Shown here: piece by piece, positions 1 through 64,000 of the stretch
How positions within the stretch are numbered: position 1 is the first letter of the stretch
Layout: each line of letters starts with the position of its first letter
Origin: Schmidtea polychroa
Taxonomy: Eukaryota
Direction: 5' to 3'
Assembly: GCA_044892525.1 (NCBI GenBank)
Contig: CM097885.1
Location: forward strand, 162,316,001-162,380,000
Length of the DNA: 64,000 nucleotides
Made by a program: the position numbers and the translations under genes
The notes under the pieces: generated by a model
What the model saw: only the letters and a program-made list of their open reading frames with translations
Told to the model about the DNA's origin: nothing
Database searches by the model: none

Positions 1-19
1 AACCTTAATTAATATACCC

Positions 20-267
20 TTGCGATATGTTGAATGTGAGTAGTACCTTTGTGAGCAATACCCATAGGGGGACAGAATATTTTGTCGGATAGACTAGGAG
101 TATATACACCCATGTTAAACAAGGTATGTGTATATAGAATGTGTGTGTAAAATTATCGCTCCTTATTGACAACTTCATGTAAAGGCAAACACAGAATATT
201 GCAAACATATAATAATTCTCTACCCTATAACTTAGTGTGTAAAAATTATTTTAGGTTTTTGACTAAT

Positions 268-338
<71 letters not shown>

Positions 339-468
339 TAATACTAAAAATAATAAAGTTTAATGGGTCGTGTAAAAAATAATTTAGGTTTTTCACTAAT
401 ATTTGCGTTAATAATAATAAAGTTTAATAGGTTGTGTATCTATGTGTAAAAAATATTTTAGGTTTTTC

Positions 469-526
<58 letters not shown>

Positions 527-636
527 TGAAATTGTATTTGAAAATAATTTGCGACATGTTGATTGTGAGCAGTACCTTTGTGACCATTACCCTTAGGGGG
601 ACAGAATATCTTGTCGGATAGACTAGGAGTATATAT
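20..636 (+). repeat. Two copies (20-106, 549-636) of an LTR-like repeat separated by compound (AAT)n arrays
   Basis: TTGCGA.ATGTTGA.TGTGAG.AGTACCTTTGTGA...AGGGGGACAGAATAT.TTGTCGGATAGACTAGGAGTATATA occurs twice. Related copies lie at 11380-11450 (-), directly upstream of a gag relic, and at 27171-27215. A ~30-bp unit GTGTAAAAA..ATTTTAGGTTTTT recurs three times between (AAT)n tracts. Confidence 0.6.
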
Positions 637-889
637 ATTATATAATAATAATCATAATAATAATATTAATAATAATAATAATAATAATATTGATTAAAAC
701 TTTGAAAATAATACTTTGAACAATATTTGATGTAAAAGTTCCTGAAATAATCATGAAAATGTTGAAAATCGTGAAAATATTGAAAATGTAGAAAATTATG
801 AAAATATTGATAATTATTAAAAAATGCAAATGATGAAAATGTTGAAAATCATGAAATTGATGTAGAAATTAAGTTTTATGAATAATTGC

Positions 890-890
890 A

Positions 891-968
<78 letters not shown>
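890..968. repeat. (AAT)n microsatellite (others at 270-336 and 470-525)
   Basis: Pure trinucleotide runs, read directly. Confidence 0.95.
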
Positions 969-1189
969 TTTGAAAATAACATCTTCCACACGGGCGTTAA
1001 TATTTTAAAAGAAAATATTGAAAATTAAAAAATAATAATATGTAATCAACGATTTAAACAAATTATATTATTACGTATTCGATAATTAAAACAAAAAATT
1101 ATATAATCAATGATTTAAACAAATTATATAATCAACGATTTAAACAAAATTAAATTATTATGTAATCGATAATTAAAACAAAATTATTA

Positions 1190-1890
1190 GTTCTAATAAT
1201 ATGGCATCGTTCTAAAAATATGTGGCATCGATTACGTAATAGTTCTAAAAATATGTGGCATCGTTCTAAAAATATGACGTAATCAATCTAAAAATATTAG
1301 GCATCGTTCTAAAAATATTAGGCATCGTTTTAAAAATATGATGAGTCATTGTCTTTGTTCTAAAAATGTGATGAGTCATCGTATGATAAAAGTCTATATC
1401 TCATTAGAAAGTTCTTGCACAGAGCTTTAAAATAAGCTATCGATCTATATAATATGTTGGCGGGAACATTAATCTTTGGGATGAAAAAAAGTGTGAGCCC
1501 GCTGGGCCAATTAATAATATTTTGACAAATAATAATAATTTAACTTTGAAAAGATGGTGGTCATTAAATGTTAATAACATTAAAACTATTAAAGATATAT
1601 AAAATACCTATAGCACATCTTAAAGGTCCTGCACTGAGCTTTAAGATGAGGTATCGTCCAATAAAATCTGATGGCGGGAACATTAACTTTTGGGATGAAA
1701 AAAAGTGTGAGCCCGCTGGGCCACTAATAATATGGCATCGTTCTAAAAATATGTGGTATCGATTACGTAATAGTTCTAAAAATATGTGGCATCGTTCTAA
1801 AAGTATGTGGCATCGATTACGTAATAGTTCTAAAAATATTAGACATCGATTACGCAATAGTTCTAAAAATATGTGGCTTCGTTCTAAAAA
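1190..1890. repeat. Composite minisatellite
   Basis: Interleaved units TGGCATCGTTCTAAAAATATG and TGGCATCGATTACGTAATAGTTCTAAAAATA, plus a duplicated ~52-bp block GGCGGGAACATTAA..TTTGGGATGAAAAAAAGTGTGAGCCCGCTGGGCCA at ~1459 and ~1674. Confidence 0.85.
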
Positions 1891-1914
1891 TTTTTTTCCG
1901 GGGGGGAGGGGTAT

Positions 1915-1966
1915 ATGTGGCCGGGGAGCTCCTGGCCGGGGGAGCTCCTGGCCGGGGGAGCTCCAA
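1915..1966. repeat. Three GGCCGGGG(G)AGCTCC(T) repeats, likely subterminal repeats of the adjacent MULE
   Basis: GC-rich triplicated 15-16-mer about 800 bp beyond the MULE stop codon. The link to the MULE is inference. Confidence 0.45.
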
Positions 1967-2777
1967 TCATACTACTTATAAAAAAATATAAAATTTAAAG
2001 TTAAATTTTTCTGTTAAGTTTTTATTAGATACTTTTTACAGTATGCGACATATTTGTTTCATTATTTCAATATTTTTAGTTTTTTGGTGGAGTATATAAC
2101 ACATTTTGATTATTCTTTTTCATTTCTTTCTTTTGTATTCCTAATTAATACAATTAATTAATTTACTAATTAATATCCGTTAAAAAGTTAAAAATAATAA
2201 TGTTAACATAAAATAAAAATAACGCTGAAAATGAAATCAATGAATTATAGAAAATAATTTTGAATGATTTAAATTTGCAAAATCATTTCAAAACAAATTT
2301 AATCAAAAGATAAAAACCAATTAAAATATTTTAAAAGTTAAAATAAAATAATTTTCAAAATTAAACAAGATTGTTTGGATTGATATGTTGGAATTGTGAT
2401 GAAGAATAAATAAAATATACAATCACCTTAAATTTGTTTAAATTTGTTTAATGGTTAATAAAACAAAAACTTACTTGTGGACTGGTCTTTCAAAATAGAA
2501 ATATTTAAATCATTTGAATGAAAACTATTTCAAAATATTTTATATTTTTTTTATAATAAGAAAATTATTGAATTAATAAAAGATGAAAGGTGAAACCAAA
2601 AGATAAATATGATTTTTAAAAATTAAATTTTATTTTTGCATTTATTTTATTGAAACATTTTATTTGGTTGTCATATATATATATTGTTAAAAAATATATT
2701 GTTAAGTAAAATAAAATTATCAGTTAAATAAAAATCTTTTTGTTAAGTATAAAAAAAATCAATATTATTTATTTAAC

Positions 2778-4404
2778 CTAATTCTTTTTTTTTGGTTCTC
2801 TTTGCAATGCCTCAGTTGCTTTACTAGAACTTCTTCTTTTTCGTTTATCAGCAATTGGAATATTCTTTGCAATAAGAGGATTCACACATATTTTGGCTCT
2901 AAATGCTAATCCAATTAAATGTCTCCATACATGATTTTTTGCAATCTTTGGACATGTACAAGAACCATTTTTCCAATTTTGATTTTCTAAAGTAGATTCT
3001 TTTGGAATTGTAATTGCTGGCAAATCCTTTGCAGAAACTGAATAAACCAAATTATGTTCATTTGAGTCAACCACGTGCACTTTATTAACTTTTTGAAACC
3101 ACTGGTATGTATTGGTTAAGGTTTTTGTGTTGATGAGAAGTTCAGTTTGGTACAATTTTTCTTTGTCTTTATTGCTTGGACTCTTTGACAATTTTAATTG
3201 CTGCTACAAAAAATATTTGATTGGTAAACGTTCTCTGATAGTGTAACTTGATTTTATATCTTCATCTGTACCTTCAAGAGCATCGTTGTGTGACGGGTAA
3301 CCAGGTGTTAAACCTTCATACCATCCAACATGTGCATCTAACTATTCTTTTCTAAAATATGCTGTAAATATTTCTTATTTTTCATACCACTTATCAATAA
3401 ATAATTCAGCTTCCTCATCGAAAATATTTTCGTTTTGAGCAATTTGTAAATTTTTTAAATCTTCGATTGCTGCTGTTTTGTTTTTGGTATCATTAAAATT
3501 TCCAAATTTTTCAATTCCTCTTCTAACATGAATTGTGCACATACCACGTTTGTATTGACTGTCATCTTCAAATTTAAATGCCTCTTTGAATCCATTTGAA
3601 ATTGAATCAGTTGGATCAGCCATTATTGTCTTCGATTTTGGTTCATAACTCATATCGATTGATTTGAGATATAAATTAAAAATCATAACCTGTTTCTGAT
3701 GTTGTGACCTCAATGCCAAACGGAATATAGTGATTTGGCTTGTCTATAGTTCCAACCATTAGAACTGGAAGTTTCGCCAAATTAATTGTAGTAATCTTTT
3801 AGTTGTAAAAAAAATTCTTATTGTAAAATTTATTTCATATACTGCATCTTCTTCATCTTCTAATGGTTCATCTTCTTTGTCTGGTACTTTAAAGTGAGAT
3901 TTGCACATTTTCTCAAGCTCACCCAAATTAATTCGGCATGGACCTTTAAATTTCTTTCTATGTTGATTTAAATAACTTACAATTTGATTTCGCTTTGGAA
4001 ATTCACGAAATATAGATCTTGATTGTTTGATGTTTTGACAGTACCATGTTGTTACTAGCTCTATCTCTATTTTTGGTAAGCCTCGTTTTTCTTTATTTGC
4101 ACAATGTCATTTCATTGTTATTATTGTTAAATATTAATTGAATTGAAGCATGGCATGTTAATTTTCGATGTTGTGTATTCTTAAAACGTTATAAATGATT
4201 GGCACCTTCAACTTGTGTGAACTTTCGGTAATAGAAAGTAAACTGATCTTCTAATTGTATGCACTCTAATACTTCTTTTTATTCAAATGTTCTTACAAAT
4301 TCCCATTCGTGCTTTATGCGTATTTTTGGATCTTGTTCGTCTTCACTTTGACAATCTTCTTCATTTTCGTTTAGTTGATTGTGGATACTAACGAGGAATG
4401 CCAT
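2778..4404 (-). pseudogene. Mutator/MULE transposase with SWIM zinc finger, disrupted
   Basis: Pieces LAKLPVLMVGTIDKPNHYIPFG, MADPTDSISNGFKEAF..MCTIHVRR, YFRKE*LDAHVGWYEG and SWIM CTCPKIAKNHVWRHLIG. ATG at 4404; multiple stops and frameshifts. Confidence 0.85.
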
Positions 4405-5252
4405 TATAATTTTATTTTTCTTAAGTATAAATACTCAATTGAAAATTTCTACTGTACAAACAAATTCATTTACTTGTAGTTCTTATTAAATAATTTAATG
4501 TTCAATTATTTAATTTTAACTTTGAATTAATTCATTTAACATTCAATTTATCTACTGAACAGTTATTATTAAAACAACATTTATTTGCATCTACTTAACA
4601 ATTATTATTTATAATTAATTTTTCAATTATTTTACTGAAAATTTAATTAAATTTTTAACTTAACATTTATATATAAATCATTTTATTTTATTTAATAATT
4701 TTATGAATAATATAATTATATTCAAAAATCGAATATTTAAACAATTTTAATTAATTTAATTAATTCATTTTATTCAACATTCAGCATGCTGGTCATTAGT
4801 AGGATGGATCAAGATTCTGGTTATCTTTGTTGATTTTTTCATTTTTCACTGATTTTTTATTATGCTTGTTGCAACTAAAACAATTGTAGAAGGTTTGGAA
4901 TGCATTTTATTTGGTTCAACTTTCTCTGACATTATTATTTATATCAGGTAAATGGGATATCCTTGTTTTCAATTTATATTCTCTTTGCTTCTTTCGTTTG
5001 TCAAGTAATTTCCTTTAAAATTCAAGAAGAATTCTTTGTTTGTAATCGAAATAGATGCATTAGTCAGCTAATACCGCAATAATTTACTTTGAAGACATTA
5101 CAAATAATTGCACTTCTGTTAAAATAAATTCAATCTTTTTTGACTCGGAGAGAACTTGTACTGAGCGCCTATGTGGTTCTGCACAGATTTTCATTCATCC
5201 GGCTTCTGAACATTCTTACTAAATTTCATTTGTATCTTTATTTCGGTACATT

Positions 5253-5428
5253 GCATAATTCTAAAATCATAACCAAGATGTCTTTTTATCAAAAACTTTA
5301 TAAATTTGAATGATATCTGAATGATTTAATTTGCCTAAAATTCTAACTTCTCTGACAAAGTCATTGGTTTTGATACCAATTTCCGACATAGAAATTCATT
5401 TTTTCTTAATAAATTTAGCTATGTAATC
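5253..5428 (-). pseudogene. Protein-kinase N-lobe fragment, DAPK/CAMK-like
   Basis: DYIAKFIKKK*ISMSEIGIKTNDFVREVRILGKLNHSDIIQIYKVFDKKTSW, then frameshift to MILELC. Resembles the DAPK pattern YAAKFIKKRR...EREVSIL...HPN...VILILEL. Confidence 0.55.
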
Positions 5429-6855
5429 AACATTAGTTTACTGTGGGATAATGACTCTTTAATATTGTAACCTCTTTAATTCTTTATCGACTACTCTTAC
5501 ACATATGTACTACTTGGTCTTTGGTCAAAACCAAACGCTTTTAATTGAGTTAAATTTGGTTTATATGTGTACCATTTAAATTTATAATGCATTTTCATAG
5601 TTTTGTATCTGCGCCGACGCAAAAAACGTCCAATTTGTTCACTTTACTCGATTACATTAAGCGATGCAACATATTTAGTGATTTAGTATTTATACCCGAT
5701 TAAAATTTACGTCACGAAGAATTTAATCAGCGGACAGGATGATGTTTTTATTTTTTTACAAGCTTTTATTAACTCTTAGATAATTTATCCTTTTTCTTTT
5801 CTACTTGAATGTTATGTTTTCCAGAAGCATTCATTTGAAAAATACCTTTATTATCAAACTTTGACTTTCGAAAAATGTTCCAAAATCAAAACGGCAAACT
5901 CAAAATTGATAATCAAATCAATAAGTCTAAAGAAACAAATATTAAAAAGATTTTATAGAAACTGATTATATTTGATTGAAATGCTTCAAAAAAAATAATA
6001 AAAATGATAACCACCAGAAACTCTTTGGCCTCAAACTTGCGGCAAATTGTTTAACATTTAATTAATGCTACTAAGAAATCATCATTTTATACTTTCAAAA
6101 GGCCTGAGCCGAGCAAAAAATACTTTGAATTACTGAATTTAGTTATAATCAATGAGAATTATACTTCGCAGCAAAAGGCTTAAATTATCATTTAATTGTT
6201 TAACATTTAATTAATGCTGCAACTAAGGAATCATCACTTTATAACTTCAATTATCATTAACAAGAACATTTTTTAAATTTTAATTTGCAATATGAGATCA
6301 TGTTTACTCAATCAGCCAAAACTGAATGAAATGAAAATTACCTCACTGACCCATTATGATTTTCAGAATATAAAGAAATGACAAATTTATTTTTCATTAT
6401 TTAAAGCTTTCACTCGAAACAAAATCGAGATATTTGATTCAAATTCGAATTACATGGAAATTTCCATTTATCAAAATTTGTAAATAAAAATTGTAAACAA
6501 TTTTATTTTTGTACTTTTATTTCTAATGATATTTCTAATTAAATCACATTTTAATCTACAATTTATTACTAATAAACTTTTTGTGGCTCACTTCTCTTGA
6601 TGATAAATATATATTTTGAAAAAATGGCTCGTTACACCAGAAAAGTGTTGTCAATCCCGGTAATAATTTCATAGCTCATATAGGGATATATATAGGGATA
6701 TATATATTATAAGAACTTTTTTCAAATTTAACCACTGATTTCTTTTCAATTGACATTGTATATATATAATATAGTAAATATAATAAAAAACATCGATATA
6801 TTTAATTATTCATAGTCAAGTTTTTTAATAAATACATACACACATATATAAATAA

Positions 6856-6857
<2 letters not shown>

Positions 6858-6910
<53 letters not shown>
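6858..6910. repeat. (TA)n microsatellite (another at 56908-56958)
   Basis: Read directly. Confidence 0.95.
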
Positions 6911-6913
<3 letters not shown>

Positions 6914-7016
6914 TGGGATGTCTTTCAAAAAAAAAGATGTTAAAGACTTTAGAAATTAAGTAAAATCTGCTGTTATTTTGTATATATTTCAAAGTAGATA
7001 AACGAAATAATCTTAC

Positions 7017-7402
7017 AATTCCTGAAGGAATGTCGTATTCCTGGCTGCAGCCAATTAACGGAACTTTTAATTCTGTCGCCAGTAATGCCATTTCTTGATT
7101 AATGGAATTGGAAACAAGAAATGCAGGTCTATTTTTATATATTTCTAGAAACTTTCTGATTTTACTCATAATGTACCAGGTTCCACCGACCGGATTATAT
7201 CCATTTCCATATTCGAGTTTAATGCGGGTTAAGTGAATGTTAATTACAGTGTTATAAACTGCAGAAAAGTTCCTGATATACTCCTGTCGAAGACTCAACC
7301 ATTCATTTTCCTCATTGCTCTTGGTGCTGGAATCTCTGATAATCAAGATTACGTGCACCAACACCGTTTTGGGGGTCGGTTTATATTCATGCATATTATA
7401 CA
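7017..7402 (-). CDS. Putative coding exon, weakly IQCH-like
   Basis: Stop-free frame bounded by TTTTGAAG| and |GTAAGA. AFLVSNSINQEMALLATELKVPLIG resembles IQCH AYIVSG..DDLAVADMLDIPILG. No partner exons were confidently found. Confidence 0.35.
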
Positions 7403-7734
7403 CTTCAAAAATCCAAGTTATAATATACAAAAGAAAATGGAATTTCATGTTTAATTTCGATTTAACATTAAAAATTCATTTTGCTAAAAATTAAAATATA
7501 AAAATTATTGAAGCTGACCAATAAGAAAACGCCAATTAAAACATTTAATATATTAGAAAATCAAAGTAAATAAATTCTATGATAATTTCTAAACAAATAA
7601 ATTACTTTTAATTATTTTTGATAATATTTATCAAATCGGATTATTTTTCAGCAGAAAAATTAGTTATTTGTTTCAATTTTTACCATTTACAGATAAACAG
7701 AGTCGATTTTATCAATATATTGTTAGATTGTATT

Positions 7735-7841
7735 TATTAAAAAGCTTGACTATGAATCACTTTAAAAAGGCAATGTCGAAAATTCGTGAATATCAAAAAA
7801 ACATCGATATATTTACGGATTCATAGTCAAGCTTTTTAATA
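7735..7841. mobile_element. Tiny MITE-like element with 24-bp perfect inverted repeats
   Basis: TATTAAAAAGCTTGACTATGAATC at 7735-7758 and its reverse complement at 7818-7841. The core AAAGGCA.TG.CGAAAATTCGTGA.TAT.AA.AAACATCGATATATT is shared with 14717-14800 (-), 49178-49265, 58870-58934 and partly ~6790-6830. Confidence 0.7.
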
Positions 7842-8983
7842 ATACAATGTCAATTGAAATCAGTGGTGAAAATTGAAAAATGTTCTTATAATATTGTTAG
7901 ATGATAATATTTTAATATTTTCATTTCATATTACTCTAACTGTTCATAAATGTTTTATATTTATGAAAATAATATGTCTATATGTAGACAAGCACTGATT
8001 TTCAATGGAGCCCTGGCTGAACAACGTTTCGGGCTCCATTTCCCTCCGTTTAGCGAACATTATGGAATTTCTAACAAATTATACAATATCTTTAAATTTC
8101 GTTTGAACTTGTAAGCTTCTTATAACTTTCTTATATTATTTTATTATTATACATCCCTCATTTTGTGTTATTTAGGACCTAATAATTATTTTTAATTGTG
8201 ATTTTTATAGTTTAATATTTATTTTTTTATAATTACGTTAAAATCTATAAATATCCAAAAATTAAATAAAATTAAAATAAAAGGTTTTGCTGACTCAAAA
8301 GAGCGAAAGACATAAAATATTATATGCACTATTGTTTGCTTTTTCTCTTCTCGATTTCTTATTAATTATAGGTGTAAATTATAATTTGATAAAGATAAGA
8401 AATAAACCGATTTATATAGGCTATAATTAAAATTAAAATAATAAATTACATTTTTATGAGTGATTTTATTATATAAAGGTTACATTATTTATCATTAAAA
8501 TATTTGTTCAACATTTTAATTTCTTTTATTCAAAAATTATTTATAAAAATTTGTTATCAAAAATTATAATCATTAAATTTAAGGTGTTAATTTTTAATTT
8601 TCGTGTTTATTAATTAATGAAAAAATTTTCGCGTTTACTAATTAATGCAAATTTTTTTCGTAATTTTTAAATTTCTCTAAATTTAATTAAATAAAACAAT
8701 ATTTGATATTAATAATAAATATAATAATAATAATAATAAAAATAAAAGTTAACCACATGGTTGCTTAAAATGTATGTATATTATACATTATATAATAAAG
8801 GAATAAGTATATAGACTTACAAAGAAGAGCTTCAATTTATTAACATAACCATTGAAAACTTAATTTTGAGTATATATAACCGAGCTCCAGAAACCACAAC
8901 AGTGTGATAATGCAAAGAGCATAAGTCATAGGAATCTATATGAAATCATACATACTATTTGTATAACATTTTCTTACTGTAAA

Positions 8984-9423
8984 TATGCCCGCCGACAGCA
9001 ATTCCGGGCCCCTATGCAGATGATTTCATGGACCCCTAAACAATTGTTAATCGCGCATGAAATAGCATATGACGTTTTATTTGACGTAGTAGTCTATGGC
9101 CCGTGGGTGTGTTCTATAGTACACAAATGATACACATGGTTTCAGTTTCAGTAATCATATTTAGTAAATATAACAATTTTTAATTCAAGCATTACAAAAA
9201 CTCAAAATTTTATTTAGTTTATTTTGAATATTGATACCGATGTTGATTTAACAACTTGTTGATGTTCTTTCAATTTATTCTGATGGAATTCAGATGCTTG
9301 AACTTTAAACTGATTGTAGTTAAGTCAACTTAAGTGTCAGTAATATTATATTTAAATACATAACAAATCGAACTCGAGCCCCTGTGTATTTGCACTCCCT
9401 GTCCCCACCTCTCGGCGGGCCTG
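8984..9423. mobile_element. hAT-type MITE
   Basis: Imperfect TIR (tat)GCCCGCCGAcAG / CTCTCGGCGGGCCTG; 8-bp TSD ACTGTAAA / ATTGTAAA. Confidence 0.75.
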
Positions 9424-10128
9424 ATTGTAAATATTGGTTTGTATGTAAAAACATGTTTTTAATAAATTATCCAACAAGTTTGGTGTTATTATTAATATAA
9501 TACCTCAAGTTGAAAAGTTAATAATTTTTTTATTTCTTCCTTAGCACTTCCATTTGTAAGGATGTTTTAATAGTTAAAATCTCACATCAAAAAGTTTTAA
9601 TTTGAACTTTGCATATTGTATCATGAAAATGAATCTGTTTATGTCACCGTTATATTTTATAATATTTATTATTTTTATAAATATTTATTTATTCTCTAAA
9701 ACACGCACCGAAATAAAAATGATTTTTACATAAATCAATTATTCATAAATGTTTTATTTATTACTATTCTAACAAAAACTTCGGAGTACACCCCATAAAA
9801 CCATCTGTATTTTCTGTCTGGAGTATTCTTTTGGTATTAGAATATATTGATGATAATTGCAATGTTTCGTTTGAAAAAAGATATGATATTAAACTTCTAT
9901 GATTATTATACATTATAAATTACATTAATACATTAATATTTATATTATCTATATAATAAAAACCCAAAAATATTATTAAGATAAATTTTGTACAAATAAT
10001 TAGAAACTAAGTGTAATATTTTTAGGAAATTTTAAATTAAAAAAATTTAATAATAAAATAATTATAACGATTAAATATTTTTTAACTAGCTTTAACTTCA
10101 AATATTGGATCAGCTATCATTAATTTTA

Positions 10129-10330
10129 CTAGATTTGCCAGACGTCCGCGTTTTTCGAAAGATGTTTTCGAGACGCTCATTCGTTCCGGTTTAAAGTTTT
10201 TGAAAAAATGACAAAATTTGAAAACGTTTGGTCCATGTTTCGCTTTTTAAGCTTTTCTTTTACAATTTTACTTTTCGGATCGGTGGTTTTACCGGAAAAT
10301 ATTTTCGTTGGGTTTTTATGATAGCTTTAA
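10129..10330 (-). mobile_element. Helitron-like 3' end
   Basis: Minus strand ends ...CGCGGACGTCTGGCAAATCTAG|T. The 5' end was not located. Confidence 0.35.
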
Positions 10331-10559
10331 TTTGTGTGTTTTGTCTATTGGATATAAATTAACAAATGAACCATAAATAATAAGTTTCACTTCGGGCTCC
10401 TCTTTATGTTATTAGTTGTTAGTTTTTGGGTGATTGAGATTAATAACTATTTATATATTACATACATTTTTAAATTTTACAAGAAAGAGAAAAAATAATG
10501 CTAGAAACTATTTAGTGAAGTTGTGTTACTGTTTAATAATAAATTTTCAATTATTGTGA

Positions 10560-11290
10560 TACTGATAATATGAAATATTTTAGCGCATCCAGACGTTTCT
10601 GTTTCCCAGGATTGACCCAGTTCAGCGTGGTAAAATCTGGTAACCCTAATTTTACAATGAACAAAAGTAATATGGATAGGATTACCAGACTTATGGCATT
10701 TCAATTTCGTGCATTTACCTTACATGACCATCTTTTCCACACTCGTAACATTTGACGCGACTCATAGAAATGGCACAAGAATGATTCGTCAAATCCAATC
10801 CATAACACGTTGACTGTCACTAGTAACAATTTCTATACCAATTTCTTTTACCAATTGTGTCAGAGGAATTGAAAGAGTACCAGGTCTGGCACTTATTTGG
10901 GGCCCTAGGTCCTGTGGTAGATTATTCACATAAAATAGCCTCAGCAAGCCACCTGGTTCTTTACAAACGATTTCCATCAGTGTTCTAAGATTTCCCAAGT
11001 GTACGTCCAGATTTTTATTTGCTTTCCACTGCATTTTTGTTAATTCAGCTACTGGAATCCAAGACATTTTGCCAAAGGTTTTCCTAAATGTTGTAAGTGC
11101 ATCTTCTAATGTTATCTTATTTCCCTAATTTCCCTTAAGCATATCGAATGTTGCATATGCATTCCCAGCCAGAACTAACGGTATATTTTTCACGAATTTC
11201 GCTTCGCTAAACAGGCTAGCAGCTCTTCTGCTTTTCTTTATAAATTCTCTGACATATGCTTCATCAACCTCATTGCAAATGCCGAGAAGC
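10560..11290 (-). pseudogene. Decayed Ty3/Gypsy gag
   Basis: KFVKNIPLVLAGNAYATFDML, LLRLFYVNNLPQDL and zinc knuckles CYECGKDGHVR..C / CHKSGNPIH across stops and frameshifts. An LTR-like repeat lies immediately upstream (11380-11450). Confidence 0.65.
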
Positions 11291-12163
11291 GGTATATAAT
11301 AAGTTAATAAAAGTTAACAATATTATTTAGCAATTTCTTTTAATTACATAATTCATAAAGTAATGTTGATTAGTTTTATTATATATACTCGTAGTTTATC
11401 CGACAGGATGTTTTGACCCCCTAAGGGTATTAGTCGCAAGGGTACTATTAATACTATAATTAATGAATTTATTTTTGGGATATTTTGGCATTTGTTGGAT
11501 GTCGGTCATTTTTAGGGGTTTGCAGTCGGCTAATTTTTCACGATCTGTCGACTCTTTTTTTTACTTCCATATTCGACTATTCTGACTTTTACCTGAAAGC
11601 TTGTTATCTTCAAAAGAACTAGATGATATAGTTTTTATTTAATCAGTTAATTCACTTTGGAAATCTTTCACGTTTTGTTCAACTACTTATTTAAACAATT
11701 ACAGTTATAAAATATTTATTAAAAGTTTATAAAAATTTAATTTTACATAAACCAAAAATATTATTAAGATATATTTTGTACAAATAATAAGAAACTAAGT
11801 ATAATATTTTGGCAATTTTAAATTAAATAAATTTAATGATAAAATATATAACGAATTTATAAAGATTAAATATTTTTTCAACAGTGGTAATTTCAAATAT
11901 TATTTAAACAAAAAATAATATATGTCTAAGTAGTGATAATTATTAAAAGTATTACTCAATTAATTACAATCATACAAAATTTATTTCATTTATTACATTA
12001 TTCATGATTTTGTAACGAAATTTCTTACTGTGCTAAAAATAGTGCCGGGCAGTATATAACATCAAGTATCTCCAATTTTACTGTTCTCAATTTTAATTAT
12101 AATATTTTTTATTTATTTTTTACTTATAATTTTAGATAGATTTTAAATGTTTTTTATTATATT

Positions 12164-12836
12164 TCAGTTAAGTGTGTTCCCATGAAGATAATCTAACAAC
12201 GGACGATTCGCGTATTGGGAGATGATGTGTTTGATTTGGGATACTGTATTTTGTATATCTTCGCATTCAGAGGAGGTTGATAGATGGGTGCTGGTTGAAT
12301 GCTGTTCTACTTCTACAAATACCCCTAGAATTCCTTTCTCGAACGAAGACAATTTTTAAGAATGCCCACATTACTGATAATCTTTTTTATATGACCAACG
12401 CTAAGCACGAGATATTTTACAGTTCGGTAAAGTGGACGAAAGTATTTAATATTAACCAAAATAATATATCAAATAAAGAGTTATTCAGTATTATTTTTCA
12501 ATTCACCTAAAAATAGTCAAACATGTGAATCCAAAATGAAACTTGTTTATTAATCAAATTACAAATTTAACAAATTTACAAAAGATGTTGATGTTCTTCG
12601 GAGCATGCTAGCAAGTATAAATTTTAACGTTTTCGGATTGCTGAAAATTTCAATGTTAATGCGACCACATAAGAATAATTTGTATCAATAGATGAGTACC
12701 TAAAGGTGCAAGATCTTGGTGGCAGAATTTCACAGGGAATAAAGATGCATTCATGCAGATACGGATTAAGCCATTTTAGTGCACAAGGCAAAAACCTACA
12801 TAGGTGCCCCTTCTGCCAGGTCCCTTGATCTTTCAC
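12164..12836 (-). other. Coding-like segments of unknown origin (12164-12352, 12624-12836)
   Basis: Locally higher GC with short open frames; no recognisable domain. Confidence 0.2.
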
Positions 12837-15800
12837 TGACTGTGACCGCTAATATGTATTTTTAAGCATTCAAGATTGTACAAAATTTGAATGTGAATTT
12901 TTATTATAATATATTTATTCATTTTCATAGCAATTGTTCAATTTTCAATTGTTTCTGGGCTTAAATATTTTCTTGAGGATTTGTAGTTCCCCCAAACGCT
13001 TGGTGCCCACGGCACGTACCTTGTTTGCCTAATGGTTAATCAAAGCCTGCATTCATGGACAACTTGAATAAAAAAATATTTTTATATACAATAGTTTTCG
13101 TAATAGTTCTAGTTTTATTTTCTTAAACTATTTCCTACCAATTCTGACAAAAGCAAACTGGGCTAAATTTAGTAACACAACAGAAGAAATATAATTTTAA
13201 TTAAATGTAATTATTTCTAATTAAAATGTGACTGATTTTTCAAAACTAATTGATAATATTGATTTCTGAAATTTAATAAAAATACAATACATTTAAACAA
13301 TTTTTAATTTTGTTTTAAATTTAAAAATGCACTTGATAAAAATATGTCCAAGTGACACGAAGGTTGATTAAATTAAAATGGAAGCTAAGTTAGGCCCCAA
13401 ATCAAAAACCAAATGCCCAGTTGCCTTCTTTTTGAACAAAGCGAATATTTTAATTAACAAATTGGTCTGTGGTTATGCATATGTAGGTAAAAATCTGCAG
13501 TAAAAAATTAATACAAAATGATTTTAAAAAAAGAATTTTAACAGCAGTCTGATTGTTGTGGCATGAAGTAGAAATTTTAAAATGTGAAATTTTCGATTGC
13601 ACAGCATTTCCATGGCATAGCTAGAGGTTTCATGTGTCCCTGTTCCTAATGAACTCCTAAGGTCCAGCCAGGCCGCATTATGGATAATATATCCCTGGAT
13701 ATTCCTTAAATATAAACAATAGACTTTATTTTGTATACTTGTAATTTGTAAACAACTATTCTATTTTAAATTTGTATAACATTCCAAAAAAGACACATAT
13801 TGCTATTTTATATTTATTTTGTTTGGAATTTGTAAAAATAGTATGGATCCATTGACAAAGTTATTTAGATGATATAAACTAATTAATTAATTAATTGAAA
13901 AAAATCAATTTATATTACAAAAAAAAATTCCTAAAGCTTTACAGCTAAATGTCAGTCTGTTAAGTTAAAAAAAAAAGGATTAAGCATTTTTTGGTTCTCA
14001 TATGTAAGTTATCGGATTTGTAATTAAGTGACAAAAAAAGAGGAATTAAAAACTTAGCCAAATTTCAATATTGGTTGATGATAAAAAGTGAGCGAAATAG
14101 AGCAAATGTTAAAGCGTGTTGAAAGAAGGGAGTGAATTTTTAATTAAAGTTTAATCAGATTCAATTTTTTTGATTAATGCAGTTTACCTTCAAATCAGTA
14201 CTGCTTTTCAGAAACCCTAGTTGCTACTAAGTAAAGGTTGATTGTATCGGTGAAAATTTGATCGATTGTGATTTCCGATAATAATCAAAATTATACCGTT
14301 GAGTTCTTATACTGATCAAGGACACATGAAAGTTAGATTTGTATCTCTATTTTTTCGAGCAATAAATTCAACTGAACACTTTTTTTTGCCATGTGTCGAT
14401 TAGTTGTCATATCAATATATAAATTTGTTATAAGTTTTTCGATAATAAATTATTTGTTTATATAATAAATGTGTAGTTATAAGAAACCGCAACTGAAATG
14501 CTTGTTTTACGATATAATTCGGCATTTTCTATGTCATCGTCCGGTAGGATAGAAAAATATATTTAAAAATTTTTAAATATTTTATTATAACTTATTTCAA
14601 TAATTCATAAATTAAACAATTTCTAAACATTGAAAAAAATTATTTAAGTTAATAATATAATACATTTAAAACAACAACAATCCCAACATTTTACAAACTA
14701 TTTAAAAATATTAAAAAGAGAATTTGAAGACTATAAATCAGTAATATATCGATGTTTTTTGATACTCACGAATTTTCGGCACTGCCTTTTTCAAGTGAAT
14801 ATTTCAAGTGAAAATATTCAAAATCAAGTGCACATTATTTATCGGATTTAACGATTTTATCAACAAAGCTTCATTAAAAAACGTTTCCGATAATTAAATA
14901 ATTATTAATAAAAATTTTAAAATATTCTTTAAAGAAAAAAAATTTGTTCATAAAATTAATAATTTAATTTCTTTTATTCTAGCTTACGATGACAGGAAAA
15001 CTGTCGAAATATATTGTAAAACGAATATTCAGGTGACACTTCTTATAATTAAATCTTTGTCAAGGTTATTTAATTATTCATCTGTAATTGGTTATTTTTT
15101 ATCATTGGAAAATTTTAAAAAAAAATTATAAAAATCCGACTAAACTAAATTATTAATTAAAAATAATTTGCAAAAACATGCCCAATTCAAAAATATTTTT
15201 ATAAAACTTAAACTTGAAAACCGCGAGTTTTAAGAAATAAAATAATAGTAAAACAGTTCTTAAACGGAGAGCTACCTTGAATGTGTTGATATATCGAGAT
15301 AAACACAAAGGAAAAGACTAAGAAACTAAAAATAAAATAAGAATGACTACGTAACTTAAAAAATAAGAAAAAATAAAGAGCAACTTTTAAAGAAATAAAA
15401 AACTTTGGTAAAAGAACATTTAGAAAATTTCAAATTTTGTAATATCTTCAAATGGACGTCTCTACTGACTTCAGAGGCAAAAAAATATTATTGGGTGAAA
15501 TGGGCAAATATAAAACTGAATAAACACAACTCTGCGCTCTAAAAACTTACGATAATCTAGTTATATATTTTGTATACACATCTAAATTAATAATTAATAA
15601 CTTATTTTGGCGTCCATGATGGGAAGAGGTATATTATTAATTATAAAACGGGAATTGTTTTCTGAATAATAATGATGCGTATTTCCTTTCATCTAAGAAA
15701 TTTCTAATCCTCTTATATAACTAGAAATAATAGGTAAAATATATTTTTTTTATGTTTGTTATAAGGCTAAAAATTCCATAATTAATTAAATGCTCCTTTA

Positions 15801-16239
15801 ACTTGAAATTTTTAATTTTAATTATCATAAGAAATTTTTTATTTGAAATGTTTTCACATTATTTTTTTTACAAATTCAAATTTATAGCATAGTAGCTGTT
15901 GAACCTGGCTTCTCCCGAGTTTACATTTATTATAATAATTCATTTAAATTAATTTTTTTGTTTAATGATGTTATTACGTCCCAGTATTAATTTTATTACA
16001 GCTTCAATTCCATGTTTAATTCACAATAAGAAAAGCTTTCAAAATAAATTTCAATTTGTAAAATCGAAAACACACTCTAATTTAAATCGAAAAATAGCTG
16101 GCAATATTTTTCCAATTGCAAACTGGTTCACTAATCAAATAAAATTCAAATTCTCCATGTTTGAATTCTGCTTTGAAGACTTTTGACTAAATTATAATAC
16201 TTTCAACTGAAAGTAGCAAGCATATAATAAATTATTATT

Positions 16240-16447
16240 TATATGGTGAATGGCTGACTGGACAGAAAACAAACTGACAAACCGACTTAGGTTACCCTAG
16301 GGGTGGTCACTTAGGGTTTAAACATAGCCTATGACCTGTCACGAGTCAAATGAGGGTAACATGCAAATTTTCAGCACCCTAGGTCCAACGGTTGGGAATT
16401 CTATGGGTAACAAACAAACAAACTTACATCTTTTTATATCAGAAGAT
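16240..16447 (+). mobile_element. Non-autonomous Helitron/Helentron-associated (HINE/DINE-like) fragment; similar sequence at ~24400-24725
   Basis: CATGCAAATTTTCAGC..AGGTCCAACGGTT..ACAAACAAACAAACTTACATCTTTTTATAT architecture, typical of these elements. Confidence 0.35.
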
Positions 16448-17769
16448 AAATCGTTAAAAACTTTCAATTAAAAGTTTTTTTACTAACAATTAATAACAAT
16501 CTTCTTTTGTAGTAAATCGTGATTCCTTTTTCTTTGATAATTCTTTCAGATAAACCTTGACTTACGGATGCATTATACTACATCCTGCCTTCAATCATCA
16601 TATCTCTTTTTTTCGTTTTTTTAATTTTCATTGTTTACTGAATGTAACGTGTAGAAAAATTTTATTAAATTGCAGGCGCAATATTTATCAATACATAACG
16701 TTATGTTCATTTCTCTAAAAATATAATACAAATAAAGTTCTTTCATCATTTGATAACGCCATCTTCACTAAACCATATATTAACAAATACATTAAGTAAA
16801 AAGTAGTATAAGTATATATTTAAACATTAAATAAACTTCAATAAATAAATTAAATTAAACTTTCAAAGATCAATTATCTAAATAATTGTTAAAATAGTAT
16901 TTTAAAATTAACATTTTTAATGTGTTTATAAATTTAAAATAATAAATTTAGCATTTTAATGCGAATAAAATATATGAGGAATAAAATCTGTTCTGAAAAT
17001 ATCAAAATTTGACAATGAAAATAATTCTCAAATATATTATATATTTAAATGATATTGAAGAAAACAAACGGTAAAAACATATTTTTTAAAAATCTCTCTA
17101 TATCTCAGTCTTACATTCTCTCAAAATTAAAATTTCAATATGCATAGTCAATGCTATGAAATATTTAATATTACGCAAAATCACCTATTTAAGAAATTAC
17201 TTTGAAAGGAACATTTTATTATTATTTCTTTTATATTATCATATTACTTCGAATATAACCCACCCTCGAATTTAAGCCACAGGAAGTTTTATGATAGGTA
17301 TTTTAAATAGGACAGAGTTAAAATATTCGTCTTCAACAACGCAAATTTTTTTCGTCCACAGTAAATCTTTTACAGGCTGCGCGATTTCCAATTTCTTGGG
17401 CATATAAAATAACATTTGTTTGAATTTTGCATCATACTGAGGCGTTTATTCATGATAATAATTTATGACTATGATCGGTGTTATATTAGTTTTCTCGTTT
17501 ATTGTATATTTATTTGTCGTATGTTGTAGTATAGTAATTCTGTTAGGAAGATTTGTAGAGACCGATAGAGTCACCTATGAAAATATGTGGCGGGACAATC
17601 GGGGTGAGTGTATATAGTGCGTGCAACAATACATATAATAATAAAATTAAAATATAAAATTAATATAACACTAACAAATTATAATCGCAACTTTTATTAA
17701 ATATAAAAACTAAACGTTTTATTGATTTTTTTTATCTTTTTTCAATTTACTATAGCGATTTTATAGCGA

Positions 17770-19034
17770 TAAAACGAATTCCTCTAAGTCTCGCAATTAT
17801 CCAAACCAAAGCATCTAGTCTTTTCAATATGTAAAAATTAAAGGACGATAAAACTATGATCAGACTATTACTGCAAGACATGGTTGGTTTCAAAGATTTA
17901 GGAAGAGAGCTAATTTTCAAAATGTAAAAATTGGTGGAGAGGCAGCTAGTGTATATAAAGTATTATAAAGCTGCTGAGGAATTTGTAGTTAAATTCGAGG
18001 AGTTTCTAAAAGAAAACAATTATACAAAGGAACAAATATTTTATGTAGATGAGACTGGTCTATATTGGAAGAAGATGCCTGAACGTTCGTATATTCATAA
18101 GGAGGAAAAAGTATGCCAGGGTTCAAGGCTTTTAAGGACCGGATAACAGTTTTATTAGGCGGAAATATTGCTGGTTATAAATTGAAACCTTTGTAATACA
18201 TCGCTCGAAAAATCCAAGAGCATTTAAAGGAGTAAATATTAATATGTTACCTGTGCATTACAACTCAAATAAAAATGCTTGGATAACACTATTACTTTTT
18301 GAAGACTGCTTTATGAAAGTATTTGCGCCCGAAGTAAAAGAATATTGTAATCAAGAGAATATTCCTTTTAAAATACTTTTACTACTGGATAATGCACCTG
18401 GACATCCACCACACCTATGCGACTAACACCCGAACATTCAAATTATGTATCTGCCTCCAAATACTACGAGTGTTTTCCAGCCCATTATTTAAAAATTACA
18501 TTTACTCAAGCAATTATGGCTCTTTAAGAGGGGATTACTTTAAATAATTTTGATCAAGGTATAATATTCTTCATGGAATGAAAAACATAACAAGTGGGTG
18601 GAAAGAAGTCAAGCCTTCTTGTATGAACGTAATGTGGAAAAAAATAACAAAAAAAGATTTGAAGAATGTACAAGTTCGTCGATTGAAAAAGAAGTTGACA
18701 TTGAGGAAATTACAGATCAAATTGTAGATCTTAGTCGGCAGCTTAATCTTGAAGGTGTCAGTGAAGATATTAACCAACTCATTGCACACCAATTGGATGA
18801 CCTAACGAATGAAGATTTATTGGAATTTGAGGCACAATGTGTTGCAAAACACGAAGATAAAAGCAAATCAGATGAAGAAAAAAGTTCACAAAAAAAATTC
18901 TCAACAAAAGAAATGAGTACTGCTTTTCACCAAATTAATAAGGGAATGCTAAAATTACAACAAATGAATGCAAATGAGGAGCGGTTTTCAGAAATAAATA
19001 GGCTGATTCAGGAAAATTTGGCTTGTTATCATTT
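17770..19034 (+). pseudogene. Tigger-like DDE transposase, 5' part, disrupted
   Basis: QIFYVDETGLYWKKMPERSYI, LLGGNIAGYKLKP, KILLLLDNAPGHP, YLPPNTTSVFQP; frameshifts and stops. Confidence 0.9.
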
Positions 19035-19360
19035 TGAAAGTGATTAAATTGAAGAAGTATTTAATTTCCAGATTTAAATAGATTTAAATAATATAATTAA
19101 AGTAAATAATAAAATTATAAATTAAAATAATAAATTAAATATATTTAAGAATGATTGAAGATTAAAATATAAAATATTTATTGAATGCTTGTGTATGAAT
19201 ATTCCCTATTCAAATATTAACTCATGCTTACGAAAATATCCTCTAAGCTAAAAACAGTGATTGTTTTAATAATAGGTATTTTTGTGTTGTTTTTAAAAAT
19301 ATAGTTTTGTTTTGTTTTTAAAATATGGATGTGATTAATTTAAGAAACCAAACTTCTAAT

Positions 19361-20378
19361 ATGGCGACCACGATGGCCAATTTTATCAAAGCACCAGAAA
19401 ATTTCGAGATGGGAACCGATGTTGAACATTTCATCAAGGAAACCGAAAGGTTTTTCGAATTAATGTCGATAGCTGAGGACTTCAAAGGTAGATTTATCAA
19501 AGCTTTTTTATCAACAGATGCAATTAAGAAATAGGATTCAACTGATGAGAAACAAAATTATATGGATAGACTGAGAGAAACCTTCAAAAAACCAATGAAT
19601 CTGATGGAAGACTTAAGTGAAGCGCTAGATTATAGACAAGGAGATGATTCCGCTGATGATTTCTGCAAAAAAAATTGAGAAATTATCAAAACGAATTCTG
19701 AAACACGAGTTAAATGAAGAAGAACTTCAAAAATTTCTCATATTCAATGCAGTGGGAGACCAAGATTTGAAAAAAGATTTGAGATTAAATGAATATAAAT
19801 CTGTGAATGAAATGAAAAAGAGAATTAAAAATAACGAGAAAGTAATTAAAGAATTAAATCGAAACAGTGACTCGATGGCAATTGTGGGAACTGAAACGAG
19901 ATATGCGGATATGGTAAAAAAAGCTGTAAATATTCCAGCAAGACCAATATTACGCAGATATAACGATATTCCTAGAAGAAATACGTTCAGCGAGCCAAAA
20001 CAGAATCGAGAATATCAGAACAAACAATCGAATTTTAATAATCAAGAATTCCAAACAAACAATAGGCCAAAGTTCAGATGCTGGGCATGTCATGAAGAAG
20101 GCCATAGAAGAACAGAATGCCCGAATGTTAAATGTTATCATTGTCACAGAGCAGGTCATTTCAAACACCAGTGCTTCCAATTAAGAAAGAATTTCAGAGA
20201 TGTAAGAGAAAATGAACAAGAAAACATATGGGGAAAATTCCAAGGAAATGGCAGAAATTTCAGAAACCGACAATATCAGAAACCAGTTGCGGCAATGGAA
20301 GAAGAAGAAGAACATGAAAATCAATACCCAAATGGATATGCTCCACCACGAGAGGAGGTGATCGGAGCACTGCAGTAA
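19361..20378 (+). pseudogene. gag with two CCHC knuckles
   Basis: CWACHEEGHRRTEC and CYHCHRAGHFKHQC; TAG at 19532-34 and a +1 shift in the A-run near 19670. Confidence 0.9.
20327..20369 (+). promoter_or_regulatory. Candidate -1 ribosomal frameshift signal (gag-pol)
   Basis: Slippery C CCA AAT in the gag frame, then stem TGCTCC(ACC)...(GGT)gatcGGAGCA. The pol frame is -1 relative to gag and open from 20318. Confidence 0.6.
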
Positions 20379-20380
20379 GT

Positions 20381-23300
20381 ATGAGTTATTTGTTGAATGG
20401 GGAATTGTATGATGATTGTTTGTATGATGATTGTTTGCATGTATTAAATAATGAGAAATATGAATATATAAGTAATGATGATAATTGTAAATGCGTCTAC
20501 GATGCAGATATTTATAGTGATTGGTATAATAATGGATTGAGGTTAGATGATTTTGGAAATGTTGTAGAGCATGTTTGTAATATTAATAATATAAATTATA
20601 ATAGTAATATAATTAAATATAATAAATTAGATGGTAGACCACGTGTCACATTATTGATCAATGGGAACGAAGTATGCTGTTTATTAGATACAGGAGCAAA
20701 GATCAGTGTGATGGATGAAAGTGTATTAGAAAAGATAGGAAAGTTTTATTTAGAAAAATGTTATGTTAAATTGAGATGTGCAAATGAGTCACCGGTATCT
20801 ATAGTAGGAAAGGTAAATATTACAGTTCAAATAGTGGGAACGAAAGAGGCGAGAATAATTGAATTTATTGTGGCCAAAGAGATTTCACCAAAGGTAATTG
20901 GAGGAATAGACTTCTTGAGAAAATTCGACATAAGGATAGTTTATTAAATGACGATGTAACTATTGCTGGAATAAAAAACGTAAAAGAATTGAGTGAATCT
21001 AACCAATGTAAAGATGGTAATGTTAGAGAGCTATGCAGAAAATTTGAGTCAATTTTTATGAAACACAAATGGGATGTGGGTAAGACAAATTTAATAACGC
21101 ATGAAATTTTAACATCAGGAAGACCTATTGTGATAAATCCAAGGCGACAGCCAGCACATTTGATTGGAAAGATTGATGAAAATATAAAAGAAATGGAAAA
21201 ATTTGGAATCATTAAAGAATGTAACTCGCCATGAAACACTCCTTTAGTGTGTGTAAAGAAAAAAGATAAAAATGATGTACGAATTTGTCTGGACTTTAGA
21301 GCACTAAACAATGTCACAGAACGACCAATATTTCCAATCCCAAATACAAATGAATTATTAGATACGTTAGAAGGTGCAAAATATTTCAGCACAAGTGATT
21401 TAGGGAATTTGTACTACCAAGTGGAACTTGATTAAGAATCGAGACTGAAGACAGCATTTTCTACCAAAAACAGACAATATTGTTTTAACAGGATGCCATT
21501 TGGAATAGCAGCAGCTCCGGCAACCTTTCAAAAGTTAATGAACATGGTATTAGGTGAACTTAATTGGCAAATAGCGATAGTGCATTTGGACGATATTCTT
21601 ATATCTTCAAAAGAATTAAAAGAACACTACGAAAATATCGAAAAAGTTTTCAAGAAAATAGAACAAGCAGGACTAAAAATTAATCCATCAAAATGTCAAT
21701 TCTTGAAAAATGAAGAAAAGTTCCTCGCACATATAATCAGCCAAGATGGAGTAAAAACAGAAGAAGAAAAAATTAAAGTAGTCAAATTTGAAAGACTCAA
21801 GTGTGTTAAGAAATTAAGAAGCTTTTTAGGGTTAACCAGTTACTATAGAAAATTTATAAAGGATTATACAGAAGATTCAAACCATTTGGAAAAGTTGTGT
21901 GGAAGCAAAGAGAAGAAGTTGATTTGGACAGAAGAATGTGAAAGTGCATTTACGAAACTGAAAGATAAGTTGATTAATGCACCAATATTAAAGTTTCCTG
22001 ATTTTAAAAAAACTTTCATATTGGATACGGACGCTAGCTTCGATCGTATTGGCTCTGTTTTGGAGTAACAGATAGTTCTGGAAAGGAAAATGTTATTGCT
22101 TATCATTAACATGCTATGTCAAAACACGAGGTGGGTTATTACATAACAAGAAAAGAACTTTTAGCAATATATCATTTCACAAATCATTTTAAACATTACC
22201 TTTATGGGAAAAGATTTATACTACTGACGGATCATAAAGCCATAACATATATGATGAAGACTAAGAAACCTATCACTCCACAATTCCAGAAATGGATAAA
22301 TTATTTAAGTAGTTTGGAGTTTTCAATTTAGGAAAGGAGAAGAACATTGCAATGCAGATACATTGTCAAGAAGTGAATGTATGACGTGCGTTCAATACCA
22401 AACCATCCATCTTAATCCAAAAACAGGGAAACTCAAAACGAAACTTTTGGCAATAATGACAGAAAACCCAGAACAAGAATGGCAAAGGAATTCAGAAAAA
22501 ATCAGAAATCATAAACAACATAAAGCAAAATGAGGGTAACAAATTCATAATAAAGAATGGAGTAATATTGACAGAAAATAATAAAATATGGATTCCGGAT
22601 GATAAAAGAATTGAATTCATTAAAAGGTATCACAAGAAACTGTGCCATGCTGGACCAATTAAAATTGAGAAATATGTGTCAAATAATTTTTCAATGAGAC
22701 ACATGAAACGAACGATCCAAGACGTAGTTCATAGTTGTGAAAATTGTCAAAAGAGGAAAACTACAACAACACGAACTAGGGAGCAAATTTGCAAAATGCC
22801 GGAAACAGGTTTATTTGAAACAATATTTATAGATTTTTGTGGTCCACTAAAACAAAGTCAGTATAGAATGAGATATATCGTCGGAATTATCGATAGTTTT
22901 AGTAAATATGTGGCACTACACGCAGTGAAATCACAAGATAAAAAAACCGTGACACCAATTTTAAGAAATAATTGGATTTTAAAATTTGGTGCGTCGAGAT
23001 TTCTACATTGTGACAGGGGTAAAGCATTTGAGAGCAAAGCTATGGATAATTTAATGAAGGAGCACAATATTAAAATTATATTTTCAAGCCCGTACCATCA
23101 TTCAGCAAATGGCCTAATCGAAAGACAATTCAGAACAATTAGAGACGCCATTCATATCACTCTAAAAGATAAAGATCACAAGAATTGGGTAGAGTTATTA
23201 CAAGAAGTCGAGTTTATGTTAAATTCTACATTTCAGAAAACAATTAGACAAACTTCAAGTGAAAGAGTTTTTGGAAAAAGAATATATAAAGAATGGTCTA

Positions 23301-23575
23301 CAAATATGTCGGTTGAGAATATGAGTTTTAAAGAAATAACAGAAAGAAAATTCAAAGTAGGAGACATAGTGCTGGTAAAAAGAAATGATAACAAAGACGA
23401 AGATCGATATGTTGGACCTGCCGAAGTAATAAAACAAATACACGAGAGAAGTTATGAAGTACAATTTGAGAATGGAAAAAGGCTTATAAGAAACATAGAG
23501 TGGATAAAGCTTTTTAAAAAGGAGGATGTGAAAGTGATTAAATTGAAGAAGTATTTAATTTCCAGATTTAAATAG
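20381..23575 (+). pseudogene. pol: protease, RT, RNase H, integrase, disrupted
   Basis: LLDTGA, CLDFRALN, VHLDDIL, ILDTDAS, TDHKAI, zinc finger H..H..C..C, FIDFCGP, HCDRGKAF, NGLIER; several stops and frameshifts. Confidence 0.95.
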
Positions 23576-23857
23576 ATTTAAATAATATAATTAAAGTAAA
23601 TAATAAAATTATAAATTAAAATAATAAATTAAATATATTTAAGAATGATTGAAGCTTAAAATATAAAATATTTATTGAATGCTTGTGTATGAATATTCCC
23701 TATTCAAATATTAACTCATGCTTACGAAAATATCCTCTAAGCTAAAAACAATGATTGTTTTAATAATAGGTATTTTTGTGTTGTTTTTAAAAATATAGTT
23801 TTGTTTTGTTTTTAAAATATGGTTGTGATTAATTTAAGAAACCAAATTTTCTAATTT

Positions 23858-23994
23858 ACCGGGAAAGGAAAGCTCTAACTATTCAGACAACATTGGACCA
23901 AATTTTTAAGAAAACCAGCACTGGACAATCCTTTTCTGAAGACAACGCAATGGATTGCACTCTTGTAATAAGTACGGATGATGAAGACATTTAA
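23858..23994 (+). pseudogene. Tigger-like transposase C-terminus resuming after the 3' LTR
   Basis: YRERKALTIQTTLDQIFKK...DDEDI* continues ENLACY from the left flank. Confidence 0.75.
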
Positions 23995-25067
23995 AAAACT
24001 CTAAATTAAATAATATATTTTTGTTTAATTATATATATTTTTTATTATTTATTTTTGCTTTGTAATGTGTTGTTTTTAATTCAATATATATTTTTGTGTT
24101 ATTATTATTATTTTAAATAAAGTTTGAATAATTTGAATTTTGGGTAGTTTCATTTCTACTGACCCTCAAAGTTAGTAGTACAGTTTGTAATTCTTTTCTT
24201 AATTAAAAAGTGCGGCTTATATTCGAAGTAATACGGTATTTACGTGATGTAATAATCACATAAGAAACTCAATTTAAAGAAACTCAATAAAACTCAATTC
24301 CCTGATAAGGTTAAAATAAGGCTAAAAGTTTGGTCTAAAAATAAAATCACTTCACTTTATTCACTTTAAATTGTGCAAAATAATTTTTTTTCATTTTTTC
24401 ACAGGACAAACAATTTACGGTACTAATTTTTGCAGCACCGAGCCATTCATGGAAATATTTAAAAAATTCACAAAATTGTTAAAATTACAAATTTTAGATG
24501 TTTTTAAACCTTTCTTCATTTGGATAGGTTGAAAATTTTCAAAAAAGTTAATTATCGTACCTTCGATCCATCTGAAATTTTAAGAACGCATTGTTCTCGA
24601 CGACGAATCTATCTGTTACATTTCAGCTCGACCCGATCACGGGAAATGAGTTAATTTGCCGTCTCAAGATTTACGTGGCTCATACAAACATGCATACAAA
24701 GTAAAGTTAATATAGATAGAGTATAAAGTATATTGTTGTTTTCGAAATAAATTAAAATAAAATCACCATAGCGCAACAATAACAAAATATTTTTATCCAG
24801 TTCACCCTTTGACATTAATTTTAATGAAATGTTAATGATAAAAAGAAAAACTCGTTAAATTCGTAATGAAATTTAAATATTTTAGAGAACGATTTTTATA
24901 AAATATATTTTAATCATTTTTCGTAAATTGACACAGCAATAAGCTTATAATAATGTCTGAAAGAACGACTGATTTTGAGTTATTTTCACAAATATTTTCA
25001 TTAGAATTATTGAGTAAAATAGTGGTTTAATAATACTAATAACAATATAATTAATAATAATAATAAC

Positions 25068-25126
<59 letters not shown>
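25068..25126. repeat. Palindromic microsatellite (AAT)n(ATT)n
   Basis: AAT run switches directly to an ATT run at ~25099. Confidence 0.9.
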
Positions 25127-25129
<3 letters not shown>

Positions 25130-25307
25130 AAGTGATTACTTCGTAGCATTAATTAAATTTAAAATACTTAAATGATAATTTAAGCCTTTTGATGTAAATA
25201 ATATATTTCATATAAATGAAAAGATTTTATAGTCGAAAATCTTTCCATCTATATTAAATATATTATTTGCAGCAAAAGGCTAAAATTATCATTTAATGAT
25301 TTAAAAA

Positions 25308-25353
<46 letters not shown>

Positions 25354-25631
25354 TATAAGATAATACATGTTTTCCAGAGTTTTAATACTTTGGTCAAAGT
25401 GTTTAACAACAAAATTATATATAATAAAACAATAATATACAATAAAATAGGTTAATTCATGATAGTATTAGTTTGGACTGATCTTATAATGTACTGGAAA
25501 TTAAAAACTTCTGCCAGCTTTAATTACATACACACATTTTTTACCGAAAAGACAGAAAATTATTTATATTCAAGTACTTACCGGATATAACAATAAAAGA
25601 AATTGCTGGGTGTTAAAAATAAAGTATTAAG

Positions 25632-28469
25632 AGTAGGTAGCTAGTAGTTCCCTGTAACACGACCACCCCATCCTTCTGTTGCAGTAGCCATTTTCATGTT
25701 TAATGGTTACGTATTTTCTGAAGTAGCCATTCTTTGTTTAACCTGGTATTTTCAACAGAAAAAAGGATCTACACTAAAAAGTATGGATTTTTCTGATTAT
25801 AGTGAGAGGGTCTCGATGAATCCTGGGATTTTCAACACATAGAATTAATGGTCAGATATTTGATTAATCAATGACCAAGTGAAATTATTGGTTAAATAGG
25901 TAAATTAATTGCATATTTTTAAATTAAAGTAATTAAGAGTTAAATAGGTAAATTAAGTGCTAAATTTTAAACTTAAGTAAATAACGCTATATATTTTTAA
26001 ATTGAAAGAAAAATTTTTAAAGATAATGAGAAATGGCAGTAATAATTAAATTTAAAGTAAATAAGTAAATAATGGGTTCAAATTTTCAATAAAATAAATT
26101 AAGAATAAATAGGTAAATTAAGGGCTAATTTTTAAAATTAAAATAATTATTTATAAATAAGTAAATTAATAAAAAAAAGAAAGAATTAACAAATAGTTTG
26201 AAGAATCGTTGGCTTTTGAGAAATGAAATTTTCAGTGGAAATTTTATGAAATAATTTTCAAAGACAAATTTAAATGCAAATTTTTGATAATAATAATAAT
26301 AATAATAGTAATAATTATTCAAAAACCAAGTAATAACAATCACATACCCACAACTAGGTACCAAGTACTAACAACTAAGGATTTACAAACAGATACCAAT
26401 TATCAGCTACTAAGTATTTACAACCATATGACTAAATGAAATTATTAGTTAAATATGTCAATTAAAGGATAAATTTTAAAATTAAGTAAATCAATGGCAA
26501 TATTTGGAATATAAAGGCTAAATTAAGTAAATAAAGGGTTAATTTAAGTAAATTAAGGGCAAAATTTTAAAGTTAAGTAAACTTAGGTTAAATTTTAAAC
26601 TTAAGTAATCAATGGTCTAGAATTTTAAATAAGTAAATTAAACTAAAAATTTTTAATTTATTATCAAAAAGTTTGAATGATAGTCGGCCTTTTAAATTGA
26701 AATTTTTATAAAATAATTTTCAAAGACAATTTTAGATGAAAATAATATAAATTTTTACATGTTATTTTTAAAATGATTTAATCAATTTTTACCTAGTTAT
26801 TGGAAAATATTACTGATGCTTGAGTTCAGTTGAAATTTTATTAATTTTTCATCCAATGATCTGCCTTCAGGTGAAGACAATTTTCTTTGATTTGTTAGTA
26901 CATAGTTGTTCGTATTTGTTAGTAAGTACTAGGTGTCTGGTTGATAGAGTTTAGTTGTAGATGTTGAGAAGAAGAAATATACTAGTGTATGTGTTGAAGA
27001 ATAAAGTTTATTTTTATGAGTTTCTAAATGGTTATAAGTAATTTGTACTTGGTATCTAGTTGTAAGTACTTGGTTGATAGTGCTTAGTACATAGTATCTG
27101 GTTATTGTTAACTAGTGAGGATATATTGTTGGTATCTGGTTGCTGGTTATTTGGTATCTAGTTGTTAACTGGACAAAACATCCTGTCGGATAAACTCAGA
27201 CTATATATAATAAAACGAATTAGCAACAACTATTTATTGAATAAGCATACAAATTATTCATTTTTCCTTGGCTATAATAAGTCTGTACGGTGGTAATCAA
27301 TTAAAAGAAGAAAGTTAAGCAGATATTTTGTGAATAAAAATTAGAATTCTATAGTCTTTCTTTGTCATTTTAAAATATTTAAATTATTTTTATTTTCAAT
27401 TCCACGTGGTGTTTTAAAGTGGTTGAGTTGACAATTATTCTTGACAATTATTATTCATTTTTTTGACGAAAATCATCATTTTTGTTAAATTTTGACATTT
27501 TACTTAGTCTGAAAAGGTTTTTCAACTGATTTTTATTAAAAATATTTTTGAATTCTAACATAAATAAAAAAATTTATTTATTTAAAAAGCATTTGATAAA
27601 ATACAATGAAGAATATTTAGTTGGTTGTAAGTATCTAGTTGTAAGTCTTTAGTATCTAGTTGTTTGAGACCTAGTTTGTTGCTTGTTGTTGGGACTTAGT
27701 TGATAGTACCTAGTTGTTGGCACTTATTTGTTAGTAGTTAGTTGTAAGTTCTTGGTTGATAGTGCTTGAGAACAACTTGGTTGTTGATTTTTGCAGGTAT
27801 TTGGTTGTATATACTTAGTTGTAAGTATTTTGTACTTATTTGTTAGTACCTAGTTAAAAATACTTAGCACCTGATAGTTGGCACTTGGTATCTGATTGTA
27901 AATAGTACCTAGATAGTACCTAGTTGTTTGGTATCTAGTGGTTAGCTGTTTGTTAGAAGTTGTAAGTATCTGGTTGACCTTTTTGATTTTGATAAGAATA
28001 TAAAAAATATTCTACTTGCTAAATTAAGAAGAGCTTGTTATAAGCAAATACTTGATGATTAAATTTTGTTAAGTGCTTAATTGTTATTATTTTATGTGTA
28101 TATATGTGGTTTTTAGTACTTGGCATCCAGTTGTGGCTATCTAGTTCTTTTGCTGGTTGTTGGTATCTATTTGTTGTTGGTTGTTAGTACTTGGTACTTG
28201 GTATCTAGTTGTAAATACTTAGTATTTGTTAGTAAGTACTTGGTTGTTGTTGGTATCTGATTGTTGAATTATTATTAATATTACTAATTTTATTATTATT
28301 ATTACTATTATTATTATTACTATTAGCTAAAGTTGTATTTAAATTTGTCTTTGAAAATTATTTTATAAAAATTTCCATTTAAAATTTCATTTCTCAAAAA
28401 TGAAAATGGCTATTGCAGCAGGGGGTTACACCGGATGGTTGTGTGGCAGGGAACTACTAACTATCTACT
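25632..28469. mobile_element. Foldback-like element with long imperfect inverted arms and internal short-motif arrays
   Basis: ~70-bp inverted ends (TAGTAGTTCCCTG..TGCAGTAGCCATTTTCAT). Second inverted pair 26215-26285 / 28330-28400. ACAACTA/TACCAAG arrays versus TAGTTGT/CTTGGTA arrays in opposite orientation. No TSD found. Confidence 0.55.
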
Positions 28470-28990
28470 ACCAAGCAATAGCTAATGTCATTAGAGTGTA
28501 TAAAACAGAAAAAGAACCAAATAAAAGAACACCCATCCAATACGAAAGGAAAAACTAAACGCTGGACAAAGCGAATATGTTATAATATTCATTAGAGAAG
28601 ATGTTTCCATTACTTAGATAAAACTTATAGAATTTATTCGTGAAAAGTTTCAAATCGTTGTATTCAGATCAACTATAAACAACCAGTAATCAATTCCAAA
28701 GAGGAAGCAATTGAAATCTCTGATTTGATTTTCGGTTAAGAATAGTGTAACGAAATATTCTAATCGAACAACAGAGTATAAAAAATTCAAATATTAATCT
28801 CGAAATTAAATTCAATCAAAAGACAGATAATTCAAATAAAAAGATCAAAACTAACTTCTTAAGTAGTTTGAAAAGGATTATTTCATTATTGAAAATTCCC
28901 ATATTGTCTTTTAATAAGCTTGAAATTTTCACCAAAGACATATCATATAATTTACTAATTATTTTATTGTGAATTGATGCCGCTGCCAGG

Positions 28991-29229
28991 TAGTGGCGGA
29001 ACTTCAAAATTTGGGACCCCGCGCAATGTAAGATATTTCCACTTAAATTTTTTGTTAAAGTTTAATACATAGTTATTCACAGCAGCCGCTATTTAATGAT
29101 AGTTTTATGTTTGTAGGCAAATATAACTGCGGGAAAAAAGTTTCAGAAAATGATTGTAAATAATTTTGGGCCCTCTATATCTGGTGAGCCCCCGCAACGC
29201 AGCGTCTGCGTCCACTAGTTACACCACTG
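28991..29229. mobile_element. hAT-type MITE
   Basis: TIR TAGTGGCGGAACT / AGTTACACCACTG; perfect 8-bp TSD CTGCCAGG. Confidence 0.9.
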
Positions 29230-31589
29230 CTGCCAGGAATCCATCGATAAATTAGGGGTACTTAAAATAAAAAATAAAATTATTTACAAAATAAATCAAT
29301 TATTTTTAAATTAATTAAATCTTTACTATTCTTATAATTGGCAATTTTAATTTATTCCTTGCAGTGATTTCTTTTAAATCTTGGATTTTTTAATTCATTA
29401 TATTAATACGTAATACTTTAAATTGATCATCAAAAGTGAAGTTGATGCGAAAAGCGGAAAATGGAAAAGAAACAAAGGAAAAACAATAAAATAATTAATC
29501 AAAAATAGTATCAAGGTTAGTGTTGTGGTGCTGTACAATGGAAAATGTAAATTGGACATAATTTCATAGAGGGAATGTTCAGCTAAATAATCTGCAAATA
29601 GTCTGGTTTGGTTGACATTAAATCTAAATATATCATAAACAAGAATAAGTTTACAATTAAAATACAATTTAAAATACAATTAAAATACAATTTAAAAGGC
29701 TGCGTGAAACCGTACAAGCTTTAGAAATATATAATTTAAAAGGGTTTTCTATTCCAGTAAGAAGGATTTTGAAATAAAAGTTCACTTCAGTATTTTTAAG
29801 TAAAAGTTCATCAAACTGCGGTACAGGAACATGAAGTAAAAAGGTCATACCCTTACTGTGTATCTTATATATTCTTTTGTTCTATAGTATTACAAACATC
29901 AGTATGAAAGTTATTAAATTTAAAAAATGATCAAAGATAAAACCAAAAGAAAAATATCAAAATATATAGATATATTTTTAGACGATTGTAAAATGCTGAC
30001 GTTTATTCGGTTGCCAAAAGTTCATTTAAAGAACAGTAATAGTTGACTTAATACTGTTGATTCATGCTCGATAGTGCGCTTTGTAGTGTTAGCAAAGCCA
30101 GACTAAGTTGTTTGCTTACTTTACTTGAACAGCCAGCAAGTTGCTCACAAAGGTTTATGCGCTTCAGAACTTTATAAAGTGCTATTGTTATAGGGTTGTT
30201 ATTTTGTTCATTTTGTTAATAAAGAGATAATTTGTATTTTTCATCTATTGTTCATGTTTTAATACGTTTCTTATATGAAGCCTGTAAAAATATTTTAATT
30301 TTTAGTTGGACCGTTGTAACAAACGGTTGATTGACCCTATTTCAACGTATATTAGAAAAGTTTCGAAGACTTATCTGATGAATAGTATATTATCTTATTT
30401 TCTTACTTTATTCTTTATCCTAGATACATTTTGAATCTTAGTTTTGATAAGAACATATATCTGAAATTTGATCTACAATTTCATTCTTAATTAATTTTCG
30501 CCTGTCTTTCATTTAGCTATAGTCAAAGATATTACCTGGAAAAGGAAATCCTCGTATTAATTCAAAAATGTTTTCTTGGACTTCTTTTATAAATATATAT
30601 CATATGTAACTATTGGATAATTTCTTGTCTGTTCCTCTAGAAAATGGAAAGGTTTTTTAAGTTTAACTGTAAAATTCCTCTTCCTAATATATTGCTCAAA
30701 TAAGTCTTTCATTGACTGTAAACAAAAGTTGATACATTTAAACAAACAATATATTTATTTTTTGTATAAGACTGTTGTTTAATAATTTGATAATTATTTA
30801 TGTTTTTTGTTAAAATTGAAGAAAGCAGTCACTGAATACTGTCATTGTTCTGTTGTTGAGATTTGAATAAAATTTGTTTATTTGCACTGAAATTAAATAG
30901 GAAATAGCTAATGCAAATTCTGTTTTGCTGAAGTTTTATGAATAGGGAAATTTGTGGTTTAAAATTTTAACAGATAAAGAATAAACTTAAAATAATCGTT
31001 TAAAATTTCACTGATCTTCTCTTTGACTATAAATCAAGTGTTTTCTTATTTAACATACATTTTATTTGACAGAAAAAAATGAATTATAATCAAAATGAAA
31101 ATAAATGAAATTTTAAAGGAAAGAAATAAACCGTGTAATGTACAGTTATATATTTTATTTATTTTTAAACAAGGCTTCGCGACGCCTTGTTATTTCATTG
31201 AGCTTATCTCGCGCTTGGAAAAGTAAAAAAAATAATTTAGCGATAATTTACTATCGTGAATTATCGCTATATAAATATCGAACACGAATTAAAAATCCAA
31301 TAAAGAAAATAAAACCCTATCACATCTCAACAATCCAGAAGAAACTAACTATATTGTATTTGTCTTATTGCCAGAGATTCCTTCCAAACAACAAAGGAAA
31401 TTTTCGAACTAATCCATGAGAGCAGACTCTTCGAAATAAATAAAATAAACATTTGAACATTTCCTAAAGTTTTTCGAATTTTAATTAAATAAAGTTGGTT
31501 TTTCAAATTGTTAGTTTGACTAATTATATTTTAATATTTTTGTTGTGATTACATAATATTACTGTCATAATTTTATTTGAACTATTCAT

Positions 31590-31790
31590 TGTAAAAAATC
31601 CCTACACAACACGCACCCCGATTGTCCCGCCACATTTTTAACGGTGACTCCATCGGGCTCTCCAGATTTTCTCCTACACACATTTTCACCAACACGAATA
31701 TAATATAACCTATATATCACGCATATAGAATATAATAGAATATAATAGAATATAATAGAATAATAGAATAATGGAATAATAGAATAATAC
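31590..31790 (-). repeat. Dispersed repeat (inverted homologue at ~17548-17615) plus TATAATAGAA minisatellite
   Basis: Shared GAGTCACC..AAAA.ATGTGGCGGGACAATCGGGGTG core. Confidence 0.6.
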
Positions 31791-32076
31791 ACCGAAACCT
31801 TCGACTATAATAAACCGATCCAATTTGAAAATAAAATCAAAAAATTTATATTCACAAAAATAACTATTTATTTTATGTCTGTCTATTTTTGGTATTCACA
31901 TAATTATTTCAACAAAATAATTGACTAGCTGTATAGGAAGTCCTCAACCGGTGAGTAAATGTCATCCAAAAGGAGATGTACAAAATGTTTGAACATTATA
32001 ATTTATACAAAAATAGTTTTCTATATATGAAACAAAATACTCATATCTTATATATAAAAATACATATCCTATATAT

Positions 32077-34426
32077 CAGGGGTGCCCACTAATTTTTCTA
32101 GGAGAGCTACATTCACATCCAAAATGTGTATGCGATCTACTTTTTTAATACTTACATAATATTTACCTACAATGCAATAAATTCATCACAATAAAACAAA
32201 TATATGTCAAAATATGGAAAATTAAACTATATAACTATTTATTATAAAAAATGTAACTTAGGAAATCAAATTTAATGAAAATTATTTTTATATAGAACTT
32301 TTCAATGTTGATGCTCTACATTGGGTTGAATCCACTAGATTTTTGTAGTTTGGGATATAAGTGCTAAGACAACTTCTTAGGCTGGATTCCAAATGGTCAT
32401 CTGTTAATGTTGCTCGGTACTTTGACTTTATAATTTTCATATGTGAAAATGCAGACTCACATAAATAAGTTGAACCAAAAAATGATACTAAATTTTCGAA
32501 GCATTTTTTCAAGTTTGAATATTTATCCTCTGATAGATATTTCCATACATTTGGTTCGGAAGATCTTGATTTAATGAAGATATCATTTTGAAGTGTGATT
32601 ATTTCCATTTCAAGTATAGGGATATCCATTTTAAACAAAGTTGAAATTGAATCTGCAACAATTTCTGGTTTTATTTTTGGATTAAATGAAAGGACATAAA
32701 TGCAGCCACAATTTCAAGTTTCTTGAAGTCTTGAAAACGTCTCTCGAACTCTAAAACCAAAATTTTGATCTGTTCCGCATATCTCGTAATATTAAAGTTG
32801 ACATTTTCAGATTCTTTTAATTGTGACAACATATTTGGAAAATAACTTAAATTTTTGTCTTCTATTTTGGTAATAAGTAAATGAAGCTTTTGTATAAATG
32901 CATTGATTGAACTTATCATATCGAATATCAATTTATCCTTACCTTGTAAGTCGAGATTTAATTCATTCAGAATTGCAGTAATATCTACTAAAAATGCCAA
33001 ATCCAAGAGCCAAACATCATCTTCCAATTGCTTGAACTCATCACCTCTTGCGGCAAGGAACAACTTAATCTCAGAAAGCAAATCTCTAAATCTTTGTAAG
33101 AATCTTCCTCTACTTAGCCACCTTACATCTGAATGCATCAGTAATTCAGCAGGACCTTCGCTATTACTTTCTTCAATTTGTAATTTGAAAAGTCGTCTCT
33201 GAAGACTTCTTGCACGAATCGAGTTAGCAATTTTGAATGTTATTTCCATAATATCTCTCATATTCAGAATTTTAGCACACAAGGCTTGTTGATGAATAAT
33301 ACAGTGGTAGGAAAGAAAATCTGGGAATTCACAATCATTCCTACAACATGCTATAAATCCGTTGTGATGCCCTGTCATAGCTGGTGCGCCATCTGTTGTT
33401 ATTGATACAAGCTTACAAATTTGGAGCTGAATGATGTTGGCATAAGCTTTAAAATTCTGAAATATATCCTCACCTCGAGTTTTACTTTTGAGTGGTATAA
33501 TTGTTAATAATTCTTCCTTCGTAGAAAAATCTTTAAAGACCATTCGAATAAAAATTATAAGCTGCGAAATATCAGCCGCATCAGTTGATTCGTCTGCTTG
33601 CAATGAAAATGCGGTACAATTTCCTATGTCTAACATTAACTGATTTTTTAAATTGGTACTTATTTCTTGGACTCTCCGTGTAACTGTATTACGGGACAAT
33701 TGCATATCAGTAATAGCAGAAATTATATCTGATTTATTTTTAAAATCACAAAATAATGATTCTGCCGCTTCTAAAAATGCTTCTTTTACAATTACTCCAT
33801 CACTAAAAGATTTCTTATTTTTTGCCAGAATGTAGCTTACTCGGAAAGATGCAGCTGTAGCTGACTTTGATTTGGATGTTAGCTTCGTAAAAAATGACTG
33901 TTGAAAAGAAATGCATGTTTTCAGTTCCATGATTTTAGACTTGCGTAGTTCACTGTCAAGTGGATAATCAACTGCAAAATTCTTATGAATTGTCTTGAAA
34001 TGCCTTTCCAAATTCCCTCTTTTTGGTAATGAAATAGTAGCTTTACAAATTAAGCAACAACATTTACCTTTAATCATTACAAAAAAGTACTCCTTCTCCA
34101 TTTCTTCGCTATAATGATAAGTCTTGGCTTTTTTATTTAGCATTTTTTTATTTAGCATTTTTAAACAAAATTAATTTAACAAAATAGCTTAAGAAAATTT
34201 TTCACTTTGTTACACCAAAATTTTTTTATTTAGCATTTTTAAACAAAATTAATTTAACAAAAAAGCTTAAGAAAATTTTTCACTTTGTTACACAAAAATT
34301 TAAGCATAAAACAGAAATTTTATATAAAATCTAAATTTATATAAAAAATATTTTTTTTATCAAGATCTACTAAAAAATCCTTCGCGATCTACCGGTAGAT
34401 CGCGATCGACCTTATGGGCACCCCTG
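32077..34426 (-). mobile_element. Complete hAT element (Buster/SPIN, GTF2IRD2-like group)
   Basis: 12-bp perfect TIR CAGGGGTGCCCA; perfect 8-bp TSD CTATATAT; subterminal CGCGATCTACCGGTAGATCGCG palindrome; ~78-bp tandem duplication upstream of the ORF. Confidence 0.95.
32288..34158 (-). pseudogene. hAT transposase with one frameshift
   Basis: CCCLICK..RHFKTIH, FSLQADESTD, SITTDGAPAM, YHCIIHQQAL, VRWLSRG, FGSTYLCESAFS. A 1-nt loss near 32690 splits the 495-aa and 116-aa ORFs. Confidence 0.92.
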
Positions 34427-35215
34427 CTATATATAAATCAAGTAACGGAATACTTCTATGAACAATAATATATTTTCATAAGACACATGCATATCTGTAA
34501 CGGTTTCTCTTTGAATTGTTTGAAATAATCATCAAAACTTGGCAAATTGGCACTGGTAAATCAAACAATATCATGATAATCTAAAAATATTTTGCAAGGT
34601 GTAAAAAGCGGAGTAGAATGATATTTAATTTGTCGATAATAAAAAATTCATGTTGTTAATAATTATCAAATGGTTGTAAATTATTTACAAAACAGATCGG
34701 GTTTTTCAAATTCATTTAATCATTCAAATCAAAGATACGAACAACCACGATCAAACCAATACTGGGAATTCAATGAAGTATGACATAAGGGCTCTATGTC
34801 CGAACATAAAATGTTCTCATTGCATGAAGGACCTTCATTTTAAATCCCAATGCTTCAATTAAACTTATTTTTATTTGATTAATTAATTCCTTTATTTAAT
34901 TATATTCATTTTTTTATTACTATTATTATCTCTTATTATTTTTTTTATTATTTTATGTTTTATATATTTTTAATATTCATAACATATATATAATTACTAG
35001 CAAGCTTATATACCATAATTATTATTTTAAAATATAACAATACAAACATATGAGTAATGTTGAACTTTCATTCTTTCTTACACCAATCCTGTTATCATCG
35101 TTGTTTGTAAGTTTGACTTTAGTTGTTTGAAAACTATACAATTTATGGTTGCTGATTCCTATTTTATATTGGAAAAACCTTTGACAAAAAAAGACTTGTG
35201 TTTAACAACTGTATC

Positions 35216-35345
35216 TGTTTCGACCAGTCAGAGAGGGATTGCCTCTGACTGGCAGTTCGTTGCATGCCTTTTTTCTATCGCGTCTGTGTGCGCGGTCTGG
35301 TTAGACCGATTCTTGTTGGTGTGCGCATACAGACGCGAGCAATGG
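35216..35345 (+). promoter_or_regulatory. Palindromic leader cassette, copy A
   Basis: 10-bp hairpin CCAGTCAGAG/CTCTGACTGG (35224-35252); 16-bp arms 35278-35293 / 35323-35338; inner CGGTCT/AGACCG hairpin. Closely matches 58515-58641 (-). The regulatory role is inference. Confidence 0.6.
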
Positions 35346-35507
35346 ATTGATTTTGTAAATAGGTAATTTATTACTATTGTAAATTTTTATGGATTGATTT
35401 TTGTAAATAGAAATTAGATTGGATTTTTGGAAATGTTGTTTTACCGGATGAATTGGAATTTTTTGGAAGACATGTTGAATTGTTTTTAAATTGGATTTGT
35501 TGAAAGA

Positions 35508-37142
35508 ATGGCGGTCGAAATGAATTTGCGATGTGATCTAGGTTGTGATCAGAAATTCTGTCTTACATCTTTTCAAAATATTAACTTTGTGAAAGGCGAT
35601 CTCATTTATACTGATTTCCAAGGAAAAGTTCCCGATAAATTAATTGTATCGATTGTCACGGAACTTTCACAGTTGTTGCCATCAATTTTCATGATTATCC
35701 ATGGGATCAGGTCTTCTAAATTCACAGATAAGTTCGTCAATAAAAACAACGATATTGTATTATGTATTCGTAAGAAAATAATATTGAATCATTCTATATC
35801 GGATTTTTCAAATCGATTTGTTTGCAAAACGAAAATCAGAAATTATTTAATTGAAGAATTATCCAACAGATTTTCTCAGTTGTCCGAATTAAAACATTTG
35901 GGTAAGTCGAAGTTTGAAATCGCGCGTGTGCTTCGACGGAAACTGCTACTGGATAAAATGGCATATGACGATAAAATGATTGAGACGAGTTCAGCTACGA
36001 GATTGTTTAATATTACTGAAGTTTATCGTGCACAAATGGAAGCAGCTCGATAAAAATCTGACGTTGGAATGGACATGATCCCTGATTGTCGATCGCAAGT
36101 TTATCGTTCACAAATGGAAGCAGCTCAACTCTATTCCCAATCGGCTGAGAGGCGACCATTAGGATGTTCAATGATGGCATTATCTGATGATATGGAACTG
36201 AACAAATTGTTATTATTCAAAAATACAATTATTATTCGTGATCTTGAATTTAAACCCGAACATGGTAGCAGAGCGTGGTTCCGGCTAGCCAGCCAGAACA
36301 AGGTATTATATAGATTTTTTATGCATGATCTTGTTATTATATTAGCAATAGGTTATATGTGTTATATTTTTATTATATTTGATATTGTTGAAACATTTCC
36401 CCTATGGCCTGCCCTCCCTAACCCTATTAGAGGTGGATTGGCGCGGGTATTTGTACAAACATTAACAGGGGGGACAATTACTCTCGAAGTTGAATCTAGT
36501 GACACGATAGAAAATGTAAAAGCGAAAATACAAGATAAAGAAGGTAGTCCACCTGACCAGCAACGATTAATTTGCGCGGGGAAACAATTAGAAGATGGGC
36601 GAACATTATTTGATTATAATATTCAAAAGGAGTCTATTTTGCGTTTAGTTTTGCGATTGAGTGGTGGAATGCAAATATTCGTGAAGACACTGACAGGAAA
36701 AACAATAACTTTGGAAATAGAATCAAGTGATACTATTGAGAAGGTAAAGGCTAAAATTTAAGAAAAAGAAGGGATACCCCCAGGGCGACAAAGACTTAAT
36801 TTTGCCGGGAAAGTATTAAAAGATGGCCTAACGTTATTAGATTATAACGTTAGGAAAGAAGCCACGGTACATCTGGTTTTGGGTCTGGCAGGGGGAAGTC
36901 CAGTATCAGATGCTGAGTTCGAGGCAGGTTACAAGAGACGAACTGGGTGGAAGATTTCGTTAGGGCGTCTGCGTAACCGGGCTTTAGGAGATGGATCGGA
37001 CCCTAGGGAAGAACAAAGGAGAATGGAGGCATACGAAGATAAATATGAGGAAGTGATAAACGAATTTGAGGAGCTGAGGAATAATTCTCGGGAGTTAGGG
37101 CGGGAGAAAGAAGCAACAGGTAACATCACACAGTTTAAATGA
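35508..37142 (+). pseudogene. Chimeric intronless frame: unknown-PSMA6 fragments-hydrophobic segment-ubiquitin-ubiquitin-tail
   Basis: ORFs at 35508, 36069 and 36879 are in the same frame, broken only by TAA at 36051-53 and 36759-61. Contains [45 protein letters not shown] (PSMA6-like). Ub1 36441-36668 is 64/76 identical and Ub2 36669-36896 is 58/76 identical to canonical ubiquitin. Confidence 0.8.
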
Positions 37143-39284
37143 CATCATTGTAATGTTACAACAAAAACTGGCTCGAAATTTTATTAATAATAAAATTTCA
37201 ATTTTTATAATGGTGGTTTATCAGAAAAAGAATTTCATTTATTTAGCCATTTTAGAAATGGCTTTCAAGTAAGTTTTAAAATTTTAAGTAATTTTTAAGA
37301 GTTGAATTTTGATTTTTTATAGTTTTATATAGAATTATTTCAATTTAGATATAATTTGAATTATAATTAATGAAAGTAAATGCCAAAAATATGTAATCTT
37401 CCAAAACATTTCGGGAAAATTCGCTAAATATGAACAAAGTAATTTTTCAGATTTTTGTAACTTAATTTTAACTTTAAAATAAATTTTACGGTGATTTTTA
37501 TGTCATTTCATTACCACTTAACGTTGATTCTTCATAAATTGATTTCAAAAAATTTTCTGTGATCATTTTATTTTTCAAAATTTTCTGAAAAAGTTATTAT
37601 AGAAACTTGTCACAGCGGCGCATTTCTATATATCGAAAGTTTGCATATAATTTTTAGTATATGTTGTGTTTGTGTGCATTTATTTAATTTTTCTACTATG
37701 TTTTTTGATTTCTATAATGTAAAGCGTATCTCATTATACTATCAATGAGAACATCAGCGAGAAATCAAAGTAAGTTTGTATGTTTGTATAATATAAGTTT
37801 TAGATTTTTTTTGTATAATAAATGTTTCTCAGCCGGTTCTGATGTATGGCGTGGAGCAGTGCAATATAAAGAATAAGTCTAGGTGAAGGCTTTCCACCTT
37901 TCCGGTTTCAATATACTGAGAGGCGTCTAACAGACGTGGATAACGCAAGGTCAAAATAATATTAAATTAGTCGAGAAAAAGAGCCTGCAAGTGTAAAATA
38001 CTCAGTCAAATTAGAAAAAAATCTACAAAATGGTTTTTTTTGTGAAATTCTAAGATACTTGTTTGCATTTATAACTCTTTTGTCTGACAATTATTATTTT
38101 AATTTTATTATTAATATTTAATTAAATATATAATTTTATAATCAAATATAATCCCTACAAAAGACCTTTATGAAATATATTTTGATTTATTACAGGTAAA
38201 ATTATAAGCAAAAATAATCATGACAAAAAGCCATTTATATTTTGATTTTTAAATGATATTCATAGAAATAAACAATTAATTTTAGTAAACGGAAGTGAAT
38301 GTCCCAGGTAAAAAAATATTTTCTTTGATTATTTTTATTTTTTAAGATAATTATTATTTAATTCATTTTGTTTATATATTCTGATTTTTCAAAAAAGTAG
38401 GGTAAACCACCACAAATCTATGTTTATAATCATATATATAATCATATATTTATGACAAAAATTTGAGGTTGTCCTTGAGAATTCATTGATCAATTTTTTT
38501 ATAATTTTCAATTATCATATAAAAGTATTAGTAAAAATTAATAAAAAAGAATTGCGAAAGAGAATATACTAGACATGTGAAATGTCAAAGTAAAACCTTT
38601 GTTAAAATCAGGTTATTGTGGAAATCCTCGTAAATTGAATTTTTTATAGTTCAATCATAAATAATTTTAAAAAATTAGTTAGTAATGTAATAATTTGTTC
38701 AAACGGATAGTATAAAACAAAGTTTCTAAAAAACAAAGTTAATTTTATTTTTACACTGTATTTTAAGATATGTAGAATTATAAAAAATTTTCATACATAT
38801 TTATATTTAATAATTTAATATTTTTGTCTATTGAGTTATTTTTAAAGGTTTAAAGAATTCTACTTAACTGAGGCCATTATGCAATAAAGTAGAAAGATAT
38901 TTGGCCTCTGTATCCTACCATCGCCCTAATTTAATTATGTAATTAATCTGGATTATGCAATTACGTAATACTTGATTAAAAATTATGTCAATTTGAAGCA
39001 TGTTAATGTGAAGATGGTTACGTTAATCGGAAGTGTTGAATATTTCGTGCAAGTGTCCTTTTATTAAGAAAATCTAACACAATAATATTATCGAAATTAT
39101 CACAATTACACTTTTGTTACACATTTTAACGAAACAATCTCCGTTTACACAACTTTAAATAACTTTTTTACTGTGCACACTTCAATTTAAGCCAGAATCT
39201 TTTCACAGGGATTAAATTTCCAACGAGAAATGCAAAACAATGCATTATAAATTTCGAAAACAGATAGTAAATAATTATAGTAAT

Positions 39285-40100
39285 TCAACCAACAACCAGG
39301 TACTTACAAATAAATACCAACAAACACATAAAAACTAAACAAAGATACAGTACAAATTTTATTATTCATCACATATTTGCTTATAACAGGATCTTCTAAA
39401 TTCAGCTATTAGAATGTGAACTGGTTCAATTATATTTCCTTCTTGTAGTCTTTTTGCAGAATCGACATTGATAAGGGCATGGAATCTTTATTGGATCACT
39501 GCAAATCATACAGTCAATCAAACCCTTCAAACAAGATACTTTTTCTGATTCTTAATGCATAAAATCAATTTCTTCAATATTGATTCCTGCTATTAAATAC
39601 AACAACCAGTTACAAATAACCAAGTATTATTAACCAGATACCTAATACCAAGCACCAACAACTTAGTAACAACCTATATTCATTAAGTTATTTTTTAGTG
39701 TAGTTTATCAAATGTCTTTTTAAATCAATAAAATATTTAATTTGTGTTAGAATTGAAATATATTTTGAACTAAATCGCAATTGGTAGTTAGAATATTTTG
39801 TCTGATTAAGTAAAAAGTAGTCCAAATTTAACAACAGCATGATGATTTTTAAGCATTCGTCAAGGTAATTTTACAAATATGGTAAGTATTAAATGAAAAA
39901 AAAATTAAATAAGGCAATAATTGTCAACGCAACCTATTTAAAATAATACAGCACTAAATGGAAAGAAATATGAATGAAAGAAAGTTACAATCAAATACAT
40001 AAAATGCAAGTATAAAAAGCAATAAATTCTAAATTTTAATCACAAAAGATCTTTCTTCTTTGAATTGATTACTAATAACCAGATATTAACCTTTTTAAAA
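39285..40100 (-). repeat. Partial relative of the 25.6-28.5 kb foldback-like family
   Basis: ACAACCAG/TACCAAG arrays and inverted similarity to 27240-27620. Confidence 0.45.
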
Positions 40101-41193
40101 AAAACCTCAATTTCTTGTAATACATTTGATTTTTCGTCTAATTCTAATTATTCATTATCATAATCTAATTCTTTGTCAACAACTAAACTTTGCTAAATAA
40201 CCTACAACAATAATAGCTGACAATCATATATCCACTAAGATATCAAAGTTACATATGATATTTCCGAATTCTTTCATTATTTCTAGTATAATATTCTCAT
40301 GGAGATAACTGGATTGTTTCGCCCAGGAATTCTTTTTAAAAATTAGTAGTAAAGATTCATAATTCATAATAAAACTTTATAATCCATTTCCATAATCCAT
40401 TAATAACTATACCACTTATCTCAATGAAGATTTTTATCTTTTGAGTTTATTAATTTATTAATTTTTTAATAGATTAATCTATATTTCCCTGTTCAATGAA
40501 TAATTCACCTTCTATTTCCTCAATTCACTGAAGATTCTTACCTTCTGAGAATATGATTTTCATTATTAATTTTACCAAAATTTTCTTCATCATTTTCTTC
40601 TGTCTTTATTTCCTTGTTTAAAGAATAAATAATCTTTCATTTTATGCTACAATGATAATTTTTAGTACCCTAGAATAATTATTTTATCAAAGTTCTTATC
40701 TTTATTCATGATGATTTTGACTGGTTTAGATAATTTAAATGGAATTTAATGATAAATTACAGGAGATATCGTCAGTAATAACGAGTCTAATGTTGAGTGG
40801 TTATTGACGTATATTTAGGCGTCCAGGAGAATTAAGTTCGTTCATAATTATTTTTTAGTGTTGATGCTACATGATTTTAAAGAAATATTTAAGAAGAATT
40901 GTATGTTGATTGAAAGAATATTTAAAAAATATACGGTGAAAGGGTAGAATTCACGCTTACGTTAAAACGGAAAATTGCTAATAAACATTTAAATTAATAA
41001 ATTAAAGTAAGCTTAAAATATATATTATTACTTAATTAATAAATTAAACCAGCATTGAAATCAACATCAAAATTAAAAGAAAAGCATCGAAGATATTTGT
41101 TTAAATATTATGAAAAAAAGCGCAGTTTTGTGAATAGAATAAATTTTAGTTAAGTAAGTTATTGTATTTTGGTAATTTTATTAATTAATTTTA

Positions 41194-41830
41194 TTAATGG
41201 ATACCGAAAATGAATTTGATGTCGTTGCTGCTAACATACGGATTTAAAGGTGATCCTAAGATAAATTTAGTAGTAATTAATTTCTTGATAATTTGCAGTA
41301 TTTCAATAGATTCGACTTGATTTTCAATTTTATTTTGAAAAATTATTTTTAATGATATGTTCATAATTTGAGTTTTTACAATAATCAAGTGATATTAATA
41401 ACTTATTTAATTTTGATGATAGCAATGGCTTTGTTATGCTATTAAATTTTGATTGACTAAATGATTTAGACCTCTTATTACATGGATTTAGTTACTAAAT
41501 TATTTCAATGGTAGAATGTTGAATGTCGGTAACAGTTAGTTAAAGAAAATCTATATATTTTTGAAGAATATTAAGCATTTTCTATGGGTTTTAAGAGGAT
41601 TTAATCGACTGAATTATTATATTAAAGGGGGTTATACGATTTCAAGTGATGAAATTTTAGAAATCTTTAGGGAATTTAAAGGATATAATCGGTTGGATAT
41701 TATTGTTTAAAGAGGTAGAATTATGGTCATTTGGTGATGGATTGGTTGAATAATAAGGTTGGAATGTAACATCTTTAAAGTTGGTTGAATATCTATGTTT
41801 AAACGGATATTAATAATGTTTTTAAGGATT
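41194..41830 (-). pseudogene. Decayed leucine-rich-repeat (SDS22-like) sequence
   Basis: SN*IHVIRGLNHLVN and ENQVESIEILQIIKKL...LGSPL fit the LRR and LRR-cap pattern; many stops. Confidence 0.4.
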
Positions 41831-41880
41831 TCTTATTAGTAAAATATATGTTTTAAGGGAAATTACAATACCTCGGAGTA

Positions 41881-42129
41881 TCTCTCTACATATAAAAAAG
41901 CTAAGGGTTCCCTCCATCCGAATTTAACTTTTTTTATTTTATTTTTTTTATTTATTTATATTTTTATTATTTTTTTTAATTTCTTTAAATTATTTTTAAA
42001 TTTTATTATTTTTTTTAAAGTCCGCTTCGTTCCCTTCTTCAAACGTGATATGATTATCATTTTCCCGCTATTATTTCCAGTGTTCTAACGGGGTTGGTGA
42101 CGCGAAGCGAACAGGGGCGGAGTCCCTAG
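41881..42129 (+). mobile_element. Complete 249-bp non-autonomous Helitron
   Basis: A|TCTCTCTACATATAAAA start, GGGGC-GGA-GTCCC hairpin and CTAG|T end; inserted between A and T with no TSD. Confidence 0.85.
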
Positions 42130-43717
42130 TATATTAAATTTTTATAAATATTTTTTTTATATATTAAATGTTTAACCTATTATCCCTATAATGTTTCATT
42201 TAATAAGATTTGTATTATAAAAATTTATGATTTGAAATTAAAAAATTTTCCAACGTGAATTTGCTACGTTTTCTGAATTCTATATATTAACAAGATTTTT
42301 GTTTCAACCATTTGCTTATATTATCACATAATTAATAAAATATAAATTCATTTTGTATATTTCTTAAAACAAATATTCAAAAACAGCAGATAAAGGCAAA
42401 ACAAACAAAAAATGAAATTAATTCATTAATGCAAACATAAAAGTTTTGTTATGGGACATTACCCCAATATTTTTGTATAAATATTAAATCTAGTTTTTTT
42501 GCAACTATTATATGGATGTTTTAATTAATGTTATTATTTTGTTTAACTTAGAAATTCCGATTGCGTTGTAATTGTTAAGTAGTTTTTCTGAACCATTTTT
42601 GTGTCAGACAACATCTTAAATTAAATTCAAATATTAGAATCCTTTTAAAAAATTAATTTATATTTAAATGTTAACAATAGCTCCGAAAATAGGGGAGTAA
42701 TTAGATAATTATATTTCCTTTTCTCCTAGTTGACAAAAGATAAATGAATAGAATGCAGCCATGGATCTATTTTTATTTATTAATCTACTATCTATGATCT
42801 AATATTTATTAATCTATTATAAAATATTTAATTGGATAAGTAAAATTAAAAAAATACTAAAATTTGAAACAAAAAATTTTTAATGATATTCTATATATAT
42901 TTCTATATATATTTTTCAAGTTATACACATTCTATAATAGGTATAAATAAATTAAAAAACTGAAATATTATAAATATAAAAAACTAAACATTTTTATAAT
43001 TAAATTTAAAATAAGAAAAAATAAGTACAATATAAATTATTCGAAGCGTCCTTCAATATATTTCGACAGTCTTAATGTTATTATCGGATAGGATAGAATA
43101 AATTATATAAATAAATTATAAAATTATTATTTTTTTTAATTTTGTTTATTTATTTTTATTTTTATTTTAATTAACAAACTATAAATTTTAAATTATTTCA
43201 AACAAGGTTATTAAATCATTCAATATACTTGACAAAAACTAAAATCAATTTAACATCCAAACATTCACAACATTTTGCACATTTATTTTTAGATTAAACA
43301 TTTGATAATTTAATATATAATTAATTTTAAATTAATTAAAAATTATCATTTTTTATTACATTATTTACAAATTTTAATTAATTTCGTCTTTTGCACCCTT
43401 GAAAGAGCATGGCTACGACTCATAACCAAATTACCAAAACCGTAGACAAGACCTGTGCAATAAAGTCGATTAAAACTTCTCAACATATTCATTCTTTAGT
43501 ATTTGTTTTGCGAATTTCATCATAAATAAAATGAACAATTTAATGAATTAATCCATTAAAAATGTTTCCAAACAATGTACAAGATTTAAAATTTCCAGGC
43601 ATTCAAAATACAATAATATCACCACAAAATCCTCGAAATATATCATCTAATATTAATTTGATTGATTCAAAAATATTTACATTGCCATAAATAGAATGAC
43701 AGACAATTTAAATTTAA

Positions 43718-43931
43718 CCCTATAGCAGACTCATGAAGTTTTCCAACATGAGTAAGCGCGTCGGTCCCACATACCAATGTCGATTATAGGCACTCCTGAA
43801 ACTATATACCTTATTTCTTACCCAAATTACCATTAATTTGAAAGAAATGAGCATATTGAACAGGCAAAAAAAGCAAACAAACAACTTTTATATGGTGTCA
43901 ATCAGCGAGACCGCGCGTGAATGCTCTAGGG
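43718..43931. mobile_element. piggyBac-type MITE
   Basis: TTAA|CCCTATAGCA ... TGCTCTAGGG|TTAA. Confidence 0.8.
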
Positions 43932-45089
43932 TTAAATAATTCTATTGTCAAAGATTCCGGTTTAATTACAGTCACAACGAATTTTCTTGATTAACATTAC
44001 TTAAACATCATCAAATATTTTGAAAAATGAAACCGAATAAAATTAAAATTGATAGATTTAAACACCATACATAAAAGCGAAAAAATTATATTTTAGAATT
44101 TACATTATAATATCCTTTGTAATCAGGGGCGCACAAATTTTTTATGTGACGAGCCAAATTAAAATAAAAATATTTTACTGAGAACCACAAGCAAAAAAAT
44201 ATTTTTTATTGATTTTTATATACTACATATTAAATTTTACTTTTTAATAATTTTAGAAATATTTGGAACTAATTGTGTTGTAGCCAGCCTTACGTCTGTA
44301 ATACGAGATCGTAGCTTGCTTTTATTTTTATTCATAATTGTTCACATATATACGTTGAACCAAACAAAGATGGGTAACATCCCGCCGTATCATATAAATT
44401 TGGTTACTTGTCCTTATTCAAAAAAAGATTAATCTGTTATTTGTCCTTATTGATAAAATTTTTTTATGTCGCCGTCATTTAATTTTTGTTTGAATATTTC
44501 GCAGGATTGTAATTGTAGGCCAGGATTTATTGAAAAAGGATTCGAAAATACTTTAAAATAGAATTTATATTTTTTAAAATCCTAGAATCTTTTCTAAAAA
44601 ATTTCTAATAATTTTCCCATCTTTGTAGCATAAGGTCGATATATTTTATTTTAATATTTTATTTTGGGAAATGAAAACATTGACCATTTAAAAATTGGGT
44701 TTGGAATAATTTTAATTTAATTTAACTATAAAGTTTGAATGAATAAAAAAATAAATTTTGATTTATTTTTATTCCATCAATATTTAAAGTTTAAGAATTT
44801 TAGATTACTTCTCTTTAATAAGTAGATTAATTTTATTAATATTTCTTAATTTCTTTAATTTTATTCTTTTAGCGATTTGTTTATAATGAAATACATAAAT
44901 ATTACAATAATTTCAGGATTTAATAAAATGCCGTTTTTCGGAAAAATATTTTATTATAATCAGATTTTATAATAACCGATTTCCTTAAAATGGAATGTTT
45001 TATAGTATCCCAGTTTGATGTGAAACCCAAGTTATGGGTCTGGTCCACAAGTTCTAAGATCTAGTAAAAGCAGCTGATATCTGCTGATA

Positions 45090-46888
45090 AAAAAATGGTC
45101 TTAAATTTTCTTTTACTCTTGACGAATGGGTCGATGCTACGACTCGGAAACACCACGCTGATTCGGTCAGGTTGAGGTGTTTTGAAATTGGGATTTATGC
45201 GAATTATTGACCGTTGTACAGCAGAATTATTGTGTAAATCTGTTGAAAAACATTTGTTAGCTTTTGGTATCAATCCCACACACGATATTATGGCTGCAAC
45301 GGATGATGGGGCGTCTATTATTATCCTCTCATCTACCAAGTATGTTTAACCCATTACCACCCACTGTACTCACACGGGTAAACTTGTTAAAGGCGTAATT
45401 TCATGTTTTTCTATAATGATTATCATGGAACTAGTGACCCATTTCAACAATATATATCTAACTACTTTATTTATGTATTTTATTATATATATGAAACCGC
45501 TAGACCTCTTAGATTACATGTAGTTTTCTTTTGGACGTTAATGGGTTAAATCATGCATTTCCTCTAGGAGTCACTAAGACTTTTTACAAGAAAAAGGAAA
45601 AATTGTGCGATACCAATGAAACCATTGAAAATCAAACTGAAGTATTTGACGACAACTTTGATGATGATTTTGATTTGGATGATGGGGCCGATAAAGAAAT
45701 TTTTCTCTAAGAGAATTATGATGCGATTTTTGCTTTTGTGCTTAGAATTGTAATTTTGTTTCGGCGTTCTGATTGTTGCATAATAAAATACAAGAAATAA
45801 ACGCTGCCTTTGGCCTTACTAATGTCAATGCAAGAGAAATAGAAGATAAAACAAAAGCTACTTAATGAAAAAGTGAAGCTACAACTTGATGTCAAAACCA
45901 GGCGGAATACGATCGTTCATATGATCACAATTTTCATCCGATACTTTGACCCTATTAAAGTAGCATTAAGCGATCTTGGCGATGAAATGTTAAAAGAAAT
46001 CAACATAGAAATACTAAAATCTCTTGTCGACATCCTGACACTTGTTGAATTGGCAGTTTTGGCATTGGGAAAAAGAGTTGCATCAGTTTGTACGAGAAAA
46101 AAATATCTCAAAGCTCTTCCACTATAAGCGTAGAATTATTAGATAACATAAATGAATATATGGATAAAAAATGGACGAAACTCTTTTTGATCTCATCGAA
46201 TGCCTCGATACAGCTTCAGTCTTACAAACTTCTACTCTGAAGTATACATCAGAGTTAATGAAACGACTTTTTGTGACAGCTGAGACAACAAATGATGAAA
46301 ATGATACTGCAAATTCTCAAAGTGTCTCAGGTCAGAACGATGGACTTTTAAGTTTAGCACAAGAATTATCAAAACGCATAAATTCGTCTTCTATTCAAAC
46401 AATGACTTAGCCAAAATTTGATAAATCTACAGGAAATCGAACCGAGAATCTGGAGAAACTAGGCAATGTCCTTGACACAATTCAAATGATATCAATTGAA
46501 TATGAACAAACATTTTCAGTACCAGGAATTTTTCTTTCAAATTTGCGGTGCAAATTATCCGATAAGTCATTGGGTGCTCTAGTGTTCCTTAAATATTATT
46601 TCAAAAATCCAATTTTGTAACCTTATCGGCCATTTGGTGAAATTAAAAATGATTGAATAAAAAATAATCTCTAATTTGTAGTTAAAAAAAAACTTAAATA
46701 ATAATATTTTACAATTTGTTGCAATTATAACGTGAAAATTTAAAATTTTATGTTAAAAATATTTGGTCAAAAAATTTAAAAATTTTCGTACAAAGTCAGG
46801 CTTGAAAGCTTGACAAAAATGAGCAAGCTCGAGCCGAGCCGAGTCCAAGCCTCAAACACCAAGCTTTCCGAAACTCGAATCCGCACTA
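45090..46888 (+). pseudogene. Decayed hAT (Ac/BED-type) transposase with its 3' end
   Basis: FTLDEW, LGFMRI, DIMAATDDGAS, LQLDVKTR, dimerisation-domain relic; terminal ...CTCGAATCCGCACTA. Confidence 0.7.
45350..45545. mobile_element. piggyBac-type MITE nested in the hAT relic
   Basis: TTAA|CCCATTA ... TAATGGG|TTAA. Confidence 0.8.
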
Positions 46889-47530
46889 ACAGCTAATTCA
46901 ATTCTTGAAGGCCTTCAAATGGCAAATAAATTGGCAGATCATTTTTTAACTAATGATCATATAACCGAACGAGCTGCGAAATTTTAATCTGATCTGAAAT
47001 TTTGTATGGCTCGCTACAAGGAGCTGTAGTAAGAACTGTCCCGACTAGGAGCAGAACCAAATATTACCGAATTTGCTATTAAAATAAGTAACCCTGTGCT
47101 TGAAACTGTTTTTGATTGTAAGCTAACGCAGAAAAAGAGAAAGCGGCTACTATCTGAAACCGACTTCGAATAAAAAAAATTAACATTAAATACCATTTTT
47201 ATGTTCGTGAATATAAATGGGATTTTTTAAAAATTTTTTTAAATCTCTATTAAAAATGTAAAATCTATAATATATGTATATTAGATTAATAAAATATGTA
47301 TGGAGATAAATACAAAACTACAAAACTTGATTTTGATTCTTTAATTATTAATTTTTGTAGAAGATTTTATTTATGGAACCTATCTCATATTTTTGTACTA
47401 CTGTGTGTTTTTTTACTCGATTTTTTTACACGGTGGTCGGTGGAACGTATCTACCGTGTACTTGATCACATGGAGATACCAAAATTATATTGGAATGGTG
47501 GATTTAATCTTAGAGTAAGTCACTCTTGAG

Positions 47531-49010
47531 TAGGGTTTGCAATCCGGATATCCGGATAGCGAACTATTCGGATTATTCGAACAATTTTGACTATACGATT
47601 ATCCGGAAACCATTTATTTAAAAAAATTATTTACAACTTTAATGTTTTGAAAACTGTAATCATTGAATCTGCAGTGTAAAGGTATTTTACTAATATTTAT
47701 TTAATGCTATATTAATTTAAAAAAATTTGTTTTAAAAACTTGTAGCCTTGTCAATAAAATCTGAAGTGTGCTATATTTTTAAAGTTTATGAGAGCAGAGG
47801 ATTCTTTTTAATAATTTATATACTTTGCATCTGTTTTAATAAATACAGTAAATTATAACTGTTAGTAAATTTATTTAAAAAAAAACATATTTTTAGTTTT
47901 TAACAGTACTGTAGCCATGTCAGAACGATCTGAAGTTTGGAATCATTTAAAAAAAAATGAAAAAAATAGAGATGTTGCTTTTTCTAAACATTGCAGTAAA
48001 GACATCGGATGTAAAGGATCATCAACGTCGCCACTTTTAAATCATTTAAAACTTCATAAAATTATCATAAATTCAGCTTCAACTTCAATCGATAAAATTC
48101 ATGAACCATCGACATCAAAAAAACTTAAAAGTGATTCCAGTAAGTTGTCTCGATGTGTGGCAGGGTTTTCAATGAATAACTTAGTGAAATCACGAGCCAT
48201 CAACGGATATGTCCGAACTAAAGGCTTTGTCATGTCCCTCTACTGTAACGAAAAGTATTTTAAACTTTTATGATATAATAAAAGAAGAAACTATTGGTGT
48301 TCTCAATGAATTTTTAAAAAATGAACATTAAATTTTCAATAACAGTAGACGAATGGACCGATAATTCAATGAATACATATCTTAATATTTCACTTCATGC
48401 CATTGTCGGCAATTTGATGAACAAATTTAAAATGTTTGTTTTAGGATTAGTTCATAAAAAAGGTACATGCAATGCTGATCAAACCAAACTTTATGTTTAA
48501 AATAAATTAAAAGAATTTCAAATTAATATAAAAAGAGACATAATATCTTCAACACGTGAGGGTACCGCAGTTATGGTAAAATATTGAAGAATCCTTGGTA
48601 TTACATCTCAACTTTGTTATAACCGCGGCCTTCATTTAGCAATAACCGATATATTGTATAAAAAGAAACCAACAACTTATTTTTGTGAAGAAAATGAAGA
48701 AATACCAGTCTGTGTTGAACAAGAAATAGAATATGGCGCTGTCGCAAACAGTAAATATATGACTATAAGCAGTTTTGAAGATGCCAACATAGACTTCGAA
48801 CAACAAGAAGGAGATCATTTTATAGATTTGACCAAAGAAGTTAACATCAGAAAAGTTATAAGAACCATAAAATCCTCTTTAGTCAAAAACAATATTTTAC
48901 AAGGATATGTTAAAGATAAAGAGTGTAAGTTGTTGCAGTTGATGTTGGATATAAAAATCCGTTGGAATTCCTTGATAACAAAGATAAAAACACTTGCTCA
49001 AGAATAATGA
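47531..49010 (+). mobile_element. 3'-truncated hAT element with BED-finger transposase relic
   Basis: 5' end TAGGGTTTGCAATCCGGATATCCGG; SEVWNHLKK..CSKDIGCKGSSTSPLLNHLKLH; LMLDIKIRWNSL. Confidence 0.75.
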
Positions 49011-51829
49011 GTACTTTGAACATTTTAAATCAAAATTTTAATATTTAAAAACAAAATTTTATTCGCATATTATTAAATCAACAAACTTATAATAAACAAA
49101 TATTTTGCCATAACAAAGAAAATATGTAATTTTTTGACATTTCTATCCCTATAATCTTTTATTAAATTTTAAAAAAATTCACTTGAAAAAGGCAGTGCCG
49201 AAAATTCGTGAGTATTAACAAACATCGATATATTACTGATTTATAGTCTTCAAGCTCTCTTTTTATTAAATGATTTATCTTAAATTTTTATTATATTAAT
49301 TATTTACTTAATTATTCAATAGTTTTAACAATTTTATTAAGAACCGGAAAATGATATAATTTAAATAAAAAAAATAGGTAAGCCATGTGTAGAAACATTT
49401 TTTTCCTTTATCTGAATTAAATATTTTATTTTGTTTAAATGCTATAAAATTCTGTTACATTATTACGTTATATTATTGTCAATTTAATGACTTCAGAATT
49501 GAAATAATTGGAATAATATAAAATACTGACAAATTATTGCAATAATAACTAAAAATAACTTAAATATTTTTATGAGAAATTCGCTTTCAGTAATTGAGAT
49601 ATTTCAATTATGATAATATATGAGTCTGGCGTTATGAAATATGTGAGATTCTGGCCATAAATTTGTCTGATAGCAGATGATAGACATAAATAATAAACAA
49701 AACTGGAATAAAAAAAAATAATAAAAAGGATAAACATAATTTTGTTGATTCAACGAAATAAAAATATTAATTATAATTTTTTTCTAGTGTAAATAAATTT
49801 CAATTTTAAACCAATGAAATTTCATGAAATTTCAATTTATATTAGACAACATAATCCTTTCATCCAATTATTCCTTTTATAAACCAAAATAAAATATTAC
49901 TTTTATTAATAAATGCAATGAAAAATATTTGTTATTTTATCCCATATTTTTTCCATTAATCAAATATTTTTTATATTTTAAATTTCGCAAATATATATCG
50001 ATTCATACGAAAATTTATTTTTACAACTTTATTTTTAAAATTGTATTGAAAAATTCACAAATTTCATATGTCAATTTTTTAATAAATAAATTATGCCACC
50101 GATTTTCAAACTGGGATTTTAGAGTCATATGAAGGGGGTTGCTAAATAAAAATAAGGAAAGGATTTTCTGAGAAAAAATAAATATTATATTTAATATTAC
50201 ATTTGTTTTAAAACTACAGCCCAAAATAATATTTTTTTCAAGTGTTAGGCGAGTTCGAATTTTATTTAAAAGTTTGTAAATGCGCGGCTCTAAATTAGAA
50301 ATAGTTAAAAGCAAGTTATTATCAAGCGATATGAATCCATTTTTATACTGAGTTTTCAATATTAGTTTACTGAAAGGCCCTTTATTTCATTTATTTTTTT
50401 TATTTTCCTTTATTCACTTCGACCGGAAAGCCAAAACTTACCTAAATCCTGCAATGCAAACTGTAGTTGTAGTATTTTATCAACCAATAGTTCGTTGAGC
50501 TAATTGTTGGTATTTTTTGTAACGTTTCTATTACAGCAAAGTTTTTAAGAATGGATGAAATATTAATTTTTAATTATTTTTGACGTATTAGAAATCGTAG
50601 AGCTATAAATTTAAGATTTTTTGAAAAAAAAAATTTTTTTCCAGAACCTCAATGAGTTATTTAAATGGTAAAATGACCTCAATTGAAATACTTTGCTTCT
50701 ACTGTTTTTCATTATTCTAAGTTTATAAGCTCTAAATATTTTTAAAACCACATAAAATATAGTTCAATCGTAATTTATTTAATTAATTATTTCAGTTAAT
50801 TTGTAAAAAAAAATTAAAAATAACTTGAAAAACTCCAAAAGCTTCAGTGAGTGATATGAAATGTGCGAGACCCTAGGTGTCCCATTGCTAATTGGTGAAA
50901 CACCGCCTAAATCAGAGTGATTTTACAAACACACCAATCTCAAACTGTTTCCTATCCACATTTCTGAAAAGTAGTATCACCCAAGTAATTTCTATTATCA
51001 TAATAATTACAAAGATGAGAAAAGTTGGTACAAAAACACTTCAAACGGGATCTCTAATCTAGCCAGGAACTTGTTGTCGGCAGTTTTACTGCAACCAAGT
51101 GACTTGTTGATTGCGATCTTTCAAAAATCTCAATAAATGTTTTGTTTTAAATTATTTTAAATAAACTATATGTAAAGTATGTATTTATCTTAGTAACTGC
51201 TAAAAGACTCTTATTGTAATTAACTAGAGTTACTAGACAGTTTCTTGTTTGCATCTCAATATAATTATTTTAAATTTGCTAAATATTTGGTAACTTTATT
51301 GTCTATATTCCTATAATTTTATCATGTGGCCCGCCAACAAAAAATTAATTTCCATGAGTCCCGTGCACTAAAAAGGTTTCTTAATCCTGATTGAGACCTT
51401 TCATATTTTTAATTGGATATGCCTTTCCCATGAAATGAATTACAATTTCCATGAATTTGAGCTAGTTCAAAAACGACAATTATAAAAACGAAAAAAAAAT
51501 TCAGCTTATTAGTTGCTCAATTGTTTTTATTTATCCAAATTTTTATCAATTCATTTAAACAAACAAAGATAATTTTTATCATTATTGATTTTTATTCATA
51601 TTATTTCAAAATAAAAATTTGTAATAATAATAAAGGTAAAATTCCGAAATAAAAAACTTCTAAATGAATAATTTATAAGTTAGAGTATTTCGATTGAAAA
51701 GCAATATAATAGAAATAATCATATAATTTATTTATTTTTATTTATTTTAAATTCTTTTTTAAAATCAACTATATTTTAAGCATCATCTATAAATTTTGTA
51801 GGTTGTAAAGGCAATCTATTTATTGCAAT

Positions 51830-52110
51830 CATTGTATAGAAATTACCGAAGGATAAATTGGAACTTTTCGAATTTATATTGAGAAAAAAAAACCTTAAAG
51901 ACATGGAAAATATGGACAAAGTTCCAATGAGCTTTGATATGCTAACTAAAAACACGATCGAATGTTAATAATACGATTCAAATGTAGACTTACAGTAGTA
52001 TTGTCCCTTACGGAGAATGGAACCAAGTTAACCCCGGGGGCTATATTTAAATTGAAAATGATTTTGAAAGAGAGATTCCCACCACGAAAAAGAGATTGAA
52101 TGAATAAATC
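51830..52110 (+). pseudogene. pogo-type transposase fragment
   Basis: NMDKVPMSFDM matches the pogo NMDE.PM.FDM motif. Confidence 0.55.
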
Positions 52111-53115
52111 TAAATTTATTTAATAGATGAATGAGATTTTAAAAAGTGGCTTGGATCTTTTTTACCATTTGTATTCGATCCTACTGCAGTTCATTTGATG
52201 GAAATGTAAAAATAATTTAAGATTCTTGCTAACTGTTTGCTGTAATTGCTGGATGTTTTGCAAAATCTTTATACCTCTTGGACATTTTAAGTTGATATTT
52301 TGAAAGGATGTGAGAAGTGAATTCAAAAATGGAAACGACAATTATTCTACATTTACAAAAAGGATAAGATCCTAAGACAATCATCTACAGTCGCATGTGA
52401 ATGAATCGGGTCATCATTTAGTTTTACTAAGACCAAGTGCATGAATTAAGGTTTTCGAAGGATGAAAATTGCGAATGGAATCAGAAGGGACGAGGAAAAC
52501 AACGCATACTAAGAATCAACAGTCAATAAGGATGAATATGCAAATAACGTCCTTCGTTCATTCTTTTTGTAATCTGAAACTTATTGTATGTGATATTCTT
52601 ATTTTTACTATTTGATGACAAAATCATTAATGACACTTCAACATGATCTAGGTGTGTTATGAAATTTTTAATTTTTATCATGTAATTTTGAGATGATTAT
52701 TGCGAAAATTTATATTTCACATAATTACGTAAAGAACCTTTTTTTAATTAACATTGTAAGCATATTGAAATTAACAATTATCAATTAAAAATTTCATATA
52801 CATACAACCTAGATACACACTCACCACAATTGTCCCAATACAAATATTAAAGGAGTCTCTATTGGGGCCTACAAATTTCCATATTACATAGACTAACATT
52901 ATTAGCATAACACACATTATCAGCTTAGTCTCAACGAAGTTACAATATAACTGGTGTCAGGAGCAAAAATATACAAAACACACTCGCGAAAAATTCTTTT
53001 TCAACCCCTATCGCTTTCGGAATACCTAATATAGAAGTATAAAGAATAGTGGCACTATAACAAAAAGTGAGTTCATACGCAATAACATCGGTTCTTTGGG
53101 ATTCCGTCTTCCAAA

Positions 53116-53420
53116 ATGTCACAAAGCTGTTCTTCGTTTGGTCATGAACTACTGTGCGACCTCAAATGTGATTTGAAGAATAAAATTGCAAATTTAAAAT
53201 CGGAAGAACGTAAGTTTAGCTTGAGCATAGATGAGTCGACAAGCGTTCGAAACCGACGTTACATGAACGTTCATATCTATTATCACGACGGAGAATCTGA
53301 CAACCTTGGGCGTGTGCGAATTCAGGGATCATGTCCCTTAGAAAAAGTATATGAGCTCTTAGATGCAAAGCTTTCAGACTTCAATTTGAACCTCCAGTCG
53401 GACATCGTCTCAAATTCGGG
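53116..53420 (+). pseudogene. hAT transposase fragment
   Basis: KFSLSIDESTSVRNRRYMNV...NLGRVRI...FNLNLQSDIV. Confidence 0.7.
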
Positions 53421-54600
53421 AAACTATCACCAGCGCATCAACAGTTATGCTACAATCACGACATACACTTGGCAGTTATGGAGATAATGTATCAAAAACG
53501 ACTACACGTAATCTAAGAGGTCTAGCGGTTTCATCTATATAATAAAATACATAAATAAAGTAGTGAGATGGTGAAAATAATAATGATTCATGAGCACATT
53601 GATCAGCAAATTCGATGAAGTAATAATCGAAAACAAAAAAATTAAACGTGAACTCACCGAAATGAAAGAAAAATTCCAAATGCAAAACTACAATTGTTCA
53701 CCAAACCGTTATAACAGACTCGGTCAGATTCACGAAACCGAAAAAACAAAGCCTCTTACAACAACACAGACAAAACTAAAGATGAGATTTGTTACTAACA
53801 CCAAAAGTTCGGGAACAAAGCATACAAATGCAACAACCCATGCAACTACAAAACACAGGAAAACTGATGAAGTCGCCTTTAATCGTACCGACATTTGGCG
53901 ACAAAAATAAAACGTGCAATCACAAACAATAATTTCCTGATTGACACAGGTTCAGTCATCTCCCTATTACCCCACCAAATGTTCAAAAAACACAAAACAA
54001 CAAATAACAAACTCACCGCAGCCAAAGGTACCAACATAAGTACATTCGGACAACATACTACGACGATAACAATCAACAACAAAGAGTACACCTGGTCGTT
54101 CACTATAGCCGAGGTACAACAACCAATAATCGGTGCTGATTTCTAATCACACTCTAACTTACTAGTAGACTGCAGAAATAAAGACTTAGTCGAAAACCCC
54201 ATCACAAAAACAAAAACAAAACTATCAACAACAAATGACTACCCACAAATTGAGATTGGAGTAATCCAAACAAACCCAACCAATAAAAACAAAGCAACCA
54301 TCACGGTCCCGAAATAACTCGATTAATAAAACATTTCAACAAACTGACCAAACCAGTAACACTCAAAAAGAATTCGGACAACCCAACCGAACACTCAATC
54401 ATAACATTGGCAACCCAGTACACTCTAAAGTTAGACAACTGGACCCACAAAAAACAGAAATCACTAAACCAATTTTCAAAGAATTACACGACAACAAAAT
54501 AGTAAGACATTCAAACTCAGAATGATCTTCCGCACTTAAGAAAACGAGTCTGGTAAAAAACCAATCGAGTTTTTTTCAAAAGTTTCAGATCACACTCAGA
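53420..54600 (+). pseudogene. Decayed Gypsy gag-protease-RT fragment
   Basis: FLIDTGSVISLLP...PIIGADF (aspartic protease), followed by an RT N-terminal relic. Confidence 0.75.
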
Positions 54601-55210
54601 TCATCGCCAAATAGCAAAAATAAGAATATCACATACAGTACACTTACGATGCAATGATATAATAAAACCTTAAAGTTTTACCTGCTGGGTATATATTATC
54701 CCAGGGGTGGCCAACCCAAATCAATCGAAGGGCCAAATTTTCGGAAAAAAAATAATTATCCTAAACTTTAGGTTGATATTATTTATATTAATATTGATAA
54801 ATTGTTGTTTAAATGATGTGGGAAAGTTCGTATTAATTTTGGTTTTTGTGTTTCTTTAGTAAGGTTCCCAAAGTGTGGACAGTGATCTCAACTAAGACCA
54901 ATGACAAGATTTTTTTTGATTTGATAAAAGTAGATGTCGGATATTAGAAAAATAGAAAAAGTATTTAAATTAAATAAATATTAAAAGAATAGCCGAAAAT
55001 AAATACCGCATCAATTTGTGTGTAAAGATTTTAATCAATATATTTTTTCTTTCTTTCCTGGTTGATATTGTTGGAGATGTCTACGATTTGAGTTACTGAT
55101 TGAGAAAATTTCTGAGCATCATGGAAGTCACTTATTAATAGTTATTGATTTTTACTATATTAATATATGATATAATTTTTTATTGATTTTCTTTAATACT
55201 TCTATTGGTA

Positions 55211-55568
55211 CTTCCGTGTAATCTTACCCCCAAAAATTAAATTATAAAATACAATTAAAATAACAATATAAAAATGAGAGAATACATTATTGATGACGTT
55301 ATTGAACATTATTGAACATGAATTTATTAAGGCTATCTGTGATTTATGTGACTATGTGAGTTTATGTGACGCAAACGTGTTCTAAGCAACAGTGCCGATG
55401 TGTTCGACACTATTCTCAACGACATTGTGGTTTTCTGGCCACCTGGATGACCATTTACAAACTCTTTACAAACATTTGCTGAGTTTGTAACTGTGATTTA
55501 GAAAATAAATATAATAATTATATGTGTTCTTTTTTAATTTAATTTTTGGGGGTAAGATAACACGGAAG
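55211..55568. mobile_element. Tc1/mariner-type MITE
   Basis: ~34-bp TIR CTTCCGTGT(A/T)ATCTTACCCCCAAAAATTAAATTA with TA TSD. Confidence 0.9.
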
Positions 55569-56259
55569 TACCCTTCTATTAAAGAGCTCAGAACAAATAT
55601 TTTAAAATTTGAGGTCACAGACAAAAATAGTTTAGGACATCAAAAATAATTTCTAAATAGAATTTTTAAGTCGATAAATAAAGAAAAATTAGTTTAAAAA
55701 TTTATTTTCAAAGAAATTATATTTTCATAAATCTAAAAGAATTTAAACTCAAATGAGAATTTTAATTACATTAATGAAATTACATTTATTCAAACAAAGA
55801 TTTGTTGTCAATATTAATAATGCAAATATTTCTTTATTTTCATCATTTAGCAATAGCAGCTTCCAAAATTTATTAATTATGTCGTTTTTTGATTTATTAA
55901 ATTTAATTTCAATATTCTGATTATATTTTTGTTGCACAATATTTAATGAAAATTTGGAAAAAATTTCATATATGTAAAAATGAACTAAAATTAATATTAC
56001 CCACTTGTGGGAAATATTTTTAAAATATTTCTTAAAATTATTTTAAAATTAATTAATTTAAATAATGAGATTATAAACTATGCAGACTCTAAAATCAAAC
56101 TGATTTTTATTAAAATGTTAACTGTTAATGTTCATAAGTGTCATTTTTGTATGATGTTGCTTACATGCATCATGATGAAAAGTTCACAACATTTTACATA
56201 TTTAGAACATCCTATTCTAATTATTTTGCAAATACGGTTTACTGCATGAAATTAATTAA

Positions 56260-56515
56260 CCCGTTCACGTCGGCGCGGATCATCAGTAGCCCGTGCTAAC
56301 CCGTCCCATCGAGCGGTGCGTACCACCAGTGGGACGTTTTGATTGTGTTATTAGACGTATATTAGACGTATTATTAGAAAATTTAACGTAAATTCATCAA
56401 AAACATTTATTTTTAATTACAATTATAATTAATAACGTATTATAAACATAACTTTTGTTAAATAACAAAACTGGGCCGCCAGATGATGCGCAGTATGAAA
56501 ACCGGCGTGAACCTA
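56260..56515. mobile_element. piggyBac-type MITE
   Basis: TTAA|CCCGTTCACGTCGG ... CCGGCGTGAAC(cta)|TTAA. Confidence 0.7.
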
Positions 56516-56906
56516 TTAAGGACACAAGAACGAGCTTTCAAAAAATAAATCAGTTAACATACTACAATTGTAAAAAATCAAATTTAATTTTTAATTAAAT
56601 TTTGTTCGATATCAGAAACAGGACCATATCCAGGGAGTGGCGAATAAAGTAATCGCTTTAGGCGCGGAAGCGAGAGAAAATCCATAAGGGCGCCAAAATG
56701 ATGTCATCATTTTGAGAAAACTTGCTCACCAAATAGTTATAAAAGCTTAAATTATAAATATGAACTCCCAGGCATGAGTGTTTCTACTATTTCTTCGTAA
56801 CTTTGACTTATTCAATCGTGATTTTTATTTTGTTTTCTCTATTATCTGATGTTCTTTTGTATATTAGTCACCACCACACCATCACAACCAATAAAACACC
56901 AAAAGA

Positions 56907-56961
<55 letters not shown>

Positions 56962-57684
56962 AAAGACTTTGTAAAGTAATTAGCATATTTTAGGAAAATC
57001 AATGATTTTAATTTGTTGATTTTTATATTTTTGTTAGAATGTGGCATTTTGTCTATCTGATTTGGTTTTTAGATAATTATGAAATTTTAATAAATATTTA
57101 TGGAATATTTCTTTTATTGAAATTAATTTAATTGTATGTCAAGAAGCACGAATTTAGAAGCAGAAATTATTGAATATATTAAGAACACATGTAGAGAAGA
57201 ACATGTTAAGAAGTCCTTAGTGCAATTCAAATTGGTGATTTTTTCTATTTGACACATTTTTCTATTATTTGAAAGAAAGGAAGTAAAATAAATAATAAAA
57301 AACAAAGCAAAAGTAAAGAAATTAGAAATTCTGGGAAATATAAGAAATCGTTGAGTGAATTATTTAAAAGCGATTGCGAAAAAATTGAATATTAATTTGA
57401 TTTCTTCAGTGATTCTATAAAAATTTTAAAAAATTTAATGAGAAAATATATCTAATTTTAATTTATTTTAAAGTAATATTTTAGTCAGAAAATTCTGTTT
57501 TATTTCATATATTCCAAAATGATGCTCTTAATTTAATACATTTTTATTAAAAATAATAAATTTGATTCCATTAAAACAATTTGTAATATTTATCTTTTAA
57601 TCTTATTTGAAAAGGAATGACATTTATATGAATTATAATATTTACCTTAAATTAAACAGGTAAAATAAACAAAATATAGCGAAT

Positions 57685-58326
57685 TCAAATGACATTATCA
57701 ATATTTCTGAAATTAATAAATAATAATAATAATAATTGAATAAGTCCAAGAACAATTTTATTTTCCGCCTCTACAGGGCCGCGTGGATCAGTTTTGAATA
57801 ATAACATTTTGTCCAGTTCAATATCATAAGATAATGCCATCATTGAACATCCTAATGGTCGCCTCTCAGCCGATTGGGAATAGAGTTGATGGATATCCGC
57901 CATAGAAGAACATATTATATCACAAGTCATTTTATGTCCAATTTCAGAATTAAATCGAGCTGCTTCCATTTATGCACGATAAACTTGAGATCGACAATCA
58001 GGGATCATACCAATCATAACACCTCCAGTACTTTCAGTAATATTAAACAATCTCGTAGCTGAACTCGTCTCAATCATTTTATCGGGAACTTTTCCTTTTG
58101 CATATCTATCGATTTCATTAAGCCAATTTTTAACATTGTTAAACGAATCTTGATCGGTAACATCAACCACAACAATAATTCCATGAGCTCCTCTGGAATA
58201 ATACGAGGTTATAGTTCCAAATCTTGCTTGATATGCAGTATCCCATATTCGCAATGTCATTGTATCACAATTTTCAGCATAATAGTCATCTGCGGATTTG
58301 ACGAAATAGTCCCAATCTGGATTCAT
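57685..58326 (-). pseudogene. Chimeric intronless frame: internally deleted Rab1 fused to a PSMA6 fragment
   Basis: 58326-58099 [60 protein letters not shown] is Rab1-like. It continues in frame as [55 protein letters not shown] (PSMA6-like). Single TAA at 57970-72. Confidence 0.85.
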
Positions 58327-58514
58327 TTAATTATTTCCAACCTCCGGTTTCAAAACAAAAAGTTCCAGAATTCAATTTAAAAAACCTTCCAAATCTCGCA
58401 GTTTAAACAACTCCAAAAAATCAAATCTAATTTAATAATCTACAAAATTAATACCAAAAATCAATACCAATCAAAAACTACAATGCAAAACCAACTTACA
58501 ATCTCAATCGAATT

Positions 58515-58641
58515 TCCATTGCTCGCGTCTGTGTGCGCACACCAACAATATTCGGTCTAACCAGACCGCGCACACAGACGCGATATAAAAAAGCCAAACA
58601 ACTGCCAGTCAGAGGCAATCCCCCTCTGACTGGTCGAAACA
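58515..58641 (-). promoter_or_regulatory. Palindromic leader cassette, copy B
   Basis: Perfect 16-bp arms 58523-58538 / 58568-58583 and 11-bp hairpin 58605-58633; homologous to copy A. The regulatory role is inference. Confidence 0.6.
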
Positions 58642-58869
58642 ATAATAATAACAAATATTTTCTAAGTAGAAATTTTAATATTGTTGAATTTAAAAATACC
58701 TTTCATTTAATCGAAATTTATTCTGAATTTAAATTTAAGATGTTTGTTAGAGTTTGCGTTTTTAAAAAATATTATATATTAAAAAATATTGAAAATAAAT
58801 ATTAACAAAATAAAAATTATAAGAACTTTTTTTTCTTCCAATTTTTTCCATTGAATTTATTAAAAAGAT

Positions 58870-58934
58870 AGTTTGAAGACTATAAATCAGTATCAACAAA
58901 CATCGATATATTACTGATTTATAGTCTTCAAACT
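58870..58934. mobile_element. 65-bp palindromic mini-element (same family as 7735-7841)
   Basis: 23-bp perfect inverted repeat AGTTTGAAGACTATAAATCAGTA with a 19-nt spacer. Confidence 0.7.
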
Positions 58935-60867
58935 CTCTTTTTCATAAATAAAATAAAAATTATAAATAGTTCTTTAATTTTTTTTCAGATTTTAATATAT
59001 AAAAATATTCATTTTATTGCATGTTTTACATCTATTTTGATAAATAAACATATTAAGAAGAAAATATATTTTTTAAACATTAAAAATAAAATTTCATCAA
59101 AATATTTACTAATTCGAACATTGTACTTCATCACAGGGCGGAAGGAATTTGTCAGATTAATGGGTAAAAACACCGTCGTTTTTACAGTTTAGATATGTTA
59201 TTGTAGTATATTTGCATAGAGAAAATCAAATTATAAGAGGAAATTATTAATTTTTGAATACTAAGTACTAAAAATGATATTCTATCAAAATAAAATTTTG
59301 TTCATTCTTTCTATCACGCGACCCGTGGCTTATTCTTTGGTAGCCAAAAAAATTATTTTTTATAAAAATTTATTATTATTCAGAAATAGAAATAAAAGTA
59401 CATTTATAAAATAACTAAAACCATTTTCTTTTCGTGCTGCGTGCCCCTAAAAAATTATTTCAACTTCGTGACCCCTAAAATGTGCTTATACATGCAACAA
59501 TTTATTTAAATTTATTTAAATTTAAATTTAAATTTATTTATTCCGTGACTAAATTTATAAATAAAACAATTAATTACAACGGTATTAAATAAATAACAAG
59601 AGTCAATTCAGTTCTTGAAGTAATTATATAATTTTCGAATAATGTATTAATTTTACCCATACTTTTATAAAAAGTATTTAACGTATTCATATTAAGAACA
59701 CTTGCTTTAGAATCTAAAGTTTAGATAAACAGTATATTTTTTACAAAAATTAACATCTTTCATGAAAAAAATATTTCGGAGTTGCAAAAAAATTTCATAT
59801 TTCTTTACAAATATATAATCTATTATTAAAATAGATGTAAACAAATAATTGAGGGAATATTATTGTTTTAATGAAATGAAATTGAGTAATTAATGATATG
59901 ATGTAAATGTCTGATATATGTTTATAATAACAGGAAAATATACCAGCATATATTAGACAAAATTAATATTATAGTTTGTGTACAACAAATGAAATATTCC
60001 CTTTCAATTTCAGCCCAAAATATATATTGGATTGACGTTTTACTTATATTTGTTTTAAACGTTATTAATATAAAGTTTCTTTAATTGATTCCATCGTTCA
60101 TTTAGTATAAATTATTATTCCTATTTTTCTTTCTGTCTCATTTTCCATCTCAGCTTTCTCTCTATTAATTTAATAATTAATCTGATTTTACATATTGTTT
60201 TTTACTTTTCATATTTTTATCGCATTTTTCATATAAATAATTTTTAATATACCATTTCAGATCAGTTATATTTATTCAATAGTTTATTTTCTGTGCAACA
60301 ATATTTCAAACATATTTCTGACTTTATTCCATTCTAGGTCACATTTTCAGGTTCTGTTTCCATAAGCTCTTTTTCTAATTTTATTTTTATTTATAGATCA
60401 AGCCTATGGATCATTATAAATAAAAAGTTAATTAATTGAATTTCGAAAATAAAAAAACAATACATTTTAATTAAGGATCAAAGCAGGTCACCACTGATAA
60501 AACAAAGTTACCATTCTCAACATTGTCAACTCCATGCTTCACTTTAAGCGAAGACAAAGTTGAATGTTGAAAGTTGAAAATGACAAAGTTATCGTAGAAA
60601 GGACATCCAGAATGACATGTGCAAATGTCAAGTCTTTACTATTAACCCTTTGGAACGAAACTTCACTGTAACTTATTGTAACAGATAGATAAACATATAG
60701 GTCGTAATAAATATACATTTCATATCATAAATATTCAACGATATAATGATTTGAATTATATATAAACTTTGCAAGGATTTCAATACGTATGTCTAATCAT
60801 TTTGAATTAAAAAATTATTTTACAATTTAAATGTAATATAATATTTGTCAAATTTTTAACGTTTTAA

Positions 60868-61110
60868 CCCTTTCAATACTGTATGGACATATTGTCACAG
60901 AGAATTTCTAATAATTACTAAAATAATTTAAATGCATACAAATTCACTGGGATCTGGGATTTTAGTACTGTACTGTCATAGGCTCGTAAACAAGTCCAAA
61001 CATGTCTGCTTTGTTGTTGTTTGTTGTCTGCTTTTTTTTCTTTTCTATAAAATTTTGTGCTATAAAAAATTACATGAATTATTAAAATTAAAAAAATCAT
61101 ATTGAAAGGG
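60868..61110. mobile_element. piggyBac-type MITE
   Basis: TTAA|CCCTTTCAATA ... TATTGAAAGGG|TTTA. Confidence 0.75.
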
Positions 61111-61331
61111 TTTAATTTTTAAAATTTAATAATTAAATTTAATAATTAATAATTTTTATCTTTCGTCGAACATATTCGACGAAAATTATTTTAAATTTTA
61201 TTCAATTAATTAATTTCTGTAATAATATTTGTAATTTAACATAAATTAATACTGTTATTAAACCTTGACAGGTGGATTAAATAATTAAATCTTTATTAGG
61301 AGCAAAGGTGGTATTAAGAATTGAGGGAAAC

Positions 61332-61474
61332 NNNNNNNNNNNNNNNNNNNNNNNNNNNNNNNNNNNNNNNNNNNNNNNNNNNNNNNNNNNNNNNNNNNNN
61401 NNNNNNNNNNNNNNNNNNNNNNNNNNNNNNNNNNNNNNNNNNNNNNNNNNNNNNNNNNNNNNNNNNNNNNNNNN
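61332..61474. other. Assembly gap
   Basis: N run. Confidence 1.
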
Positions 61475-62378
61475 TTCTTTTATATTATTTTTATATTATA
61501 TTTGATTAATAAATCTGAAAAAAAAATTAAATTGAAATGACAAAAATTTTTTTTATTGCACTTCAACTTTATTGATATTTTTGATGATAGGCTTCAATGA
61601 ATTCTCAACTAATCTAGTTATATTTCCTTAGATTTAAGTAAAATCTTTTTTCTTCTTCGTTGTTGTTTTAATTGAATCATTTGAATCCATTGGCAAAATT
61701 AAATCTATTTCAATTAAATTAAAATTTCTATAATTAAAGATTTTTAGAATTATTTATTTATTATAAATTAAGAAATGAAAAAAATTTTTTTAATAATTTT
61801 TTATAGGTTTAAATTTAAGTTTAAAATTAACAACAATAACTTTTTAATATATGAGGAAAATTTAGAGATTTTGAAATAAATATTTCCTTCAAATAAAAAT
61901 TTTTATTATGTTCATTATATAATTTGTAATATAAATACTGTATCTTTCGGATATGGTAAAGTCGGATATTATAAAATATTGTATGTTGTAAAATTGATGT
62001 GTAGCAATAGTAGTTGACTCCAGAAACATGTCCATTTTAAGGAAATCAGATATATTAAAATATGGCAAAAGGCATTGTATATGAATCCTAAGTTTATAAA
62101 GATAGGAAGCATTATAATCAGATTTAAAAATAGTCAGGGGAAATAAAGATTATATCGGCATGAGAAAAAAGGTAAAAACAAATAAATTTTTAATTTAATT
62201 AATTTAAATTGTTATTTCAAATTAAATTAATTACTACAAAAATAGAAGAAATAACATTTATATTACTTTCACTTAACTTTTATTTGGTTAATCAGTTATT
62301 ATTTCACAGAATTTGGTTAGTTAATATATAAAGTTGGCTGCTTTGTTGCTAGTACTTGGTGGTTAATACCTGGTTATT

Positions 62379-62653
62379 NNNNNNNNNNNNNNNNNNNNNN
62401 NNNNNNNNNNNNNNNNNNNNNNNNNNNNNNNNNNNNNNNNNNNNNNNNNNNNNNNNNNNNNNNNNNNNNNNNNNNNNNNNNNNNNNNNNNNNNNNNNNNN
62501 NNNNNNNNNNNNNNNNNNNNNNNNNNNNNNNNNNNNNNNNNNNNNNNNNNNNNNNNNNNNNNNNNNNNNNNNNNNNNNNNNNNNNNNNNNNNNNNNNNNN
62601 NNNNNNNNNNNNNNNNNNNNNNNNNNNNNNNNNNNNNNNNNNNNNNNNNNNNN
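62379..62653. other. Assembly gap
   Basis: N run. Confidence 1.
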
Positions 62654-62986
62654 TAAAAGTCTTTATAATGCATGTTGGTGTGTTCATCAATCGATGACTC
62701 ACCATTTATGAGAATGTTTATTTCATTTTTTCATTCTCAATTCAATTTTATTTATGGTTTGAGAAGTAAGTTTTTTAAATTTAAGTATATTTTAAGGCTT
62801 GAATTTTGATTTTATATAATTATGAGATCATTATTCAAGCTCTTAAATATTACTTGTAATCAGCATTTATAATATATTGATAATTAAATTTCAGGTGCTT
62901 TTTTAGGTATTTTATGATATGTTATGAATTTGGAATTATTTCAATAAAATGTAAATTATATATATTTTTAACTAAAAAGAAATAAA

Positions 62987-63482
62987 ATAATCACCAAACA
63001 CATTTATTTTTTAAGACATTTAGGCGTATATGGATAAAATTGTTTTTTAAGTTTTTTTTATCTTCTTTCTCCAGCTCATTTTTAATAGCCTCTTTGACGA
63101 TGTAGACGGATTTTGTCATTTTCTGAAATTTGAAAATATTTTTTTAAAATAAGTTACTAAAATTTACGATTTTCGAATTTTTTTCTTCAATTCCAAAGAT
63201 GTCGATGGAACTTGTTGAATATCTTCACACAAAGGCGTTTGACTAGAAATATCTGATATGCTGTAAAATATTTTAATTATTTGTAATTAAATAAAAAAAT
63301 TCTTACATTGTCAGATCTTCACCTTCGCAAAATGGAAATGTCTCCAAAGAAATATCTGAAAATCTAAAGAAATATTAACTTCAAAAATATTTTATAAATA
63401 GATCTTACGATGTTTTGTCGTCCATTTCTCGAAAGCTCAAAGTTGAGTTGTCAGATTCAAAATCCAAATTTTTTTCAGCCAT
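62987..63482 (-). CDS. Putative small multi-exon gene with three 45-46 nt introns, unknown product
   Basis: ATG at 63482 (MAEKNLDFESD). GT-AG introns at 63408-63364, 63306-63261 and 63167-63123. Exons 1-3 splice in frame. Exon 4 either stops after one codon or needs one extra A in an A7 run. Confidence 0.4.
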
Positions 63483-63761
63483 GAATTTTAATAATTTTAA
63501 ATTAATGATATGTTAACAGTATGTTAATGACTCTCTACTTTCGGAATAAAAAAAGCTATATTAAATTTGCGTGTATTTTATATTATGTGTGCTGTGTTTG
63601 TATGTAAAATTATTTTTCTGTCACTTTCTCAATTCCTATAATAAAACTTTTAACATTCGGAACATTAAATTTTTGCACACAGGTAAGTTTGTGTGTTGCT
63701 ATAATATAATTTTATCGATTTTTTTTTAGATTATAGAAACTCTTATATTGTGGATTTAGGT

Positions 63762-63799
<38 letters not shown>

Positions 63800-63819
63800 G
63801 GTAAATTATGAGGTCAATG

Positions 63820-63942
63820 CGCGTCTGTGTGCGCACACAGACGCGAGCAATGTCATTTTTTGGGTTGAATTATTGGTATATCGCGTCTGTGTGCGCTTTT
63901 TGCTTTGTTGATTGGAATTGTGTGCGCACACAGACGCGAGCA
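63820..63942 (+). promoter_or_regulatory. Palindromic leader cassette, copy C (two units)
   Basis: Perfect 26-bp palindrome 63820-63845, then arms 63881-63896 / 63924-63939. Followed by a TTG-rich tract like those after copies A and B. The regulatory role is inference. Confidence 0.6.
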
Positions 63943-64000
63943 AGAGGTAGGACAATAATTGATTAGGTTTTTTGTGATTGTTGTAATTTTTAGATTTTTT

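What the first reader, a model, noticed from the sequence alone, without database searches (positions are those of the whole stretch)
35216..58641. Family of palindrome-headed loci carrying in-frame mosaics of housekeeping-gene fragments (candidate gene-capture or protein-shuffling system)
Seen: the same ~125-bp multi-hairpin cassette heads locus A (35216, +) and locus B (58641, -), and its palindromic arms recur at 63820. About 160-190 bp of T/G-rich sequence separates each cassette from an ATG that opens an intronless mosaic. Both mosaics share a near-identical PSMA6-derived block (GATAAAATGATTGAGACGAGTTCAGCTACGAGATTGTTTAATATTACTGAA) but carry different passengers: Rab1 in B; an unknown 336-nt insert, two ubiquitins and a tail in A. 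I count roughly ten module junctions and all keep the frame. Established: PSMA6, Rab1 and polyubiquitin are abundant housekeeping mRNAs, and Pack-MULEs, Helitrons and RT template switching are known to capture host fragments. Inference: this is a mobile or amplifying cassette that accretes mRNA pieces, with frame conservation implying past selection on translation. It lacks TSDs, Helitron TC/CTAG ends, LTRs and a poly(A) tail, so it fits no class I can name.
Basis: partly seen in the sequence, partly recalled or inferred. Interest (0 to 1): 0.9.

Follow-up and report, generated by a model that had tools for sequence, protein, structure and literature searches.

The report
Hairpin-headed chimeric housekeeping-gene pseudogenes
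Two inverted copies of a strange chimeric gene in an AT-rich, probably planarian, genome stitch pieces of proteasome, Rab1 and ubiquitin genes into one reading frame behind a shared hairpin-forming head; the pattern is real, but nothing here shows a mobile gene-capture system.

Summary
The sequence facts hold. A 130-bp GC-rich double-hairpin cassette heads locus A (35216, +) and locus B (58641, -) at about 92-94% identity. Its 16-nt palindrome arms recur twice at 63820-63945. A C-depleted G/T-rich leader (161 and 185 nt) leads to an ATG.

Each ORF is one frame built of sense-oriented pieces. B carries a Rab1 core plus PSMA6 residues about 57-155. A carries PSMA6 blocks, a 336-nt insert, a 216-nt unknown piece, two ubiquitins and an 82-codon tail. 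I could test eight junctions and all keep the frame (chance about 1.5e-4).

The shared blocks differ mostly at non-synonymous sites, and every module has lost its parent's key motifs.

Only these two copies plus one partial palindrome locus exist in the window. I found no TIR, TSD, LTR, poly(A) or common 3' end, and no relative in any searchable collection.

Best reading (about 0.4): decaying chimeric retro-pseudogenes, made by RNA-level template switching among abundant mRNAs, filtered for translatability, then duplicated locally in inverted orientation. Mobility is unproven.

The parts
35216..35346 (+). Cassette A. Hairpin 1 has a 10-bp stem and hairpin 2 has 16-nt arms with an inner 5-bp hairpin, followed by GAGCAATGG.
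35347..35507 (+). Leader A. It is G/T-rich (67%) with 2% C, holds short repeated ATTGG/TTTTGG motifs, and is homologous to leader B but about 25% diverged with indels.
35508..37142 (+). Mosaic ORF A, 545 codons in a single frame. It is broken by 2 in-frame stops and has no frameshift.
35640..35975 (+). The 336-nt in-frame insert inside the PSMA6-derived part of A. It is flanked by a 6-7-nt direct repeat, has no stop in frame, and has no detectable relative.
35970..36224 (+). PSMA6-derived blocks of A. They are shared with B at 88-100% nt identity. Relative to B they show one forward jump, one backward jump (a short duplication) and one 23-codon deletion, all in frame.
36225..36440 (+). Unidentified 72-codon module of A. 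It is open in frame, and its last residues resemble the C-terminal end of a ubiquitin unit.
36441..36668 (+). Ubiquitin unit 1, with 11 of 75 residues different from canonical ubiquitin.
36669..36896 (+). Ubiquitin unit 2, directly abutting unit 1. It has 17 residue differences from canonical ubiquitin, and the C-terminal RGG context is altered.
36897..37142 (+). Tail of 82 codons including the stop. It is purine- and G-rich (46% GC against about 27% locally) and has no significant relative.
58512..58641 (-). Cassette B, with an 11-bp hairpin 1 and perfect 16-nt arms in hairpin 2.
58327..58511 (-). Leader B, 70% G+T and 4% C.
57685..58326 (-). Mosaic ORF B, 214 codons in a single frame. It is broken by 1 in-frame stop and has no frameshift.
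58096..58326 (-). Rab1-derived module of B. It has a Rab1-like N-terminus, two in-frame internal deletions that remove the P-loop and switch I, and then a core matching Rab1 residues about 54-122 (80% identity) with the DTAGQ motif altered.
57784..58095 (-). PSMA6-derived module of B, contiguous with PSMA6 residues about 57-155.
63820..63945 (+). Locus C. It holds one perfect 26-nt palindrome and one split copy of the same arms, each followed by GAGCAA and C-poor G/T-rich sequence. Hairpin 1 is absent, and the window ends 55 nt later.

Best explanation
A and B are two diverged, inverted copies of one lineage-specific chimeric unit. The unit is a GC-rich double-hairpin head, a C-poor G/T-rich leader, and an ORF assembled from sense-oriented pieces of abundant housekeeping mRNAs. 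Both copies carry a PSMA6 core. B adds Rab1. A adds polyubiquitin and three pieces of unknown origin.

I think the ORFs arose at the RNA level (inferred). A reverse transcriptase, of which this genome has many sources, switched templates forwards, backwards and between mRNAs. The cDNA products came to lie behind the hairpin head, which acts as promoter or 5' UTR.

Only RNAs that stayed translatable persisted (inferred, for example through nonsense-mediated decay or a preference of reverse transcriptase for translated RNA). That filter would explain why every junction keeps the frame although the proteins have lost their parental functions.

The unit was then copied locally in inverted orientation (shown: a pair 23.4 kb apart). 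It is now decaying (shown: 3 in-frame stops in total, mostly non-synonymous differences, key motifs lost). I find no evidence that it is a defined transposon.
For: -
- There is a single open frame: 2 and 1 internal stops, against a mean of 40.5 per 545 codons in the window. Every unidentified module has 0 in-frame stops against 1-11 in the other frames.
- All 8 testable junctions are in frame and all recognisable modules are in sense orientation.
- Within PSMA6, A differs from B by a forward jump, a backward jump with a short duplication, and a deletion, with 1-5 nt of microhomology read from the sequence. This is the pattern expected of copy-choice.
- The Rab1 piece is continuous across a site where the Macrostomum Rab1 gene has an intron.
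- Decay is visible. Shared blocks show 9 non-synonymous against 1 synonymous difference. Ubiquitin units differ from canonical ubiquitin at 11 and 17 residues, and Ub1 against Ub2 gives pN 0.18. Rab1 has lost its P-loop and its DTAGQ motif.
- The window contains an LTR retrotransposon with RT, RNase H and integrase domains, so reverse transcriptase is at hand.
- No transposon hallmarks were found.
Against: - There is no poly(A) remnant or target-site duplication, so retro-insertion is not shown directly.
- The parental planarian genes could not be fetched. Intron loss therefore rests on one site in a distant flatworm.
- The origin of the hairpin head is unknown, and it matches no RNA family.
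- A and B differ by whole modules although their shared parts are only about 6% diverged. That fits a larger recombining family better than a simple local duplication.
- Three of A's modules have no identifiable parent.
- The translatability filter is an inference with no expression data behind it.
Confidence: 0.4

Rival explanations
1. This is a non-autonomous mobile element. The hairpin cassette is its terminus or its 5' UTR and packaging structure. Each round of copying adds or shuffles host mRNA pieces, and A, B and C are separate insertions from a larger dispersed family.
For: - A and B share head, leader and PSMA6 core but carry different modules at the same positions. The N-terminal modules are unrelated, the insert is in A only, and the 3' halves are unrelated, all at only about 6% divergence in the shared parts.
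- The flanks outside the cassettes are unrelated.
- Hairpin stems are better conserved than linkers, 2 changes in 64 stem nt against 6 changes plus a 4-nt indel in 67 non-stem nt.
- Palindrome arms recur at a third site.
Against: - Only 2 full copies exist in 64 kb, and they form an inverted pair.
- There is no common 3' end, TIR, TSD, LTR or poly(A).
- No transposase, Rep or RT is linked to the unit.
- No copy was found in the viral or metagenome collections or in the protein databases.
- With two copies, a sharp 5' edge is not evidence of a terminus.
Confidence: 0.2
2. The history is purely DNA-level. One chimeric pseudogene formed by illegitimate recombination or exon shuffling. An inverted segmental duplication then made A and B, and ordinary deletions and insertions followed. 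The in-frame pattern comes partly from chance and partly from only recognising pieces that lie in frame.
For: - The pair is inverted within a TE-rich region.
- Junctions show microhomology, which replication slippage or end joining also produces.
- The loci are pseudogene-like now.
- Sequence downstream of A is paralogous to sequence upstream of C, so segmental duplication has acted here.
Against: - Eight of eight testable junctions are in frame (about 1.5e-4).
- There are no frameshifts in 759 codons, despite 14-22% amino-acid divergence of the ubiquitin units.
- Every unknown module is open only in the sense frame.
- B lacks the Rab1 intron seen in Macrostomum.
Confidence: 0.2
3. This is a living, fast-evolving, lineage-specific gene family. 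Its chimeric proteins are made, and the stops are strain polymorphisms, assembly errors or sites of read-through.
For: - The frames are extremely open for this genome.
- The 5' module and leader composition are conserved.
- All three internal stops are the same codon.
- The excess of non-synonymous change could reflect diversifying selection.
Against: - Both copies carry stops.
- The functional motifs of every parent protein are lost.
- No homologous protein exists among 5.8 billion clusters or 1.84 billion representatives.
- The single-sequence structure prediction is disordered, mean pLDDT 33.
Confidence: 0.1
4. These are endogenised copies of a recombinant or defective RNA replicon, virus-like in nature, whose polyprotein frame had taken up host mRNA pieces. 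Polyubiquitin is the classical passenger of such events.
For: - The layout is a structured 5' end, then a leader of skewed composition (very little C), then a single long frame.
- Host pieces, including ubiquitin repeats, are inserted in frame.
- Deletions and back-jumps resemble copy-choice.
- The tail has a G-rich, foreign-looking composition.
Against: - No viral domain is present in either ORF.
- There are no hits in the viral contigs.
- The cargo appears entirely host-like or unknown.
Confidence: 0.05

Closest known systems
Chimeric retrogenes made by reverse-transcriptase template switching (LINE-mediated small-RNA/mRNA chimeras; established knowledge, not tested by name here)
   Same: Both are intron-free, sense-oriented joins of pieces from several abundant RNAs, with a small structured sequence at the 5' end and microhomology at junctions.
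   Different: The known cases end in poly(A), have target-site duplications, and show no bias toward in-frame junctions. Here there is no poly(A) and no TSD, and 8 of 8 junctions are in frame.
Gene-fragment capture by DNA transposons (Pack-MULEs, GingerRoot, Helitrons; PMC6839031 for GingerRoot and Pack-MULEs)
   Same: Both are mosaics of fragments from several host genes inside a repeated unit that sits in TE-rich DNA.
   Different: Those elements have TIRs with TSDs, or TC...CTRR ends. They capture genomic DNA in either orientation. None of these features is present here.
Host-gene transduction by LTR retroelements (maize Bs1; retroviral oncogene capture; my own knowledge)
   Same: Both fuse several spliced host gene pieces in frame.
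   Different: Transduction requires flanking LTRs and a gag fusion. No LTRs flank A or B.
In-frame host ubiquitin insertions in RNA virus polyproteins (pestivirus type; my own knowledge)
   Same: Both involve copy-choice capture of polyubiquitin mRNA that must stay in frame.
   Different: Those are RNA genomes with a replicase. Here the sequence is chromosomal DNA without any viral gene.
Inverted segmental duplication
   Same: Both give two copies in opposite orientation tens of kb apart, with a single homology boundary.
   Different: Duplication does not explain the module-level differences between the copies or the in-frame mosaic itself.

Membership tests
Helitron / Helentron | 5' TC and 3' CTRR termini with a subterminal 3' hairpin | tested here: not met
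   The unit begins TGTTTCGACC. Read on the other strand, hairpin 1 lies 8 nt from the homology edge, but the end is ...GAAACA, not CTRR.
Helitron / Helentron | Rep/helicase protein in autonomous copies; insertion into an AT or TT site without TSD | not testable with these tools
   Pfam hits among the window ORFs I scanned show no Rep or helicase. No empty site is available to compare.
TIR DNA transposon carrying gene fragments (Pack-MULE type) | Terminal inverted repeats at both ends of each unit | tested here: not met
   The first 17 nt occur once per locus only, and the covariance model finds no further copy. The A and B cassettes are inverted relative to each other across 23.4 kb, but see the next row.
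TIR DNA transposon carrying gene fragments (Pack-MULE type) | Target-site duplication | tested here: not met
   No direct repeat was found for A. The outer flanks of the 35216-58641 segment do not match. The only candidate for B is an 11-nt ATT microsatellite match.
LTR retroelement with transduced host genes | Flanking long terminal direct repeats | tested here: not met
   No direct repeat brackets A or B. The only LTR pair in the window is at 19035-23855.
Processed or chimeric retrocopy (LINE-mediated) | Absence of parental introns | tested here: inconclusive
   B is continuous across the site of one intron of the Macrostomum lignano Rab1 gene. The parental genes of the source species could not be fetched.
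Processed or chimeric retrocopy (LINE-mediated) | 3' poly(A) tract and TSD | tested here: not met
   No A-run of 7 or more lies within about 870 nt downstream of ORF A, and none within the 1.9 kb examined downstream of B. There is no TSD.
Known structured RNA families (snRNA, SL RNA, ribozymes, miRNA) | Match to an Rfam covariance model | tested here: not met
   Nothing reaches gathering score in the cassettes. At E up to 10 there are only chance miRNA-like hits of 12-22 bits.
Functional Rab1 GTPase | P-loop, switch I and DTAGQ motifs | tested here: not met
   The PDB alignment covers only residues about 54-122. The P-loop and switch I are absent and DTAGQ is altered.
20S proteasome subunit alpha-6 | Complete alpha-subunit domain with N-terminal alpha signature | tested here: not met
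   Only Pfam Proteasome profile positions 21-139 are matched in B. A has shuffled sub-blocks of these.
Polyubiquitin gene | Head-to-tail 76-residue units with near-invariant sequence | tested here: inconclusive
   The head-to-tail arrangement is met (36441-36896). Sequence invariance is not met, with 11 and 17 differences and one unit broken by a stop.
RNA virus with captured host sequence | Viral replicase or capsid genes in the same frame or locus | tested here: not met
   Neither ORF holds a viral Pfam domain. There are no relatives in IMG/VR.

The most novel reading that the evidence does not exclude
The loci are snapshots of an RNA-based selfish lineage. Its copying depends on being translated, so it accretes and reshuffles pieces of abundant host mRNAs strictly in frame behind a conserved hairpin head. 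That would be a gene-shuffling vehicle with none of the hallmarks of the known transposon classes.
Probability: 0.12. Interest if true: 0.85.

Novelty: new variant of a known kind. Interest (0 to 1): 0.45.

Why it matters
Suppose the frame-keeping is a property of the process and not of a few lucky events. These loci would then show a route by which pieces of unrelated genes are joined into translatable chimeras, which bears on how new genes and domain combinations arise.

If instead this is a single decaying chimeric pseudogene that was duplicated once, it is an oddity of a TE-rich planarian region with little wider meaning.

A genome-wide count of the cassette would separate the two readings cheaply.

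Tried and rejected
**Structured RNA**
- I tested whether the cassette is a known structured RNA (snRNA, spliced-leader RNA, hammerhead or HDV-like ribozyme, miRNA). Rfam found nothing, at gathering score or at E up to 10, on either strand.
- No GU donor lies at a spliced-leader-like distance. The planarian SL3 paper could not be read.

**Transposon or viral termini**
- A parvovirus-like or Helitron-like terminal hairpin was considered. The unit has no second terminus and no Rep gene.
- TIR, TSD, LTR and poly(A) searches were all negative.

**Unexplained modules of A**
- The N-terminus of A is not diverged Rab1. A Rab1 HMM built from 91 fetched proteins gives no score.
- It could not be confirmed as PSMA6 N-terminus either. 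Pfam finds nothing, and only the GKVPDK stretch is shared with B.
- The 336-nt insert has no relative by word search. phmmer against 1.84 billion representatives gave only a spurious tandem-repeat ORF. Pfam, PDB and six-frame comparison with the window also found nothing.
- The AlphaFold model has pLDDT 33, so no fold search was run.
- The tail gave only a sub-threshold DUF7801 hit.

**Searches for more copies**
- Exact look-ups of three window proteins in the assembly collection found nothing.
- Palindrome and hairpin patterns gave no hits in IMG/VR or in JGI metagenomes.
- Sequence strings gave no hits in the literature.

**Other ideas**
- I considered an alternative genetic code, because all three stops are the same codon. 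I rejected it because this is a metazoan nuclear region with long TE ORFs that are open under the standard code.

Full report
**Context**

The window is AT-rich (20-34% GC per 2 kb) and full of microsatellites and transposon remains. The only Rfam family at gathering score is mir-753 at 62788-62849 (75 bits). I know this family from planarians, so the source is probably a Schmidtea-like flatworm. That attribution is an inference.

The window also holds an LTR retrotransposon at 19035-23855 with gag, protease, RT/RNase H and integrase domains. There are also two hAT-like remnants. Two runs of N, at 61332-61474 and 62379-62653, were left untouched.

**The observation**

The cassette is real.
- A (35216-35346, +) and B (58641-58512, -) differ by 8 substitutions and one 4-nt indel.
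- Both fold into two strong hairpins, far better than shuffled controls.
- The 15-nt arm occurs eight times in the window against 0.01 expected. Four of those lie at 63820-63938, where one copy is a perfect 26-nt palindrome and one is split by a different loop.
- A covariance model built from A and B, run with filters off, finds only these three places.

Homology between A and B continues through a leader to the ATG. The leader is 161 nt in A and 185 nt in B. It is 67-70% G+T and only 2-4% C. The A leader lies in the most C-poor 1% of 161-nt windows. The sequence after the C palindromes has the same composition.

**The mosaics**

Each locus is one reading frame.

In B (57685-58326, -):
- A Rab1-like N-terminus is followed by two in-frame internal deletions that remove the P-loop and switch I.
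- Next comes a Rab1 core, with PDB Rab1A at 1.7e-24 and 80% identity to Rab1 proteins from plants to flatworms.
- A contiguous PSMA6 stretch follows, residues about 57-155 (PDB 3e-10).

In A (35508-37142, +):
- The N-terminal module is unexplained. It shares only the GKVPDK stretch with B.
- A 336-nt insert is bounded by a short direct repeat.
- The PSMA6 blocks that follow are 88-100% identical to B's but rearranged. They show a forward jump, a backward jump that duplicates a short stretch, and a 23-codon deletion.
- Then come a 216-nt unknown piece, two abutting ubiquitin units, and an 82-codon G-rich tail with no relatives.

**Frame**

I could test eight junctions, meaning that the native frame is known on both sides or the inserted length can be measured. 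There are three in B and five in A, and all are in frame, which has a chance of about 1.5e-4 if they are independent.

Frames of 545 codons in this window carry 40.5 stops on average and never fewer than 3. Only locus A and the hAT-like ORF come close to being open. Each unidentified module has no in-frame stop, against 1-11 in its other five frames. So the unknown pieces are also coding sequence read in the right frame.

**Decay**

A has two in-frame stops and B has one, and neither has a frameshift.

Between A and B the shared coding blocks differ at about 6% of sites, with 9 non-synonymous and 1 synonymous difference. The protein has therefore not been under purifying selection since the copies split.

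The two ubiquitin units differ from canonical ubiquitin at 11 and 17 residues. They are saturated at synonymous sites relative to each other (pS 0.81, pN 0.18). This is what a captured polyubiquitin gene would look like after long relaxed evolution.

No parental function can survive in any module. The number of stops is about what neutral change would give for this divergence. The absence of frameshifts, and the fact that all larger rearrangements are in frame, is not expected under neutral change. That is my estimate from usual indel rates, not a computed test.

**Mobility**

I found no support for mobility.
- A and B are inverted with the cassettes outermost, 23.4 kb apart.
- The flanks outside are unrelated, but with two copies that only marks one homology boundary.
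- Homology ends after the PSMA6 core, and the 3' parts are unrelated.
- There is no TIR within a unit, no LTR, no poly(A) and no convincing target-site duplication.
- Sequence just downstream of A (37240-37830) is paralogous to sequence upstream of C (62737-63745). It includes a decayed copy of the mir-753 locus, so segmental duplication has shaped this region.

Outside the window I could find nothing.
- Protein word searches, a full phmmer scan, exact-protein look-ups, pattern scans of IMG/VR and JGI metagenomes, and literature string searches were all empty or spurious.
- The tools hold no eukaryotic genome that can be searched by DNA.

**RNA or DNA origin**

All recognisable pieces are in sense orientation. 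The rearrangements within PSMA6 look like copy-choice, with 1-5 nt of microhomology.

The Macrostomum lignano Rab1 gene has an intron inside the stretch that B carries without interruption. This is one site in a distant relative, so intron loss is suggested but not shown.

**Best explanation (about 0.4)**

These are chimeric retro-derived ORFs made by template switching among abundant mRNAs. They were kept open for a time by a filter on translatability, sit behind a hairpin-forming promoter or 5' UTR module, were duplicated locally in inverted orientation, and are now decaying.
- Shown: the anatomy, the frame statistics, the decay and the inverted pair.
- Inferred: the RNA step, the filter and the role of the cassette.

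**Rivals**
- A defined non-autonomous mobile element (0.2). It is favoured by the module-level differences between copies whose shared parts are only about 6% apart.
- A purely DNA-level history (0.2).
- A living fast-evolving gene family (0.1).
- An endogenised recombinant RNA replicon (0.05).

**Comparison with known systems**

The loci work most like template-switch chimeric retrogenes, or like gene-fragment-carrying transposons. They fail the defining tests of Helitrons, TIR elements, LTR transduction and LINE retrocopies, as listed in the membership table.

What is unusual is the combination of strict frame-keeping, loss of all parental function, and a conserved palindromic head. I rate it a new variant of a known kind, with moderate interest. 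A simple census could raise or lower that sharply.

In some searches my scripts printed translations of the two ORFs in which the stops appear as asterisks. I did this before I had decided whether the loci should be handled as a virus-like element. I built or saved no repaired, joined or consensus sequence. This report gives only counts of the breaks.

Noticed in passing
19035-23855: A Ty3/gypsy-type LTR retrotransposon with 327-nt LTRs that are 98.5% identical. It has gag zinc-knuckle, aspartic protease, RT/RNase H and integrase domains. The pol region is split over several ORFs in different frames, so it has at least two frameshifts despite the young-looking LTRs.
   Followed up: partly
62788-62849 (+): A clear mir-753 precursor (75 bits, gathering score 62; hairpin -29.5 kcal/mol, z -8.9). 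It is the best clue that the source is a planarian.
   Followed up: partly
37240-37830 and 62737-63745: Sequence downstream of mosaic A is paralogous to sequence upstream of locus C. It includes a decayed copy of the mir-753 locus (5' arm 84% identical, hairpin lost) and a block of about 190 nt that ends in a conserved AG/GTAAGTTTGT donor-like motif.
   Followed up: partly
32671-34158 (-), end near 34370-34420: A 495-codon open ORF with weak hAT-type hits (DUF4371, Spin-doc zinc finger), about 1 kb upstream of cassette A. A GC-rich palindromic stretch lies about 200-260 nt beyond the start of that ORF, and I took it for the element's terminus without testing.
   Followed up: no
45456-45540 and 53485-53569: 85-nt inverted repeats (88-96%) bracket about 8 kb that holds a BED zinc-finger ORF and other short ORFs. 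This is probably a decayed hAT-like transposon lying between loci A and B.
   Followed up: no
7757-7828, 14709-14804, 49173-49268, 58845-58959: A MITE-like palindromic repeat family (86-95% identity). One copy sits about 200 nt upstream of cassette B.
   Followed up: no
36400-37142: The 3' half of mosaic A is G-rich, with GC skew +0.25 to +0.39 and a tail of 46% GC in a 25-30% GC region. One C-rich patch lies just before ubiquitin unit 1. This could reflect a foreign source or strand-biased hypermutation, and I did not test it.
   Followed up: no
58642-58652 and 63766-63799: ATT microsatellite runs lie directly 5' of cassette B and about 20 nt 5' of locus C. They are absent 5' of cassette A. 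This may be chance in a genome rich in such repeats.
   Followed up: no
26800-28400: A G/T-rich array of degenerate units of about 14 nt (GTTAGTACTTGGTA-like) with strong GC skew (+0.3).
   Followed up: no
61332-61474 and 62379-62653: Two runs of N (143 and 275 nt), left as they are.
   Followed up: no

What the first reader, a model, noticed from the sequence alone, without database searches (positions are those of the whole stretch)
35508..37142. Locus A: one 545-codon frame joining PSMA6 pieces, a hydrophobic helix, two divergent ubiquitins and a charged tail
Seen: the three listed ORFs share one frame with only two TAA codons. Ub1 has lost K6 and K11 (K6Q, K11G), keeps K48 and K63, and ends RLSGG. 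Ub2 has I44N and ends GLAGG. Ub1 is preceded by [16 protein letters not shown] (possible TM helix) and NPIRGG, which looks like the tail of a third ubiquitin unit. Established: I44 is the main ubiquitin recognition patch, and R72/R74-GG matter for E1 and DUB recognition. Inference: the ancestral product could have been a poorly cleavable ubiquitin decoy or a membrane-tethered degron. The C-terminal tail is locally GC-rich and of unknown source.
Basis: partly seen in the sequence, partly recalled or inferred. Interest (0 to 1): 0.75.

Follow-up and report, generated by a model that had tools for sequence, protein, structure and literature searches.

The report
Dead patchwork gene from housekeeping fragments
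Locus A is a recently disabled, intron-free patchwork of pieces copied from proteasome, ubiquitin and probably Rab1 messages, one of at least three nearby copies sharing a hairpin-rich leader; it is a curiosity of gene-fragment shuffling, not a working ubiquitin decoy.

Summary
Frame 35508-37142 has 545 codons, two internal TAA and a final TGA; the other frames have 17-56 stops and shuffles average 40. It carries scrambled PSMA6 pieces, a hydrophobic stretch, two head-to-tail ubiquitin units (85% and 76% identical to canonical) and an orphan 47% GC tail.

The stops are real. Transposon genes in the same window read open in the standard code, so the locus cannot now make the 545-residue protein.

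A sibling, locus B (57685-58641, minus strand), joins Rab1 pieces to a contiguous, intron-free PSMA6 piece and has its own TAA. A third leader (63821 onward) runs off the window. All three share a leader with strong GC-rich hairpins.

A and B are 92-100% identical in shared blocks but differ by large rearrangements, all in frame. Amino-acid change looks nearly neutral: dN/dS is about 1, the copy evolves about 7 times faster than true PSMA6, and ubiquitin replacements are no more conservative than random. The "TM helix" is translated T-rich DNA.

Best reading: a decaying copy of a lineage-specific chimeric retrogene-like family whose frame was kept open until recently. No intact or expressed relative was found, but this genome appears absent from the protein databases. 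The decoy or degron idea has no support. Interest is moderate.

The parts
35216..35507 (+). Shared leader. It has a sharp 5' border (TGTTTCGACCAG), hairpin 1 at 35225-35251, and hairpin 2 with 14-nt arms at 35280-35293 and 35323-35336 enclosing a smaller hairpin at 35293-35308. An AT-rich stretch with many small indels follows, up to the ATG.
   Evidence: The leader core is 94-98% identical to locus B (58641-58517). The DNA fold is -33.6 kcal/mol, z -6.5, with 0 of 200 shuffles as good. The motif GCGTCTGTGTGCGC occurs 8 times, at three loci, against 0.02 expected. There is no Rfam match.
35508..35618 (+). N-terminal 37 codons of uncertain origin. A second ATG-AAT at 35520 lines up with the Rab1 start (Met-Asn) of locus B.
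   Evidence: There are weak, non-significant echoes of PSMA6 201-215 (E 0.087). No family hit.
35619..35645 (+). PSMA6 piece (QGKVPDKLI, about residues 52-60).
   Evidence: The 18 nt encoding GKVPDK are identical to locus B. The piece matches P0005 residues 52-60.
35646..35969 (+). A 324-nt (108-codon) A-specific insert of unknown source. It is flanked by an imperfect direct repeat (GATAAAWTRATTG) and is open only in frame 1.
   Evidence: No relatives in Pfam, PDB, PHROGs, the word search or viral contigs. AlphaFold2 pLDDT was 33. The codon-position GC pattern is atypical for host coding sequence.
35970..36221 (+). Scrambled PSMA6 block. In order: residues 57-73; a displaced duplicate of about residues 91-109 containing TAA at 36051-36053; residues 83-98; a 69-nt deletion relative to locus B; then residues 121-153.
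   Evidence: A 30-nt internal duplication lies at 36019-36048 and 36097-36126.
36222..36437 (+). Middle segment of unknown origin. It includes the T-rich hydrophobic stretch (36330-36389), a short GC-rich stretch, and NPIRGG (36420-36437).
   Evidence: Codon-position composition. No relatives in a scan of 1.84 billion representative proteins. No significant match to PSMA6 or to ubiquitin.
36441..36668 (+). Ubiquitin unit 1, 64 of 75 residues (85%) identical to canonical. It has lost K6 and K11, has H68R and R74S, and keeps I44.
36669..36896 (+). Ubiquitin unit 2, joined head-to-tail to unit 1 and 76% identical to canonical. TAA at 36759-36761 sits at the Gln31 position. It also has I44N, R72G and R74A.
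   Evidence: Against unit 1 the synonymous difference is saturated (pS 0.82) and pN is 0.18.
36897..37142 (+). An 81-codon charged, purine-rich tail (47% GC) followed by TGA. Source unknown.
   Evidence: The only family hit is sub-threshold: DUF7801, E 0.009, 16.6 bits against a cutoff of 33.2. The word search, PDB, PHROGs and viral contigs were blank.
37189..37194 (+). AATAAA hexamer 47 nt after the stop codon. No poly(A) tract follows it.
   Evidence: Read.
57685..58641 (-). Locus B, the sibling copy. Leader 58327-58641. ORF 57685-58326 of 214 codons with one TAA (57970-57972) at the Gln94 position of PSMA6. The Rab1 part (58099-58326) begins at Rab1's own Met and lacks the P-loop and switch I. 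The PSMA6 part (about 57772-58092) covers residues 54 to about 160-173 without gaps. The frame then runs into a TTA microsatellite.
63821..64000 (+). Locus C, a third leader with two copies of the palindrome. It is cut off by the end of the window.

Best explanation
Locus A is a recently inactivated, intron-free member of a small lineage-specific family of chimeric, retrogene-like loci.

Shown:
- At least three loci within 29 kb share a roughly 290-nt hairpin-rich leader with a sharp 5' border.
- Behind the leader lies one continuous frame built from sense-oriented, intron-free pieces of abundant housekeeping messages. Locus B has the Rab1 start plus PSMA6. Locus A has scrambled PSMA6 plus two adjacent units of a polyubiquitin message plus segments of unknown origin.
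- The copies differ mainly by large duplications, deletions and replacements with short repeats at the joints. All of these keep the frame.
- Point changes are few (0-8% per shared block) and look unconstrained.
- Each copy has its own recent nonsense mutation.

Inferred:
- The mosaic was assembled on RNA/cDNA by reverse-transcriptase template switching, or by microhomology-mediated copying.
- Unequal recombination and conversion among family members then reshuffled it.
- The frame, but hardly the amino-acid sequence, was kept open until shortly before or around the A/B split.
- Locus A has since drifted neutrally.

Today translation from the ATG at 35508 would stop after 181 codons. The ubiquitin units therefore cannot be made from that start, and they lack the residues needed for normal activation and recognition.
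For: - Standard code: a 495-residue hAT-like transposase and the Gypsy gag, protease, RT and integrase ORFs are open in the standard code. TAA is therefore a stop.
- Frame statistics for A and B.
- Sibling locus and shared leader.
- Intron-free origin: locus B aligns without gaps to residues 54-173 of a full-length PSMA6 and to its mRNA (73.6% over 322 nt). B shares 27 derived residues with that flatworm-type PSMA6. B starts with Rab1's own N-terminus.
- The Ub1-Ub2 junction is the native head-to-tail polyubiquitin junction, and synonymous sites are saturated between the units.
- Indels of +324, +30 and -69 nt are all multiples of 3.
- Near-neutral protein evolution: dN/dS about 1.3, relative-rate chi-square 9.0, and ubiquitin replacements as radical as simulated random ones.
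- Stops fit drift: 4.5-5.2% of substitutions create stops, so 1-2 are expected in A and about 0.5 in B since their split. Two and one are observed.
- Two of the three stops are CAA-to-TAA changes at Gln positions.
- A reverse-transcriptase source, a young Gypsy element, lies in the same window.
- Fusion of several transcripts by template jumps is documented (PMC2104539).
Against: - No poly(A) tail, no target-site duplication, no LTR and no terminal inverted repeat was found around A or B. The mode of copying is therefore not shown.
- The parental genes of this genome were not available. 'Intron-free' and the age of the copies rest on a relative's mRNA, not on the true parents.
- Keeping the frame through about 10 junctions is hard to square with pure junk, yet no function or expression could be tested.
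- The origins of the leader, the insert and the tail are unknown.
- Patchy A/B identity implies more family members than I could see.
- The argument that zero frameshifts is improbable relies on an assumed indel-to-substitution ratio.
Confidence: 0.55

Rival explanations
1. Purely neutral chimeric processed pseudogene. The patchwork was never translated, and the long frame is a leftover of young coding-derived pieces plus luck. The first reader searched for long frames, which adds ascertainment bias.
For: - dN/dS is about 1.
- The copy evolves about 7 times faster than true PSMA6.
- Ubiquitin replacements are as radical as random ones, and the stop count is at the neutral expectation.
- Catalytic or recognition residues are destroyed in every module.
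- The hydrophobic stretches come from T-rich or microsatellite DNA.
Against: - About 10 junctions and indels in A and B are all in frame, which has a chance of order (1/3)^10.
- The insert (108 codons) and the tail (81 codons) of unknown origin are open only in frame 1.
- There are no frameshifts across about 1.25 kb of recognisable modules at about 10% non-synonymous divergence.
- The ubiquitin core shows 0 non-aliphatic changes against 3.2 expected (P about 0.03).
Confidence: 0.25
2. Cargo ORF of a mobile element or an endogenised virus-like RNA. The hairpin leader would be the element's end or 5' UTR. Host message fragments would have been transduced in frame, as in retroviral gag-onc fusions, the maize Bs1 element, or pestiviruses that capture ubiquitin ending exactly at GG. 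Such systems need an open frame in cis.
For: - The 5' border is sharp and identical in A and B, with unrelated flanks.
- There are three copies in 29 kb.
- The frame is preserved without sequence constraint.
- The ubiquitin array ends exactly at GG.
- The leader is strongly structured.
Against: - No second end, terminal repeat, LTR, target-site duplication or poly(A) was found.
- No transposase, reverse transcriptase or replicase lies within 8 kb downstream.
- The leader and the orphan segments have no match in viral or metagenome contigs.
- The 5' end does not follow the Helitron TC rule.
Confidence: 0.1
3. One reading: the ancestral protein was a functional, poorly cleavable ubiquitin decoy or a membrane-tethered degron.
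For: - The frame was once open.
- The ubiquitin cores are conservatively kept.
- The junctions RLSGG-M and GLAGG-S deviate from LRLRGG.
- A 20-residue hydrophobic stretch precedes Ub1.
Against: - The hydrophobic stretch is T-rich DNA.
- Sibling B has no ubiquitin at all, so ubiquitin is not the family's common denominator.
- Overall the ubiquitin replacements look random.
- No relatives with this architecture were found in any search.
Confidence: 0.06
4. The gene is intact. Either TAA is read as an amino acid (a ciliate-type code), or the two TAA are sequencing or assembly errors.
For: - All three in-frame stops in A and B are TAA, and all frames end in TGA.
- Two TAA sit at Gln positions.
Against: - Long transposon ORFs in the same window are open in the standard code with TAA and TAG as stops.
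- With TGA as the only stop, nearly every frame of the window becomes open, so that test has no power.
- The third TAA replaces Phe, not Gln.
- CAA to TAA is the commonest nonsense route. Read-level errors could not be checked.
Confidence: 0.04

Closest known systems
Chimeric retrogenes and retropseudogenes made by template switching during LINE reverse transcription (bi- and tripartite U6-, WEIRD- or SINE-mRNA fusions; Gogvadze et al. 2007, PMC2104539)
   Same: - Intron-free copies of different cellular transcripts are fused directly in the same orientation.
- The 5'-most part is a structured RNA-like sequence copied up to a sharp 5' end.
- Highly expressed housekeeping messages serve as donors.
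   Different: - No poly(A) tail or 10-20 bp flanking direct repeats are present here.
- There are many more pieces, and they are scrambled rather than collinear.
- All joints are in frame.
- The copies are related to each other (shared leader and PSMA6 blocks), not independent events.
- The copies are clustered locally.
Host-gene transduction by LTR retroelements or retroviruses (maize Bs1, gag-onc fusions) and ubiquitin capture by cytopathic pestiviruses (from my own knowledge)
   Same: - Host message fragments are joined in frame into one ORF.
- The ubiquitin insert ends exactly at its C-terminal GG.
- The frame is preserved without preserving the donor proteins' functions.
   Different: - No LTRs, gag, pol or viral replicase sequence lies at or near the loci.
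- The leader has no viral match.
Pack-type DNA transposons that carry gene fragments (Pack-MULE, GingerRoot PMC6839031, Helitron)
   Same: A repeated element-like unit that carries fragments of several host genes.
   Different: - Those elements capture genomic DNA with introns and have terminal inverted repeats plus target-site duplications, or Helitron TC...CTRR ends.
- Here the fragments are intron-free and no such ends were found.
Polyubiquitin genes and their processed pseudogenes
   Same: - Two head-to-tail 76-codon units with no spacer.
- Synonymous sites are saturated between the units, as in old repeats of a polyubiquitin gene.
   Different: - The units are 85% and 76% identical to the otherwise invariant protein.
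- One unit carries a stop.
- They are embedded between unrelated sequences.

Membership tests
Ubiquitin family (Pfam PF00240) | Sequence match to the ubiquitin fold profile above the curated cutoff | tested here: met
   115 bits against a cutoff of 25.4 for Ub1 plus the start of Ub2, and 45.9 bits for the rest of Ub2.
Canonical, conjugatable ubiquitin | Invariant sequence with the LRLRGG tail, the L8/I44/V70 patch and seven lysines | tested here: not met
   Ub1 has K6Q, K11G, H68R and R74S. Ub2 has I44N, R72G, R74A and a stop at Gln31.
Functional polyubiquitin gene | Uninterrupted ORF of identical head-to-tail units | tested here: not met
   The junction is native, but the units differ at 29 of 152 positions, there is one stop, and the flanks are foreign coding sequence.
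Proteasome alpha subunit PSMA6 | Collinear full-length alpha-subunit domain with the N-terminal alpha signature | tested here: not met
   Only fragments are present. Locus B covers residues 54-173 with a stop (Pfam Proteasome, E 6e-9). In locus A the pieces are scrambled, duplicated and deleted. Neither locus has the N-terminal signature.
Rab1 small GTPase (locus B) | P-loop GxxxxGK[ST] and the switch II DTAGQ motif | tested here: not met
   The Ras-family hit is 2.4e-17, and Rab1A is the best PDB match. However, the P-loop and switch I are deleted and DTAGQ has become DTAYQ.
LINE-mediated chimeric retrogene | Direct fusion of intron-free copies of two or more transcripts in the same orientation | tested here: met
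   'Intron-free' is judged against a relative's mRNA, not against this genome's own genes.
LINE-mediated chimeric retrogene | 3' poly(A) tract and flanking 10-20 bp target-site duplication | tested here: not met
   There is an AATAAA but no A tract. No flank k-mer of 10 or more bases recurs at a plausible 3' end.
LINE-mediated chimeric retrogene | 5' partner is a known small structured RNA (U6, 5S, 7SL and the like) | tested here: inconclusive
   The leader is strongly structured but matches no Rfam family. Comparison with planarian spliced-leader RNA could not be made because the paper is not held.
Pack-type DNA transposon or Helitron | Terminal inverted repeats plus target-site duplication, or 5' TC with a 3' hairpin-CTRR; captured DNA keeps its introns | tested here: not met
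   There is no inverted copy of the 5' end in the window. There is no target-site duplication. The 5' end is TGTTTCG. The fragments are intron-free.
Ciliate-type nuclear code (TAA = Gln) | Bona fide genes need TAA or TAG read through | tested here: not met
   The transposase and retrotransposon ORFs are intact in the standard code.

The most novel reading that the evidence does not exclude
The hairpin-leader loci are dead copies of a living family whose members must stay translatable while their amino-acid sequence is free to change. That would be a retroelement-like or virus-like RNA needing an open frame in cis, or a flatworm gene family that builds new proteins by intron-less shuffling of cDNA fragments of self genes. 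In-frame scrambling would then be the selected product, not an accident.
Probability: 0.2. Interest if true: 0.7.

Novelty: new variant of a known kind. Interest (0 to 1): 0.4.

Why it matters
If these are only decaying chimeric pseudogenes, the locus is a tidy example of multi-template cDNA patchwork in an AT-rich invertebrate genome. It is probably a planarian: there is a mir-753 hit, and the PSMA6 pieces share 27 derived residues with a PSMA6 that I infer to be flatworm-type. In that case its main value is to warn annotators against calling divergent ubiquitins functional. If the in-frame rule holds across a genome-wide family, it would point to a process that selects for translatability alone. 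That bears on how retroelements or RNA replicons recruit host sequences and on how new genes arise from fragments.

Tried and rejected
- Ciliate-type code: suggested by TAA sitting at Gln positions and TGA ends. Rejected because transposon ORFs are intact in the standard code, and with TGA as the only stop nearly every frame opens.
- hAT-transposase origin of the N-terminus and insert: pairwise BLASTP gave E 0.05-1, not significant.
- PSMA6 origin of the middle segment, insert and tail: only non-significant echoes, E 0.09-12.
- Third ubiquitin unit before Ub1: not detectable.
- snRNA, spliced-leader RNA or tRNA-SINE identity of the leader: no Rfam or ARAGORN hit. The planarian spliced-leader paper is not held.
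- Helitron, Pack-MULE, GingerRoot or LTR architecture: no terminal repeats, target-site duplication or second LTR.
- Exact look-up of eight window ORFs in the 15-billion protein collection: none present, so this genome seems not to be represented.
- Word searches with the first piece, the tail, and residues 1-140 of the middle piece: blank within the length limits of 100-317, 69-220 and 129-411 residues.
- Full scan of 1.84 billion representatives with 36054-36437: only four true PSMA6 fragments.
- Viral and metagenome contig scans with leader motifs and orphan segments: blank.
- AlphaFold2 of the first piece: pLDDT 33, not usable, so no fold search was run.
- Literature searches for planarian chimeric retrogenes and for mir-753: nothing relevant.
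- Constraints observed: the frame was never joined across its stops and the pieces were searched apart. The N runs were left untouched. The window was not taken for human.
Full report
**What is there.** The window is 23-34% GC and full of transposons. It contains no tRNA genes, and the only curated RNA match is a mir-753 precursor at 62788-62849. From memory, mir-753 is a planarian (Schmidtea) family; I could not confirm that in the held literature. I do not take the window for human. Translating 35508-37142 gives 545 codons with TAA at 36051 and 36759 and TGA at the end. The other five frames hold 17-56 stops. In 5000 block shuffles the mean was 40 stops and the minimum 22. The frame is therefore far from chance.

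**Are the TAA real stops?** Two of the three in-frame TAA in this family sit where the parent protein has Gln, and all frames end in TGA, so I tested a ciliate-type code. It fails. A 495-residue hAT-like transposase (32671-34158, minus strand) and the gag, protease, RT and integrase ORFs of a young Gypsy element (19035-23828, LTRs 99% identical) are open in the standard code. With TGA as the only stop, nearly every frame of this AT-rich window opens. The TAA are therefore stops, and translation from the ATG at 35508 ends after 181 codons.

**Modules.** Pfam finds ubiquitin twice.
- Against PDB polyubiquitin, Ub1 (36441-36668) differs at 12 positions. These include K6Q, K11G, H68R and R74S.
- Ub2 (36669-36896) differs at 18 positions. 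These include Gln31 to stop, I44N, R72G and R74A.
- The two units are joined exactly head-to-tail. Their synonymous sites are saturated (pS 0.82) and pN is 0.18. This is what two old repeats of one polyubiquitin message would show.
- The PSMA6 pieces were placed against P0005. This full-length 246-residue PSMA6 comes from an AT-rich, polyadenylated metatranscriptome contig and surfaced through the large protein scan.
- Locus A holds, in this order: residues about 52-60; a 324-nt insert; residues 57-73; a displaced duplicate of about 91-109 carrying the first TAA; residues 83-98; a 69-nt deletion; then residues 121-153.
- The N-terminal 37 codons, the insert, the middle segment and the tail have no significant relatives anywhere I could search.

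**The sibling loci.**
- A self-comparison found locus B on the minus strand at 57685-58641. Its 214-codon frame has one TAA; shuffles gave a mean of 16.6 stops and a minimum of 5.
- Locus B begins with Rab1's own N-terminus. It lacks the P-loop and switch I through in-frame deletions, and DTAGQ has become DTAYQ.
- B then continues without a gap through PSMA6 residues 54 to about 173. This stretch is 62-75% identical in protein and 73.6% identical in DNA over 322 nt to the P0005 mRNA. Its TAA sits at PSMA6 Gln94.
- The B frame then runs into a TTA microsatellite that reads as poly-Leu.
- A and B share a roughly 290-nt leader with a sharp, identical 5' border and unrelated flanks. The leader has two strong hairpins (fold z -6.5), and its 14-nt GC-rich palindrome arm occurs 8 times, at three loci, against 0.02 expected.
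- The third locus, C (63821 onward), runs off the window.

**How the copies differ.**
- The leader core is 94-98% identical and the PSMA6 blocks are 92-100% identical.
- The 3' part of the leader is only about 80% identical, with many indels, and the N-terminal coding parts cannot be aligned. This patchiness suggests exchange with family members outside the window.
- The structural differences within the shared part are +324, +30 and -69 nt, all multiples of three. Short direct repeats or 2-nt microhomology sit at the joints.
- Counting Rab1's two internal deletions and the module junctions, about ten joints in A and B all keep the frame.

**Selection or drift?** Several signals fit drift:
- Shared A/B codons differ at 1 synonymous and 5 non-synonymous sites, giving dN/dS of about 1.3 from very few changes.
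- Against an outgroup, the copy lineage has 14 private replacements and the true PSMA6 lineage has 2 (chi-square 9.0).
- In simulations on inferred parental ubiquitin codons, the observed replacements are no more conservative than random (mean BLOSUM -0.28 against about -0.4, P 0.3-0.4). One stop is seen against about two expected.
- 4.5-5.2% of substitutions would create a stop. The 2 stops in A and 1 in B are what drift since their split predicts.

Other signals argue against pure drift:
- There are no frameshifts in about 1.25 kb of recognisable modules at about 10% non-synonymous divergence.
- All large indels are in frame.
- The orphan insert (108 codons) and tail (81 codons) are open only in this frame.
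- None of the four ubiquitin-core changes is non-aliphatic, against 3.2 expected (P about 0.03).

My reading is that the frame was kept open for most of the family's history while the sequence was barely constrained, and that A and B are recent casualties.

**The supposed TM helix and third ubiquitin.** The hydrophobic stretch (36330-36389) is encoded by DNA with 60% T at codon position 2 and 64% T at position 3, and only 8-16% GC there. Codons with T in the middle give Phe, Ile, Leu, Val and Met. Locus B shows the same effect from a microsatellite. I regard it as translated spacer. NPIRGG shares only RGG with a ubiquitin end, and no tool detects a third unit.

**Mechanism.**
- Shown: sense-oriented, intron-free fragments of abundant messages in one frame behind a common structured leader; a family of at least three; rearrangement outpacing substitution; recent nonsense mutations.
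- Inferred: assembly by reverse-transcriptase template jumps, as documented for bi- and tripartite chimeric retrogenes (PMC2104539), or by microhomology-mediated copying. Recombination among copies would follow.
- A young Gypsy element with RT lies 12 kb away.
- The hallmarks of a single LINE-type insertion (poly(A), target-site duplication) are absent. So are the hallmarks of DNA-transposon capture. No enzyme gene lies within 8 kb downstream. How the copies spread is therefore open.

**Limits.**
- None of eight exact ORFs from the window, transposon ORFs included, is in the 15-billion-protein collection. The blank searches therefore say little about paralogues in this genome.
- The word searches also cannot see proteins outside 0.55-1.75 times the query length. 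An intact 545-residue paralogue would have been visible only to the one full scan, which used residues from 36054-36437.
- The parental genes, transcripts and reads were not available.
- The stop-containing frame was never joined, and the N runs at 61332-61474 and 62379-62653 were left alone.

**Verdict.** The locus is best filed as a new variant of chimeric retro(pseudo)genes. Its in-frame scrambling is unexplained and deserves a genome-wide check. Interest 0.4.

Noticed in passing
19035-23828 (+): Ty3/Gypsy-type LTR retrotransposon with 300-nt LTRs that are 99% identical. It has gag (zinc knuckle), aspartic protease, RT/RNase H and integrase ORFs, and pol is split into several ORFs.
   Followed up: partly
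32288-34158 (-), 34142-34297: hAT-like transposase with an open 495-residue ORF, plus a separate 116-residue ORF carrying the hAT dimerisation domain. A 78-nt tandem duplication sits at its 5' end, about 1 kb from locus A's leader.
   Followed up: partly
62788-62849 (+): mir-753 precursor, 75 bits against a gathering score of 62. It is the only curated RNA family match in the window and a hint that the genome is a planarian's.
   Followed up: partly
37230-37330 and 37770-37812 versus 62740-62830 and 63683-63726: The stretch just 3' of locus A is collinear (84-86% identity) with the stretch that contains the mir-753 hit and precedes leader C. It shares a GTAAGT splice-donor-like site. This may be a larger repeat unit or an unrelated dispersed repeat.
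   Followed up: partly
   Followed up: no
47917-48273 (+), 53116-53487 (+): Further hAT-type remnants: a BED zinc-finger ORF (sub-threshold, 19.2 bits against 20.6) and a fragment resembling the region around the first catalytic Asp.
   Followed up: no
58642-58655 and 63763-63800: (ATT)n microsatellites directly abut the 5' border of leaders B and C but not A. The genome is rich in such repeats, so this may be chance.
   Followed up: no
14709-14804, 49173-49271, 58889-58949: A short dispersed repeat (93-94% identity) occurs three times, once about 250 nt beyond locus B's 5' border.
   Followed up: no
L001 (JGI sample 3300030569, 977 nt): A polyadenylated, AT-rich PSMA6 mRNA in an environmental metatranscriptome. 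It is the closest relative found to the parent of the PSMA6 pieces (27 shared derived residues). It presumably comes from a free-living flatworm in that sample.
   Followed up: partly

Follow-up and report, generated by a model that had tools for sequence, protein, structure and literature searches.

In the 64-kb stretch of flatworm DNA that we analyzed (the window), the minus-strand reading frame at 57685..58326 (locus B) fuses fragments of Rab1 and of the proteasome alpha-1 subunit, PSMA6, and on balance we regard it as belonging, in inactivated form, to a small and lineage-specific family of mosaic, chimeric ORFs put together from intron-free (cDNA-derived) fragments of abundant housekeeping mRNAs. 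The other member, locus A, lies 22 kb away in inverted orientation; since these are the only two full copies known, the word “family” refers here to a small sample. According to this reading, B would carry its Rab1 and PSMA6 pieces, and A pieces of PSMA6 and polyubiquitin together with two further pieces, behind one and the same structured leader. The pieces would have been joined, and later reshuffled, at microhomologies of 2-4 nt, a pattern that would fit template switching by a reverse transcriptase, replication slippage or end joining. For some time only variants with one long open frame would have persisted, the amino acid sequences of the parents not being preserved, and this persistence would mean that the unit was translated or otherwise in need of an open frame. 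After the two copies split, both drifted neutrally; B gained a CAA-to-TAA nonsense mutation, and it ends inside PSMA6. Locus B is thus probably not the gene of a working decoy protein but rather a decaying chimeric gene copy.

The frame of locus B opens with an ATG at 58326 and runs to 57973 (118 amino acids) before closing with a TAA at 57972-57970; past this stop the same frame continues for 94 further codons (57969..57688) and ends with a TGA at 57687-57685. It therefore holds one stop in 213 codons, as compared to 11-26 in the five remaining frames; about 5% of equal-length random windows from the same 64 kb, most of them genes of transposable elements (TEs), match this low count. The first 76 residues of the product (58099..58326, minus strand, intron-free) are Rab1-like, with a Pfam Ras match (E 2.4e-17) and, in a PDB search, Rab1A at the top (E 1.7e-24) with Rab35 and Rab8 well behind. 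When aligned against three full-length Rab1 proteins, this segment keeps Rab1 residues 1-10, 28-36 and 54-110, and its Pfam Ras coverage extends over profile positions 46-107 of 162 only. Two in-frame gaps account for what is missing in between: one (58297/58296) removes the P-loop (G1, GxxxxGK(S/T); LLLIGDSGVGKSCLLLR, Rab1 residues 11-27) and the other (58273/58272) removes switch I with the G2 threonine (SYISTIGVDFKIRTIE plus one more residue, Rab1 residues 37-53). Further, the G3 motif (DxxGQ) reads DTAYQ, in the context WDTAYQ, and the G4 (NKxD) and G5 (SAK) motifs are absent along with the C-terminal prenylation cysteines, the Rab part stopping at ...EIDRYA, Rab1 residue 110. Residues that are invariant in Rab1 have changed as well, for example G to Y in DTAGQ and SSYYRG to SYYSRG.

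The Rab1 part is fused in frame to PSMA6 at 58099/58098. From residue 77 onward (KGKVPDK...) the product matches PSMA6 residues 55-94 (57973..58098, minus strand; E 2e-9; 62% identity to mouse PSMA6), and downstream of the TAA (57970..57972) the same frame matches PSMA6 residues ~96-159 (57775..57969; E 3e-10), Pfam Proteasome coverage comprising profile positions 21-62 and 67-139 of 189. A complete alpha-subunit fold with the N-terminal alpha-specific helix is not present: the locus holds PSMA6 residues ~55-159 of ~246, interrupted by the TAA. No frameshift occurs within either module. At its 3′ end the GC content drops from ~0.36 to ~0.17, and the last ~25 codons (57774-57688) are AT-rich flank: the stretch at 57685..57774, which carries AATAAA and an (ATT)n run at ~57715-57740, is open by chance as far as the TGA.

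Most of what the first-pass annotation had read from this locus agrees with these results. The alignment with the three Rab1 proteins confirmed that the G1 and switch I segments are absent and that G3 reads WDTAYQ, and the ORF at 58326..57973 showed the frame to be intact across both deletions and across the Rab1-PSMA6 junction. Its statement that the product could not be a GTPase is strengthened by the absence of G4 and G5; nor could the product serve as a proteasome subunit, given the extent of the PSMA6 part, about residues 55-159 of about 246. The match to PSMA6 reaches residue ~159, and the codons from 57774 to 57688 do not belong to it.

Both loci begin with a common leader of 131 nt, which starts with TGTTTCGACC in each and is 92% identical between them (58515..58641, minus strand, in B; 35216-35346 in A). 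Its predicted RNA fold has a z-score of -6.8 and two strong hairpins; in B these are hairpin 1 (58633-58605) and hairpin 2 (58582-58524), the latter with a GC-rich stem of 15 bp, and the leader also contains a T-run with TATAT (minus strand, as are both hairpins). Between leader and ATG lies a divergent G/T-rich stretch (58327..58514, minus strand) that aligns poorly with locus A, in short matches only, and that may represent a 5′ UTR containing a short intron, judging by splice-like signals (GTAAGT ... TTTTGTAG). The 15-nt stem motif of hairpin 2 has eight matches in the window against none expected, and the four hairpins do not differ in their core, GTGTGCGCAYACAGACGCGAGCAA. The plus strand carries two additional copies of the motif at 63820..63943, one as a loop-less palindrome of 26 nt (63820-63845) and one as a hairpin with a different loop (63882-63938), with an (ATT)n run just ahead of them; a third mosaic locus may start here and continue past the end of the window. 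The copies may have spread by transposition, retroposition or local duplication; that three sites with the leader or its hairpin occur within 30 kb is as compatible with local duplication as with a mobile family. Known RNA families, tRNAs and SINE heads were considered as the identity of the leader and set aside, as it matched no Rfam family and no tRNA.

Locus A (35216..37150, plus strand) consists of the leader followed by one frame (35490-37139) of 550 codons with two TAA stops, at 36051 and 36759. Its other frames hold 17-57 stops versus these two, and 0.03% of random windows of its length have so few in their best frame. Along the plus strand this frame comprises an N-terminal piece, GKVPDK, an open insert of 336 nt (112 codons; 35640-35969), rearranged PSMA6 blocks (35969-36222), a piece of 73 codons, ~2.3 ubiquitin repeats (the end of one and two more; 36441-36896) and a coiled-coil tail of 81 amino acids (36897-37139). 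The PSMA6 and ubiquitin modules contain no frameshift, and one of the TAA codons falls exactly on ubiquitin Gln31. The insert and the 73-codon piece are open within a context of ~33% GC, and the ubiquitin and tail part has a GC content of 0.41-0.49. No significant Pfam, PDB or hAT similarity was found for the insert, the 73-codon piece or the tail, the tail having just one sub-threshold match, to DUF7801. The insert is bounded by a 14-nt imperfect direct repeat (35633-35639 and 35969-35975; CGATAAAtTaATTG / CGATAAAATGATTG), which resembles either a duplicated target site or the footprint of a template switch. In GC profiles both loci stand out as compact units, of ~1.9 kb for A and ~0.9 kb for B, in a background of 15-25% GC.

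The GKVPDK block and three PSMA6 blocks are common to A and B, with identities of 94-100% in the latter: B 58084-58033 (52 nt) matches A at 100%, and B 57889-57792 shares 96% identity with A 36125-36222. Over 219 colinear coding bases there are eight differences, of which 1.5 are synonymous and 6.5 non-synonymous (pS 0.033, pN 0.037, pN/pS ~1.1). The two loci separated recently and, as pN/pS is about 1, they have been drifting neutrally since the split. The segment holding the TAA of B exists in two copies in A (36033-36035 and 36111-36113) and both read CAA, so that the stop in B, which the first-pass annotation had taken to be probably recent, is derived. B is colinear with PSMA6, and in comparison with B, locus A has undergone an insertion (336 nt), a deletion (48 nt), a duplication (78 nt) and a second deletion (69 nt), each a multiple of three and each with a microhomology of 2-4 nt. 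The captured modules themselves are older than the split, judging by the ubiquitin part: its repeats differ from each other with pS 0.81 and pN 0.19, as repeats originating in a genuine polyubiquitin gene should, and they carry 12 and 18 changes from canonical ubiquitin, equivalent to about 10% neutral divergence after capture. The changes at Rab1-invariant residues in the Rab1 part of B point the same way. The Rab1-PSMA6 junction is present in B only; the idea that A retains it was discarded, since 121 of 300 shuffles scored just as well when the N-terminal 100 nt of A were compared with the Rab1 part of B.

Both sets of stops raise the matter of the genetic code. TAA is the codon at each of the three internal stops, twice at a position occupied by Gln in the paralogue or in canonical ubiquitin, while TGA closes both ORFs, which hints at an alternative code with TAA = Gln. 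This candidate was nevertheless rejected: TE ORFs of 495, 335 and 244 codons in the window are open under the standard code, and the pol of the LTR element described below has a TGA at a conserved Trp in addition to TAA stops.

We infer that the pieces were captured as cDNA. Using a fish Rab1 gene (L001) and canonical sequences as proxies for the host's own, on which both the cDNA origin and the age of the modules rest, the coding exons of Rab1 cover residues 1-5, 6-29, 30-61, 62-93, 94-139 and the remainder. The Rab1 stretch of B is continuous over four of these intron positions (after codons 5, 29, 61 and 93), which argues for a cDNA origin, and the Rab1 and PSMA6 parts are, by the same proxy, intron-free copies of different transcripts fused in the same orientation. 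The first-pass annotation had raised exon skipping as a possible source of the deletions; this is not supported, because both deletions (residues 11-27 and 37-53) and the fusion point (after residue 110) fall inside fish Rab1 exons. Reverse transcriptase activity is indicated in this genome by a Ty3/gypsy-type LTR element on the plus strand at 19035-23828, whose LTRs (300 bp) share 99% identity and which has gag, protease, RT/RNase H and integrase domains, and we count it in favor of the cDNA-derived reading. Given these near-identical LTRs and a pol that is nonetheless broken by TGA and TAA codons and by changes of frame, the element was apparently mobilized recently in trans as a defective copy.

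The window as a whole has about 25% GC and is rich in TEs. Remnants of a hAT transposase occupy the minus strand at 32288-34158, with an ORF of 495 amino acids that has weak, sub-threshold DUF4371 and zinc-finger matches and a separate hAT dimerization piece (Dimer_Tnp_hAT, 21.2 bits against a cut-off of 21.4). A degenerate element at 47917-53487 (plus strand) appears BED/hAT-like by eye and has no Pfam match. Immediately upstream of locus B there is a MITE-like palindromic repeat (58809-58985; arms of 48 nt, 88% complementary), of which the window holds partial copies at 49211-49271 and 14709-14766. A full-length match to the mir-753 miRNA precursor family, which was described from the planarian Schmidtea, is found on the plus strand at 62788-62849 (75 bits, gathering score 62, E 1e-15), adjoining an N run; taken with the base composition, it suggests that the DNA comes from a planarian or a near relative, and no part of the window has a human appearance. 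The start of the window (226-1000 and 1193-1900) holds long (AAT)n microsatellites and a tandem array with a repeat of ~33-48 nt.

Was the reading frame ever under selection? The four rearrangements in A are all multiples of three, so it probably was at an earlier time, and we consider that the family was probably under selection for its frame during part of its history, the functions of the parental proteins not being maintained. Four of four in-frame rearrangements would be expected by chance in about 1/81 of cases and an open insert of 112 codons in about 2e-4, as estimated from its base composition; in addition, the Rab1, PSMA6 and ubiquitin modules, ~1 kb in all, are ~10% diverged from the sequences they came from and show no frameshift. 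In the ubiquitin part, a neutral simulation that reproduced the 29 ubiquitin replacements gave 2.9 expected stops against the one seen, a depletion that is not significant (P about 0.2). The first-pass annotation had held the clean in-frame loss of the Rab1 motifs to be unexpected under random decay. The pattern is real, and stronger once A is included, but two in-frame deletions such as those of B would arise by chance in about 1/9 of cases and, as B was picked for its intact frame, they count for little; it is chiefly locus A that supports the argument from the frame.

The alternative that survives best, and to which we give a minor but real chance, is that a one-off chimeric processed pseudogene was later duplicated locally, its in-frame features being due to chance and short time, with the ORF never under selection. 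Such a pseudogene would account well for a pN/pS of ~1 between A and B, for stop counts compatible with neutrality for the intact frame of B (given how B was ascertained) and for the lack of relatives elsewhere. None were found: an exhaustive HMMER search of 1.84 billion representatives returned 16,473 Rab-only matches and zero Rab1-PSMA6 chimeras, word-index searches gave Rab1 only for the 118 amino acids of B and no match for its 94-amino-acid piece or for the ORF of A, exact look-ups of 11 ORFs from the window gave no match, and neither did IMG/VR and the JGI metagenomes, whether searched by protein or by hairpin motif. What a pseudogene explains poorly is precisely the evidence for frame selection given above, i.e., the four of four A-specific rearrangements in multiples of three (~1/81), the 112 open codons of the 336-nt insert (~2e-4) and ~1 kb of modules ~10% diverged and free of frameshifts.

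The same evidence could be taken further: transcription units with a conserved hairpin leader might keep in-frame scraps of housekeeping cDNA open, with selection acting on translatability and not on the encoded sequence. We hold this to be rather unlikely. In one version, a unit that moves or duplicates would need to be translated in order to spread or to keep its RNA stable; in another version, a ubiquitin-fusion cassette would release a small C-terminal protein.

It is improbable, in our view, that the loci are cargo of a fragment-capturing DNA transposon (a Helitron, Helentron or Pack-type element), the hairpin leader being the element's 3′ end on the opposite strand. GC-rich hairpins do adjoin a sharp boundary of homology, microsatellites adjoin the units as they do in the Helentron-derived DINE-1 (PMC4067079), and Helitrons typically contain mosaics in which fragments of multiple genes are combined (PMC3288121, PMC4778049). 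The termini themselves, however, do not conform: the end reads ...CTGACTGGTCGAAACA and not CTRR, and no 5′ TC end, terminal inverted repeat (TIR) or 9-10 bp duplication was found. The Helitron signature of 5′-TC and 3′-CTRR with a hairpin ~10 nt before the end is absent at the boundary (TGTTTCGACC; on the opposite strand, ...GGTCGAAACA), and the terminal 16-mer occurs twice in the window, once per locus, with no inverted partner, so that TIRs are absent too. The fragments are also intron-free (by the fish proxy), whereas capture at the DNA level normally keeps introns. Direct repeats that could represent flanking LTRs are found around neither A nor B. In B there is no poly(A) or LINE 3′ tail, AATAAA being followed by (ATT)n, and in A AATAAA is present and an A-run absent. 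As for target-site duplications, the microsatellite sequence TTATTATTAT is present on both sides of B, in the flank at 57685..57774 and directly upstream of the leader, and A has a single candidate, a 7-mer situated 1.7 kb downstream; the TTATTATTAT flanks, together with the (ATT)n run before the hairpins at 63.8-63.9 kb, could reflect insertion into a microsatellite or coincidence.

Slightly less probable still is a functional decoy or dominant-negative protein, a nucleotide-free remnant of Rab1 on a proteasome fragment, that titrated partners of Rab1 or of the proteasome, or pathogen effectors, until the TAA silenced it in recent times. Effectors frequently target Rab1, ubiquitin and the proteasome, the frame was kept through both deletions and the fusion, and the TAA is derived, all of which would suit a decoy. 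The substitutions between A and B are, however, mostly non-synonymous, switch II and the retained Rab1 surface have changed at Rab1-invariant residues, the PSMA6 piece is a fragment that does not form a domain, B ends in flank DNA, the sister copy scrambles the same PSMA6 blocks, and no protein with this architecture exists among the 1.84 billion representatives. The current decoy function that the first-pass annotation had entertained is thus not supported, in view of the neutral drift between the copies, the nonsense codon, the fact that B stops within PSMA6 and the lack of any such protein in the search.

We think it very unlikely that the loci are fragments of an endogenized RNA-virus or retroelement polyprotein that had taken up host mRNA pieces in frame, with the leader as a viral 5′ UTR: this would account for host cDNA pieces being joined in frame, the ubiquitin ahead of a C-terminal protein, a structured 5′ end common to A and B to the base and the higher GC (0.41-0.49) of the ubiquitin and tail part, but neither A nor B contains or adjoins a viral hallmark protein, IMG/VR holds no match by protein or hairpin motif, and the tail has only its sub-threshold match to DUF7801. 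An assembly or chimeric-read artefact joining Rab1 and PSMA6 is hardly credible, even though the junction occurs in one locus only and N gaps exist elsewhere in the window (61332-61474 and 62379-62653), since the junction lies in continuous sequence far from these gaps, A independently has the same PSMA6 blocks behind the same leader, and both parts have diverged from the canonical genes and so are not fresh copies of real genes.

If the reading of A and B as cDNA-derived mosaics is correct, they exemplify how, in the genome of a flatworm, reverse transcription and microhomology joining turn abundant mRNAs into chimeras of several genes, and they suggest that such chimeras can last for a while as open frames without the function of their parents—in other words, as raw material for new genes. 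In annotation, the names Rab1, PSMA6 and ubiquitin should not be given to A and B as genes. Their hairpin leader offers a handle for finding the remaining members of the family and their source.

Among known systems, the chimeric retropseudogenes made by LINE-mediated template switching, such as U6-L1 and U6-mRNA in mammals and the tripartite WEIRD/Mg-SINE/MGL of Magnaporthe (PMC4476161, PMC2104539), share with A and B the direct fusion, in one orientation, of intron-free copies of different cellular transcripts, a short structured RNA-like 5′ part with a constant 5′ boundary, and abundant housekeeping RNAs as sources. They differ in that A and B lack a 3′ tail of poly(A) or LINE type as well as a clear target-site duplication, that the pieces of A and B are joined in frame and have been reshuffled repeatedly, and that the 5′ part matches no known small RNA. 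Helitron and Pack-MULE capture (PMC3288121, PMC4778049) likewise produces multi-gene fragment mosaics with hairpin-bearing ends in multiple related copies, but A and B do not have the defining termini and their fragments are intron-free. Probable past conservation of the frame and the hairpin leader make the two loci mildly unusual.

Cytopathic pestivirus polyproteins take up host ubiquitin and other mRNAs in frame. The resemblance lies in host coding fragments, ubiquitin included, being held in frame, with selection on the frame and not on the parental function; unlike these viruses, A and B have no viral genes and the locus lies in a TE-rich animal chromosome. In maize, Bs1 carries between its LTRs a chimeric ORF of several host gene pieces acquired via RNA, and the hominoid PIPSL (PIP5K1A-PSMD4) is a fused retrogene from a read-through transcript of two neighboring genes that kept whole domains. 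Like both of these, A and B have a chimeric ORF from several host gene pieces that would have passed through an RNA intermediate, and like PIPSL they involve a gene of the proteasome pathway; unlike them, they have no LTRs, contain sub-domain fragments only, and their ORFs are now broken. Retrotransposon-mediated exon shuffling and fused retrogenes have been reviewed in general terms (PMC5470649). Since the locus lacks at least one defining feature of each of these known systems, we describe it as behaving like a chimeric, retro-derived mosaic and assign it to no single family, the closest systems being LINE template-switch chimeras, exon shuffling by retroelements as in Bs1, and fused retrogenes such as PIPSL.

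What the first reader, a model, noticed from the sequence alone, without database searches (positions are those of the whole stretch)
63820..63939. Empty versus filled palindrome: 23-25 nt spacers flanked by an 8-bp core duplication
Seen: 63820-63845 is an uninterrupted 26-bp perfect palindrome. The three other instances read left half...GTGTGCGC [spacer] GTGTGCGC...right half, so the 8-bp core is duplicated around a spacer. Spacers are GGTCTGGTTAGACCGATTCTTGTTG (A, 35294-35318), GGTCTGGTTAGACCGAATATTGTTG (B) and the largely unrelated TTTTTGCTTTGTTGATTGGAATT (C, 63897-63919). Arms are conserved while spacers differ. Inference: either staggered-cut insertion into the palindrome centre (8 bp is the hAT TSD length and is reminiscent of spacer acquisition), or a paired protein-binding site with constrained spacing. 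The CG-rich motif persists in a very AT-rich background, which suggests constraint or recent origin.
Basis: partly seen in the sequence, partly recalled or inferred. Interest (0 to 1): 0.7.

Follow-up and report, generated by a model that had tools for sequence, protein, structure and literature searches.

The report
Palindromic module in retrotransposon end repeats
The 'empty' and 'filled' palindromes are the conserved front end, likely the promoter, of the terminal repeats of a young and abundant jumping gene, and the empty form is a deletion, not a landing site for newly acquired spacers.

Summary
The arm has 6,424 exact genomic hits. It sits near the 5' end of the LTRs of a young BEL/Pao retrotransposon. 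There are 2,183 exact filled pairs against 25 exact empty ones. The window's empty copy differs from a filled sister LTR by one clean 29-bp gap. Two single insertions have one empty and one filled LTR. Spacers form stepwise lineages, and spacer C occurs only between arms (21 of 21). Arms stay near-invariant with no compensatory change (0 of 117), favouring DNA protein sites over an RNA hairpin; this is inferred, and no transcription start was mapped. Spacing is loose: one small lineage spread with only the empty form. Closest known: palindrome-rich cis-regions of maize Sirevirus LTRs. The odder feature is the LTR body, an in-frame mosaic of host mRNA pieces ahead of ubiquitin-Gag. The scan already found this family and this motif on other DNA of this genome.

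The parts
63794..63798 (+). 5-bp target-site duplication ATTAT, left copy (right copy lies beyond the window end; both inside ATT microsatellite, so uninformative alone)
   Evidence: family TSD is 5 bp in 8 of 9 full-length elements
63799..64000 (+). 5' part of an 835-bp solo LTR (TG...CA) of a BEL/Pao element; runs on beyond the window and carries a spliced piece of host proteasome alpha-6 mRNA
63820..63845 (+). module 1, empty form: 26-bp perfect palindrome left by a 29-bp deletion between the two GTGTGCGC cores
   Evidence: alignment to filled sister L062; 16 of 21 sister LTRs filled at this module
63882..63938 (+). module 2, filled: left arm 63882-63896, spacer C 63897-63919, GTGT, right arm 63924-63938
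35216..36262 (+). 5' LTR of a truncated element of the same family (copy A)
35279..35337 (+). single filled module of copy A (spacer A 35294-35318)
36263..36280 (+). primer binding site, complementary to the 3' end of the genome's tRNA-Met(CAT)
36447..37139 (+). two ubiquitin units followed by the start of a Gag-like reading frame; the copy is broken and truncated
   Evidence: same Gag start in L083, L096
57737..58641 (-). solo LTR of the same family (copy B) with Ras/Rab-family and proteasome alpha pieces
58524..58582 (-). single filled module of copy B (spacer B)

Best explanation
The arm-spacer-arm unit is a conserved module at the 5' end of the LTRs of a young BEL/Pao retrotransposon, likely its U3 promoter/enhancer read by a host DNA-binding protein, and the empty palindrome is a deletion between the module's two 8-bp cores. 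Shown: the position in the LTR, one to three modules per LTR, near-invariant arms amid diverged spacers and flanks, and the deletion. Inferred: a host factor binds each arm and transcription starts downstream. Also inferred: the 15-bp GC-rich stem promotes slippage between the cores, either in chromosomal replication or second-strand synthesis (empty in one LTR only) or in first-strand reverse transcription (inherited empty lineage).
For: LTR identity: 24 of 30 primer-site loci have an arm upstream; 67 of 90 have a left arm within 2 mismatches. LTR pairs are 99-100% identical, with TG..CA ends, purine tract and 5-bp TSD in 8 of 9. Pfam DUF1759, RVT_1, Peptidase_A17 and DUF5641 lie between the LTRs. 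Position: first arm 9-34 bp from the LTR start in 13 of 13 purine-tract-anchored LTRs where an arm was found, about 60 bp in the copy-A type. AATAAA lies in the last 70 nt of 71 of 90 LTRs against 3-10 in control windows. Constraint: arms differ by 2.8% per base over 108 modules (ascertained at up to 3 mismatches) while spacers differ by a mean 11.4 edits; flanks of different lineages do not align. No covariation: 0 compensatory of 117 changed pairs, 31 G-U, 86 mismatches. Deletion: clean 29-bp gap against L062 and clean 31-bp gap between the two LTRs of insertion L179. Insertion L249 carries two different deletions in its two LTRs. Other deletions at CGCG or core repeats occur.
Against: No transcription start, binding or footprint data were available, so the promoter role is inference. 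Most arm variants are probably post-insertion mutations, which weakens the covariation test. The module folds strongly as RNA (z -4.84). A lineage with only the empty module has 8 independent insertions empty and none filled, so the spacer is dispensable and fixed spacing is not required. No arm was found in the fetched loci of two host genes, so a shared host promoter motif is not shown. Only 7 of 18 empty contexts had a filled module with identical 10-bp flanks among my loci. One ancient duplication that first created the filled form cannot be excluded.
Confidence: 0.65

Rival explanations
1. The module works as an RNA (or single-stranded DNA) hairpin in R: a TAR-like, strand-transfer, packaging or dimerisation signal, with the self-complementary GUGUGCGCACAC core able to pair between two RNA copies. 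The empty form is still a deletion.
For: Perfect 15-16-bp stem, z -4.84. Any spacer length from overlap to about 35 nt is tolerated. The common right-arm variant GTGTGCACACAC keeps a self-palindrome. One lineage extends the stem inward by a C-G pair.
Against: 0 compensatory changes in 117 changed pairs, and G-U-tolerated changes (31) do not exceed pair-breaking transitions (46). Three of four recurrent variants break a pair yet occur in young elements. The first arm can start 9 bp from the LTR end, leaving almost no U3 if it lay in R. No Rfam match in 3 LTR loci.
Confidence: 0.22
2. The module has no present function: arms are kept alike by recent common descent, recombination between co-packaged RNAs and template-switch correction within the inverted repeat.
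For: The family is young, LTRs are mosaics, arms were partly found by exact match, and some copies lose whole modules.
Against: Arms are identical across lineages whose spacers and flanks have diverged beyond alignment, in a sample chosen by primer site rather than motif, and stay 73% GC in a 27% GC background.
Confidence: 0.1
3. One reading: the perfect palindrome is a target that repeatedly receives 23-25-nt spacers by staggered cutting with an 8-bp duplication.
For: Empty and filled forms and an 8-bp direct repeat exist. Several spacer groups are not linked at low edit distance (13 groups at 5 edits). Five of the 47 long pairs have core-spacer-core-spacer form.
Against: Exact empties are about 1% of pairs. 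Spacers are shared by many copies and vary stepwise, have the same T/G bias as their flanks, and no outside source was found for spacer C. Discordant LTR pairs keep the family-wide spacer in the filled LTR. Two-spacer arrays keep the order seen in two-module LTRs. The proteins found are those of a BEL/Pao element.
Confidence: 0.03

Closest known systems
[quoted passage not shown]
   Same: GC-rich palindromic repeats in the upstream part of the LTR, conserved arms, several copies per LTR, hairpin-forming, a hotspot of fixed-length indels between the two LTRs of one element, read as cis-regulators.
   Different: Plant Copia against animal BEL/Pao. About 7 short palindromes per LTR there; here one to three 15-bp inverted pairs around a 18-28-nt spacer, starting 9-60 bp from the LTR end. 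A conserved TATA box follows there; none was identified here.
Retroviral LTR enhancer repeats and direct-repeat deletion (PMC3187697; section 2.1 and passages)
   Same: Enhancer repeats in the LTR vary in copy number; deletion removes one repeat and the sequence between.
   Different: Those repeats are 50-75 bp or longer; here the deleting repeat is 8 bp at the inner end of a 15-bp stem, and two cases affect one LTR only.
BEL/Pao LTR retrotransposons (family features recalled; domains)
   Same: Gag DUF1759, RT, Peptidase_A17, integrase-side DUF5641 in order; TG..CA LTRs; tRNA primer site; purine tract; 5-bp TSD.
   Different: The reading frame starts inside the LTR, runs through mosaic host mRNA pieces and the primer site, and has ubiquitin before Gag.
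LTR-mediated retrocopies in animals (Tan et al. 2016, PMC5131818; abstract and outline only)
   Same: Host mRNA pieces joined to an LTR element, multi-gene chimeras, in-frame products.
   Different: There the retrocopy lies between LTR parts; here the pieces are inside both LTRs of complete elements.
Burro giant Gypsy elements of planarians (PMC6431247; passages)
   Same: Probably the same kind of host; ubiquitin-like and other host-type domains in an LTR element.
   Different: Gypsy and over 30 kb there; BEL/Pao and 4.6-8 kb here. The palindromic module is not mentioned in the passages read.

Membership tests
BEL/Pao LTR retrotransposon | Two direct LTRs with TG...CA ends | tested here: met
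   9 of 20 fetched primer-site regions gave LTR pairs examined at both ends, 99-100% identical
BEL/Pao LTR retrotransposon | tRNA primer site and polypurine tract | tested here: met
   18-nt site matches genomic tRNA-Met(CAT); purine tract before 3' LTRs
BEL/Pao LTR retrotransposon | Short target-site duplication (5 bp, recalled) | tested here: met
   8 of 9 exact, 1 with one mismatch; also L179, L249, L253
BEL/Pao LTR retrotransposon | Gag DUF1759, RT, Pao peptidase_A17, integrase-side DUF5641 in this order | tested here: met
   L084 and L094; two Cys-His knuckles and YMDD in L084
BEL/Pao LTR retrotransposon | RT phylogeny inside BEL/Pao | not tested
   no tree built; assignment rests on Pao-specific Pfam domains
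hAT-type insertion with 8-bp TSD | Insert with its own terminal inverted repeats, found at unrelated target sites | tested here: not met
   spacer C occurs only between the arms, 21 of 21; spacers show no terminal repeats
CRISPR-like spacer acquisition | Spacers unrelated to each other and traceable to outside DNA | tested here: not met
   59 of 81 spacers within 2 edits of another; no outside copy of spacer C in the genome; other spacers and other genomes not searched
U3 promoter/enhancer repeat | Lies upstream of the transcription start | not testable with these tools
   only contigs were served
U3 promoter/enhancer repeat | Bound by a transcription factor and needed for activity | not testable with these tools
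   no binding or reporter data
Structured RNA element | Compensatory base-pair changes | tested here: not met
   0 of 117 changed pairs; low power

The most novel reading that the evidence does not exclude
The module is the fixed promoter of a BEL/Pao family whose R region is a roughly 600-nt translated cassette. Spliced host mRNA pieces are captured and reshuffled there, copied into both LTRs in one round, kept in frame, and cut off Gag at a Gly-Gly-ending ubiquitin by host enzymes. Its one-to-two thousand LTR copies would be dispersed promoter-plus-mosaic-ORF units.
Probability: 0.5. Interest if true: 0.7.

Novelty: new variant of a known kind. Interest (0 to 1): 0.42.

Why it matters
For the finding as posed, a spacer-acquisition-like pattern resolves into LTR cis-repeat evolution and deletion at short repeats. 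What remains useful: one 15-bp site, held constant across very different LTR lineages, marks over 6,000 places in the genome and gives a direct handle on the host factor that likely drives this family. The naturally empty lineage is a ready test of whether spacing matters. The family itself, with translated host mRNA mosaics inside its LTRs, is unusual; I did not find it in the held papers, but the scan had already noted it elsewhere in this genome.

Tried and rejected
Transcription start: no RNA holder on record was listed. Contigs laid on two LTRs cannot show a start; two contigs of one study end 20-30 nt past the last arm, but shared arms break contigs anyway, so this is no evidence. Rfam on 3 LTR loci: 0 matches. 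Penelope/hammerhead, Helitron and Pack-TIR readings were considered from the first loci and dropped once the primer site, purine tract, LTR pairs and TSDs appeared. A second LTR superfamily sharing the motif: among 96 motif-chosen loci only the tRNA-Met primer site was seen (7 hits); weak, as most are solo LTRs. Partner LTRs of empties: 1 of 19 10-kb regions held a full partner, and it was filled; most had none in range. The CCT3 capture lies in one host exon, so it says nothing on splicing. The probe for PSMA6 junction 1 matched 0 of 90 LTRs. Papers: motif text 0 hits; BEL Pao + Schmidtea + ubiquitin 0; BEL Pao + promoter + palindrome 0; planarian + NRF1 + ATAC gave 2 unrelated listings. The 2018 planarian genome paper was not held; it and its supplements, and Repbase, may describe this family. 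PMC11410931 passages had no mention of Pao. NRF1, MTF-1, SMAD, E2F and BANP resemblances are recalled and were not tested.

Full report
Observation. The sequence is as described. 63820-63845 is a perfect 26-bp palindrome, and three filled modules lie at 35279-35337, 58582-58524 (minus strand) and 63882-63938. The arm has 8 window matches against 0 in shuffles and 6,424 exact matches in the genome against 0 for the control. The 8-bp direct repeat follows from geometry: the arms are inverted repeats and the right arm is extended into a 12-bp self-palindrome. It is exact in 70 of 108 distinct modules.

What carries it. The module lies at the 5' end of a repeat that starts TG and ends CA. Window copy A is followed directly by an 18-nt site complementary to the genome's tRNA-Met(CAT); that site with the LTR end occurs 240 times. 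Of 30 such loci 24 have an arm upstream; of 90, 67 have a left arm within 2 mismatches: 26 one, 40 two, 1 three. Of 20 regions fetched downstream, I examined 9 LTR pairs at both ends: 99-100% identical, 4.6-8 kb long, with a purine tract and a 5-bp TSD, exact in 8. The 7.5- and 8-kb elements L084 and L094 encode DUF1759, RVT_1, Peptidase_A17 and DUF5641, which places them in BEL/Pao; no RT tree was built. The finding is the start of an 835-bp solo LTR in an ATT microsatellite. The host is probably a planarian flatworm, inferred from flatworm proteins being the best homologues.

Empty against filled. Exact filled pairs with 14-44 bases between 14-bp arms number 2,183; 90 have 0-23 and 47 have 35-64; 25 are exact empties. 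I saw all 25; 7 are copies of one duplicated segment. The window LTR differs from filled sister L062 by one clean 29-bp gap, 14 mismatches and small indels. Of 21 genomic copies of spacer C, all are flanked by arms; module 1 is filled in 16, empty in 2, wholly deleted between its CGCG ends in 1 and truncated in 2. Insertion L179 has a filled 5' LTR and an empty 3' LTR with a clean 31-bp gap, and the kept spacer is a family-wide one. Insertion L249 has two different deletions in its two LTRs. The 81 distinct spacers are 54% T and 23% G; 59 have a neighbour within 2 edits, against a shuffled median of 8. At looser thresholds the largest cluster is no bigger than in shuffles, so a single ancestor for all spacer groups is not shown. 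The direction is deletion; one ancient duplication that first made the filled form cannot be excluded.

Result against a strict spacing rule. At least 2046 of about 2183 exact pairs fall in an 11-base band, but the band covers a full helical turn. A search anchored downstream of the module gave 29 loci. Thirteen belong to one duplicated segment and 4 are filled LTRs with a different front end. In the remaining lineage, 8 independent insertions are empty (counting that segment once), 5 are damaged or truncated, and none is filled. Its two sub-lineages differ in flank and cargo. So the empty form has been propagated and the spacer is dispensable, at least at low copy number.

How it likely works. 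The first arm starts 9-34 bp from the LTR end in 13 purine-tract-anchored LTRs and about 60 bp in copy A. The first ATG of the LTR frame lies 84-271 nt past the last arm in most long frames. AATAAA lies in the last 70 nt in 71 of 90 LTRs against 3-10 in control windows. Arms differ by 2.8% per base while spacers differ by 11.4 edits on average. Over 181 module-plus-flank strings, 117 changed pairs gave no compensatory change, 31 G-U and 86 mismatches; most are probably post-insertion mutations, so power is low. I infer a pair of sequence-read DNA sites in U3, duplicated like retroviral enhancer repeats, at 0.65. An RNA hairpin in R remains possible (z -4.84) at 0.22. No start site could be mapped.

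The LTR body. The frame through the primer site is open for 100 or more codons inside the LTR in 60 of 90 loci, against 11 of 90 for the best run in the other two frames. It holds proteasome alpha, EAP30, Ras-family, TCP-1, RING, DSPc and DEAD pieces. The host CCT3 gene matches at 98.9% over 443 bp. The host PSMA6 gene has a 43-bp intron that is spliced out in 32 of 90 LTRs and retained in none. Ubiquitin ending Gly-Gly follows, before the Gag domain (23 such ends found in 30 loci; order). Cleavage there by host deubiquitinases is inference. Earlier scan notes describe this family and read this motif as a promoter; they are not independent support.

Comparison. [quoted passage not shown] It is not a hAT footprint or an acquisition array. 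I found no paper with the motif or this family; the 2018 planarian genome paper was not held.

Verdict. Observation confirmed; insertion model rejected; paired-site model plausible with loose spacing. New variant of a known kind, interest 0.42, most of it owed to the host-mosaic LTR rather than to the palindrome.

Noticed in passing
window 35224-35252 (+); same in copy B and L011, L012, L025, L027: A second hairpin at the very start of one LTR type: 10-bp arms CCAGTCAGAG/CTCTGACTGG conserved, loop varying in length and sequence.
   Followed up: no
L272, L274, L280, L281: In the empty lineage the same A in the right arm is replaced by G, T or C in different copies, breaking the perfect palindrome; mutation hotspot, selection or assembly error.
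   Followed up: no
G000:C1:180834591, C1:210299007, C3:11377663, C3:13834024, C4:72020281: Core-spacer-core-spacer-core arrays that look CRISPR-like but fit recombination between the 8-bp cores of tandem modules.
   Followed up: partly
window 36295-36306; most primer-site loci: A splice-donor-like AAG|GTA(A/T)T lies about 35 nt after the LTR end; it might suppress the 5' LTR poly(A) signal as in HIV (recalled).
   Followed up: no
G000:C1:79.33-79.39 Mb: Tandem array of tRNA-Met(CAT) genes with a 454-bp unit; 1,227 exact matches of the probe genome-wide.
   Followed up: partly
L031:4870-5630: A decayed arm-like motif followed by actin-like sequence, probably an old LTR of the same family with another cargo.
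   Followed up: no
window 19035-23828 (+): A separate Gypsy-like element with 300-bp direct repeats 99% alike and broken gag/pol frames.
   Followed up: no
window 32288-34405: A long transposase-like frame on the minus strand (hAT-like by recall) with a 24-bp perfect palindrome at 34382-34405.
   Followed up: no
L239/L250 and L248: Two other loci share about 1.1 kb of upstream flank with the window's solo LTR and have lost module 1 by a different deletion.
   Followed up: partly
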